Assembly: GCA_043228905.1 (NCBI GenBank)
Contig: JBHGNT010000003.1
Span: 24,552,001-24,616,000 of the forward strand
Direction of reading: 5' to 3'
DNA length: 64,000 nt
From: Azolla caroliniana
Lineage: Eukaryota; Plantae; Polypodiophyta
This document shows, in pieces, positions 1 to 64,000 of this stretch (its first letter is position 1; each line of letters starts with the position of its first letter). The position numbers and the translations under genes are program-made. The notes under the pieces were generated by a model. That model was not told the DNA's origin and searched no databases. It worked only from the letters and a program-made list of their open reading frames with translations.

Positions 1-77
1 ATGGAAATTTTCCGCGAGGTAGACTAACCTTGGTGTTCATTAAGAATGTTCTTGTTTGATTGTCTCCCTAGAGTAAC

Positions 78-1892
78 ATAATAGGTACATAGGTTGGAAG
101 GAAAGTTGTTTTGGTCGTTTTCACAATTAAGCTTTGTGGGCTCCGTGTCCTTATAGGACTATCTTTTTGTCAACTCATCTAATAACACAAACTTACAAGG
201 TTTACTTTGCAATAAAATCGTGGGACGACAAAAGAAATTTGTTTTGATAAATACAACACTTTTGAAGGAGAGAGAAGAGGGGGGATTATTGAAGGACGGG
301 GATTATGTTTGTGTGAGATAGATATGTGTGTATCCATGTTTCATAATCAATTACTCATGTTTCTAGTTCTCTTGAAACTTTACCCACACTACAAACAAAG
401 TTGCTTTGTACTAGCAATCACTTCAAAAAACAGGTTGAGCCCTCATAAACAGCTCCCATACTATTTCATCATGGTATAAAATTAAGCAAAGAGATAAAAG
501 TTGATGAACACTTACAAGGGACCCACCTTACATACATTTGTGTTTTTTTCTTACGGGAGCCAGTCCACCATGGGTACTTTTGTTAGAAAAATATATAGTA
601 CCTCTATTTTAAAACATTAAGAAGGCCTTGAGATATGCTTTTGAGACATGTATGTATCCTCAACCTTTGCATCCATTGTAGCATCATCGTTCTCCAGTAG
701 GACGACATTTAACATTTGGTTTCACAGCTATGTGAAGTTAGGTGTAGTAACATCTTATCATCTCCTCCTCACCTAGATATGAAATTTGTCATATGGTTGT
801 TCGTCCATTATAACTACATCCAATTTGGAATTATTGACTTAACTTGGCCACAAATTCTCTGAAATGTTTTCAATAATCCCGACCTCATTTGATGGATACA
901 AACAACATGCCATGGCTATTACTGCTACTATGACACCCTCAAACTTTGTATACATCATAACAACAGCATTCTTAAGTACGATCATGAACAACAATGTGCA
1001 AGGGAGGCATAATAATACCTAATCATCTCCCCCTTACCTATGGCGGGAACTGATCATATGGTTGTTTGGGTATTATATCTATATCAATCTTTGTGTTTTG
1101 ATTTCATCTGTTTATGAATTATGGAAAGTGACTTTTAAAATGTCTCCCAATTCTCTAAAACAATATGTTTTTACATGTATGTGCTCATATAAAAATTCAC
1201 GTTGAAAGGTTGTGCAAATTAGAGTTTGTAGGGGACAATTATGATGAGAATTATGGGTTGTTGGTTACAAATAAATACAAAAGGTGTTCTCTCTCCCTCC
1301 TCCCTTCCCCTTTTGTAGTCACACAATTACATTAAATGCACATTAAGATTACAAAGATGTTGAGCCAAAGTATATAGATATAAGACATTGGTTATAAAAT
1401 ACTTTCACTAGATATAAAGCTTCTTCTTCTTGTCTATCTGGCCACTTAGATCCATATAATTGGTTGTAGCAAGATGGTATCATATCATTTTTTGCACATG
1501 TGAGTGTTTAAGCCCAATACAATGCTAACAACCTAAGAGGACATTATGATGTTTTTAAAGGGAAAAATATTTGCCATGTGATAGTGGCAAAGTGGCAAAG
1601 GTCCACAAAGAACTGTATTCCCAACTCTAAAATGTAAATATATTTTTCCTTTTTATTAATGTCTACATTTATCAAAAGCATCCTTTAGTCTTTCTATGGA
1701 TTGGTTTGATCTTGGATACAACAATAGGTACATAGATTGAAAGGAAATTGATTCGACAATTTTGGCAAGTAAGCTTTGTGGGTTCCTTGTCCTTATAGGA
1801 GTATCTTTATATCAACTAGTCTTTGAGGGTTTACCTTGCAATAAAATTGTGGGAAGACAAAAGAAAATTGTTTTAATAGATTCAACACTTTA
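78..1892 (+). repeat. Diverged direct repeat pair (~180 bp) at ~78-262 and ~1720-1892, possibly old TE termini
   Basis: Colinear blocks ATAGGTACATAG..AAGCTTTGTGGG..CCTTATAGGA..TTGCAATAAAAT(C/T)GTGGGA..GACAAAAGAAA..CAACACTTT occur at both positions. Confidence 0.6.
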
Positions 1893-3597
1893 CACACACA
1901 AGTATATTGAAGGATGGCAAGAAACCCTAAACGGCAAGGAAAAACCATGAAAACACTAAAATCCTAATCCGTAGCTAGGAACCCTAAAACATACAAAGTT
2001 AGAGATATTCATCCTCCACTAGGTTTTCATTGCATACCTTGCATATCGTCATATTTGAAGGATAATGCCATGTTGCTACCTCAACATGGTGTGTGCAAGT
2101 TTGTAAAAGTGTAAGGGTCTTTAAGAGCAACAGGTTCATGGGGAGTAACATGCAATTGGATACACATTGGCATTTTTACATTGTATTGGGCCTAACATTG
2201 AAAGTTAGCATTTGCAATGCAATATTCCAAATTTGTCATTTTGCAACTTCATCATTGTTGCCTCGGGTAATCTACTCTCGATGATCACATCCTTTGTAGC
2301 TTTATTTGAGATCTCCAATAGATCTACTCCCCATCTTTTAAACCATTTCATATTGTTAAGCATCAACCTATATGAGAGGATTTTCGCTCTTGTTAGATTT
2401 TTCAGCTTGCATCTTGATTCCTACATTCCAAGCATGTTTTGACAATATACAATCACGTATATTTTTTACTTTTTTGATATACTTGTATACTCTTTTGCAT
2501 GGGTAATACCTCTATACACTAAATACTTGTTTCTAATAGCATGATAAGATAGGATGTTGAGTATTTAACCCCCAATTGTCTACTTAAGAATAAAATTTGA
2601 ATTCTCTCTATTTTGTTCTATTTATTAAGTGAGATAGTGGCACCCCCACACTTCCACTACGATAAAGCAATGCTTAGACCACCAACCGTAACATTAAACA
2701 GCATCAATCTCACTTTCCGTCCTTGAGTATCACTTTAGTTGGATTGTTCTCAAAGCTTTAACAACTATTCCAACATGCTTGAAGTCTAGACTCATTGTAT
2801 ACATTCTACACGATTGTGAATGGGTCATTTGTGTGTGTGTGTAGAGAGAGAGAGAGGGAGGGAGGGGAGAGAATATGCAAGACTCACAGAGACAACGTAT
2901 TTAGCAAAATGGAAGATGAATATACAATGAAGCTACAAGTAATGGGAAGCATTAATTGATTATATATCAAGGAGAGTTACTTGGTTTAAGCAAAACTTCT
3001 ATGCAAGTACATATAGAAATTATGAAACAATCAAGTAAAGGTGAGAAAGTGAGTGGGATATCAATGATATACACTTTATTCAATGCAATGTTATATCTCG
3101 TTCATTCAGACAATGGTGGATTTTAGCAAATGTACAACAAGGAGCACGAGTGGTTGAGCTTGTTATCTCAATATTTCTTACTCTTTTCCTTTTTTCTTTG
3201 TTTCTTTTTGTTTTTGCTCGTTTGCTCTCCTTTATTCTCTTTAGTTGTTTGCATTAAACAAATCGCATATAAGCTTCCCCCAAATTGTCATCCAGATCCC
3301 CTAGTCCTTGATCATTTTGTCCCAAGTCTTGTTTGCGAGAGTCAAAAGTTTACATCGTCCTCTTGAACTAATATCATTACATAAAATATGCCTCCAAAAG
3401 TTTAAGAGCATGCAAATCAAGTACCTAAATGAGAAGAAACAAATCCAAAATCCGAGAATGACAATGAAGTTTTTCATCAAAAGAGTGTAGAGGAAACACA
3501 CTTGTCACTAGTTTCAATTTGAAGATTATTAATTTGGACTATTTGATGAGGTGGCTGACCAAGATTACTTCTAGATACCAAATGAAGGACGAGAACA

Positions 3598-4030
3598 ATG
3601 GCCACCATGAAGCACTGTCCTCAACATGTTGTTCAACGGAAACAACATACTACACCTATTGTGAAGAGGTAGACTGAATGAAACTCACTCGTCAGTCAAA
3701 ATAACATAAGAGATTGGACATTGATACCTATTGTACCTCCCCAAAGATCACATGTGAAGATAAGGTATGAGATCGAAACCTTGAGACAAATCTTCTTTGT
3801 TCAAAAGTTCATTGATTTCCTAATCCCGAAAGCATCAAGTCGATAGCTAGTGTGCCTGATGTTACAACATTATAATGATACGTTACAAATGCAACGCCTT
3901 GTAGTAGAGGCGTTGCAAGCAGCATTGAAAGCTATTTTAGTGAGGGTGTTTGGAAATATTTTGTGCCTTTAATGGAAAAAGGCTTACAATTATAACCGAA
4001 TATATATAATTAGCATGTCACATATGTTTT
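3598..4030 (+). pseudogene. Decayed, intronless histone H3/CENH3-like sequence
   Basis: Manual translation from ATG 3598: MATMKH...QRSHVKIRYEIETLRQIFFVQKFIDFLIPKASSR*LVCLMLQHYNDTLQMQRLVVEALQAALKAILVRVFGNI, then a +1 shift at ~3961 to CAFNGKRLTIITEYI*LACHI. This is colinear with H3 [93 protein letters not shown]. Several stops and one frameshift. Confidence 0.75.
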
Positions 4031-6271
4031 GATTACTCCACTAGGTCCTATCACATTTAAATTTATTTATCCTCTTTTTGGAAGTCACAAATAAATAATA
4101 TAACAAAATACAACCAAATTATTCTTTTGTTTTGTTGTTTATTACTAATGGAATCATAAGTCTATATCCAACTAGTCTTGAAAACCTGTTTTTTTATTTG
4201 AATAACACCTTTATAATGTGAAAGCTTCTCTAATCGCATTCTCAACCTTTTCCCTTTCTCATTAAACCTTCATGAATTACTCTTCTTGGTTGGCAACTTG
4301 GCACGAAGTTGTTGAAGATAGTTGCTCAAAATTATCACTTACCTTGGGCATAGTCAAAACTAAGTTCATCCTTAAATTGATTGCATATGCAACCTATTGA
4401 ACTTGGTTGTCATATATGTATTGAAGTTTAAGACGTCAATCGTCAGTTTGAAGTTATACACGAGTTTGATGGGTAGAGGGATGGACTGAGTCTCCCCATC
4501 ATTGCCTTAATTTGATTCCGCTACTTTCAATATTACCGAATAGTACAAATGAGGGGTGAACATAATGATTTCTTTGTAAAATAATGAATGTGAAACCTAT
4601 GAGCCTCCGGCTAACCAATTGTTTAAAGCATTCATTTTGGATTATTCAAGCCCTTCAAATTGAGATCGAGAGTAATTACAATGTTGTTACTGCTTGCATT
4701 TACTACATTCACTAAGTTGCATGCAAATTGTGTATGCATGTGTCTGTCTATCTATGCACATGTCCACAAGAGATATGGTATGTACACAAACAGGTTGGAA
4801 AAGTGTTTATTCTATTCTTCTCTCCTTTTGTATTACATGTTTATATGTATTATGCATAGGCCTGGATACTAGTGCATGTATGGGCATGAAGAATCATGCA
4901 TGAAATTTAGTCATAGATGAGCATGCATATACGTGGCTGATTGGATGACCATTCACAATCATTAATGCATTCATATAGCTTATATATCGAATCACATCAT
5001 TGAGCCCCTAGTTCTCCACTTGTTCCACCTTGATTTCATTTAATATTTACCGCCTTATCAACACCTTGCATGCTAGTGCATTTTTAGCCATTGACACTGT
5101 TTTTTTACTTTTTCACAATGCATTCGACATTCTTGTCATAATATCTCAACAAACATAGGAGTTCAAATTCTGTCTTTGAAAGTCAGAAGTCTTTCAGCAT
5201 GTGGGAATTGCTTTAGAAACATACACTATTAGGACATGTGGTATGTAAGTATATGTATTTTTAATACTAGTGTTTTACATAACTACCTCAAATTTGTCAT
5301 GCAAGATGAGAAAAAGATAGGCAAATTCGGGAGCATTCTCTTACTACTTGTTTGCGCTTCAACATCAATTTCATTATTATGAGCAAATTTATAGCAAAAA
5401 GGTATCAATTGTAAGAGAAACAAAAAATGAAGTGTAAAATAATGAAAAGAGCCTCAATGGCTGAAGACCGCATAAATAAACATGTAAGTGACAATAGCAG
5501 TGCACTAAAAACATGAAGTCATGTGAACAAAGAGCACACTACTATATGAAAACATTCAGCAAATACAGCCTGCTAGCACTAAACTTCATTGTGAGAACTA
5601 GCAATTTTGTTAAACCTCTATAGGTTTTGAATATATATGTAATAGATTTACCAACATTCATACTTCGATTCAAATTTTTCTATAGAAATTTCCAGATTTG
5701 AAGATTGCTTGACTTTAAAAGCTCACCTAGAATCTCCATATCTTGCGAGTTAAAACACAAAATAATGAATCTAATTAATTAATCTTCCAAGAACTAGACA
5801 AAAACAAAAACTTCAAAAGCCAAGGGGGATGTTGTTGCATTTTTAGGTGAGCTATTAACAAGCATCACAATGAAATGCATTCCTTGAAATCATGGGTAGC
5901 AAGAATGGCTCCAGCTTGACATTATACAAATATGACTTCTAGCTCATACTGTTACATTACTTCCAATCGATCCAGTACAAAATTCTATTTCGATGTACTA
6001 GTCCCCGATTTTCTTTTAGTAAACGGGTAAGACCAACATTATAGTCAGCCATTAGATGAGGGAAACTAAATAGAAAAGAAATTTCAAAATTGTCATTTAA
6101 ATTAATTTCCTGAATCTGCTGGTTAACATCACACGTGTTTCGTAACTGATAATTATTCAAACACATGTATTTCATTTCACCTCGTTAATGTCGCATCTCT
6201 CAATAATGATATCATCGCTAGCAAGAAAGAGGAACACCAACATTGGTTCCTAATACTGTAATAAAACTCTC

Positions 6272-7704
6272 TTATAATTCATCTTTCAGCACCTCAATAC
6301 CTTCCAAGCCCACACTTTCCCCAACAGTATCCTTGTTCTTATTAATAAAACTGATGAAGTCATCCTTGTTCCTATTACCCTCATAAGGAATCACATTTCC
6401 AGTGGCAGTATGTAGGTATAAAGTTGGAAAGCCTTTGACATCAAATCTCTTATCTGTGATATCATTCGCAGTTGCATCCTACCACAACCAGCAAACGGAT
6501 AAACATGAGAAATAAACAATAGTATTTCTAGATACCTTCAGTGTTTCTATAATATTTCACTATGTATCCAACCTGAAATATATGTGAACATACCAGTTTC
6601 GCAATCACAACATCTGGATCAGATTGTAAAGCAATTGCCACTTCGTCCAAGATTGGCGCTAACTTTTTACAATGTCCACACCATGGTGCATAAAACTCCA
6701 GCAATACTGTGAAGTAAAATATGAATTAACACTGTTTTATTATTTTATCTTTCAATTCGACTGTAGAACAGTTTATAGGAAAAACTCGCTGAAACCCTCA
6801 ACGTTTTTTCTTTTTCTACAAATGTCCTTAAGATTTTGTTATTTCCCTGATGCCCCTGGACAACTCCCAAATGGCATTTGGTGAAAGAGCAAAAACTTAC
6901 GGCATTTGACAGTTTTTCTTTTCTTTTTTGAAAAAAACAGGTATTTTAGAGCTCTCCACTGAAATATATTAAAATGTGAATTAAAACTATCCTTGATCCA
7001 ACAGTGACTTCAAAAAATAAAAACAACTAGCAATCAGATGGAGCTTCTCATTCTCATTGCATACCATTTTTACCAGACTTCAGTACTAATTCGTCAAAAG
7101 TTTCTAACACCACAATCTTAACTGGTTCATCGTTCTTTTCTGGAATGGGCTCAGATTTAAAGAATTCTGATACTTTACCATCCTGCAATAGAAACAACAA
7201 TATTCTTCAGAATAATGAATAGCTTTAGTTTACCTGCAAAAAAACTATGGTATAAAAACATTCTATATCAGAGACATGATTTAGCAACTTAGAAAATTTA
7301 ACCAGAACGATGTCTGTACTCACAAAATAATCCTTCAACCATTGTCTTATATTGCCAGTGTGAACTTTCTCAAGAATGTATTTCTTCTCATCGTTGCCTT
7401 GGATCACAATGGATGGAAGCTTTTCTGTCGTGGCTCCAAAGTACTACAGCAAAGCAAAAACAGATTCCATAAATATCAAAGAAAACAAGTTAGAATATAC
7501 ATAATCCATAAAGATAAAAAGACCACAAGTAAGAAGACATATTTCCTAAGCAAAATGCTGAAGAAGAGAACAATAACAAATAACCGGAAAGCAAATTAAA
7601 TATAAATATATATACATACATACATATATACACATCCCAAACACACACACACACACACATATAGATAGACAGATAGATATATATATATACATTCATAGAT
7701 ATAC

Positions 7705-7737
<33 letters not shown>

Positions 7738-10700
7738 ATGTATATATATACTTCATCATTAATACATTTTACCTGAAGGGCATTTTGCCCATCTACTGTA
7801 TCTGCAATGAGAAACCTCACACCTTTGCCTTTGTATTCTTTAGCAAGTTCCCCAAAAAGCGATGTTATCTCAGCATTATCAGCATTAGCATCCACAAATA
7901 AAAATGCCTACCACAAAGAGGTTGAAATTTTTATAAATAATCAATCCATAGAAATAAAAATGTAGATAGCATGCAAAGCAAAGAGCTAAACTTATACGAA
8001 GAGACCATTGCAATATATTGCAAAAGAAGTCAGTAATAGCATCTACAAATAGAAATACCTACGACAAAAGAGTTGATATTTCTTTAAATAATCAATCCCT
8101 TGGAAGAGCATAAATATCATGCAAAGCAAAGGGCTAAACCAGTAAGAAGATCATTGCAATGCATTGCAACAGAAGTCAGTGTTAGCATCAATAAATAGAA
8201 ATGCCTACGACAAAGAAGTTGAAATTTTTATAAATAGCATGCAAAGCAAAGAGCTAAACTAGTAAGGAGACCATTGCAATGCATTGCAACAGGATTCAGT
8301 CTTAGATCAACAAATAGAAATTCCTACAACAAAGAAGTTGAAATTTTTATAAAGAATTAATCTGTAGGAATAAAAATACAGATAGCAAGCATCACAAAGA
8401 GCTAAAGCTATAAGAAGATACTATTGCAATGCATTGCAAAGAAGCTATTAAAACATTAGATATAATAAAAATTATAAACAATCCAAAACTTTCAGAAAAG
8501 ATCATTACATTGCACCACAAGAAAAACTCTCTAAACCCTTGGAGTTGTAAATTTATAAATAATCAATCGCTAGGAATAAGAACGACCCTGTTATGCAAAG
8601 GAAAAATCTAAACCTACAAGAATTGATCATTGCATCATGCCACAAGAGAAATTCTTAAAACATTTACACAGAATATCACTTTCATGAGATCTATTGATCA
8701 AGCAATTTAAATGCAACAAATCCGGTTACTTAAAGAAGCAATAATTACATTGGTGTAATGGTAATTGCAACAATATAGAAGGAATTCATTGAAGCATAAT
8801 ATTCTCACCTTAGTATATTCAGGTTTTGAAAAAATCTTTGAGAGGTATGTCCTCTGGACAGGATCATTGTTAAATAATACTACAGACGGGATGCTCACAT
8901 CATCTAGGAATTTTTTCACTGCTGCTTTGTTGAATTCCTGCATGAACAAACCATAATTTAGGAGATAAGATAACATGTGATGCAAATCCAGGCATAACAA
9001 AAAATCGTAATTTTAAAAATTAATATCCCAGGTCATTCCGAACTAGATACAAATAAATGAATAAATTACCTTGAGATCATTGAATCCTTCATCAAACTTT
9101 TTGAAAAGACGAATCGCAGGTCCAGTGAGTGCTGTTTCTTTTGTTGGTAGAAAACTGGCATCCAGAGTATGCTTGAATTCGTAATCAGACCGCAGTTCAT
9201 TAGCAACGGAGGTAAAGATAGTGAACTCCTCAGAATCGTATGATGAGAAAACACCCACCTATTTATCCATCAATTCACACATTTGAGGCTTCCATCATTG
9301 CATAAAAGAGAAAATATTTATAAGGGGAATCTCCAAAAAATACCCTTCATTTGTTCTTTATTTTCCCAAATGCCTTTAAGCTGCCATCAATTCCCAAATG
9401 CCAGTGGTAAGCTTCCATTATTCCCAAATGCCATTGGTAAACCAAACTGGCGCAATTGTATGTGCTATTTAAGCATTCGTATGGACACTCATATCCTCTT
9501 TTTTCACTCTTCCAAGAGTTGACCAACAGCATTTAGGGAGTTTACAAAAACTCAGGGATATTTTGGGAAATATAGAAAAGTGAAGGGCTGTTTTGGAGTT
9601 TCTTTCTTATTTAATGATTATACTCACAACAAGAATGTCATTTTCTTCCACAAGTTTATGACCTTCCTCAGAATCTTTGATCTCTTCAGAAGGCGGGGAA
9701 ACTTGCTTCTTCAAATAAGCTACAATGCCATTGGCATCTCTTGGCCCTTTATAATCACGGACAATTTCTCCTTTGTTTTCAATGATCTTCAAAGTTGGAT
9801 ACCCACGGACTTCATATTCGCTTGCCAATGCTTTGTTAGTCTCTTCATTTGCATCAACTTTTGCAAGCACTATAGGAGGATCGTTTTCCTTTAAGATAGA
9901 TGCTGCTTTCTCGTACTGAAAATGATAAAGATTTGTATAACTAACGCGATTAATTTGAAAAAAAAAAATAGAATGCAAAAAACTATGTGCACAAAATATA
10001 CTTTACATGGTTAAAAGGATTTTAAGTCTTACAGATATTATACCTCAGGGGCAAGTTGCTTACAATGGCCACACCTAGATTTGTATAACTAACAATAGAA
10101 TGCAAAAACTAACTAGACAAAATATATTTTAACATGGTTAAAAGGATTTCCAGGCATATGGATATTATACCTCGGGGGCAAGTTGCTTACAATGGCCACA
10201 CCTGTAAAAATGAAGAAGGAATAACATCAGGAACATTTGCAATTAGAGAGCATCAATTTGATCTACACGTCCCACTTTTATATTTTTCAGCCAAACATAC
10301 AGCATCAGGTTAGAATCAGAAATTGTGATTAATTTGCAGCTACAAAATTTAAATTTATTCACAGAAACCATGTTCAAATTCACCTCAAATGTGTATACTG
10401 TTTCCATCACTTAATAAAAGTGGAAAGACTAAACCAAATTGATCCTTCAACACATACAGGAAACACTTTCAAAATTACCTCAAATGTCTATACTCTTTCC
10501 ATCACTTATAAACAGTGGAAAGACTAAACCACAGGGATCCTTCAACACATAATTCAAAGGCCAAAAAACATATTTATAACTAGAACATGCGACAAATTTG
10601 TTGAAAGATAGTTCTACCACAGGAGTTGGGGCCATCATATATCAACCTGCACTGAAACACAGGAAATTATTCAAGTTTTTGTGCCTACCATTTCCATAAT

Positions 10701-12147
10701 TAACAAGCGTATAGAGACTAGATCCATGCAAGATTCATCTGTTGCATGGATCTAGTCTAGATGAACCCAATTCTATTCAAAGCAATGACTCTCAACATCA
10801 TTTGAGCTATCTACCATTTCAATCACTTAGGAAAAGCCTAGAATAAAACAGATGGGTGTGCACTAGATGAATGTAAAGCTCGTAAATCTAAACTTATTAT
10901 TAACAGGAAATCCCACTTCAGAAAACATAGCAAGAAAGTATGGATACATTTATATTACTTACAAATATACAAATATTAGATCCACGCAACAAACGGATTC
11001 ATCACATTAGTTCAACAGAAAAAAGCATGTTTCTTGTATAAGCTATGAAATTTCTTGATAGTGAAATGACAAGAATCACTTCTAAAATCATCAAAAAGAA
11101 GTAATCAATGTATCTATATTAACTTAAAGCTATCGATATTTAGTTAAAGGATTTGCTTTTAAAATAACCTAATCAAGCTTAAATGCATCCACCATTTTCG
11201 CCAGTTGAGACATTAAATCATGCAATGATGGATCTTTCACCACAATCCAAAAAGTAGGAGGCATATTTATAACCAAAACATGCCGACAATACAGTGGAAG
11301 GTAGATATATTATTAAACCCTACCATACATAGCATTCCATGCACAACAGCTTTATCAGGAAATTGAGTTTAATTTAGCACTGCAATTCAATTTATTCAAA
11401 AGCAATAACTTTTAAAAAACACCAAAAAAAAATCCGTGCCTGTCACTTCCATCACTTACTCGAACACTGCATAATTCAATAAAAAGAGCATATTTACAGC
11501 AGAAACATGCAAAAGCTCCAGCAGAATTGTGGATAAAGCTACGAAATTAGAATACTGTTGACAGGAATCAGTTTTGAAAATCGCTAAGGAACGTCAAATG
11601 TCTACCATTTTACCATTTTTATTAATTACAATATTCTCCAGAGATTAAATCCATCGCACAACACACGGATCCTTCAACACATAATTAAGTAGAAAGAATG
11701 CATGTTTATTTTACAACACAGAAATGTAAGGAAAGGAAATACATTTATAATGTTGAACATTACATAGGAAACCTAAACAAATGTAGCATGCTTACTATGC
11801 AAATCATACAAATGAAAAAAAAGATGCAACAAATAGGTGGGAGAAACCTAATTTTAAGCAAGTGAAATTGGCGAGATTACTTTAATAGACAGAAATATAT
11901 CCATACAAGGTGAATGATTGATCCCTTACCAGGGAGCATAGAACTCAACGACAATGAAAGGATGTTCTGCCACAACTTCAGAGAAATTGGTGGAGTCCAG
12001 AACAAGAACATGGTTCTTCTCATCACTATGCTCTTCTTGCTCAGCCAACGCTATGATATTCCATGGCAAAATCAATGTAACAAGAAGAATAAAAAGAAGA
12101 GGATGATCACGATGAAGCAGAGCTGAACATGTATTGGATCGCGGCAT
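6272..12147 (-). CDS. PDIL1: Protein disulfide isomerase (classical a-b-b'-a' PDI, ER-resident)
   Basis: Coding exons with GT-AG borders: 12147-11930, 10201-10171 (or duplicate 10074-10044), 9915-9628, 9258-9070, 8937-8809, 7907-7773, 7443-7324, 7182-7065, 6706-6594, 6478-6272. Signal peptide, two [11 protein letters not shown] motifs, C-terminal KDEL followed by TAA at 6272-6274. Confidence 0.95.
6779..6957. mobile_element. Degenerate Mutator-like MITE in a PDI intron
   Basis: Imperfect foldback: CAAATGTCC/GATGCCC-type motifs on the left are mirrored by GGCATTTG motifs on the right; ends GGAAAAACTC / GAGCTCTCC. Confidence 0.4.
7885..8640. repeat. Degenerate ~130-150 bp tandem array made from the PDI intron/exon-6 junction
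   Basis: TAGCATC..AAATA.AAAT.CCTAC.ACAAA..AGTTGAAATTTT..GCATGCAAAGCAAAG.GCTAAAC..CATTGCAAT recurs at ~7885, 8037, 8183 and 8303, with a weaker copy near 8500. Confidence 0.8.
9323..9606. mobile_element. Mutator-like MITE in a PDI intron
   Basis: Imperfect TIRs: left CTCCAAAAAATACCCTTCATTTGTTCTTTATTTTCCCAAA; reverse complement of right CTCCAAAACAGCCCTTCACTTTTCTATATTTCCCAAA. Subterminal CCCAAATGCC repeats. Confidence 0.6.
9929..10203. repeat. Tandem duplication containing the 31-nt CGHC micro-exon twice
   Basis: AGATTTGTATAACTAAC...ACATGGTTAAAAGGATTT...GATATTATACCTC(A/G)GGGGCAAGTTGCTTACAATGGCCACACCT occurs twice in tandem. Confidence 0.9.
10373..11690. repeat. Degenerate tandem repeats within the long PDI intron
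   Basis: Close pair at 10373-10455 and 10468-10551 (CCTCAAATGT.TATACT.TTTCCATCACTTA..AGTGGAAAGACTAAACCA..GATCCTTCAACACATA), with weaker copies at ~10680, 10810, 11190, 11440 and 11600-11680. Confidence 0.6.
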
Positions 12148-12706
12148 CTTTATGGGCCTGCTTGCATATTACGTGGGTCAAGTTAGTGAACAATAATATT
12201 CAGGAAAAAATAACGAAATCTGAAGAAATGAATGAGTGAAAAGAAACGGTAATATATATATATATATATATGAAAAACTGAGAACGCTTTCTTGCCAGTA
12301 ATTACTACATAAATAGAAGTAGCAAGAAATTTCTCGTCTGCTTCATTTCTGACTGTTGTTGAAACCTAATTAGATTCTTCTTTTCTTATTCTTCTTCCTT
12401 CCCTCTTCAAACGTTCTGCATTAGAGCAAAAAAAAAATTCTTCTCTCCTCATCAATATTTATGGAAAACGACGATTCTTTCTCTTCCTCTTCGATGTTTA
12501 CGGAATACAACACGCCTCCTCCACCACCACCACCACCACCACCACCGTCTCCGTTTCTATAATCCTTTGGGAATTTTCTTCGTCTTCCCATTTTTCTCAT
12601 CTCTTTCTGTGTGTGTACATATATCTACATCAAACCGAACGGGGGAGGAGCCAGATGGGAGGAAACAGAGTGAGGTATTTGCGATCAGGTAGCAGAAACA
12701 TTTACC

Positions 12707-12790
12707 TCGTGAATGGATAGCAGAGTCGTCGATCTTCTCTCGTTCTCGCCTTCCTTTCTGAAGAGCCGCTGGCTATGGCGTTCTCTCTAG
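12707..12790 (-). other. Probable non-coding 5' UTR exon of the PDI gene (intron ~12706-12158)
   Basis: On the minus strand, donor GAG|GTAAAT near 12706 and acceptor CAG at 12160-12158, 10 nt upstream of the ATG. It lies just downstream of the ERSE. The TSS is approximate. Confidence 0.55.
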
Positions 12791-12862
12791 TTAGTCTCTG
12801 TGTAGCTGAGCGACGGCCCCACGTCTGGACGACGTTTGTTTCAAAGCCGAGACGTGGTTCGC

Positions 12863-12884
12863 CCAATCACAGCCCGCCACGTCA
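12863..12884 (+). promoter_or_regulatory. ER stress response element ERSE-I (CCAAT-N9-CCACG) overlapping a CCACGTCA UPRE-like core
   Basis: CCAAT CACAGCCCG CCACG TCA is an exact consensus match upstream of a PDI gene. Extra ACGT boxes at ~12819-12857. Confidence 0.85.
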
Positions 12885-13007
12885 ATCCTCGGTCCAATGG
12901 GAAGACACCGCAAAATATCTCACATTTTCTGAGTTTATTCTATTTGCCAGAAATGCCCCTATATTCTCCTTATTTCCTGAAATACCCCTCCCGGGTTTTA
13001 CATCGGG

Positions 13008-13342
13008 GAATAAACATGCACACCAAGGCCAAAAGGCTCCTCCACCACCAACCATCAAGGACACAAATTACTTGGGACAAACTTATGTATCACCGTGGCC
13101 ATGTTTGTGAATCTAGTTGTTTTCATCGAGCAAACGTCATGTGGCATCCTTAAAGCAAAAAATGAACCAATTCGAGAATAAAACATGTACGCCAAGGTCA
13201 ACTACTCCTCCAACACGATCAAGGACACAAACTACTCGGACAAACTTATGCATCATGATGGCCATGTTTGGGAATCTAGTAGTTTTCATCGAGGAAGATG
13301 AGTTATGTCATGTGGCATCCCTTAAAGCAAAAATGGACCAAT
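13008..13342. repeat. ~165-bp tandem duplication
   Basis: AATAAA(A)CATG..CCAAGG..CTCCTCCA..ATCAAGGACACAAA..GGACAAACTTATG..GGCCATGTTTG.GAATCTAGT.GTTTTCATCGAG..GTCATGTGGCATCC..TTAAAGCAAAAA occurs twice. Confidence 0.8.
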
Positions 13343-14485
13343 GTGAAGAAGGCAAAAGAGAAGTGAATTGATAATCGGTCTGGCATATGTTAACATACCC
13401 CTAATGGCATGCTTCATGTGCCTAATAACAACGAGATCACATTGCATCTGATGTTATTGGCTCAACTACCTGATATTTTGTACCTACAACCTTCGAGCTA
13501 CAATCAGAAAGAAGTAACATGAGTCAAGTTGAGGATACGAACACCCTTTCGTTTTGTAAATATGTAGGGTGACATCACGGGATTCCACGCTTGGGGTTGA
13601 TGACCAAATTGGAGGTTCTATGGTAGTGAAAGGCTAAAGCCAAAAGTCGAAGAATAACATACTCTTAGAGAAAAGCCACAATGTGTTTAGAGTTTAGACA
13701 ATACTTTTAGATAAAGTAAGTGTGAGCAAGTTTAGAGAATACTTTTAGATAAAGTAAGTGTGAGCAATTTTAGCAAGATAGTTGTATTCCATTAATAATG
13801 AAAGACAAATAGAAAAGTAGCTAGATTGTTGCATCAATGAAAGTCAAATAGAAAAGTAGTGAGATCATAGCATCAATGATTTATGGGCTCGTCATGAAGT
13901 AGTATATGTGATATGGACTCAGGGCTAATCTAGAAAATTCTCCGAGCAATATATGACTGACTTATTTTTCTACACGGTGACGTATGAGGATTTTTTATTA
14001 GATCTAATTGTGCGCATATCACTATGTATTTAAGCTACAAGAGACATTCCTATGCCAATCATTTTCTTTTTCAAACTGTCAGATAAAACTGAGGATGCCC
14101 TTGGAAGACAATACATTATGTTGAGTATATTTTTATTACGGTCATTAGATATGTAGATCTCAAAAGACCTTCCTTACTTAAAACGAAGGAGTGATGAGGA
14201 TCTTGATTCCATTTCAACCTTTGTAAGGTGCAAATGAGCTTATCAACTGTTAGGCCTAGATGAATATATATCAACATATACATTGATTGAATCAACATAA
14301 ACGTAGAGAGAGGTTCAAAGTAAAAGTAGCAAAAATTTGGCATATATTTATGTAAATGAGCTTATTGACATTCAACCATTTACGGCAAATTCAACAAAAA
14401 CCTGGAAATCTTTATTAATGAATGTTTTCTAATCTAATATTCAAATGTATACAATATAACCACACAACAAATGTATTCAAATATT

Positions 14486-14830
14486 CTGATGCAACTGAAA
14501 GAGCTCGGTCAAAGTTCCTACTGAAATGGGGTAGTTCTTCTATGGTGGGCATATCATCATCAAGGTCTGAATGGAACTACCAAGCACCCCGATGGTTGTT
14601 TCCCCCAATGGCTTCCATCAGTGCCTAAGTGCTATAACTATGTATAGATATGGTACAAATTACTAGGTTATAGGAGTTGTGGATACTTTTGTTGTAAATG
14701 AGGTGGGGACTATGTCCACTTTGGTGAGAAGGCCAGAGTGAGGGTTGCTGAAGTTTTGGTGGTCTATGATGTAATTGTTTGCTAACTAATGCGAAGTAGT
14801 GTTTTCTTTGGGAAAAAAGAAAAGAAAGAG
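14486..14830 (+). mobile_element. 5'-truncated L1-type LINE 3' end with A-rich tail
   Basis: Encodes SDATERARSKFLLKWGSSSMVG..EWNYQAPRWLFPP, similar to 28640-28975 and homologous to the C-terminus of the L1 ORF2 at ~56100-56220. Confidence 0.7.
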
Positions 14831-16723
14831 AAGGTATATTTAGCCAACAATAATTACAAAAGCGTTTTTTTTTTTTTCGAAATAGATATGACATTAGTAC
14901 ATAAAATACTACATACATGTAATTATCCCTTTTTTTATCATGTGTAAGTCTTAGTTATTGACTCAAATAAATACTTGGTGTAAACAATACGGAAGAAAAT
15001 TTTGCAAAAAATATTTTCTAATTTGATATTGGAATAGCCACGATGACACAAAATCTTGTTGAATGTCGTTTGATATGATTGATTTGCTTTCTAAGATGGG
15101 AATTATCTCTATGAAAAGGGTTTGGTTTCATTTCAAAGTGATTTCCCTTTCTCTCTCTTCTTACCCTAGTCAAGTTATTATTGCTTAATTGTGGTAGCCA
15201 CCTTCGGCATCATATTTAGACCTAGACATAGTTGCCATCATTATGTTATTACCATTTCTTTGTGGCAGTGACCTTCGACATCATATTTGTCATCATTATT
15301 GCCTTGATCCCACATATTCGTTGTTATTGGCATCATGTGGTTATACCTTGATTCTGCTTAGTCGTTACCTTAATCGTTGTTTTGAGTCGTTTGGATAATA
15401 TTAGTTGCAAGATTGTTGCCATTTTGCATCTTATGTTCCTAGTGCTTTGGTCTGTGAAGCCTTGCAACTATTGATTCGTAATAGTACTTTGAAAAAAAGA
15501 AACAACATATGCATTCATATTACGACATCAAGCGTGAGTGATAAGTAGCAACACATGCATACACTTTCATAGCATATAATGCACCTCCTTTACAAGTCAA
15601 GGAGGAGAAAGGAAAAAACATATTTAGTAAAGCTTTAATATTGACGAGATTAATACTTCCATATGATATTCCATTGAGATGATGTCAATGAAGCACAAAT
15701 GTATGTGAGGAAGGTAACGAAAATCATCAAAACAATTGAAGAAAACTTAGAACATGATTGGGCTTTCTTGTGTATGTATGAGGGAATATGAGTTTGCTGA
15801 ATTCATCAAAGTGTTGCCAAATGATGCAAAATGCAATACAAGTCACAACCAAGCAAATTAGCAAAGGTGAAGGGGACCTCAAGTCCCTAGTGCTAATTAG
15901 TAGTTATGAACTTGACTGACACAAAAAATAAAACTTTGGAAGAGGAAGAGGTAAAGGGCTTGAGAATCTTGTGGAAACTACCATAATGGTACTAAAGGAC
16001 ATGAGTGTAATCAAAGTACAAGACTCCAACCATCCGCAAGTGTAAATGACGAGATCTTCGGCGGGAGGGAAGCCCCAAAAGAAGTTAAGAGGGCCTATAC
16101 CACCTGCCTACCCTCTAAAGGCGGACATAATTGAATGGATTGGTGGAGACAAGGAGAACCTTGAGGCATCAAAGTTGTTTACGAACTAAGTGATAACAAA
16201 AATGAAGAATTAGAAGACGAAGAGCATGAGACTATGTTTATAAAGTGATAAATGTGGTTTAGGGTTTAGCACAACAAAGCCCACTCACGAAGGAATGATA
16301 GAGAGATAAGGAAGCGAAGGCAAGTTATTACAAGTAACACAACTGTAATGCTTTAATTAGGTTCAACTTTTTCTTGGGCATATAAAGGTTTAGATCACAA
16401 TAGAGAAGAACCATCAACACCATGCTTTATTTTCCACCGAACATATTTAATACTTTAACTTAATATCATTTAACTAACATTCAAAATTTTGTGATTTTTA
16501 ACAAATTTTTCAATATTGCCATTAATTGGCCAACTTACGATTCACTACGTTTGGGATGGTTACACTAACTCTAACATTATGTCAAATATTGTTGTCGCGC
16601 AAATGCACGTGTGTGTCTACCCGAGTGGGACCGGGGAGGATCTTAACCCGGTAGAGTGTGATGTCATGTGTGAAGACTTAAAACCTCTTCGTGGTCTATC
16701 TCCTATAAATTCCCATTTATGTG

Positions 16724-19700
16724 TGTTGAGAGTCGAACTCAACTTCCCATAGTAGTAGGTTTCACACTAACTCATGGACATACCATGCTAGTTTTGTAAA
16801 TAGTAGAAAGGGCACTTACCCTGGCTTAGTTGGTATTTAAACCAACCCCTTGTAACTTAGTTACTATTGGAAGTATTTTGGTTGATGTATTATACAGTCT
16901 TTTATCTCTGTCTTAAGCTCTGTCTCTCTCTGTCTCTCTCTATTTTGCCTTACGTGCATACACACACACACACACACACATAGTCCTTCTGCTACATCTC
17001 AGCCACTCTTGCTCCTCATTTTATTAACATGGTATCAAAGCAAGTGGTTGCTTAATCGAATCTATTCAACTGTGTTGTGGTACACACCGACGATCAACAG
17101 AATCGGCTCATCAACAGAGAAGAAATCAACATAATGAACACTCAGATGGGAAGCGCTCTTCCTACTAACAAGCTTGAAAGAACGAACTTTGCATCTTAGG
17201 AATACAAGATACATTAATACCTTGTCGGACAAGGTTACTGGAGCTACATGAAGGAGCTCACGAAACTCAACCCAACCCAACACACGCCGATTATCCCGCT
17301 TGGGAGCAGGCCGCAAGCCGTGTGTTGTATTGCCTTGCATCATGCGTTCATGATCATATGCTTGGCTATATTCGAGATTCGAAAACACCGAAAGAAGCTT
17401 GGGGAAACCTCAACAAGATTTTTGCGCCCAACACGGTTGCACGAAAGCTGCAACTTTGATAGGAACTAAACAACATGCAACAGAGGGACATGTCGATCAC
17501 AGGCTATACCTTAAAGATCAAAGAGTTGTGTGATGACCTCGGTTCGATTAATGTCGTAATCGACGATGAAGAGATGGTGCAAATATGCCTCGGCGGCTTA
17601 GCACCCCGATTTGGCTCGATTAGATCGGCCATCCTTGCAAGGGAGAACCCTCCTTCATTTTTCAATCTCCAATAAATATTGTTGGTTGAGGAAAATCATG
17701 TCCGACAAAGGAGCAACACACCAGAGGGTCATATGCTCTACTCCCAATCAGATAATAGAAGAAATTTTGGTCGTGGAAATAGAGGTCGATTCGAACAAGG
17801 CCATAATGGTCGGCAGACTCACGAGGTAACTCCCACCAATGGCAAGCGGACAAGAACGGTCCTAGAGAGTTCGACAGAAGGGGGAGTCATCACGCTGGAC
17901 CAAGCAATTGTAATACCCCGATCAAATGCGGGTACTGTGGAAAACACGACCACTATGAAGAGGAGTGCCAGAAAAAGGTACGAGACTCGGCTTCAACTAG
18001 CCGACAGCTCACGAACTACACATCGAATTCCGACTACGACTATCGTAGCGGAATGTTTACAAATTACGCCAAGAATTTCGACTACGGCGACGTGGCGGAA
18101 TGTTCGTAATGAGGCACAAAGCACACTCAATGTCAGCACAGGCCTCAACTAGCACCTCCGCCTCAAATAACGTATGGTTTGTTGACTCAGGAGCATCCAA
18201 CCACATGACGTCTCATGAAGATTGGTTTCGGGAATTACGAAAACCTGAACGACCCGGATATGTCGAGACAGGAGATGACACGACTCATTGAATACAACAT
18301 ATCGGGAACGTCCCATTCAGAAACAATGGCAAACAAACCTATCTCAAGAACGTACTACATGTCCCTACCATCACGAAAAACCTAGTTTCGGTCGGCCAAA
18401 TTGTCGAACAAGGAATGCACGTACGATTCAACAATGACGGGTGCTTCATCGAAAGGGGCGGACAAGTCGTAGCCCACAGTCGACGAGAAGGCAGTATGTT
18501 TATCCTCGAATTGAACGAGGTAAAGTTAGCCATGTTCACAAAGGGCCTTAAAGTCGAAACCAACATAAATATGTGGCACAAGAGAATCGGTCACATCAAT
18601 CTCCAAAAACTCTAGAACATGCAATCGAAAGGAGTCATAATCGGACTCCTTAATTTTATGGCAAAGGAGGTTATGGGCATATGTGAAGCATGCCAGTTCG
18701 AAAAGCAATGCCGACATCCATTCTCGAAAGAGCGAAATGTGAGCAAAGGGATCCTGGATGTCGTACATTCTAATGTATGGGAACCGGCCTAGACAAGCAC
18801 ACTCGGCGGATGCCAATATTATGTCACGTTCATCAACGACTTCTCTAGGCACATCTGGATCTACCTGATGAGATAGAAGAGCGAAGTGTTCGAACACTTC
18901 CAGAGGTTCAAGGTCGAAGTCGAAAAAACTACAAGTCGGTACGTACGTTGCCTTCGATAAGATGGAGGCAAAGAATACTTTTCAAATGAGTTTACGGCAT
19001 ATCTCCGAAAGGAAGGAATCCGACAAGAATTCTCATGTCATCACACACCTCAGCAGAACGGTGTAGCCGAGCGTAAAAACCGACACATAGTAGAAGTCAC
19101 TTGGGCTATGATGAATGAGAAGAACCTGTTGAAATCGTACTGGGCAGAAGCGGCGAACACGGTTGTATACCTCATGAATAGGTGCACAACCTTAGGAGTA
19201 CACGACGTAACTCCTCATGAGAAGTTCTCTGGAAAGAAGCCGGACTTATCACATGTCCGCATTTTCGGCGCAATCGCTTACGTACATATTCCTGACGATA
19301 CGCGACAAAAGCTCGACCCGAAGTCGGAGAAATGTATCCTAGTAGGATAGTCACTCGAACAGAAGGGATATAAATGCTACAACCCATCTATCCGAAAAGC
19401 TCGCGTAAGTGGAGATGTCGTTTTCGCCGAGTCCGCATCCTAGTACGCACCAAAAAGAACTTCGACTCTGACTCCGCTCGACCCGGAATCCACCGAAATG
19501 GAGATAGAAGCTGAAGATCAGCTCACGCGCATGTTTAAAGAAAGCCTGATTACGACACGGCTTAGTGAACCACGGGAGCCCCCGAGTGACCAAAGCACAT
19601 TTCAACCGAGTCCGAAACTCGACAAAGGGAAGGCGAAGATGTCCGAATATGAAGATCCAATCGACAACGTGTCAAACTCACTCCCTTGACAGTCAGTTCA

Positions 19701-21770
19701 AAGACCTGGACATCCCAATCATCTGGATAGATGGAGTGAAGAAAGCCTTAGTATCCGCAAACAAGAAGCTCCGTTGATCGACCCGTGAAAAGAACCCCGT
19801 AAGCCGTTTCGGCTACAACGATTATGTGGCGTACCATTACGCCTTCATGATGAAGGTAGCGTCAGTACGGGAGCTGGAGACGCTTTCTGAAGCCGTAAAG
19901 GATCCGCGATGGGTCGATGGGACGAATGAGGAAATGGAAGCATTATGCAAAAACGAGACATGGGATCTTGTCTGTCACACGCCGCACAAGAAAGCGATTG
20001 GTTGTCGACGGATTTACAAAGTGAAACACAATGCTGACGGCTCCGTAAATTGCTTCAAAGCATGGCTCGTTGCGAAAGGATACACACAAACGCACGACGT
20101 AGACTACGAAGAGACCTTTGCCCCGATGGCAAAGATGACCACCGTGCGGACTGTAATTTCTCTTGCAGCCGCAAAAGGGTGGCACCTCCACCAGATGGAC
20201 GTGAAAAACGCCTTCCTCCAAGGAGAATTAGAAGAGGAAGTATATATGATTCAACCACCCAGATTTGAATTGCGTAGTCATCCGCACGTCGTATGTCGGC
20301 TCAAGAAGCCACTATACGGCCTCAAACAAGCACTCGAAGATCACACAATATCTTCATAAGATCGGATTAACAAAGTCAAATCACTTCTCTCCGGCAGATT
20401 CGAAATGAAAGACCTGCACGAGCTCCATTACTTCCTAGGCATTGAAGTAATTCGAACACCAGTTGGAATAATGATCTCTCAACGGCACTACGTTCTCAAC
20501 TTGCTCTACAAGTTCGGAATGACCGAATGCAAACCTGTGTCCACTCGATCATAATCTCAAGTTTGATGTTGATTCCGGCACAACCGTGTGCAAGTCAACT
20601 CAATATCGTCAACTAATCGGCAGCTTAATCTATCTCACCATTACGCGACCCGATCTCAGTTACTCGGTTGGCCTACTTAGCCAATTCATGCAGAATCCGT
20701 GAAACCTTCATCTCGATTGCACTAAGAGGATACTCCGGTATGTCAGTATTACGATGGATTACGACATTATGTATAAGTCAAATACGACCATTCGACTCGA
20801 AGGATACACAGACGCGAACTGGACAGGTTACAAAATGGATAGACGATCCACATCCGGATTCGTCTTCTCCCTCGACAACAGAGCGATCTCCTGGAGTAGT
20901 AAGAAACAGCTGACAGTTGCACTGTCGAGTACGGAAGCCGAATATAGGGGCGCGACAGTCGCCGCATGCGAAGCCGTATGGCTCAAGCGCATACTAAAGG
21001 ATCTGGGCGTTCCCATTACGGATCCAATTCGCCTCTTTTGCGACAACATGAGCAACATCTACCTCGCTTGGAACCCTGTCTTCCACGGGCGGACTAAACA
21101 CATCGAAGTGCACTATCACTTCATCAGCGAGCGAGTACAGGCCGGAGAAATCGATCTACAACATATCAATATGCACCTCCAGATTGCTTATATTTTTACG
21201 AAGGCCTTAGGAGTCGACAAGCTCGGGCAATTTGCATCGGACCTTGGCCTCACGACATCCACATTGTCGAGCTTGAGGGAGAGTACTACAGGCGACACGC
21301 GCACTATACGCAATTGATCGAGTACGCAACACGCAGTTAATCGAACCGAGCACAAAGCCGAAAAGCCGAAAAGCCGAACAATCTAGTTCGAGGATTACGA
21401 ACGTCGAAAGCCAGATTCCGAAGACCGAACCGAAACAACTTTTCGACGGATGGAAGTTGTGTTCGAAGGGGCGCGTTGATAGTCGAACTCAACTTCCCAT
21501 AGTAATAGGTTTCACACTAGCTCATGGACATACCAGGCTAGTTTGTAAATAGTAGAAAGGGCACTTACCCTAGCTTAGTTGGTATTTAAACCAACCCCTT
21601 GTAACTTAGTTACTGTTGGAAGTATTTTGGTTAATGTAATATATAGTCTTTTATCTCTATCTTAAGCTCTCTCTCTCTCTCTTTCTCTCTGTTTTGCCTT
21701 ACATACACACACACACACACACAGTCCTTCAGTTGTATCTCAACCACTCTTGCTCCTCATTTTATTAACA
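16724..21770 (+). mobile_element. Full-length degenerate Ty1/Copia LTR retrotransposon (Copia-1)
   Basis: LTRs at 16724-17029 and 21474-21770; TSD ATGTG on both sides; PBS TGGTATCAAAGC (tRNA-iMet type) at 17030; fragments in gag-PR(WFVDSGAS)-INT-RT-RH order with many stops and frameshifts; PPT before the 3' LTR. Confidence 0.95.
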
Positions 21771-22789
21771 ATGTGAAATGGTGCTTGCTAGAATTTGAGG
21801 CTATTCAAATTTCAAACTTGGGGCTCGTTGGAGCCAGAGGCTCGTTTATAGTGGAGGCTTGTTGGAGAAGGAGGTTCCTTGGAATAAAAGGCTACCTAGA
21901 ATCATAGACAACTTTGAATTGGAGTCTCCTTAGAATTGGAAGCTCACATTTATGATGCATTAATAGATTATGAAGTAACTATGTGTTTTTTGCAATGACA
22001 ATGTATCACAAATTGGGAAAGATGTGGAGGCTCACATTTCACACATTATAATGCACACGTAATTACAAAACTATATTATTTTCTAGGATCGGAAATGACA
22101 CTTATATGTTAGATTATGTAGATCCCTTTGTCCCCTCTCTACATCATTGCCTCAATATGACTTAGCTCACATTCTTTTCAATGTGTGGTGGGGTACTAGG
22201 GCATAATTGAGGAGTCTCATCAACCATGCATATTTTCCCTTGAACCACAAATACCAAGCATCATGTTTTGTTATAATGTACTGCATTTAACTACATTAGA
22301 GTTTGCTTTTCCACACATGGTCAATGTGCTCCACTCTTGAAGCAATTCATCCGATCATATTCTAATAGTTTTATGTTAAAGCCTTGAAAATTTTCACTTG
22401 ATTTGATGATTGTCTTTTATGGTTTTTAAGAAACTTGGGGATCTTTATGTTGTGGAAATTTTTCTTTTACCGTTATTCACTTTCGCTTGATTTTTAGTAT
22501 TTGAGCACAAGATTACAGATATCCATTCTAACGTGCTCTTAGCTTGGCAAAATGATGGCATACTTTTGCCAAACCCACACCCTCACATTGATAAAAATGA
22601 AAACAGATATTGTTTTTCCGTGGTTATTATAAAAACACTCAAGAGCATTATGGAGCTCAAACTTTATATGTTTTATAATCTTAGATTAAAATTTCTTCCA
22701 TGCCACGTTAGTGTTAATGAGACATACTTCTTAATATTAAGATTGAATGATATTATGTGAGGAACTTCGGAAACTTTGATTTGATACTA

Positions 22790-24580
22790 AATTCTTAATT
22801 ATTTGTAGCTAATTTGTTAGAAAGAGAGAAATTTGCTAATATTCAGATGCAAATTGGATATGTTACACAAAAGTGGATGGGTTTATTTACTCCATCGGAT
22901 GTTTTAATTGGAGTTAAAGCCTATATTGGGGAACAAGAGTGCATGATTTTTTATGTACAAGATGATGGTAGGTTAATCTTTAGACTTAAGGAAAATAATT
23001 CGTCTAGGTTTTGTTTGCATAAAGAATTGAGGGTGATTGCAAATGATGGATCAAATTGGGTCTTAGACTCAGATCCTCAAAAGGTGAAATTTTTTGGAGG
23101 ATTTGGACTATGGAAAGGAGACCAATATCTAGATTAACTTGGGATCCTGGAGAACTGTATTGGAAGGTGTGGGTGCAAGATCACATAAAATATCTGCCTT
23201 TCTTTCAATATTTTGTGAAGATTGGTAAGAAAATATTAGGTGCTAGATCATGGAAAGAACCAACTACAAATGTTTTTTGGAGACGAAATGAACTTTCTCC
23301 ACAACATCTCAAACTATTTTGGAAATGGCTATGGAGTATAAAAATGAGTATGAAAAATGTTTGTTTCTGATTGTTGTTGGTTCATAAAGTTATACCTTAA
23401 TGGGTGGCAAAAAGGAAATGTAGACAAGATGTGCCCTTTCTGTATGGATTTAATATAGATTGCTAAACATTTGTTTGTGGAGTTTTGGTTTTGCTATGGA
23501 CATATGGAAACGAATCATAAAATTATTAACTCCAATATGGGCGGTGCTACATGATAAACCTATGGTATATGAACATGAGGAGGTTGCAAATGCTATTGTG
23601 ATGAGATATGGTTTGATGGAACATTTTTGGATCCCTTTGAATCCACAAATACAAATTGATAAACCTCAAATATGGCAATTGGTAAGTAGTATTACAATTT
23701 GGTATATTTGGAAGGCTCGATGTTTGAAGGTATTTCAAAATGTGACTGAAAGACATGCCCAAATAAATTCGGGAATTTGGATAGAGATTGTGCATAATCT
23801 CGTAGGGTTGTTGGATAGTATAAAAGGTAATACGCACCAAGCGGAGCTTAAGCTTTGGACTTTCATGTCATCTAGGACATAGGGATCGGCAACGGCTCGG
23901 CTCAAGCCTAAACCGGTTTTTAACGGCTTAGTGGCTCGGCTTAGGCTTGAGCTTGGCTAAACGGTTTGAGCTCAGTTCGGCTTGGCTCGAGCATGTATAC
24001 TACATAATGGATTGATTTGTGGGAGGAAGAGAGAGAGGTTCATAGAGACAAAGCCGAGTGAAGAAAGCTCATATTAAGATGGCTATGGTGGCAAGGCCTA
24101 GGGCAAGCCATGTCCATGTGCTAGCAAGAAAGGTGTCTTGTAGAATCAGGGAAATTGGCATGCATGTCTCCATAGCCATCATATATTTGTATCTGAGATG
24201 GTGATGGTGGTAGTGGTGTTGATGATGATATTAGAAGTTGAGGGGAAGAAAAATAATGGTGAGCTTCCCAAACCGGTTTAGGGATCAATTTGGTTGAGGT
24301 TTGAGAACCCTAAAACGGTTTAGGCTTAACCGGTTTGGCTTGGATAAGGTCAAAGTGGTTAAGCCTAAACCGAACCGTTGTCGATCCCTACTGGGATGTA
24401 GGTGTATTTTATAGACAGCTTTATGATAAGGTGGAGTTGTTTTACTCATCACCAAAGTATTTATTTAAGATGATGGTTAGAATTTAGAAAAATACAGAGG
24501 ATTTGTGGTATAGCTTGTATGGATAGCCTTATATCGTTTTCTAATACTAATGTAGTATCTTTTTTTTGGAAGAAAGGAAG
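22790..24580 (+). mobile_element. Degenerate L1-type LINE 3' portion (zf-RVT region) interrupted by a hAT MITE
   Basis: ORF fragments LFWKWLWS, WYIWKARCLKVF and LDSIKG. The same 3' end recurs at ~61445-61860 on the minus strand. Confidence 0.7.
23880..24390. mobile_element. Non-autonomous hAT element (MITE)
   Basis: TIRs TAGGGATCGGCAACGG / CCGTTGTCGATCCCTA; subterminal AAACCG and GGCTC repeats; decayed 8-bp TSD CTAGGACA / CTGGGATG. Confidence 0.9.
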
Positions 24581-25047
24581 AAAGAAAGAGACAAATTTGA
24601 ACATAATGTAATATATTGTAGTTAGTTTTGTGTAATGTATCATTATTAATTAAATTGATCATCTTACGAGTTTGAACCATAGAGTATCCGTTGTTTGTTT
24701 TTGAAGAATGTGAAAATTTATAACTTGACAACACTTTGGACAAATATCATTTAGTTGCATAGAGAGAGAAAATAACAAGTCAGCGAAGCTAACAAAATCA
24801 AAACATTTGATGCAAAACTCAAATAGCTCAACGCATGAGTAGCGATATCGACAATCCTATAAACTTATTCCAAAGGTTGGTATTTGAAATTCAATTCCAT
24901 TTATTATGTGCATAGATATATGCATACATCCAGCTTTCCAAACTGAAATTATAGGTTGCATAACGAATACATTCAAAAGTCATTAATATAGTAATGCAGA
25001 ACCATTGTCGAGTAGTTTAACTTGAAAATTATGCTTACATGTATTCT

Positions 25048-25908
25048 TTAGGAAATTCTGCAAAATAAGTAGAACAACCACATTAGAAAATGCCATATGA
25101 AATATAAAATTCATGAATCTACTTGCTATTTGTATACATATACAGACTTTTATATGTAAAACCTAGATGTTATGTGTAGAAATCTATATATAGCTAACAT
25201 AATTTGCCATCCGATATAAAAGGGACTAAGTGTTATCTATGTAGAATTATCTCTATACTGCAATAGTAGTACAAATGGTAGAATCTCACCGTGTTGTTTT
25301 GGGTCATAAAGTCAATATTTGAACATGTGAAGTTTTATACACTAGGGTAGGAACCTAGGGGAGATAGGCTTACATCAACCAAAGCAACAAATATTGTGTA
25401 TCATTTGTAACCTCGAGGATATAAAGGTGTATGAAGCAAAATTATTGTGTGGTTGCTATCAAAGTTCTATGTATAATATTTGAATATATAGCTACAATTC
25501 TATTCAAAAACTCATTTTGTTATCCATTGAGAGAGAGTGAGAGAGATACAAGTTGCAATTAATGTCCGCGCTTATGGTGTAGCCAAGTGAGACACCACAT
25601 TCAGAAGGGAGGGTTGCAAGTTTGGAGATGTATTGTGAGGAGATTGAGGATATCTCATTCTTGAGGCAATCGCATGCTGCAATGTGGTTTGCACGAGGGT
25701 TTTGCGTTTGTTGTTGAAAGCTTTTGACGCCAGAGCAACAAGAGGCGGAGGGTGATGTTTCAGATCCAATGACATAGGCCACACAAGGTGCCAATGATAA
25801 AACAAGTGAATTACAATCTATTGCTGCCATCGCCACCTCAATCTTCACAGACACACTTATGACCAATACTAACACCACAAAAAGATGGATCGATGCCCCT
25901 TTCGTCAT
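25048..25908 (-). CDS. LTP: Non-specific lipid transfer protein, type 1
   Basis: Signal peptide plus 8-cysteine motif (C..C..CC..CXC..C..C). Exon 1 is 25908-25550, with a GT donor 5 nt after the last Cys codon. Probable 10-nt coding part of exon 2 at 25057-25048, after TTTTGCAG, gives ...NCNLIS*. Confidence 0.85.
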
Positions 25909-28409
25909 TTTAATCACACTATTATCTCCTACTCCTTCTCTTTCTTCTATATATCTTCAATGGGTCTTGATATAAATACTACTAAAAGTTTTACTTCACT
26001 TGGAAGTATCCTCAATGGGTCTTGATATATATACATACATACATTGCTAAAAGGCTTTAACTTTATTCTACATTCAATTTGGTTAACCTTTGTTGTCTTT
26101 GTTGTTTGTTTGCGTCTCTATCACAATTTATCTCTCATAGAGTGTTTTCTTCTCTCCCACGTGTCGCAAGATATCCCTAACCTCTCTTCCAAAGATATGG
26201 AACAAGGGGCCTTTTCTTTCTCTGAAATTTTTTCTCTCTTCCAATATAACTCTAGCCCACCTATGTGATAGGCTATGATAGTTGAGAAACCGTGCATTTG
26301 ATGCACTATTTGGAACCTTTTTATTGTGCTCACAAGACCATATCATTCCTTTATTGCATAGTTAAAAAGGTATATGTTTCTTTTTCCAAAAAACATATTG
26401 ATTAATAACTCTAACGTGTAGAAATTGTGTATATGTTTGCATAGAAGTACAAAAACAAAGGAGAGTGATAGATATGTAAAAATTTTCGTTCTTGGAGGTG
26501 AAATATGAACCATGTGACAAATTGAAACATTTTCATTTAGTGTCTATGGAGTTGATAATCACGGTTCAAGATGAAGATTGTGATAGAGATGTGTGTGTGT
26601 GTGTCATCATCAAGGGGAAGGGGATGGTTCATCTGGTAGTTTGGCACAACTCATGTACTGAATTTTACAAAATAGGAAAAAATGCTTATGTACCATTTTT
26701 GTTGTACAATCATTCTACACCAAAAGTTTAGCTTGTATAATTATTAACTTCATATACCTCGGTACACATGCATTGCAATTTTCACCCTATACTTCATATT
26801 TGACTTTTGAAAGTAATAATAAAATCTATTTGTGAAACCATAGCCAACCAAATTGTGCCTTGACAAAGTAATTCACATGCAAATGAGCCTTCTTTAAATG
26901 TTCTAATTGGCTCGCATAGGCTAATTATGATCATGTATATACATACACACGCACCAAAATCATTTTAGCTGTAAAGCGTAGGAAATAGAATATCATATAA
27001 ATGCTAGCACAATGTCATATATGTGGTTTCCTTAATCTATATGTCAAAATGTTGAGTAAATTATCGATTATACTTTGTAGCCAATTCGTTAGAGATATAA
27101 AATACCTTTTTAATGCAACCTAAGTTTCTGTCACACTCACATTTTCCCTCTAAAGTTTTTTGGAAAAAAGACCTCAAGGTTCTTTTTATGGTGCTCACTT
27201 CTAACTAGAATTCCATGGCTATTAGCCTATTAATTATTACAATATAAATGAATCTAAATATATGGATATTTTTGCTTGTTTATCGATACACTTTATCTTT
27301 TTCCTAGTAATGTCTTTGTTAGTCAGAGCACATATTTCTCTACTAGTTACCATCACCAATGTAATGTATAGGGTTGTTCAATGTAGCTCTCATTCACATC
27401 CATATTCTCTTTAATCAATGGGAATGTTACCATCAATTTGTTAATATGGAGAGGTAGTCTTTAATACCCATGACTCGTTATTTTCTTATATTGATGTCGA
27501 TCGTCCCTTGATTTCCTATAATTAGGGGTATTTTTTCCTCATTTAATAAACAATATGGAATTGTTTATTAAACTAATGAAAAAGTATACAGTAGTTCAAC
27601 ATAGGTTTTAATCCACATGATATTCTTTTTGGTCCATGGTGTTGTCATCTTCAATTAGCTAATAATTGGGAGGTAGTCTTTAATATGCCCCTATTCCACA
27701 CGATAGTTTTGAATCTTGAATTCATACTCTTGTTGCTCACGCAAATCAGTTCAAATTGCAAATCATAATTCAATAGTTTTTTACTTATCTAAATATCATA
27801 TTTTAGTTTGAAATTTTATCACAATACTTGATTATGTTTCTCATGTCGACTTCCCTTCCCATACTATTGTGATGAATTCATTACTTTTGGGTAGGTCTTT
27901 TTAAGATAAAAGTCTAGGAGTAGTGCTATATTCATGTTGACAAAACACAATTGAGATCTTCAACTTATTCTACACCATAATGATACAAGGATTTCAACAA
28001 ATTTTTTAAGTATCATTTTCCATTGATAAGTCCTTCACAACTAAGTAGTTATCATCCTAGTATCATTTCAATGCAATTTCATTGATCGCATTGGTAATAT
28101 TTTGTAATCTAATATCCGTATGTTTCATTTGTAATCATTAAAGCTGTGTATTCCATAAGTGTTCCATGAAAATAGTAGAAAGATTATTTTTTCTCACAAA
28201 GTATATAAATACTATCTCAATTTTCAAACAATGTAATGAGTTAAATTTCAAGGCTCATCCTAATCAAATGATTTGCTAGATACTATTAGAAACAAGGAGG
28301 TTTCCCAATTAATTTTATGCTTTTGGTTGGTTTCAAAAAATTATAAAATGATATTAGATTGGGATATCACTTGTTTTTTTTTATCCAAAAAGAACTACTT
28401 TCCCATTAA

Positions 28410-28980
28410 TTAGGAGAGATTTTTATAGAAAGACTATACAAGAAAACGGGGAATCACCCCCCGACCGAGTTCAAGAAGAGATATGGATGATGGTGGCTTG
28501 TTTATTGGTCTAGCACATTTGGACCAGGCGTTGTAAGTTTGTTTTTCAACAGCAAAAGATCCCTAGCGGTGAGGTGTTGTTAAATATCTAGTTCGAGTTG
28601 GTATCTTGGCTGCGGGGACGGTACGACTCGATTCAGGGGGAATCTGATGCAACAAAAAGAGCTAGGTCAAAGTTCTTGCTGAAATGGGGTAGTTCTCCTA
28701 TGGTGGGCAGATCATCATCAGGACCTGAATGGAACTACCAAGCACCTCGATGGTTGTTTCCCCCAATGACTTCAGTTCCCAAGTGCGGTAACTATGTATA
28801 TACAAATTACTAGGTTATAGGAGTTGTGGATACTTTTGTTGTAAATGAGGTGGGGCCTATGTCCACTTTGGTGAGAAGGCCAGAGTGAGGGTTGCTGAAT
28901 TTTTGGTGGTCTACGATGTAATTGTTTGCTAACTAATGCGAAGTAGTGTTTTTTTGGAAAAAAGAAAAAAAGAAAAAGAG
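28410..28980 (+). mobile_element. 5'-truncated L1-type LINE 3' end
   Basis: Translates HIWTRRCKFVF..LVSWLRGRYDSIQGESDATKRARSKFLLKWGSSP..WNYQAPRWLFPP, then a UTR and A-rich tail; same family as 14486-14830. Confidence 0.75.
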
Positions 28981-30352
28981 ATTGCGTACATATCCTCTCT
29001 AACTTTCTACTTAATGTAAGTAGATATCTAATACTATAAACTAGTGACAATCATTGTTGGCCAACATGAGGCCAATCACTTGTTACTTACAACTATCATA
29101 CTATTCATGCTCATTGCATCTAGAGTTTCTTTATGATATTCTTTGTTTACGTGCGTTAAGTTCTCAAATGATGTACTTTCAAACTAGCCACTACAAGTTT
29201 GTGATGATAATATGTAGTTTCAAACGGAAAAGGAGTCACTAGTTGTACAAAAAAGTAAGAGTAGGTCTTCTTTTATTTGTTTTATATAGGTAATCTTCTA
29301 CCTCTATCCTCAAGCCCATCCTTGAACACTTGTTGGATAATGAAAGTTATCATAAACCAATAATATAATCCCATTAGCCTTGTATGAACCATCTCATCAT
29401 ATGGTATAAACTTAGGTTGTCATGTGATACACCTTAGCATGAGAGAATGCATCCTCATACAAAATCCTATGGTTGTAACATAAGAGGATAATATATATCA
29501 TTTCATGATGGAAAGAGAGGGTAGTTCAATCATCCCTATAATTATATGATTGTCAAAAATGTAGACAAGATTCACCTCCCAACCTTAATCTTTATATAGC
29601 ACATTGTGCTTGTCTAACATAATAGTTCTTGCTTTATTGGGTTGTTATCTATAGTGCTATTTGCAGTAGTAGGGCCAGACTTGATGGTTCTCGATGGGTT
29701 ACATAAACCACTCCTACTAATCTACCATTACTGTTGGTGTCATTACATTGCCCTTTTATGGAATCCATATTTGAAAATGAATTATGAGTAATACTATTGT
29801 AAAATGGTACTTATTTTACCATGATTGACCATAAGATGTAAGCACGATAGATAATAAAATTACATGTTCTCTAGTCAAAGTTTTTAGACTATATGAGGTG
29901 TTGCGTATTCAATGACATTACCAAACATTGTGATCAACCATATCAAGTTGATTTTGTTAACATTTGTGATAACACATAGCACAAGGTATACTTGTGAATT
30001 ACCTGGTAGTTTTAGCTCATTGACAACCCTTGCCATTTCATGTAGGACCAAAATGGTCTAAACGAATTTGGCTTTTCCGTTTGTGAGAATCGAACTCAAC
30101 TTCCCTAGTGTGGGAACACACCTTAGGAATAGCCACCCCACTACTTTGTATCATACTAATGTGTCATAAAAGTTAGTCCTATGACACATAGTTAGTAGGT
30201 CGTTAAGTCTCCACCTCTTTCCCAAGAGGTGGTTGTAGTGAGAGAATATAGAGAGAAGGCGACGACATAAACACCTCCTCTTCTTTGTAATTGTTGGTTC
30301 CGCTTTTTTTTCTTGTTAATATACAATTTTCTAGTTCTCTATATACAAGGTG

Positions 30353-30383
<31 letters not shown>

Positions 30384-33300
30384 CTCTTCCGTTGCACAAA
30401 ATAACACTTGATTCTTTACATGGTATTAGAGTGATTTTGTAGCTTGATCAAAGCCCATCCGCGTGTGTTGTGCTTACGCCGACGTTCACGAAGAACCGGT
30501 TGATCGCTGTAGTAGCAACCCTGCACATTTCGTATCACAATGAAGAAGAAGAAGACAACTTGTTTCAACCAAGCCGACCATCATGAACACTCATATGGGT
30601 AGCTCTCTTCCTAGTGAAAAGTTGGACAGAAACAACTTTACATCTTAGGAATACAAGATTCACCAATACCTTGTCGGCCAAGGCTATTGGAGTTATATTG
30701 AAGGAGCACAAGAATCTTAACCCAACCCAATACACACCCGACTACCCAACTTGTGAGCAAATGGCAAGCCATGTGTTGTATTGCCTTGCATCATGTGTTC
30801 ATGATCATATGCTCATCTATATCTGAGAGGCCAAGATGCCCAAGGAGGCATGGGGGAGCCTCAAAAAGATCTTTGCGGCCAACATGACTGTACGAAAACT
30901 TCAACTCCGCCAAGAGTTGAATGATATTCAACAAAGGGACATGTTGATCGTGAGATACACCTTGAAGATCAAGGAGCTCAGTGACTCCCTTGGCTCGATC
31001 AATGTCAACATTGACGACGACGAGATGGTGCAAATATGTCTCGGAGGCCTAGGACCCCATTTCAGTGCAATCAGGACGAGCGTCCTCGAATGGGAGAATC
31101 CTCCCTCCTTCGATCTCCAATTGATGTTGTTGGTCGAAGAAAACCACTTCCGAACAAAGATCAATACATCGGAAGGACATATGCTCTATTCGAGTTCGGA
31201 CGGAGGAAGAGGGCGCGACCATGGAAGAAGGATCCAATATGGCCAAGGCTAAAACAACCAAAGGTAGTCCCATGAGCACAACTTCGGTTGGGAGAATAGG
31301 TCCCTCTGAATGGGATATGCAGGAAGCTGGATAATACAGAAGACACCCAAAAATTGGATCCGGATAGGGTTCCGAATCAACCGGAAGGCATCCGGAAATT
31401 GGATCCAGATAGTGTTCTAGATCAGCCAAAAGGCATCTGCAAACGATTGTGGCATGGTCACATAGAGGCCCTATTTGTAAATAGCCAACCTCAATGACAA
31501 CAGAAGAATGTTGTTCACTGGACGAAATAGCCAGGTCGACCATTTGTATGCATCTGGCCGAAAACGTCTATTTCAACATGGCCAAGGGGACGACAACGTT
31601 CTCTTTGTGGGAAAGTTACAGGCAATGTACGAAAAGAAGTCCTCCTCTTCAAAGTTGATAATAATCTGACAATTCAACATGAAGATGAGAGAGACAGTCC
31701 CGACAACATCCCACATCAACACCTTCAGTTGGGTGTTATCTGAACACTCCTCCCAAGGGATCAACATCGAAGAAAAAGTGAAATCCCTTGCCCTCCTACC
31801 AAGCTTGTTGGCTAGTTGGGAGGTATTCTGCGCAACATTTGCCAACAATTGTCCAAATATCAATTTGGACAAGGCAATCGAACAAGTCCTCATTGAGGAT
31901 ATTAGGCAAAAATCGATGGGACTCACAATCGACGAGTTAGCAGAAACCCACCACTTGACCGAGCCGATCAACTGATTCAGTCGATCGAGAGAACAAGCAA
32001 ACAAAACCAATCGGAATACCAATCGGTCAAAAACGAGGGGTCCCACATTCGCGTTCACAAGTGGAAGGATCGCGCATAAATGGAAGGATAAGGGAAATTT
32101 TGGTTGATTTTAGGGCTTTTTCAATGATTTTACAAAACACATTGATACCAGTATCATACATGTTCAAACATACTATGAAAAAGGTTAAAAATCCACTATT
32201 TTCGTGATTTAGAAGTAACTAAAAAAAGACGAATTTCAAAATGATACATTCTCAATTTATATCACAAACTTTACAACCAATGTTATTTTATAAGAAACGA
32301 TTTTTTAGAAATCATAAGAATTCAAAACACATGCTTTTATATTACTCGATTTGTTACAAGCGGAATGTAGTTACACTTAATAACCAAATATACATTCATG
32401 ATCACTCCTTTACGGAGAATCACTACTATAACTAATATACAATGACGATTCCTCCTCATCATCCTCGGATGTACCAATCGGTGCATTATCTTCGTCATAA
32501 ACCAAATGGTTTGACTCTAGATTATATGTAGCAGTTCTCATTTGCCTTTGACTCGAGCCACCTTGTAGACCTAGTAAATTTTCTTTTATTATATCTATTG
32601 TTGACTTCCTTAATCATCTGGCTTTTGTAAGTGTGAAGTCGTACACGATGATATCCACATCAGAGATATCAAGGGTCGAGGTGTTACGAATGTTTCGCTT
32701 CCTTTCCTACCTCCCCTTCTTGTTGGGCATTCAATCATCTCCAATGTATACTTACCTGTAAAAGCATTTGCACTTCTAGTGTTGTACCAATGAACATTTA
32801 TAGACTTGATCATGTTTTCTATTTCATGCATTAGCACTTCTAGAATTTTACCAACCCAAAATTGGTGGCCATGTGAGTTCTCATCAGTCGGCGTTGCAAT
32901 CAACATCCCCGCTGTCGGGGTTGCTACGCCCTTGCGTTGTCGGGGTTGCTACGCCCTTGCGTGTAGAAAGGAGGAGGGACCACGGGGGTCTCGAACCGAA
33001 GAGCAAGAGAGAGAGGAGTAAGAGAGAGAGACCCGATTACACAGAACCGAAGATCCGATTGCGCAGAACCGACGATTGCACAGGGACACGGCCCAACAAA
33101 CAGAGATCACAAATAAACGCCGACGCAGATGGACGCAACAACGAGAGATATGTGCTTATGAATGCAAGAAAATAACAGACTAAAGTGTTACAACCCACGG
33201 TGGGGCACAAAAAAAAAAGATACTAACGAAAACGAACAGGGCGGCGAACAGCTGCCGACCCCTGTATGTCGCGACGCACAAAAGGGAAAACAGGTCGGAG

Positions 33301-33729
33301 GTGCTGCAGGACGCACTCGGGGCGTTCCACGGAACAGCGCAAGCCTCCTCGAAACCTGCACAGGTACGCGATGGAGCAGAAGACAGAGAGAGCAGGAGTG
33401 AGAGAGAAGCTCCGAAATCGGTTCGGCAGCACTTCGTCCTCTCCGCGGGAGATACCCCACTTCTATTCTTCCTCTTCCTTTTATAGCCCGTCAAGAGGCC
33501 GTTTGGCATTAACTGCATACCAACCGAATCTACCCACCTAGGATCCTCGTATGTACCTACTTCGTCCTTAGGTACTTCTTGGCGCGCGTGTGTGTGTAGA
33601 GCCGTTTCCCACGCCTTGTTCCTCCGATTCCTCTTGTGGGCGGTTTTCTTCACGACATCCGCCCCCACCTAACCGCGCATCCACCGGCATGCGCCAAATT
33701 AAGTTGGCACGGAGAAAACCGGCCCGCCT

Positions 33730-36700
33730 TTACTCTTCGCCTGCCGGCCCTTCCTCGGCCTCGGATCGGTCGTCGCTGCTGTCCAGGAGAATCGGGTCGG
33801 GTTCGTCGTCGTGCCGCTTCTTGAAAGCTTTGATCCTCTTCCCGGCCACGGGTATCGCTATTCTCGTACCGTCGAGTTCCGCCAGATGATACGTCCCGTT
33901 GTCGTTGGCGCTCTGTACCGTGTACGGCCCGAACCATCTCCGTGCGAACTTCCTTGTTGCTCGGTGCTGGTTGTCGAGGCTGCTGTCGTAGACGAGCACC
34001 CAGTCACCTTCGTCGATTTTCTTCGGTCGTAGCCGGTGCGTTCGGTCGAACCGGGCTTTGTTCTTTGTCCTCGCCACCCGGAGCTTCTCCGTAGCCAGTG
34101 CCACGTCCTCCGGTCTCCGCTCGAGCTGTCGTATACGTGCGGCCAACAACTCCTCCCGGCTCATCTCGTCCCTCCAGTCGACCGTTGCCCACGAGGAGAT
34201 CGTCCGTTCTATCGGCATGATCGGCTTCTGGCCGAACATGAGCTCCGTCGGCGTGTACCCGGTTACCGAACTGTGCGTGGTCCGGTCTGCCCACAAAGCA
34301 TAAGGTAGAAGTCGCGGCCAGTTACCGACTTGGCCTCCGCATGCCCGAACCAGCGCCTTAACGATCGGCCCGTGTCCGCGCTCCACCTTTCCATTCGCCT
34401 CCGGGTTGTACGCAGTGGTGAGCGAGAGTTTGACTCCCAGCCGATCGAACAGCTCCGCGGCTTCCTCGGCGTCCAACTCCCCTCGGTCAGCCACGATCTT
34501 CCCGACGCACCCGTACCGGCATATCACGTCCTCGATCAGGAACCGACACACGGCCGCAGTCGTCTTGTTCTGAAGGGCTCGGCCTTCCACCTGGTTCGTC
34601 AGGTCTTCCCGCGCTAGGACCAGATACCGCATCTGGCCTACCCCCATCGGCATCGTCACCAGATCTACCATCCATTTGAAGTGGATAGTCGGGGGGTACG
34701 TAGGGTGAAGCCCGTCCCGGTGTCGGACTATCGAGTGCATCTGACAACTCTCGCAAGATGACACGAACCGATGCACGTCCCGGTACAATCCCGGCCACCA
34801 GTACTTCCCCTTCAGCTTCTCAAACGTCGCCCACGTTCCACGGTGTCCAGCCCAAGGGCTGTCGTGGTAGGCCGCCAGTAGCTCCTCCTGTTCTTCCTTC
34901 ATCGCCACTACCCGGAGCGGGACGCCGTTCCTCTTCTTCGGGTGCTTCCACAAATGCCCATCTCGGAGAAGGAATCGATATGCTTTCTTCCGGATCCGGC
35001 TGGCCTCGTCCTTCGTCCATGACGCATCGGGCGTCATTGTCTTCAAAAACCCGCCGATCTGCAGCCACTCCCCGTCGTACTTGCTCGCGTCGAACTCGTT
35101 AAGCGCCGGAGTGCTCGTCCCGTCGGTCGTTATGTATGCCGCCTCGAAGAAATCCACGCCGACTTCTTCGTCTTCCGAAACCATGCCGCCCTCGTCGTCG
35201 AACCTCGCCCTCGAAAGCATGTCGGCCATGGCGTTGTCTTTCCCGGAAATGTGTCGTATTTCCGGGTCCAGGGACTTGATGTACGCTATCCACCTGAGCA
35301 TCGCCAGGTCCGGAGTCGCGCATCCGGAAACCATACCGAGAATCGGCAGGCAATCCGTCTCGATGATCACTTCTGTCCCTATCAGGTAGTCTTTGTCGGC
35401 CTTAACCGCCGAAACAATACCCCAGAGTTCGCGTTTAACCTGGGCGTATCCTCGCTGCCGTTCACTGAGGACTTTCGCGCCGAATCGGATCGGAAACCGA
35501 TTACCGTCCTCGTCTTCCTGGTTCACGACCCATCCGATCCCGGTCGGACTGGTATCCACCGTTATGAATACCGGGGTACCCTTCCCGTATACCGCCTTCC
35601 GGAGTGCCGGTGCCGCTGCAAGGGCCTCTTTCAGCTTCCGGACCGATTCCGCGTGCTCGTCTAGCCATTCGAACCTTCGCCCCTTTTTCAGCAACCCGTA
35701 CAGTGGCTCCGCAACGTGTGCGTAATGAGGGATCCATATATGGTAGAACGCGCATGCCCCCAGGAATCTCCGTACTTCCGTGACCGAGCTGCAGTCGGGC
35801 TTCATCGCGGAGATGGCTTCTACCTTTGCCGGAGACGGTTTCCGGCCATATGGTCCGCACAGGTGTCCGACCACCATGATTTCTGACTGCCCGAAGGCCG
35901 ACTTCTCCCCGGAGAAGGTGAGTCTCGCATCCTCTAGCCTTTGCAGCACCTTCTCGCAGTCGTCGATGTGCGTCGCCACGAATCGCCGGCATCCGTCCGG
36001 CCCGATCGTCTCGTCCTTTTCTTCCACCGGGCATCCCTTGATCGGGATGTCGTCCAGAAACGGCATGGTGATGTCCGGGATACAGCCCCTCAGAACCTTG
36101 TTCATCGCATTCACCATGTGGGCCACCGAGTTGGTCCCTCCTTGCGGCAGTGTACACATCCGAACTAGGCCGAGGGGAGTTCGCATCGTCGTAATGTCTC
36201 TGCTCTCCACGGCTAGCTGGAACTGGTCGTACCCTGAGTATAGATCCCCGACCGAGTAAATTGACCTTCCGGCGAAGGCCTCCGCGAACTCGTCTATGGT
36301 CGGTCCGATCCCTGCGTTCCGAATGGTCACTCGATTGACCGGCTGCAGGTCCTGGATGAAGCGCAACGAACCGTTTTTCTTCGGTACGGTAAACCATCGA
36401 TTCGAATATGGGGCGCTCGACGGCTCGAGAATTCCCATATCAACTTTCTGCCTCAGCAGCTCCATCAACTTCGGGATGTGAGCTCTCGGAACCGGGATTG
36501 GCTTGAGATTCCATGGTACATGCGGTACCGTGAATATCACCATCGGCTCCACGATCGTCGGGTCAACGCACCCGATTTCCTCCGGCGAGAATGCGAAGGC
36601 TTTCCCGTGCCTTCCGAGCATTCTCCGAAACCGGTCTTCCTCCGCCGGCAGTAGGAACCCGCCCCCACCGATTTTGAGCTCTCGGAGCGTCTCGTCAGTG

Positions 36701-37227
36701 AAGGTGTGCCCTATGCAGGCCGGATCTCGTAGACTAGGGTCCGATGCAACCCCTTTGATTCTCGACGCGCTGTCCTCCGGTAAGGGTGCCGCTACTGGCC
36801 TTACCTTCCGGTCCACAGTCTTGTACTTGGTGTTTACGTGGGCCGTCCGAACTGACTCGAGCCCTCGACCGAAGTCCGCGATGACTTCGTACATCTCCTC
36901 GGAACACACCGGTATCGTCCGGTCTTCGTTAAGGCCTTCTTCGACTACCTTTCCCAGCATTCCCAAGGTGTCGTCGAATGAGACCGCCTCCACGGCTCCG
37001 TTGATTTCCTCGTCCGGGCCGAGAACTCCGCACGCTCGAAGTCTCCCCTCCGCCTTTGTCTTCTCTCGGCCGCCGATGCCGACTATCGTACACGCTCCGC
37101 TGTCGGAGAACAAAAATTCCCTACCTATGGTACAAGGTTTCTTCGGTTTTATCGTACAGGTGTGGGGTTTCCCCGGGGTGTCCGGACTGTCGCGGCCCCA
37201 CGCCTTGGCAGCCCTCTCTAAAAATCC
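33730..37227 (-). CDS. pol: RT-RNase H-integrase ORF of Gypsy-A, probably entered by -1 frameshift
   Basis: RT motifs LPQGGTNS and FLDD; RNase H DTS, ETDC and NAMADMLSR; integrase HHCC, DD(35)E and GPY. The frame stays open upstream of the TTG at 37113 up to the gag stop. No chromodomain. Confidence 0.9.
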   Translation of the reverse strand, partial: GFLERAAKAWGRDSPDTPGKPHTCTIKPKKPCTIGREFLFSDSGACTIVGIGGREKTKAEGRLRACGVLGPDEEINGAVEAVSFDDTLGMLGKVVEEGLNEDRTIPVCSEEMYEVIADFGRGLESVRTAHVNTKYKTVDRKVRPVAAPLPEDSASRIKGVASDPSLRDPACIGHTFTDETLRELKIGGGGFLLPAEEDRFRRMLGRHGKAFAFSPEEIGCVDPTIVEPMVIFTVPHVPWNLKPIPVPRAHIPKLMELLRQKVDMGILEPSSAPYSNRWFTVPKKNGSLRFIQDLQPVNRVTIRNAGIGPTIDEFAEAFAGRSIYSVGDLYSGYDQFQLAVESRDITTMRTPLGLVRMCTLPQGGTNSVAHMVNAMNKVLRGCIPDITMPFLDDIPIKGCPVEEKDETIGPDGCRRFVATHIDDCEKVLQRLEDARLTFSGEKSAFGQSEIMVVGHLCGPYGRKPSPAKVEAISAMKPDCSSVTEVRRFLGACAFYHIWIPHYAHVAEPLYGLLKKGRRFEWLDEHAESVRKLKEALAAAPALRKAVYGKGTPVFITVDTSPTGIGWVVNQEDEDGNRFPIRFGAKVLSERQRGYAQVKRELWGIVSAVKADKDYLIGTEVIIETDCLPILGMVSGCATPDLAMLRWIAYIKSLDPEIRHISGKDNAMADMLSRARFDDEGGMVSEDEEVGVDFFEAAYITTDGTSTPALNEFDASKYDGEWLQIGGFLKTMTPDASWTKDEASRIRKKAYRFLLRDGHLWKHPKKRNGVPLRVVAMKEEQEELLAAYHDSPWAGHRGTWATFEKLKGKYWWPGLYRDVHRFVSSCESCQMHSIVRHRDGLHPTYPPTIHFKWMVDLVTMPMGVGQMRYLVLAREDLTNQVEGRALQNKTTAAVCRFLIEDVICRYGCVGKIVADRGELDAEEAAELFDRLGVKLSLTTAYNPEANGKVERGHGPIVKALVRACGGQVGNWPRLLPYALWADRTTHSSVTGYTPTELMFGQKPIMPIERTISSWATVDWRDEMSREELLAARIRQLERRPEDVALATEKLRVARTKNKARFDRTHRLRPKKIDEGDWVLVYDSSLDNQHRATRKFARRWFGPYTVQSANDNGTYHLAELDGTRIAIPVAGKRIKAFKKRHDDEPDPILLDSSDDRSEAEEGPAGEE

Positions 37228-39344
37228 TCTCGGTTATCGGAGCCGAGGGAGTTGCGGTTACGCTCGTGGTTCGGCCTAACCGTCAAAAACTGGACCGAAT
37301 GGCGCCCGTCCTGGCTCTTGACCCGCGCATAGGCCGAACCGTTGTCCAGCACCTTGGTCTCCATTCGAGCCGCCGTGATGTACGGCTCCCCCAGTATGAC
37401 GGGGTGCGATGACGACTCCTGCACGAAGAAGTGCTGGTCTATCTCGACATCGCCGATCTTGACCCGTACATTCGGGCAGGCCCCGTGAAGTTCCTCGGTG
37501 GCGCGCGTCGCCGCCCTTATCTTCCACCCGTGCTTGGTGTTGATCGGCCATTTGCCCTTCTTATAGAAGTCCATGGACATCAGGTTGATTTCCGATCCGT
37601 GGTCCACCAAAGCTACTACCGGTTCCTGGACATCGCCGATCTTTACCGGGGTTTCCGTGGTCGCTCGGGCCCAGTGTGGCCGCGAATAGTGGCTCTCCGC
37701 CCACTCGTCTTCCAGCGCCATGTCGTCCAGGTGCGTCGCCCGCACTTCCACCGGTCTTTCCGGTTCTGTCTCCGTTGACAGCCTCTTCCGTTTCACCAAG
37801 TCCACGATGGAGTCGTGGAACTCCTTCTTGGCGATTCCCAGCACCTCCCGTAGCGACAACTCCACCTTGCTGTCGAGGATCCGTTCCTCCAGGACCTTCC
37901 GTAAGTCCGTGGTTCTTTCTATCTCCGTCCCCAGACGGTACCCGCCCTTCTGGGGTTTATCTTGCATACCGGCCCCGCCGGCTTCGTCCCGTCGTGGCCC
38001 GGACCGGGTCTCGTATCGTTGCGAGGGCCCGGTCGTCCCGGGTTTCGCCACCCGCCTCTCTTCTACCAGAGCCTCGTAGTTCCGGCAAGCGGCTTCCACG
38101 AAGCCCGTCTTTTCCTCGACCGGGTCGCTCCACCCGGTCATCTCCCGTACCCGTTTCTCCGCACGGTCCGATTCCTCCCTTTTAAGCCCTGCACCGGCAA
38201 GGCCTTCTAGCATCGTCGGCCAGAATCCGGCTTTGCTTTCCTTTCGGGCCTCGCCGCCCCCGACTCGAATGCCGGCCGACGCCGAGTAGTGGACGGTTTC
38301 CGCGTGTCGGGCCGCCGCCTCTTCCATCACCCTTTTCATACCACCTCGCCCGTCGTTTCGGCTCAGGGCCCTTCGGGTGTCGCTGGCATGCACCCGTCCT
38401 TCCCACAGGTACACCACCCTGTTCCTCAGCGCCTCCGCAAAGTCGCCGCAGTCCTTCCGAATGTGGCCGACTTCATCGCACCACATGCACCTGTTTCCTG
38501 CCGCCGGCCGTCGGTCACGAGCCGGTTCGCCTCCTTCCCTTCGGGCCTGCGCGATTTGGAGGTCCTTTATCGCCTTCGTCAGTTCCTCCAACGCAGCTCC
38601 TCCAGTCGAGCCTCTGATCACGCCGGTCGGAGCTGAACCGGATTCCAGCCACTCCCGAGTCTCTTCCCTTCGCACCGGCTGCGCCGGCTCGAGTTTCCTC
38701 GCCGCGACTGAGCCCGACCCGGCTGCCCTGTCATCCTCCCATTCTCGCCGTTTGTCGAAACGGCCGCAGGCTCTCTTGACCGCCGCCCAGTCGGCTGTCA
38801 GCCCGTCTTCGGTTTCTAGCAGGGCGCCCACGTGACTCCGATCCCTCTCGTCAACCGATTTGACGAACAGCAGGACCCGGCTTGTATCCAGGACCATCCT
38901 GTCAAGCGCCGAAAGGCGCGCGAAGTTCTCCTCGAACTCCCGGAGGAGTGCCGACGCATTCCTTCCTTTCCCGGGAGACTCCACCCACTCCATGAAGCTT
39001 CGCTTCGAAAGCCGGAGCGCGTCGTCCAGTCCGTATTTTTCCAGGAGCCGACCTTCAAACTCCTCCCAGGTACGGCTCTCCGCCCGCACCTCGAGCACCT
39101 CTGCGTGGATGCTCGGCATCGCCACTCGGGGAAAACCGGCAAGGCGCCTGTCTTCCGGAATGTCCCGCATTAACATTTCCGCACCGTAGGACGCCAGGTA
39201 CTTCGTGGCATCTTTTCCGGTGAATCGACCGATCGTTCCGACGACCGCCTCAATAGCTCTATCGAGGGCGCCGGTGCCCTCGCGCGCGCTTACTATCCGA
39301 TCCACGGCCGAAGCCATGGCCTCTGCAAGATCCGCCCCCTTCAT
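37218..39344 (-). CDS. gag: Gag-protease ORF of Gypsy-A (708 aa)
   Basis: Zinc knuckle CMWCDEVGHIRKDC; aspartic protease motif ALVDHGSEINLM...VILGEPY. Confidence 0.9.
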   Translation of the reverse strand: MKGADLAEAMASAVDRIVSAREGTGALDRAIEAVVGTIGRFTGKDATKYLASYGAEMLMRDIPEDRRLAGFPRVAMPSIHAEVLEVRAESRTWEEFEGRLLEKYGLDDALRLSKRSFMEWVESPGKGRNASALLREFEENFARLSALDRMVLDTSRVLLFVKSVDERDRSHVGALLETEDGLTADWAAVKRACGRFDKRREWEDDRAAGSGSVAARKLEPAQPVRREETREWLESGSAPTGVIRGSTGGAALEELTKAIKDLQIAQARREGGEPARDRRPAAGNRCMWCDEVGHIRKDCGDFAEALRNRVVYLWEGRVHASDTRRALSRNDGRGGMKRVMEEAAARHAETVHYSASAGIRVGGGEARKESKAGFWPTMLEGLAGAGLKREESDRAEKRVREMTGWSDPVEEKTGFVEAACRNYEALVEERRVAKPGTTGPSQRYETRSGPRRDEAGGAGMQDKPQKGGYRLGTEIERTTDLRKVLEERILDSKVELSLREVLGIAKKEFHDSIVDLVKRKRLSTETEPERPVEVRATHLDDMALEDEWAESHYSRPHWARATTETPVKIGDVQEPVVALVDHGSEINLMSMDFYKKGKWPINTKHGWKIRAATRATEELHGACPNVRVKIGDVEIDQHFFVQESSSHPVILGEPYITAARMETKVLDNGSAYARVKSQDGRHSVQFLTVRPNHERNRNSLGSDNREDF

Positions 39345-39366
39345 TTCCTACTCTTCTGCCGCCTCT

Positions 39367-39384
39367 TTCACGTCGGGTTCACCA
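39367..39384 (-). other. Primer binding site complementary to tRNA-Trp (Gypsy-A)
   Basis: Plus strand TTCACGTCGGGTTCACCA equals the 3' 18 nt of plant cytosolic tRNA-Trp including CCA (tRNA sequence recalled, not searched). Confidence 0.85.
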
Positions 39385-42300
39385 AGATGTCGGGGTTGCT
39401 ACGCCCTTGCGTTGTCGGGGTTGCTACGCCCTTGCGTGTAGAAAGGAGGAGGGACCACGGGGGTCTCGAACCGAAGAGCAAGAGAGAGAGGAGTAAGAGA
39501 GAGAGACCCGATTACACAGAACCGAAGATCCGATTGCGCAGAACCGACGATTGCACAGGGACACGGCCCAACAAATAGAGATCACAAATAAACGCCGACG
39601 CAGATGGACGCAACAACGAGAGATATGTGCTTATGAATGCAAGAAAAGAACAGACTAAAGTGTTACAACCCACGGTGGGGCACAAAAAAAAAAGATACTA
39701 ACGAAAACGAACAGGGCGGCGAACAGCTGCCGACCCCTGTATGTCGCGACGCACAAAAGGGAAAACAGGTCGGAGGTGCTGCAGGACGCACTCGGGGCGT
39801 TCCACGGAACAGCGCAAGCCTCCTCGAAACCTGCACAGGTACGCGATGGAGCAGAAGACAGAGAGAGCAGGAGTGAGAGAGAAGCTCCGAAATCGGTTCG
39901 GCAACACTTCGTCCTCTCCGCGGGAGATACCCCACTTCTATTCTTCCTCTTCCTTTTATAGCCCGTCAAGAGGCCGTTTGGCATTAACTGCATACCAACC
40001 GAATCTACCCACCTAGGATCCTCGTATGTACCTACTTCGTCCTTAGGTACTTCTTGGCGCGCGTGTGTGTGTAGAGCCGTTTCCCACGCCTTGTTCCTCC
40101 GATTCCTCTTGTGGGCGGTTTTCTTCACGACACCGCGGTGAACTCTTGCAAATTGCCTTGCCATCTAGCTTCGGCTGCTTTGGTCATCCTTGGTCCCACA
40201 TAAATTTCTCTTTGTTGTGGATGGACTAAGCTGTCATTAATCGCATTTGCTAGTTGCTCCGGAGTTCTATTTACGCGATCATGTTGCAGCGACCATGTGA
40301 ATGGCGTTTCCAAATTCCAATTATCACCAGATACACAATTGTCTATAATTCCTTTCTGATCACTATAAAATACATCCCACCATGACGTGTCTTGTTGTGT
40401 GGCATATTTCTTGGCGGCCTCAATATGCTTTCTTTTTTCTTCTAAGGCTTGGAGCCATGACCGTTTTTGTTCTGATACCAAGTCGCTCTGCAACTGTCCT
40501 TTCTTCTCAATTGGCATTTGCTTAGCTCCATGGACAATTGTACTCGGCATACAAAGTAATAACTGGCAACCACCTTCAGGTTCCCATGTTGTAGAAGATG
40601 AATATTGTTTAGCATACAAAAGTGTAGAACCACTTATTCCATTTTTCTTTATCATAAAAATGTGATTGAAACTTATATTGTTTAACTGAGCAAGCACTTT
40701 AACATTCCCACCACCCCCATCTGATATATATCTCTTAAAGTCATATACCGCCTTCAAGTGTAACACTTTTGGGCGTGGTGTATATGCATCACAAATGACA
40801 TCAAATAGTTTGGAGATCGACAACAGTCAAAGTCGAGAACTAGTTGACCATACGATCTCTGCACCCATTGCAGAAAATCTGGTCACAACATTTCCGACTG
40901 TTGGTTGATCAAGAGGAAAGAGAGTGGTCAGCGATCCGAGCGGAATCGAGGACGATACGACTCGAACAACTCGTCAATTGGCAACCAAATCAATGTTGCT
41001 GACTCCCAATAAGGGGGAATCCTCTCTCTCGAGGACTTGGTGATCGGAGAAGTCATGTACAGTGCGCAAGACACACATACGTGGTTACTGGACTCCGGTG
41101 CTACATTCCACGTGACCCCTAACATCGAATGGTTTTCGAACTATTCAGCTGGCGCTAGCGGCACAGTTTGGCTAGGCAATGGGCAGGAATACCAAATCGC
41201 CAGAGTAGGCGAAATACCAATTCAATTGTCGAATGGCAACACAATTGCCCTGCACTAAGTTCGGCATGTACCGGCACTGAAAAGGAGTCTGGTCTCCATC
41301 GTCATGTTGGCCGAAGACGGGTACAAAACGACTCTTAGTGAGTCAGCATGGTTGATCAACCAAGGGAACCTAAAGATCGAAAACAGACACAAGTACAATA
41401 ACTTGTATCCATAGATGGCGATCCATCCAGAAAGGGGTGTGAACATAGCCAAAATGACCGACCCGAACTTATGGCATGACCGACTCGGCCATATGTCGCA
41501 AGCCGGACTGGATCGGCTAATGGCGGCCAGCTACATCCCGAAACTCTTGGTGAAGACGAACTTCTGCGAGCATTATCATTATGGGAAACAGACCCGAAGT
41601 CTACACTCTCTCCATTACGAGACGGTACAACAACCCTAGAGCTCGTGCACATAGATATATGTGGGCCTATCCCTGAGAGATCACTAGGTGGCTCCCAGTA
41701 GTTCATCACATTTGTAGATGATTGTACACAGAAAGTTTGGGCCTATTCGATTAGGTCGAAAGACAAAGCGCTCTAGGTCTTCACTCGGTGGATAGGTGAA
41801 GTGGAGAACCGGTCGGGACACAGAGTGAAGACATTCCGATCCGACAACAGAGGAGAATACAATTCCCGAGACAAACAATACCTATCTAACAAAGGGATTC
41901 GACATCAAAAGACCGTTCCACACACACCCATGCAGAATGGAGTGGCAGAACGGATCAACCGAACGATCCAAGAGAGGGTGACGACAATGCTCCAGCAAGC
42001 CGAACTGAAGCTGGAGTTCTGGGCCGAAGCATTACAGATGGCAGTATACCTGATAAATTTGTCACCGTCGAAAGCAATCATGTTCAAAGTGCCACAGGCA
42101 CTATGGTCAAGCAGACAACCGACCTACAAAAGGCTTTGTATATTCGGATGTGAAGCCTATGTATTCATCCTCAAGGAGAAAAGGACCAAGTTAGTCCATA
42201 TTTCTCGGTTATGGAACCAACGGGGATTTCGGCTACCGACTATGGGACCTAGAGAACTGGAAACTGATCCGGAGTAGCAACATAGTCTTCAATGAAGACT

Positions 42301-43465
42301 CTATCCTCTCTGAGCAGAACCGGTACAAAATAGTTGGTAAAAATGTATCCTTTGAAATCGACAAAAATGTCGTAGAAGGATTGTCCCACTAGGCCGAATC
42401 AGAGATTCGTCAAATAGTCGAAATCAACCAAGCCGACACAACACCCTCTGACCCTGAATTAGAAACGGGTCCACTAGTCAAAATTGATTCGACTAAGAGA
42501 TTGACAAGAACAAAATCAGCCAACCAAGGCAAAGCTGAGTCAACAAAAGTCGGGAAAGCCAAAGCCAAGAAGTGTCAAGTCGAAAACGACAGAGTCGAAG
42601 AAGACAGAGTTGATTCGACCAACGCACTCATCAAGGCTAAAGGAAATGCCAACCTGAGAATCCAGAAATAGGGGAGGATGATGTGACACCACAGAAATCC
42701 CTCTACATGGGCGAGACATCCAACAGGACTCCTGACATAAGTGTTTCAACAAATGTCGACCGACCGATAGAGCCGATTGAAGGATCCGAGCCTATCACTT
42801 CGGCACCCAGGAGATCCAGATGAGTTCGACGGCCAACAGAGTTCTATCAATCAATCGTGGACTACATCAACTACACCGATGCATGCGAACCAAGCACATA
42901 TGAAGAAGACATTTACTCGGCAGGCTTCACGGTGACAAGGGAGGAAAGTCACCTCGTATGTTGATTGAAGAAAAGCCTTTAAGCGCCAAGGATGTGGTAC
43001 CAAAAGTTCAACTCCTACATCAGGCAACTTGAATGCCGCCAATCTGACTTTGACCCATGTATGTATGCTCGGCAATTGGCTGACGAATCCAGGATCTATT
43101 TGATCCTATATGTCGACAACATGCTGATTGCAAGAAGCAATCAAGCTGAAATCGGAAAGCTAAAGCGAAGTCTTCACGAAAAGTTTGTGATGAAGGAACT
43201 CAGACAAGCCCAACCCATATTGTGCATGAGGATAGAGAGAAATCAAACAACAAAAACTCTCTAACTCTGCCACTCTGACTATATTCACAAGGTGCTGAAG
43301 CGTTTCAACATGGAGAACGCAAAGCCATCACCAACACCGCTTCCGACGCCGATCCGACTATTGGACATAGTCTCTCCTTCGATGGATAAGGAGAGAGAGC
43401 TAAATGGAAAGATACCCTACGCATCAGCCATAGGAAGTATCATGTACGCGATGGTGGCCACAACC

Positions 43466-44017
43466 GGTTTCACGTACGTATGTTCGAGTGCAAAGACCGA
43501 GATAAAGTGCATAGACAAAAAAAAACAAAAAATGAGAAACAAAGACACAAGATACTTAACATGGAAAACCCAAACTGGGAAAAATCACGAGGGTTCACAA
43601 ACCCCGAGAAACAGAATCACTATGATAGAGGTGAAGTACAATAAGAAGCTCGGAGGCAACCACCTCAAGTTCTTCTTCATCAGACTGACAGTTGTAGAGT
43701 ACTAACTTTTACACACACACACACACTCTCTCTCTCTCTCTCTCTCTTACACAGTTATAGAGGCAACTACCTTCAATGTGATAGTACAACAAAACTCATA
43801 ATAATGATAACCCTTAAAGTTTGCCCTAGTTGTTTTTATACTAAAACAATTTTTTGTCGATTTACAAGTATAGCCCATAATGGACACATTTGGACCATTT
43901 ACAAACATAGTCTCTTGAATCGGTTGCATAATCAATTTTTGATTTCGGCCTCGGCCGAGTTTCGTCTGATTCGGCATGTACTCTTCTTCCCATATGGAGG
44001 GACCTGTTTTCCCAACA
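43466..44017 (-). mobile_element. Solo LTR (Copia-like) inserted in the Copia-3 RT
   Basis: Interrupts the SIMYAMVAT|TKPNLAY motif. Minus-strand start TGTTGGGAAAAC; TSD CAACC/CGACC; contains (CA)n(CT)n. Confidence 0.75.
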
Positions 44018-45353
44018 CGACCAAACCCAATCTTGCCTATATCATACAGGTGGTCAACCGATACCTGTCAAACCCAGGACAGAAGCATTGGGAGGCCATC
44101 AAGCACATCGTCAGGTACCTAAGAGGAACCAAAGATGCACGATTGACATTTGAATCAACAAACTCGATCAAAGTCGAAGGCTACACCGACTCTGACTATG
44201 TCAAAAATTCGGACAATCAGATGTCAACATCTTCACATATGGCGGCGGCACCATATCATGGAGGTCGAAGCTGCAAGAGTGCACGACCTTGTCTACCACA
44301 GAGGCCGAGTACATAGCAGCATCAGAAGCAACTAAAGAAGCAATATGGTTGCATCGACTGTTAGCCAATTTCTTAACGACAAGTCGAATCGACCACCCAA
44401 CGTCAACGATCTATTACGATTCATAGAGTGCAATACACCTCATTCGGAAGCCAGTCTACCATGCGAAGACGAAACACATTGAAGTGCAGTATCATCATAT
44501 CCGGGAGCTTGCAACCGAGAAGAAGCTTGAAGTCCAGAAGATCAACATTGAGGTGAACATCATCGATTGCCTAATGAAGCCACTCCTAGAACAACTATTC
44601 AGAGTACTAAGGACAAGGAATGGACTATGACAAGCGAACAAGCGGAAGAACGCCAAGCAAGGAGCAGAAGGTAAGTCGAAGATCTGCCTGATTCAAACAA
44701 ACCAACCCTAATAACTAGCCGAATCAAGCTAGACACCGACTTCACCTCTGTCGACTTGGCTATATGTTGATTGACTTGTAATTATAACTTTAGATTAAAA
44801 TTGTAATCTAGGTTTACGGGGGAGATAACCCCTTACCATTATATGTAGAAAGAGTAGACCTTTTATGGGGGAGTTTGTTGGCATAAAAGGCCGACTCCTT
44901 CCACTTTGTATCCTAATGTGAATACGTCTTGAAGTTAGGGCTTGAGTATATAAGCTCAACCCTAACATTGTAACGATATTCTTCTTGAGCCTTGTAGAGA
45001 GAGTGTTACAAAAAAGAGAATAAGAGAGAACTTCCATTGAAGCTCCATTTGTGTGTTGATCCATAGTTTCTCTCTATTGTTGCACATCTGTGTCGTTTGC
45101 TATTCATTAACTCACAGGTCCTCACATGTTCTTCCCGTATATCTGCTCACAAAAGGTTGGCATCCGATGTCCACAAAAAATAAACAAAAGAAGTAGAGCA
45201 CACAAAATGAACAAAGACATGAAATGCAACCCCGTTCTTCATCCCTCAAAATGGGCAAGCACGAACCAACACGGACATTCGAGTGGGTTATTATGTCCCA
45301 TTATTTGACAACCGATGTCCACAAACAATACTCACATGTTTCTCTGCTCATAC

Positions 45354-45689
45354 TAGGGATCGGCAACGGTTCAGTTTAGGCTTAGTCGGTTTGGCTTGGA
45401 TCAGGCCAAACCGGCTAAGCCTAAACCGTTTACGATATCTCAAACTTGAGCCGAGCCAAGCCGGTTCACAAACCGGTTTAGGCACGGTTTGGTAAACGGC
45501 TTGTAAATCGGTTTAGAAACCTCCTTCTCTCTCTCTCTCAGATGATCCCCTATATACTATATACTATATAGTATACATTGTACAAGCTCTCCCTCCCACT
45601 CTCTCTCACGTAGTCTCGACTCTCTCCCTCTCTCCCCTCTATGTAGTTCCTCTCTCTCTCTCTCCCTCTCTCTCTCTCCTCGTCTCTGT

Positions 45690-45731
<42 letters not shown>

Positions 45732-45977
45732 TATATGTTGTCTCCCTCCCTCCCTCCCTCCCTCTCTCTCTCTCCCTCTCTCTCTCTCTCACTCTCTCAC
45801 TCTCTCTTTCCCCTTGTCTGTTGTCTGCCGGTTTGGCAAGGCTCAAGCCGAGCCGAGCCGAGCTCAAACCGTTAAGGCAAGTTCAAGCCTAAACCGAGCC
45901 AAGCCGAGCCGCTAAGCCGTTTTCAAGCCGGCTAAGCCAAACGGTTTAGGCTTGAGCCGAGCCGTTGCCGATCCCTA
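45354..45977. mobile_element. Non-autonomous hAT element (MITE), same TIR family as 23880-24390
   Basis: TIRs TAGGGATCGGCAACGG / CCGTTGCCGATCCCTA; perfect 8-bp TSD GCTCATAC; internal CT-rich microsatellite. Confidence 0.95.
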
Positions 45978-45980
45978 GCT

Positions 45981-46016
<36 letters not shown>

Positions 46017-47026
46017 GTCATACATACACACATACACACACACATATCGTACATACATACATATGTTCATATGTACGTACATACATAAATACACACATAC
46101 ATACATACATACATGCTCGTGTCTAATTGCTACAAAATAATGAAGAGGGTTGGCGAGGGAACTGTGACCACGAACGGTGTAGGGCGCTTGGCTGAGGGAG
46201 TGTGCAATTTGCACCGTTCGATATGGATTAAAAAAGCGCGTTAGTGAAAAAGTTGTAAGTCACTAAACACCCAACCTGACACCCTGCTCCATTTTCAAAC
46301 ACCTTGTTGATCATTTTCAGACACTCGACTCTATTTTCAAACATCCTGCTAATAATTGCTAGACACCCCATTGATAATTATCAGATACCCTGCTCAAATT
46401 AGACATTAAACCCTTGAAAAAATTCTAAATGTAAAAAAATAAAATTGACATCAAAATGTTACACAACTCCACTAAAAAACATCAATCTTCCAATTACACT
46501 AAACTTAATGCTTAAAACTTCAAATTACAAATGATATAATCACAAAATGTCCAATATCTAACTTCAACACTTAATACATATAGACAAGTTTGAACATGTA
46601 CATATACATTTTGAACATGTTGTGTAACAAGCTTTAGAAAGTGAATCAACGAATGGGGGCCCATACTGATCATAAATCAGTTATGCATTCCATAGTTCAA
46701 TAATGTTGCAATGAGTTTCTCCATCTAATGATACTCTGTAGATTTTCAAATTCCATATTGATTATGAAATTTATTATACTAAAGTTGTACTTTTAACTAT
46801 TTCATAAGTTTGTTGTATCTTTGGGCTTGTAGGTACACACACACACGCACGCATGCACGCACCCCCACACACAAGCTCAACACTTAATAGATATAGATGA
46901 GCGTGGATGACCTATGTCATACATTTTTCTGTACTTGTGATCAAATGTTCGTTGCGTGCATGATCTATGTCATACTATTTTTTCATACATTTTTTGTACT
47001 TGTGATCAAATGTTTGTTGTGCACGT

Positions 47027-50000
47027 TGTCGCGTTGCTACGTGCGTGCGTGGAGAAGGGTGGGACCACGGGGGTCTTGGACTAAGGAGTAGAGGAGAAGG
47101 AATCGGACATGGAATGGAAGCTTTGCTCAAGAAGAAGAAGAATGAACAAGAGATTAGATCGAACAAGAGGAAGATGGAGACAAGATGATCAACAAGATGT
47201 ATTAAAACGAAATGAACGATTACAAAATGGTGGCCGCATAGGCCACACCAAACGACTACTCGAAACCCTAACCGACGAAGATGAAGATAAAGATAAAGAA
47301 ACCCTAACCCTAACCCTAACGCTCGACCTATGTGGTATACCTCGCACACTCAAAATAGGCAACCCCCACAATGGTGCCTTCCCTCTCCTTTTATAGCACA
47401 AAGAGGGAAGACCGTTTACAAAAGTGAGACTAAAATATCCCCTTTCATTCAAAGGGGATATTTGCCTTCATTTGGGGAGGGTGAGAATAATGGCCCCTTA
47501 ACTCCCACCTCCACACAAACAACTAGGTACCTATGTACCGCATAGTACCTCTCTCTCTCTCGCGCGTGGATGTGCGCACAAGACCACATCACCTTTATAC
47601 CTTAGGGATCCTATGGGGCATTTCTAGCACCATACACTTTACCCTTATTACTATTACAAATACATTATGTACGTGTGCAACGTTGCACATCGCTCTTTGG
47701 CTCTCGTTGCTCAGGTTTCCGCTTGTGGACGAAAATCTTCACGACATCCGCCCCCACCTAACCGCACATCCACCGGTATGTGCCAAAACATAGGGGAGAG
47801 AACACGAGATTTTCGGCCACAACAACCGACCGAGTCCTTAGAGTCCTCGTGGGCCCGCCCGGTTTTGTCTTCCACTTCGAGCAAGACCACCTCGTCCACA
47901 CGAACCACCGCCGCCTTCCGGTCCACCATCCTCGCCAAATGGTCTCGAACCGTCGGCGCCATCCGATCCACCACACTCGACGAAGTTCGCCGAGTCGTTG
48001 CCTCCACCCGATCCGCCACGTCCACCGTGGGTCCTTGAACCATCGACTACATCCGACTCGCCGTATCCGATGCCCGTGCTTTCCTCCCCGTTCGGTCCTC
48101 CCGAACGCCGTCGTCGACCCGGTTGCTCTTCCTTTGTCCGCCTCGTATATCCTCCGGATGCGCTCCCGGTCGCATGCCGGATTCCGCCCTTCGCGTGCCG
48201 CGCACCTCGGCGTGCCGACTCTCTCCGCTCCGCACTTGCCTTCCGTAGGCTTTCCCCGTATGTCGATGCTCTCCTCTGAATGCGTGCTCGTGCTTCGGTC
48301 CTTCAATGACCCCATCACGTGCTTTTCGCTTTCCCCTTGTTCACCGTGCTCTCTCGCGGTAGAGCGTGCCATAACCTCGTCCTTCTTCATGGCTCTCGTT
48401 ACCGCTTCGCCTCGATCCGCGCCCTCTTGGCCCTCTTGGCCTCGCATGTCCTTCGGGACATCGCGTTTTCTCTTCCCGGTGCGTAGCGCTCCGTTCTCCA
48501 CGCACCTCCTCCGTTTTCCTAGACACAACTCTCCGCTCATGCCGATCGCGCTCGGCCCATGTCGTCGATCTTGGTGTTTCGCCGCGCCGTCCTTCGTCCC
48601 GCGCTTGCCTCTTGAAGGCTTGACCCGACCGTCATCGTCGGTCAATCATTGTCGGCCATCAGCCGTATGCATGCTTGTGTCTTGGCCCTCCCCCGGTTGT
48701 ATTGCATGTGTCTCGTGTCGCGCTTCCGTCGTAGACCCGACCTCCGCGTCGGTCTCTAACTCCTCGCCGCCACCCACCGTTTCTTCGGTCTCCCTTCGAT
48801 CCGCGACCGTCGATGCCTCACGGATAGGTGTGGAGGGTTCCTCCCACTCTCGGTCCACCACCGAGTCCTCGCCTCTCAAAGGCTCAATCGGTCCACCGTT
48901 TCCGGTCACTCGTTGATGCTCCCCCAAGTGCATGCTTGTTCCTTGACCCTCCGCCGGCCGTAGTGCATGCTTCACTTCACGCTCATCCGTCGTAGACCCG
49001 ACCTCCGCGTTGGTCTCTTCGTCCTTCCCACACCGGGCATCCGCTCCGGTACCCGATTCCGCATTGTCTTCCAACTCCTCGCCGCCACCTGCCATCTCTT
49101 CGATCTTCCGTTGATCCGCAACCGCTGAAGTCTCAAGCATAGGTGTGGAGGGCTCCTCTTGCTCTCGGCCTCTCACCAACCTGTACTCGTCGTGCCCGGC
49201 TACGAATCGATCAAGCAATCTCGGTCTTGCCGGCTTCCTTTGGTTCGGGCCTGGTTGACCGGCCCCCGCTTCACTCTTCTTCCGCTCCGCCTCCCAGTCG
49301 GGTCGGATTACCGACCGGCTCATCTTTCGGTCGGGTCGGTTCCCGACTCGCTCCTCGATGCCGCTCCGGACCTCTCCTTCGGTCTTTTCGCACGTGCCCA
49401 CTCTGGGCCTCTCATCCTCACGGCCACCGCCCATCTCTCCGGTCTTATGTCCGCGCTCGGGCGCAACCGCCGAAGTCTCCGGCCCCGGTGTCGAGGGATC
49501 TTGCCTCCGTCCGCTACAAACCTCCTCTTCGTCATTTCGGTTGCCCGCCTTGCCGCCGCCACCGTCCGTCTCTCTAGGTCTCACACCGGCTCTTGGGCCG
49601 ATTGCTGGAGTCTCTAGGACCGGTGTGTGGAAGGTCGCGGCACCGCCGCTCGTCTCCTCTTCTTCCTCGGTTTCGCAAGCCTCGAGTATGCTCGCGAAAT
49701 CCTCGTAGAATGTTTCGGGCAACCGTGTCCCGAAACTTTCGCCCACTCTTGAAGTGGCGTCCATTGCTCCGTAGATATCGGCCTCATCCATGGCCGTCCT
49801 CTTTCCACAAGTTGAGAGGGTCGCTCGCTCCGCACCCTCTCCCACATCGTCGCCGTGGTCGCCCGCCTTGCCGCCGCCACCGTTCGTTACCCTAGGTCTC
49901 ACGCGGGCACTCGGGCCGGCCGTCGGGGTCTCTTGAACCGGTGCGTGTAAGGTAGCAACGCCGCCACTCGTCGATGCTATGCCCGTAGCCACCTCCATTC

Positions 50001-51722
50001 GAACATTGTCGTCTGTGGCTACCCCGCCTCCGTATATGCAAGCATCAATTATGCTTGCCGCCTCCTCTTCCACGGTCTCCATACCATTGTCTCGGTTGCC
50101 CGCCTTGCCGCCGCCACCGCTCGTCGCTCTAGGTCTCACGCCGGCAATCAAGCCGACCGCCGGTGCCTCTAGGGCCGGTGTGTGTAAGGTCGCGGCATCG
50201 CCATTTGTCTCCTCCTCACTCGATGTTTCGGGCCTCCATGCCTGAACTCCCTCATGTCCGCTCGAACCGGCGATCGCTGCCTCACCGTCCCCGACCTCAT
50301 CCTCAGTCGATCTTTCTCCGTATGTCGAGAGGGTGGCTCGCTCCGCAACCTCTCCCGTGGTACCGATGTACCATTCTCTTTCGGCCTCCTCATCCTCCGA
50401 TCCGCTCGGGCCCGACTCCGCAATAAGCCCTTCTTTGGCTTCGATTTGTGCCTCTACGATCTCGTACGCTTCCCGCACCAAGGCTTCGATGTCGAGCTCC
50501 TCCGAACTGATTTGCGTTGAGCTCTCTTCCGGTGGTAGTGCGTAGTCGGTCGCCACTCTCTCTTCTCCACCATTTGCGGGCCGTGTTGTGGCCGACCGCC
50601 TCTCATCGCATTGTATGCACGCCCATTCCACCTCATTCCAATCTTCGATGAGGCCATACGCCCCTTCATCGTCTTCGAGGTAGGGAAAAATGGTCATTCT
50701 CCCCCTTTCGTTGACCGACTTCAAGAATAGTGGGACCTTGTCCGCCCCCACCGATTCTTGATCCCGGACCGAAAGTTGGGAAAACCGGAGATCGAACTCC
50801 CGGAATGCCTTCATTGCGCTTCGAGGAGCCTTTGCCGACGACACCCATAGATCGAACTCGCGTCGATCGTACTTGTACGCCTCTTCAAGTCTTTCTCTCC
50901 TTCTTGCGTAATCCCTTGCCATTCTCGTAATTACTTCCGCAATGTCTCTGTCTTCCATCTCCTTCCTCCCTTGCCGCCTCTTCACGTCGGGTTCACCAAA
51001 TATGTCGTGTTGCTATGCGCATGCGTGGAGAAGGGCAGGACCACGGGGGTCTTGGACTAAGGAGTAGAGGAGAAGGAATCGGACATGGAATGGAAGCTTT
51101 GCTCAAGAAGAAGAAGAATGAACAAGAGATTAGATCGAACAAGAGGAAGATGGAGACAAGATGATCAACAAGATGTATTAAAACGAAATGAACGATTACA
51201 AAATGGTGGCCGCATAGGCCACACCAAACGACTACTCGAAACCCTAACCGACGAAGATGAAGATAAAGATAAAGAAACCCTAACCCTAACCCTAACGCTC
51301 GACCTATGTGGTATACCTCGCACACTCAAAATAGGCAACCCCCACAATGGTGCCTTCCCTCTCCTTTTATAGCACAAGGAGGGAAGACCGTTTACAAAAG
51401 TGAGACTAAAATATCCCCTTTCATTCAAAGGGGATATTTGCCTTCATTTGGGGAGGGTGAGAATAATGGCCCCTTAACTCCCACCTCCACACAAACAACT
51501 AGGTACCTATGTACCGCATATTACCTCTCTCTCTCTCGCGCGTGGATGTGCGCACAAGACCACATCACCTTTATACCTTAGGGATCCTATGGGGCATTTC
51601 TAGCACCATACACTTTACCCTTATTACTATTACAAATACATTATGTACGTGTGCAACGTTGCACATCGCTCTTTGGCTCTCGTTGCTCGGGTTTCTGCTT
51701 GTGGACGAAAATCTTCACGACA
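47027..51722 (-). mobile_element. Non-autonomous Gypsy-lineage LTR element without pol (Gypsy-B)
   Basis: 720-bp LTRs at 47027-47746 and 51003-51722; 4-bp TSD ACGT; tRNA-Trp PBS at 50981-50998; PPT region identical to Gypsy-A (TCCGCCCCCACCTAACCGC). Confidence 0.93.
47758..50958 (-). CDS. Gag-derived protein with long acidic repeat extension (one in-frame TGA at 48646-48648)
   Basis: N-terminus aligns with Gypsy-A Gag (REFDLRFSQLS..KVPLFLKSVNERGR..GLIEDWNEVEWAC vs REFEENFARLS..RVLLFVKSVDERDR..GLTADWAAVKRAC), followed by E/G/T-rich repeats. The downstream 295-aa ORF is in the same frame. Confidence 0.7.
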
Positions 51723-53439
51723 ACGTTACACCGTTTTTTCATACATGTTTACCATACACACCAAATCTTTATGACATACAAAATGTGCCAAAGAGTATAT
51801 TTACAGATAAAATGTATAGATATTATTCGGACTCTAACCAACTTCATGATCTCCCAACGACACTATATCCTCAATCTCCTCTTCAAGTTTGGGATGACAG
51901 AGTGTAAGACCCTCTTGACCGAAACCTCAAATTGGATGCCGACTCTGGCACCACATAGTGTGAGCCGACATACTATTGATAACTTGTCGGAAGTCTTATC
52001 TACCTCATGATCACTCGACTCGACCTCGGCTATCTGGTCGGGTTCCTTAGTCAATTGATGCAAACTACATGTGATATACATTTAGATTTTTCTAAGTGAG
52101 TGTTACGATACGTGAGTGGAACGATGAACTATGGCATTCTCTACAAGTCGACCACATAGATTCGACTCGAAGGGTACACTCATGTTGACTGGGCCAACTA
52201 CAAAGTGAATCGATGATCAACATCCGGATTCGTCTTTTCCCTCTGTAGCATAGCCATATCTTGGAGCATTAAAAAGCAACCAATAATCTCACTGTCGAGC
52301 ACAGAGGTTGAATAGAGGGGTGCGGTCGTGGATGCATGTGAAGCCATATGACTCAAAAGGATTCTAAAGGATCTGGACGTCTCCATCAAAGATCCAATCC
52401 TCCTACACTACGACAACATGAGTAGTATTCACCTGGCTCGGAACCCAATTTTCCACACTCAAACTAAGCACATTGAGGTGCAATATCACTTCATCTGAGA
52501 ACATGTGTTGACCGGAGATGTAGACCTACAACACATCAGTACGAACCTGCAGATGACCAACATCTTCACGAAGGCCATGGGAGCCGACAAGCTACGATAG
52601 TTCATGACGAACCTGAACTCTTGACTGACAACCAGCTAAGCTTGAGGGGCAGTGAGGAGTATCGCTTGACACGGGGCCCAGACAAAAAGGAGATGCGGAG
52701 CCAGGCAAAGTAGAAGAAACACAAAGAAAGAAGTAAGCCAACCATCAAAATCAAAGCCGGATCTGGAAACCAGACCAATCTGGACCCAAGCCAACTATCC
52801 GGCAATCGGAAGTTGTGTTTAAAGGGGAGTGTTGAGAATCAAACTCAACTTCCCTAGTGTGGGAACACCCCTTAGGAATAACCAAGTGTGTGAACACCCC
52901 ACTACTTTGTATCTTAACTAATGTGTCATAAAAGTTAGTCCTATGACACATAATTAGTAGGTAGTTAAGTCTCCACCTCTTTCCCAAGAGGTAGTTGTAG
53001 TGAGAGAATACAGAGAAAAATAACTACATAAGCACCTTCTCCTCTTCTTTATAATTGTTGGTTGTGTTTTTTTTTTGTTAATATACAATTTTCTAGTTTT
53101 CTGTATATTAGGTGCTCTCTCTCTCTTTTTCTGTTTTTTATTGTAATTACCCAATTTCCTCACCTTTACTTCATATATATCTCTTAATTCACCAGATGTC
53201 ATTATGGAATGTAGGGGTTGAACCCATGACCACCTGGTCTCCATCTGGGCCTCTCTCTCTCTCTCTCTCCTTAGTACTAATAGTACATGAGAATCATGCT
53301 CTTCTTGTGTTTTGGTTAAATTAGTAGATCATCCAGGTAGATGATCAAATAGGTGTCACGACACAGTGACATGAAATACATAGTTGGTGAGGATTGAACC
53401 TAAACCTTGACATCGACAAGAACTCTCTCTCTCTCTCTC

Positions 53440-55238
53440 CCATCATGGTTGGCTCATTAATGGCAAAACTATTTGGATGTATAATGGAATCAAAGATAAG
53501 TGTATGGGCAGAAAAAAATGGTAAGAGAGCTTATGGACAAGCTGGTTTTCGAAAACACCATAGCACCATTGATCATCTTGTCATAATGGAGGAAAGTCGC
53601 CTTAGAGGTAAAGGTTTATATTGTTGCTTTCTAGACTTCAAGAAAGCTTTTGATATGGTACCTCGTGAGCATCTTTGGAGGCGGATGAAAGAACTTGAGG
53701 TGCCAAGTGAATATATGCTTGCAATTTCCCGAATATATGAGAAGGTTATATGTTGTGTGCGTATGAGAGATAGACTTTCAAATTTTTTCAATAGCACTAT
53801 TGGTGTTAAGCAAGGATGCCCACTCTCACCAACATTATTTGGTCTATGCATTGATGAATTAAAAGAAATGGTTACCAAGTTTGTAAAGGAAGAATGTGCT
53901 GAAGAAGTTGCCATTGGGAATGTTGTGATTATGCTTTTGTTATATGCGAATGATGTAGTGCTTTTTGCAAATACTTAAGGAGATGCACAAAAGTTTATGA
54001 AGGTGTTGGAAAAAATTTGCATGCATACTAGATTAAGTGTCAATAGCTCTAAAACAAAGATTATGCTTGTGAAGAGTCAAAAAAGAGATAAACCATGCAT
54101 TATGTACAACAATGAGCCACTTCAATGTGTGGAAAGCTTCAAATATCTTGGCCTTGAAGTTCCTTCAAATCATAAATGGAATGAATGTGCTACACGCCGC
54201 TTAGAGGCGGGTAAGTGAGCATATTATGCATTTGAGAACACATGCAATCTTGGAGATATTAAGTGTTGGGTCCTCAAGAAATATCTTTCTGACACTTTGG
54301 TGACCCCGGTTCTTCTCTATGGGGTGGAAGTATGTGGTAGTAGCATCCTTAAATCTACGTGGAAAGAGTTTGAAAATGTCCAAAAACATTTTCTTACAAA
54401 GTTTCTACAAGTTAAGAACCAAACGCCCTACACCCTCCTCCTACTCCTTGAGACGAGATCTCTTCCCATTGAGATCATGGCCATGGAAAGGGTTGTTGAA
54501 TACATGCATAAGGTTCAAAACAAGCCCCTCACATCGACTTCCTAGAATTGCATGGAAAGCAAGCAAAAGATCCAAAAGACGCATAAAAGCAAAATTTTGT
54601 GTTCCGGTTGGATGCAAAATTTGGAAAAATGGTTTGGTAAATGGGATGCAAGACACTTGTTTCATGATGCGTCACTAGATTCCTCTATAAATGAGGCCTT
54701 TTTGCAACGCCAATGTATCATGACATGGGACAAATGTGGTGGCTTACGCTTCACACATTATACTACAAATGTTGCACCTAACTACAAAACCATATTCTTC
54801 GCGGAACGGGGATGTTGTACACATCGATACATGTTAGAGCCCATCCCGATATCTGCCATTTGAACCATTGCTTCCATGCGACTTAGCTCGCACGCATTGA
54901 GATGTGAGATGGGGCGTTGGGGCACAAGTGATGAGAGTGGCCGACTATGCACACTTTTCCCTAAACAAGTTCAAGAGTCTGAGTATCACACTTTGATACA
55001 ATGCTCTACCTTTGATCATATTCGACCAAGCTTTCCACATCTCTTCGATCGAGCCCAATCCTTGCATGAATTTCTCTCACAACCACGATGTGCACTCTCG
55101 ATTGCAACATTCATTGGTAAAGTTCTTGAACATCGAGAGTCACTACTCACCTTCACACGTATCACGTGAAATATAATATTTTTGGTCTCATAGGTCATAT
55201 TTGACCTCCGAAGATGATAATATAATCTATCTATCTAT
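53440..55238 (+). mobile_element. 5'-truncated non-LTR retrotransposon (RTE/RTEX-like) with (TATC)n tail
   Basis: RT motifs QAGFR, DFKKAFD, GVKQGCPLSPTLF, LYAND and FKYLG; C-terminal RLSSHALRCEMGRW..RLC..ESEYHTLIQC; several stops; ends ATCTATCTATCTATCT inside the (CT)n of the Copia-2 LTR. Confidence 0.85.
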
Positions 55239-56084
55239 CTCTCACTCACTCACACACACATATCTTCCGTTGCACAGAATCACACTCGATTATTTACACC
55301 TTTCATATATAGAAAAATGGGACATTACCATAAATGGACTAAGGCACAAAGCTAATGTGGGTACGAGTTACTCACATTGAAACTTAGGATATCACCAAGT
55401 TTATCAAACACACCATGCAAATACTTCTCACAAAATTGGAAAATTGATCACTTAACATATTAAACATTAATTGTTACCCGACAAGAAGAAATGGAGATAC
55501 AAAATGGAAACGGGGACTTTGTAATTAGACCATGAGACCATGAAATTGACTCAATTCCCAACTATTCCATATTTATTCATCTTCCCAATGTCTTGGATAA
55601 TGTTATGCATAGGTTTAATACATTGTGGCTCTAAATTGGTCTTGTAAACCTTTGTCTGCAATGACCATGTGTGGTTGTCACATTAGGACTACCATCGTGA
55701 CACTATTTTTTCCTTTGTTGAAAATGCATCCTTCCTTAAACACGATAGAAAATCTTTTAAGAGAGTGGTTATGTCTTCCTAGGTGGTTGATAGCCCAACC
55801 ACTTGATTAGGAATGTAACTATGATGTGTTTATTTGCAATACAAGTTTAAGATAGTTCTAAATTGTGCCACAATGTTATGGTCCAATTATGGTATGGATA
55901 GATTCATGTGGCATTTGTGATGCATGTTCATATATTACAATACAACTATATGATATTGATCTCATTTGGCATGAGACTATTATGATTTGTGGTGCAGCGC
56001 ATGTATGCTCTCTTTTTTCTTTTTCTTTTCCCCCAAAAAAATTCCTTCCATTAGTTATAAAATTTTACAAATGCGATTATTATG

Positions 56085-59000
56085 TACAAATCCCTGTAGG
56101 GACGCGATAGTTCCATCTTATGTGGATGCCCACTGACTCAAGAAAGGGAGAGGACGACCATTGTTGGATGAAGGCCATTCGTTGTCTTTCAATTCCATCG
56201 GAAGCGCCCTTGAGGCCATCATATTAGCTCTTTAGAGTGGCTACAATTTCACTCCATATCTCTTGCAGTAACATTGTTGGATGCGCGGTTAGGTTGGAGA
56301 AGACCCGTCTACACCGTTGTTTCCATAGAATCCAAAGAGTTATTGGGCTGACCAATTCCACCACAACTTGAGATTTGTCATTAAGAGGAGTTGAGTGGAC
56401 ATTGCCGATGGTGGAGAAAAAAACTTCTTGTGCTTTTATCACCAAAGTCATGCTCGTATTTGCTAACCGGGGTCTGCCATGATAGCCAACATATATTTCC
56501 CCACTTGATTGAGCCTTGCACATGGCATAATTGCAACAAGCGGCCAACCCCCCACCATATTCGATAGGACGTTGGGCAGACCCATAGAGCGTGTCTTATT
56601 GATTCTACTGCATCTAAACACTCTACACAATTGGGAGAGCTAAGGTTCCCACGTTGCCATGCTCCCACCGGTAGTGACTTATGTATTAATAGCCATTGGA
56701 ACGTGGTAATTTGCCTCGCGTGTTCTTGTTTCTAGATTTTCTGTCAAAACTTGGTGATAATTGAGTGAGGAACTTGATATGCGTGCCAAACCTTTGCAGC
56801 AACCAACTCTCGGGCGGTTTGAGCAGCTAGAATGTGGCGATCCAATCTAGTTGTGAATTGGAAGAAAGGGATGGGTTTGCTTCCTTGGCCCGTGTAAGGA
56901 TCATGCCATGTCCATTGCAAAGGGTCCCAACTGACCTTACATAGTCATGTGTTTTCATGAGTACATATGTGCCAATCGGGTTGTACTTTGATTGGATCAG
57001 GATCTACAATCCATTTATGACCAGTATACGCGAGTACTCAAATTGCGTTATTCTGTGTTGGTGTCTTAATGGCTCGCAATTCAGAGCCTTCGATCATGTC
57101 TGGTGTTCCCGTACCTCTCGGGATCAAAGATCCCTCCTCCTAATAGCCTATCCATTTCTCCATTGTCGTCCTTTGAGTAGCGGCTTCCCTAATCAGTAGA
57201 GCGTTGATGATTTCCAATCTCATAGTCCATCCGCCCCTGATTCCATGAAGTATGTTGGCTTGATCTTGTAGTGGCAATGACATAAACCGTATCCAACATT
57301 CTATACTTTTTCCTAGACCTTCTACAATGTATCCCCATGACAACCCCTTACTTGATCCAAGTAGTTGATTAGATTCATCCTTGATACATGGGTTCCATAG
57401 GATACGTTGGTTGAGCCAGGCAGGTTCGGAACTCGGTTGATCGCACTTGAGCCCTCGTCTAATTTCACACCATGCCTTCCACATGGATGCATTAAATCTT
57501 TCCTCCAATTGGCGGGAGAAACTAGGTTTGAGATCCATGTTTAGAATCCATCCTGTTTGGGGGGCCCAATTGACCCCTTTTCGTGGCCTAAAGTAAGCGA
57601 AACATAACCGCAGTAGCATTTTCCAACAATCATTTCCTGGTTGGAGTCCTCACACCACAAATTTGGCAAGTAAGGCTTTTCATTGTGAGAGGGGATCAAT
57701 AAGACCCAATCCCCCTCTAGACATAGGTGTTGTGAGTATAGGCCACGCTACCTTGGCACGAGTTACATGATCTTCCTTACCGGACCAAATGTAGTTGCGT
57801 ACCTGTCGTTGAATATGATGTATACTTTCCTTGGAGATTGTCCAACATGATTGATTGTACCATGTTGTTGCGAGTAGTACCTAGTTTTGCCACTATGATG
57901 CGACCCACCAGCGACAATTTTTTTGAACTCCAATGTATCAACTTTTGTCGAATGGAATGGATAACAGGTACAATCATAGTCTTCGGTGGTATGTTGAAAC
58001 CAATTTGGAAACCCAAATATTTGGTGCTCGCTCCTTGATTGATCCATTTGAAAGCGAGATGTGGGTGCCACGCAGGATGTGTTTCATGAGAAAGCCATAT
58101 TGCACAGGATTTGTGCCAATTGATCATGGCATTGGAGCTCTTGCAAAATACGGCTAACCCACTTTCGAGCTTTTGTAGTTTTTCCAAGTCCCCTTGTAGG
58201 TAGACTGTTGTGTCATCTGCAAATGCTATATCCAGGATGCTTTGGTGAGAATGAGGCACGGGAATACCACGTAGGTTGAGATGTTGCGAGTTGAGAAAGC
58301 AAGAGAGTGCTTCGGCATATAATAGAAATAAGGATGGAGCTAGTGGGCATCCCTGTCGTATAGATTAGGATATTCGAAAAAAGGGGGCCCTTTCACCTAC
58401 AAGTGAAACGCAACTGTTGCCGTTCCTATAAAGTCCGGCAATGCCTTTGATCCATGTCTCTTGAAAGTTGAGTTTCCCCATCACACTTTCGAGAAAGTTC
58501 CAACATACCCTGTCATATGTTTTGTCAAAATCTAGTAGCACCACTGCCACCTTGTTGTTGGTATGCTTTGCTAGGGCTATTGCTTCCCAGAATGAGAAGA
58601 GGTTGTCTAGGATGCTCTGATTTCTAACAAAACCTATCTGGGATGGATGAATGAGTTGAGGGAGAAATGGTGTTAAACGGCGTGCCATGATTTTTACAAG
58701 CAACTTATAGATAGTATTGAGAAGAGTTATGGTCCGCCACTTGCTAATGTCGTTGGCACTCCCACCACTTTTAGGAATGAGATGTATCATCCCCTGTCCA
58801 AATTCCTCCTGCGTGTTTCCAAAGGTGATGATCTCCTCATATGCCTAGAGGAGGTCTTCTTTAATAGTGTCCCAAAGGCATGTGAAAAAGTGAGGGGTGA
58901 GGCCATCAATTTCGGGGCAACTATCTGCATCCAAATCAGAGAGGGCCTCCCATATCTCGATGATTGATAGGGGACGCACAAGCCATGTATTCATTTCCGT

Positions 59001-59590
59001 CGTGACTTTCTCGGGTATGCTTTGGAGGATAATATCTTCTCTTATGTCTTCCCATGTGGCCATAGTATCTTCGGTAAGTAGGCGCTTATAGTAACTTGTG
59101 GCAATATTCCTAATTTTGTCGCCATCCTTAGTGGTTGTTCCATCCTATTGGTTGAGGTTGCGCATCATTGTTCTAGCGTGCCTCAGGCCTTTGGAGTGGA
59201 AGAATTCCTTCATGGTTTTATCCCCTAGTCGAATCCATCGCGCCATGCTTCCATGAAGTTACTCCATGTCGTATATTTCCTTTTCTGCCATGTTGAATTC
59301 ATGTTTGGCCATGGCAACTTATCCTGCAATCCAACTACATGACGGGTATCTCTGTTGGAATCGTTGTAAGGCTATTAGCCCCCGTTTTGTCCTATGTCGC
59401 TTTTCCTGAGCATCCTTGCTTCTGGTCTTGACAATCTCATGTGGGAGAGTTGAAGCTCTTGTTAATTTAGCTAGAAGTTTGTTATATGTTGATGAGTCAT
59501 TGAGGGGTAATGACCATTAGTTGGAGAGTTGTTCCTTCACCTCTATAACTGTGTAAATAGTGTGCGGGATGCGAGGATGGAATAGGCCTA
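56085..59590 (-). mobile_element. Degenerate L1-type LINE ORF2 (RT + zf-RVT)
   Basis: Fragments WRTITLLNTIYK, LDFDKTYDRV, FADDT, KYLG, CVEC..ESIRHALWVC and LWILWKQRC, with many stops and frameshifts. Confidence 0.88.
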
Positions 59591-60373
59591 TTATGAAATA
59601 AGATATAGGACATGATGGTGAGTGTATATTTCTCTTGTCACTGCTTCCTTCTTGCATTGCTGACCTTTATGTACTTTTTGTTGGTCTCCCGTGGTGTTAC
59701 AAATTAAAATACTCATTATAATATTTAGATTAAGAAAATAATTATCTAAGGCTACGAAACCACACTAACCACCCCCAAGCGAAGGATAAAAGACTAGCAA
59801 AAAGTCAAGTTTATTTATTTTTATTTACTATTAAAAGGTGTCATGAACTTAATCATTGAGGGTGATAAGAAGCATTATTAAGAGGAGCTTATCATTTGGA
59901 AGAAATTTTGTCATAAACATTTGTAATTTGGCCTCCAATTTTGTTGTTGTTTAGATCTACCCTCATTTGAGATAGATCTAAGGCATAGTTCAATAGTTTT
60001 AAATGAGTTTTTACATCTACCCTTATCTTGGTCCATGTTGACGTTGATAAGAATCTCATCATGGAAGTTAATACATTTGATTTTTCACTAGAAAGTGTTT
60101 TATCACATGTTGGAGATGATAAGAAATCAAATTCATTTGTGCACATTTGAATATGCAAAAATGAATTATGGGATTCATGACAATTGAAGAAACATTTTAT
60201 GCATAGTTTAAGGACACTATATATAAGCTACTTTTTTCTTCACTTATTAGTAAAATGTTTTTGGCTCCCACTCATATCCTAGTCATAACCTCGAGCGTAT
60301 TAGTGTACATCCCTAACCCAAGGTACATGCTATATGTGACTATATAGTTATATGGCATGCATATAGTTCACAT

Positions 60374-61098
60374 TGTCGAGGTTATCCTCGCGGATGCGTA
60401 GAAGTCGGGCAGGACCACGGGGGTCTCGAACCAAAGAATCAGGAAAACGAGGAGGGAGGAGTTTGGGGCCGCGTAGGTCTTGAGACCACGGGAGAGCAGG
60501 TAAGTCTAGCTAACGAGAGAGAGCAAGAGAGTCACACGTAGACACAGACACGGACAAAGACACTGAGAACGAAGTATGTTAGGTAGAAAGAGTTCTCTTC
60601 AAACACAGGCGCACGGTGTTGTGGGTGGTTACAGCCGGATTAGAGCCGGTGATGGAGCGCGGAGCTCGGCAAATGGCCAGGTACAAAGAGACGTCGGTGC
60701 GCAAAAGGTTGATCCCCAGGTCGGGAGCACTCGGGCGTCTGACGCGAGCAAGGGGAAGCCCCTTCTTCCGCGGTCCGTCCTCGGTCTTTCTCTGTGTACC
60801 CTCCTCTCTAGATGGCATCCCGAAGACAGTCAAAGGTCGCCCCTTTTATAGCACAAGGAGCGACCGTTACAAGCATTCATGACCCGTCACCCTTTGTCCT
60901 TGATTCTCTCCCTTGATTTACTCTCCTCGTAACTCTCCCTACTTATGCAATTGTCTATGCTCTAACTACCTAGTACCCCTCCTTATACTCATGCCTAGTA
61001 CTTGCCCTATTTAATTCCCTCGAGGCGTGCACTCGCGTAAACCGGTGTTCCTACGCGTTTCATCTTGTTTCTACCTATGGCCCGGAATCTTCACGACA
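60374..61098 (-). mobile_element. Solo LTR of a third member of the Gypsy-A/B group (Gypsy-C)
   Basis: 725 bp, TGTCGAGG...TCTTCACGACA; 4-bp TSD ACAT; shares the GGACCACGGGGGTCT and CCTTTTATAGC blocks with the Gypsy-A/B LTRs. Confidence 0.9.
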
Positions 61099-61444
61099 AC
61101 ATGATGCATATCCCATGGGCCTCAATTGGTGAGAGAATTCTCTCTACTTGTCATATGTGATTCATTACATAATAATTAATTTATTCTTGTCAATGATAAC
61201 CACATAACGTATGTATCGTATATACGTATCTAGTTTCTTATGCTTTAAACTAATAAGTTGTATCAAAATTTCAACGTTTATTATCAATAAGCTCCTTAAG
61301 GCTTAGCATAAAAAAAACATAAATTTTTATATCAATATTGCTCAAGTTGTATATCTATATGATCAATTTCGTAAGCAATGTTGTAGCTTCCATTCGGATG
61401 GGATCACATCATATTTGAGCGTTAGCATTGACAATCAGGAGTTT

Positions 61445-61860
61445 CTTTTTCCCAAAAAAGATACTACATTAGTATTAAGAAAACGCCCTAAGGCTATACA
61501 TACAAGATGCACCTTTCAATAAAGTTTTTTTCACAAAAAAGATATTGCATTAGTATTAAGAAAATGCCCTAAGTCTATACATACAAGATGTACCTTTCAC
61601 TAATGAGCCTTGTTTTTTAAAGTCTACCGTCAGCTTAAATAAATGCCACGATGCAGAGTAGAACCACTCCACCTTATAAATATCCGTTTATAAAATATGC
61701 CTATGTCCCAGATGGCATGAAACTCCAATCGCTCGAGCTTTGCTTGTTGCGTATTACCTTTTTAAACCAAACATATTTTATTATCACTTTCAAAAGTCAA
61801 ATAATACATATGGGGCCAAAATGACCAAACCCCACAAGTAGGTCAAGGGCAATGGATTGT
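61445..61860 (-). mobile_element. L1 3'-end fragment, same family as 22790-24580
   Basis: Reverse complement TTCATGCCATCTGGGACATAGGCATATTTTATA..ATAAGGTGGAGT matches the sequence flanking the MITE at 23880/24390. The 3' UTR block GATA.T.CATTAGTATTAAGAAAA is tandemly duplicated. Confidence 0.7.
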
Positions 61861-64000
61861 GGATCCATCATGTGCGGGTTGTGTGGAGTTGGTAAGAGAC
61901 TATTGATGCTCCAAAATTATTGAGACAAATGTATTCATGTCTTTCATGACAAGGGTGTGATCTTTGTACGGAACCACCTGCCATTCTTATAGCTTTACAA
62001 TAGAAGTGACTATTTTAGGACTACCCCACTTCTACAAAAATTCGAGGTTGATGATGCTTAATTCCCAATCCTGTGTCTATTATCACAAGCACATGAATTG
62101 TGCCATTCACTATTACTAGGAAAGTGAAGCGAATGCGACTGCTGTCAATTTGATGTCCTTGATTGGGTCCATTGTTTGCAATGCAATTACTATGAGGTTC
62201 CAAACAATAGTTTTTCTTCTCCATGCAAGATTTTGAATGATCATAGAAAATAGTATATATGCATCTATCTATCATGGCCACATACAAAAGCAAATATGGT
62301 ATAAACCAACCTTTACATCGAAGTTCTATCATGTAATGATGTGTCTTCTAGGTTTTCAACGAGTCACCATTTGTCGCATATTACCGTATGCTCATGTTGG
62401 GAAATTTTGATGAGGTTAATTGATTGTGCCCAATGAAAAAGGCAACGCCTCTCCATTGCCATCATCGTTTGGGAATTGTTAATCGATTAGAATATCACAT
62501 TTCAATTTGCTTGTACTTCATCAACCATGAAGTTGTGAATTTTTGTTTGACAAACAAAAATTACTTTATTGATGGTTGCGTAAGAAAGTGGCAACTACAA
62601 TTGCTCATAATGTTTCCTATGGAGTACAATTGTAAGCATGTTCATGTATTATTTATTCGTTCGATGGGACATAAATGTATGCATACACACTTATATTTGA
62701 TGAAATTACAACGTTATACGCAATGAGCATACACATGCAATGAATGTATAAATACATACTTATATAATTATGAACGTAACTATATGTACTAGGATCATAC
62801 AAACAATTATTTGATGTGTGTGATTGAATTGGACCCATGACCTAATTGTATGTGCTCTTATATGTTATGTTTAAACTATTCTATCTTATTCTAACTCGAA
62901 AGCCATTGAACCAATCGTTTGAGAGACATACCAAAATGTGTTTTTTAATATAAAAAATATACTACAAATAAAGTTCGCAAGTTGTCACATGCACTTTGCC
63001 TAATTGAGAGCTAAAGGGATACATACATCAAAATTTTAAACGACGACGGTTTGTTTTGAAACTAGAGATGTACAAGCTAGCACATTTGATTGAAGATATG
63101 TTACGTTGACTTCAAAAAAATTGCTTTCACAAAATAACATTTGTATTGTGACACCAAAACTTGTTGAGCAATAAAACACACTAACATTTCGATGAAGTAA
63201 ATGAATGATCAATGGTGTTAATCTATATGAGCTAAAGAGGAGCACGGTAGATATATAATATGGTCAAAAGTTGGTCTTGATTACGACTAGGGCAATGGCC
63301 AAACGATTCTCATATAATATGTTGGTAGAGACATAATGGAAATCAAATAAAGAGTAAATACTTGGATGAATCAGGATTAATATACACATGTGGTGACAAG
63401 AATGACCAATGAGAGGAAGGAACTTATATTAAGTAATTAATTAATGGTTAGCATAAAAACTAATTAGGTCGAAACATTTGTGAATGGTTATTATCCTCAA
63501 ACGTTAAAATCAATATCATGTGGTCTCAGGCTCAAACTCTCCATAAACAACATATAGGATTTCATCATACTAAGAAGAAGAGAAAAGTCATGTCATTACA
63601 TGTGGGTCTCAATCCATGTGGGTCTCAATCTTGCGTTTATGGCCATCCGGAATATTCAAGCTTGTAACCATAACATGTGATTTTATTACTTGCTAGCATA
63701 GCATGTGATTACATTGGAAGAACAATAAACATGTGGTCTCAAACAAGATATGGTCACCCTTGGCCATGTGAAGGAGCCAAATGATGGAAACCGATAAACA
63801 TATTATTGTTGTCCTAACTAAGTGTGTGTGCACCATTGAAAGGGGGTGATGTGTGAAATATTCCAATATCGAGTATATGGAGGCGAGTTTTGTAAACCAA
63901 TGCTTGAAACATTGTGTGATTGTGGAAGGTTAAACATTCTATGGTTCAAAGGCCCACATTGGTATAATAACACCAAAAATGAACAGTTGATTCCGTAGAG

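What the first reader, a model, noticed from the sequence alone, without database searches (positions are those of the whole stretch)
32913..61098. A tRNA-Trp-primed, 4-bp-TSD Gypsy group present as autonomous element, non-autonomous partner and solo LTR
Seen: three insertions (32913-40132, 47027-51722, 60374-61098), all in minus orientation. Their 720-745-bp LTRs have dissimilar interiors but share TGTCG...TCTTCACGACA termini, the TATA block and a U5 block. All have 4-bp TSDs (CCGC, ACGT, ACAT). A and B also share an 18-nt tRNA-Trp PBS and an identical PPT region. Established: typical plant Gypsy lineages (Tekay, CRM, Reina, Athila, Tat/Ogre) make 5-bp TSDs and prime mainly with Met, Asp/Asn, Lys or Arg tRNAs. 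Inference: a poorly described lineage, possibly closer to fungal or bryophyte non-chromoviruses, that works as a helper/dependent system and is currently active (about 3 mismatches in the 745-bp LTR pair).
Basis: partly seen in the sequence, partly recalled or inferred. Interest (0 to 1): 0.82.

Follow-up and report, generated by a model that had tools for sequence, protein, structure and literature searches.

The report
Phygy-like CpG-targeting retrotransposons with dependent partners
These three insertions are real jumping-gene copies from one large, recently mobile family that inserts at CG sites and carries a tryptophan-tRNA primer site, traits already published for the moss 'Phygy' lineage, so they are likely an ordinary member of that lineage, here probably in a fern-type plant and accompanied by enzyme-less copies that likely borrow its machinery.

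Summary
In detail: A (7,220 bp, LTR pair 3 mismatches), B (4,696 bp, 10 mismatches) and solo LTR C have 4-bp TSDs. A and B share an 18-nt PBS matching the genome's own tRNA-Trp(CCA) genes.

The novelty claim mostly fails. REXdb already lists the non-chromovirus lineage Phygy with 4-bp NCGN TSDs (100%) and a tRNA-Trp PBS (81%). In this genome 48 of 48 perfect TSDs, among 64 complete elements, are NCGN and none is 5 bp. A has GAG-PROT, then RT-RH-INT in the -1 frame, with no chromodomain or aRH. Its only named close relatives are liverwort (Riccia) proteins at 57-70%.

No labelled Phygy sequence could be obtained, so tree placement, the primary criterion, is untested. I call it Phygy-like.

A, B and C are three families, not one trio. 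C is the solo LTR of a second pol-encoding family. B belongs to an old, still-mobile Gag-only (TR-GAG-like) group.

Modest additions: the host carries MIR168 and MIR396, so it is probably not a moss; non-autonomous ORFs stay open; and a hairpin covaries around the PPT.

The parts
32913..40132 (-). Element A: intact autonomous Phygy-like Ty3/gypsy LTR retrotransposon, 7,220 bp, TSD CCGC (GCGG on element strand, NCGN)
39388..40132 (-). A 5' LTR, 745 nt; ends in a 25-nt tandem duplication present in both LTRs
39367..39384 (-). A PBS, 18 nt, complementary to the tRNA-Trp(CCA) 3' end
37218..39347 (-). A GAG-PROT ORF (709 aa stop to stop, ATG at 39344): DUF4100, CCHC knuckle at aa 287, protease-type DHG motif at aa 582
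37221..37227 (-). Candidate -1 frameshift heptamer GGATTTT directly before the GAG-PROT stop
   Evidence: function inferred
33730..37233 (-). A RT-RH-INT ORF (1,167 aa) in the -1 frame; FLDD at aa 392, HHCC zinc finger, GPY; no chromodomain or aRH hit
33623..33742 (-). A predicted rod-like RNA hairpin enclosing the PPT (33658-33670); internal 3' arm pairs with LTR nt 10-20
   Evidence: (z -1.8)
32913..33657 (-). A 3' LTR
47027..51722 (-). Element B: non-autonomous Gag-only element, 4,696 bp, TSD ACGT
51003..51722 (-). B 5' LTR, 720 nt
50981..50998 (-). B PBS, the same 18 nt as in A
48646..51012 (-). B ORF (788 aa stop to stop, ATG at 50958): aa 42-139 match A Gag aa 107-201 at 38% (E 5e-15), then an acidic repetitive tail; continues in frame for 295 codons after one stop (47758-48645)
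47712..47831 (-). B predicted hairpin enclosing the PPT (47747-47759)
   Evidence: (z -3.7)
47027..47746 (-). B 3' LTR
60374..61098 (-). Element C: solo LTR (725 nt, TSD ACAT/ATGT) of a second pol-encoding family whose Pol is 74-75% identical to A's

Best explanation
A, B and C are three families of one large, recently mobile Ty3/gypsy non-chromovirus group with 4-bp NCGN target duplications and a tRNA-Trp primer site, and the group is likely the known Phygy lineage or its immediate kin. Shown: A encodes GAG-PROT followed by RT-RH-INT in the -1 frame; insertions centre on CG; B and its relatives encode only Gag-derived sequence; C belongs to another pol-encoding family. Inferred: A makes Gag-Pol by a -1 ribosomal frameshift at GGATTTT, primes minus-strand DNA with host tRNA-Trp, and its integrase makes a 4-nt staggered cut around a CpG. 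B-type RNAs keep the cis signals (LTR ends, U5 block, PBS, PPT with its hairpin) and would be packaged, reverse-transcribed and integrated in trans by any of several autonomous families. C would have arisen by LTR-LTR recombination.
For: Phygy is listed as 186 elements, 4-bp TSD 100% (NCGN), tRNA-Trp 81%, no extra domain, no eORF (supplementary table read whole; passages). Census: 64 complete elements from 135 fetched loci; 48 perfect 4-bp TSDs, 48 of 48 NCGN; 8 differ by one transition; 8 do not match; 0 of 64 are 5 bp. Flanking CG frequency is 5.6%. The PBS matches genomic tRNA-Trp genes. Pfam finds RT, RH, INT and DUF4100, and no chromodomain or aRH family. In an 82-row RT-RH tree, A, the C family and Riccia proteins lie in one 37-row clade, support 100/100, stem 0.59. 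B has no pol match (best E 0.49), yet 9 of 9 perfect TSDs among 12 complete B-family copies are NCGN, the same integrase signature. Two Gag-only relatives (L207, L219) have identical LTRs.
Against: No labelled Phygy sequence was available (REXdb files too large), so tree membership is untested and the tree has no named lineage as reference. A (7,220 bp) lies below the Phygy size range of 7,656-9,968 bp. The host carries MIR168 and MIR396 hairpins, so it is probably not a moss, whereas Phygy was defined from Physcomitrella. TatI also has 4 bp plus Trp, so those two traits alone do not mark one lineage. C's own TSD (ATGT) is not NCGN. The frameshift motif is identical in 21 of 21 intact copies, but these are close kin of A, and no stimulatory structure stood out downstream (z +0.5). 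Trans-mobilisation is not shown directly.
Confidence: 0.8

Rival explanations
1. The group is a separate, unnamed non-chromovirus lineage of non-seed plants that shares the Trp PBS, 4-bp NCGN TSD and architecture with Phygy by common ancestry or convergence.
For: The host is probably not a moss (with paper passages). Elements are shorter than Phygy. No Physcomitrium-named protein appears among the 120 rows listed of 323 hits.
Against: NCGN preference is reported for Phygy alone among plant lineages. Most hits are unnamed, so the lack of a moss name means little. Phygy has been annotated in a liverwort genome, so it is not confined to one moss.
Confidence: 0.15
2. A is a TatI or Selgy element.
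For: TatI has 4-bp TSDs and a tRNA-Trp PBS; Selgy has 4-bp TSDs and overlapping ORFs.
Against: TatI has an aRH between PROT and RT; that 230-aa stretch of A has no Pfam hit. Selgy primes with tRNA-Ala and averages 5 kb. Neither is listed with NCGN preference.
Confidence: 0.03
3. B-type elements are only decayed deletion products of an autonomous family and their ORF is neutral debris.
For: Different subfamilies lost different halves of the Gag region. Tail dN/dS is 0.57-0.81, near what transition-biased drift can give with this method. Many B copies carry stops or frameshifts.
Against: B Gag is only 35-40% identical to autonomous Gag and all 12 complete B copies lack pol, so the loss is old and was amplified afterwards. 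The ORF frame has 2 stops against 24-36 in other frames in L219, L213 and B; longest ORFs are 784-1,428 aa against shuffle maxima of 244-334. Gag-region dN/dS is 0.36-0.42.
Confidence: 0.15

Closest known systems
Phygy (REXdb Ty3/gypsy non-chromovirus; Neumann et al. 2019, PMC6317226)
   Same: 4-bp TSD, NCGN target motif, tRNA-Trp PBS, no chromodomain, no aRH, no extra ORF, coding region filling the interior (98% of A's 5,730-nt interior).
   Different: A is 7.2 kb against 7.7-10.0 kb; the host is probably a fern or other euphyllophyte rather than Physcomitrella; ORF organisation, 'ND' for Phygy, is here GAG-PROT then RT-RH-INT in the -1 frame; Gag-only partners are not mentioned in the passages and tables read.
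TatI (REXdb)
   Same: 4-bp TSD, tRNA-Trp PBS.
   Different: TatI has an aRH between PROT and RT and is about 9.1 kb; A has none and is 7.2 kb.
Selgy (REXdb)
   Same: 4-bp TSD, non-chromovirus, short, overlapping ORFs.
   Different: tRNA-Ala PBS, about 5 kb, overlap between GAG and PROT rather than after PROT.
TR-GAG and other non-autonomous LTR elements (as discussed in PMC13570524, passages read)
   Same: LTRs, PBS and PPT kept, GAG ORF kept, enzymes lost; an autonomous partner often cannot be traced by similarity.
   Different: B keeps only part of the Gag region fused to a long acidic repeat tail; sister subfamilies keep the other part or both.
Fungal Ylt1-like and SN_1006 non-chromoviruses (PMC2864245, passages read)
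   Same: Non-chromoviral gypsy; the atlas gives Basidiomycota DUF4100 clusters as next neighbours of A's Gag-PROT (lead only).
   Different: Rows outside the near clade are mostly 34-45% identical over RT-RH and unnamed, so the link was not tested.

Membership tests
Phygy | RT-RH-INT clusters with REXdb Phygy references (primary criterion) | not testable with these tools
   REXdb FASTA and element table too large to read; the tree has no labelled Phygy row
Phygy | 4-bp TSD | tested here: met
   48 perfect 4-bp and 0 5-bp among 64 complete elements
Phygy | NCGN target preference | tested here: met
   48 of 48 perfect TSDs; flank CG 5.6%. Solo LTR C (ATGT) is an exception
Phygy | tRNA-Trp PBS | tested here: met
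   18-nt match to genomic tRNA-Trp(CCA)
Phygy | No chromodomain, aRH or extra ORF; coding region spans the interior | tested here: met
   Pfam; ORFs cover 5,615 of 5,730 internal nt
Phygy | Length 7,656-9,968 bp (descriptive; the paper calls size relatively insignificant for classification) | tested here: not met
   A 7,220 bp; most complete pol-bearing copies 6.9-7.6 kb
Phygy | Host Physcomitrella patens (sampling at description; later annotated in a liverwort) | tested here: inconclusive
   MIR168 and MIR396 hairpins below Rfam cut-offs but with mature-like arms point away from moss; host not named
TatI | [quoted passage not shown] | tested here: not met
   No Pfam hit in that 230-aa stretch; my intended positive control held no aRH protein, but the paper reports pfam13456 hits below 1e-10 in 2,926 of 2,941 aRH domains
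Selgy | tRNA-Ala PBS | tested here: not met
   PBS is tRNA-Trp
Chromoviruses (Galadriel, Tekay, Tcn1) | Chromodomain after INT; Met or self-priming | tested here: not met
   No chromodomain; Trp PBS
TR-GAG-type non-autonomous element (B) | GAG-derived ORF kept, RT/RH/INT absent | tested here: met
   Gag match E 5e-15; no pol match; 12 of 12 complete B copies lack pol
TR-GAG-type non-autonomous element (B) | Mobilised in trans by an autonomous element | not testable with these tools
   Inferred from shared cis signals and NCGN TSDs

The most novel reading that the evidence does not exclude
A strictly CpG-targeting Phygy-type lineage spans liverworts and ferns and has a long-lived Gag-only companion lineage whose translated, truncated capsid-acidic-tail proteins are kept by selection and act on the helper, for example as dominant-negative copy-number control like Ty1 p22 (recalled). 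A covarying RNA rod around the PPT serves as the shared cis signal for trans-mobilisation.
Probability: 0.12. Interest if true: 0.6.

Novelty: new member of a known kind. Interest (0 to 1): 0.27.

Why it matters
As it stands this is a well-preserved example of a known but little-studied lineage. It offers what the moss copies did not: intact young elements (ORF organisation was 'ND' for Phygy), a probable range extension to a fern-type host, and a clean system for asking how an integrase picks CpG sites and whether methylation matters. The Gag-only partners and the PPT hairpin give testable cis and trans requirements for non-autonomous mobilisation. None of this changes how LTR retrotransposons are understood to work.

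Tried and rejected
1. Labelled Phygy sequences: REXdb supplements 1 and 3 were too large to read and may settle membership. One supplement of PMC6911290 held none of the three search terms; two of its files are scans and were not searched. The cluster look-up could not be made.
2. Earlier scan findings were not open.
3. aRH positive control: the long proteins scanned were tandem polyproteins without aRH, so I have no control of my own.
4. Single-sequence AlphaFold of A's Gag N-terminal region: pLDDT 45, not used. The two 'halves' of the capsid region are assigned by position only.
5. RNAalifold on 13 sequences found the inner hairpin (2 pairs with compensatory changes) but missed the outer stem, which the alignment put out of register; the register-free test was used instead.
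6. Frameshift stimulator: no stable structure downstream (z +0.5).
7. Expression: two poly(A) runs of coded organism C gave 817 and 580 reads on 19.7 kb from about 12% of each run. Reads over A were mostly sense but mostly under 95% alike. That is low transcription of relatives, not of these copies.
8. An empty-site junction for A (4 letters fitting both sides) appears in DNA run X4, but the flank is itself a repeat, so it does not prove polymorphism.
9. The animal CsRn1 clade (Trp PBS, 4-bp TSD; recalled, no call) was considered and dropped because the named relatives and host markers are plant; not tested by tree.
10. Literature searches: 'DUF4100' 0 papers; 'fern genome' with 'Phygy' 0; NCGN with retrotransposon, target site and CpG 1 unrelated listing; PPT stem-loop search 4 papers, 3 listed, none read. 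These cover only the open library.

Full report
Observation. A self-comparison of the window finds two LTR pairs, 32913-40132 and 47027-51722, and a third LTR at 60374-61098 with the same termini. A has 745-nt LTRs with 3 mismatches, B 720-nt LTRs with 10, and C is 725 nt. The flanking duplications are CCGC, ACGT and ACAT, and none extends to 5 bp. The three LTRs are hardly more alike than shuffles (0.55 against 0.50-0.51) but share an exact TATA block and U5 block. A pattern for the tRNA 3' end has 63 exact matches in the genome. All 8 loci fetched hold tRNA-Trp(CCA) genes, and their 3' end plus CCA complements 18 nt of the PBS in A and B.

Anatomy of A. A 709-aa ORF carries DUF4100, a CCHC knuckle and a protease-type motif. 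A 1,167-aa ORF in the -1 frame carries RT, RNase H and integrase. No chromodomain or aRH family was hit. The ORFs overlap at GGATTTT followed by the stop. Of 42 near-full pol-bearing copies, 21 have both ORFs intact, and all 21 show this junction with pol in the -1 frame. They are close kin of A, so this shows the break is not a lesion of one copy; a programmed frameshift is inferred. No stimulatory hairpin stood out.

Genome census. Exact LTR-end plus PBS junctions number 536 with a 3-nt spacer and 1,861 with a 4-nt spacer. I examined 135 fetched loci: 60 and 40 from the first listed places of these two sets, 27 from the B family and 8 from the C family. They gave 64 complete elements; the rest were truncated, nested or not resolved by the script. 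Of the 64, 48 have perfect 4-bp TSDs, 8 differ by one transition, 8 do not match, and none has a 5-bp TSD. All 48 perfect TSDs are NCGN, against 5.6% CG in the flanks. Seven of 35 and 3 of 14 elements have no LTR substitution, so insertion is recent. Current activity is not shown; RNA reads from a related organism are few and mostly under 95% alike.

Three families. C's LTR occurs on full-length elements whose Pol is 74-75% identical to A's and whose LTRs differ by about 6%. C is therefore the solo LTR of an older pol-encoding family. Of 6 apparent solo copies, 2 have perfect TSDs (C itself and one NCGN), 3 differ at one CpG position and 1 does not match. B has no pol sequence, but aa 42-139 of its ORF match A's Gag at 38%. 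All 12 complete B copies lack pol, and 6 of 14 complete elements in the 4-nt-spacer sample are Gag-only or pol-less relatives. L219 keeps the whole Gag region in a 1,428-aa ORF and has identical LTRs. L204, L207 and L213 keep only the first part, and B only the second. The ORF frame is kept open: 2 stops against 24-36 in other frames in three of the four tested, while L207 is frameshifted. Uncorrected dN/dS is 0.36-0.42 in the Gag part and 0.57-0.81 in the tail, against 0.13-0.19 for autonomous Gag. Selection is relaxed but probably not absent.

Shared cis signals. Besides PBS, PPT and U5 block, the 3' end of the interior can pair with LTR nt 10-20, enclosing the PPT in a rod. Fold z-scores are -1.8 (A), -3.7 (B), -5.0 (C family) and -6.2 (L219). 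The arm sequence differs by family, and in 64 of 64 elements the element's own arm pairs better than the mean of other families' arms (9.6 against 6.7 of 11). These elements fall into about four arm types, so this is a few events, not 64. The function is untested.

Relatives and host. Over RT-RH the named hits are Riccia sorocarpa proteins at 57-70%; closer hits (up to 86%) are unnamed (120 of 323 listed). A search of 50%-identity representatives shows a small set above 50% and then a drop to 45% or less. In a tree of 82 rows chosen from 245 (37 at 50% or more, 45 below), the near rows form one clade with support 100/100. The tree has no named lineage. The genome holds MIR396-like and MIR168-like hairpins. 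One paper states miR396 is absent from moss (10.1101/078907, passage); another that miR168 is found in ferns and angiosperms but not lycophytes (PMC5569507, passages). The host is thus probably a euphyllophyte; fern is my inference.

Comparison with what is known. Neumann et al. 2019 (PMC6317226; passages and two supplements read) list Phygy with 4-bp NCGN TSDs in 100% and a tRNA-Trp PBS in 81% of 186 elements, and name it as the exception among plant lineages in having a target motif. A second paper reports 4-bp TSDs as commonest in Phygy (PMC6911290, passages), and a liverwort genome paper annotates Phygy (PMC12885004, passages). TatI and Selgy fail on aRH and PBS. Gag-only non-autonomous elements are a described category (PMC13570524, passages). 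The primary membership test, a tree with REXdb references, could not be run, and A is about 0.4 kb below the Phygy size range. I therefore call the group Phygy-like: it has Phygy's target and primer traits, and is probably a member.

Verdict. The additions are the probable host range, the ORF organisation, the Gag-only partners and the PPT hairpin. New member of a known kind; interest 0.27.

Noticed in passing
G000:C8:17796786-17823371, C16:4989495-5105657, C5:10105608-10112201: Clusters of tRNA-Trp 3'-end matches: about 1.2-kb spacing on C8, 871-bp spacing on C5 (confirmed as tRNA-Trp genes in L076-L078) and an irregular cluster on C16; 63 exact matches in all. An unusually expanded supply of the primer tRNA.
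   Followed up: partly
window 39388-39437 and 32913-32962: A's LTR ends in a 25-nt tandem duplication that includes the terminal CGACA, present in both LTRs; close relatives have 715-722-nt LTRs.
   Followed up: no
window 47027-47061 and 51003-51037: Six of B's 10 LTR mismatches cluster in the last 35 nt of the LTR, which may reflect template switching or conversion between subfamilies.
   Followed up: no
L017, L019, L065: Elements with near-identical LTRs whose two flanks are mostly NCGN-like but do not match each other, suggesting recombination between copies or assembly joins.
   Followed up: no
window 19778-20359, 41777-42277, 53391-53978, 57777-58844: Fragments of other retroelements: Copia-type RT (RVT_2), Copia-type integrase/SH3 and RVT_1 pieces. 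The window is a nest of decayed transposons.
   Followed up: no
window 46917-47019, 61446-61603, 7879-8444: Local tandem duplications and satellite-like repeats, two of them beside elements B and C.
   Followed up: no
window 35501-36439 (-): A 312-aa alternative-frame ORF inside pol, seen as 325 aa in many A-type copies; possibly a by-product of GC-rich coding.
   Followed up: no
L023: An A-type copy with identical 342-nt LTRs, half the usual length, and a perfect NCGN TSD, so a shortened LTR still transposed.
   Followed up: no
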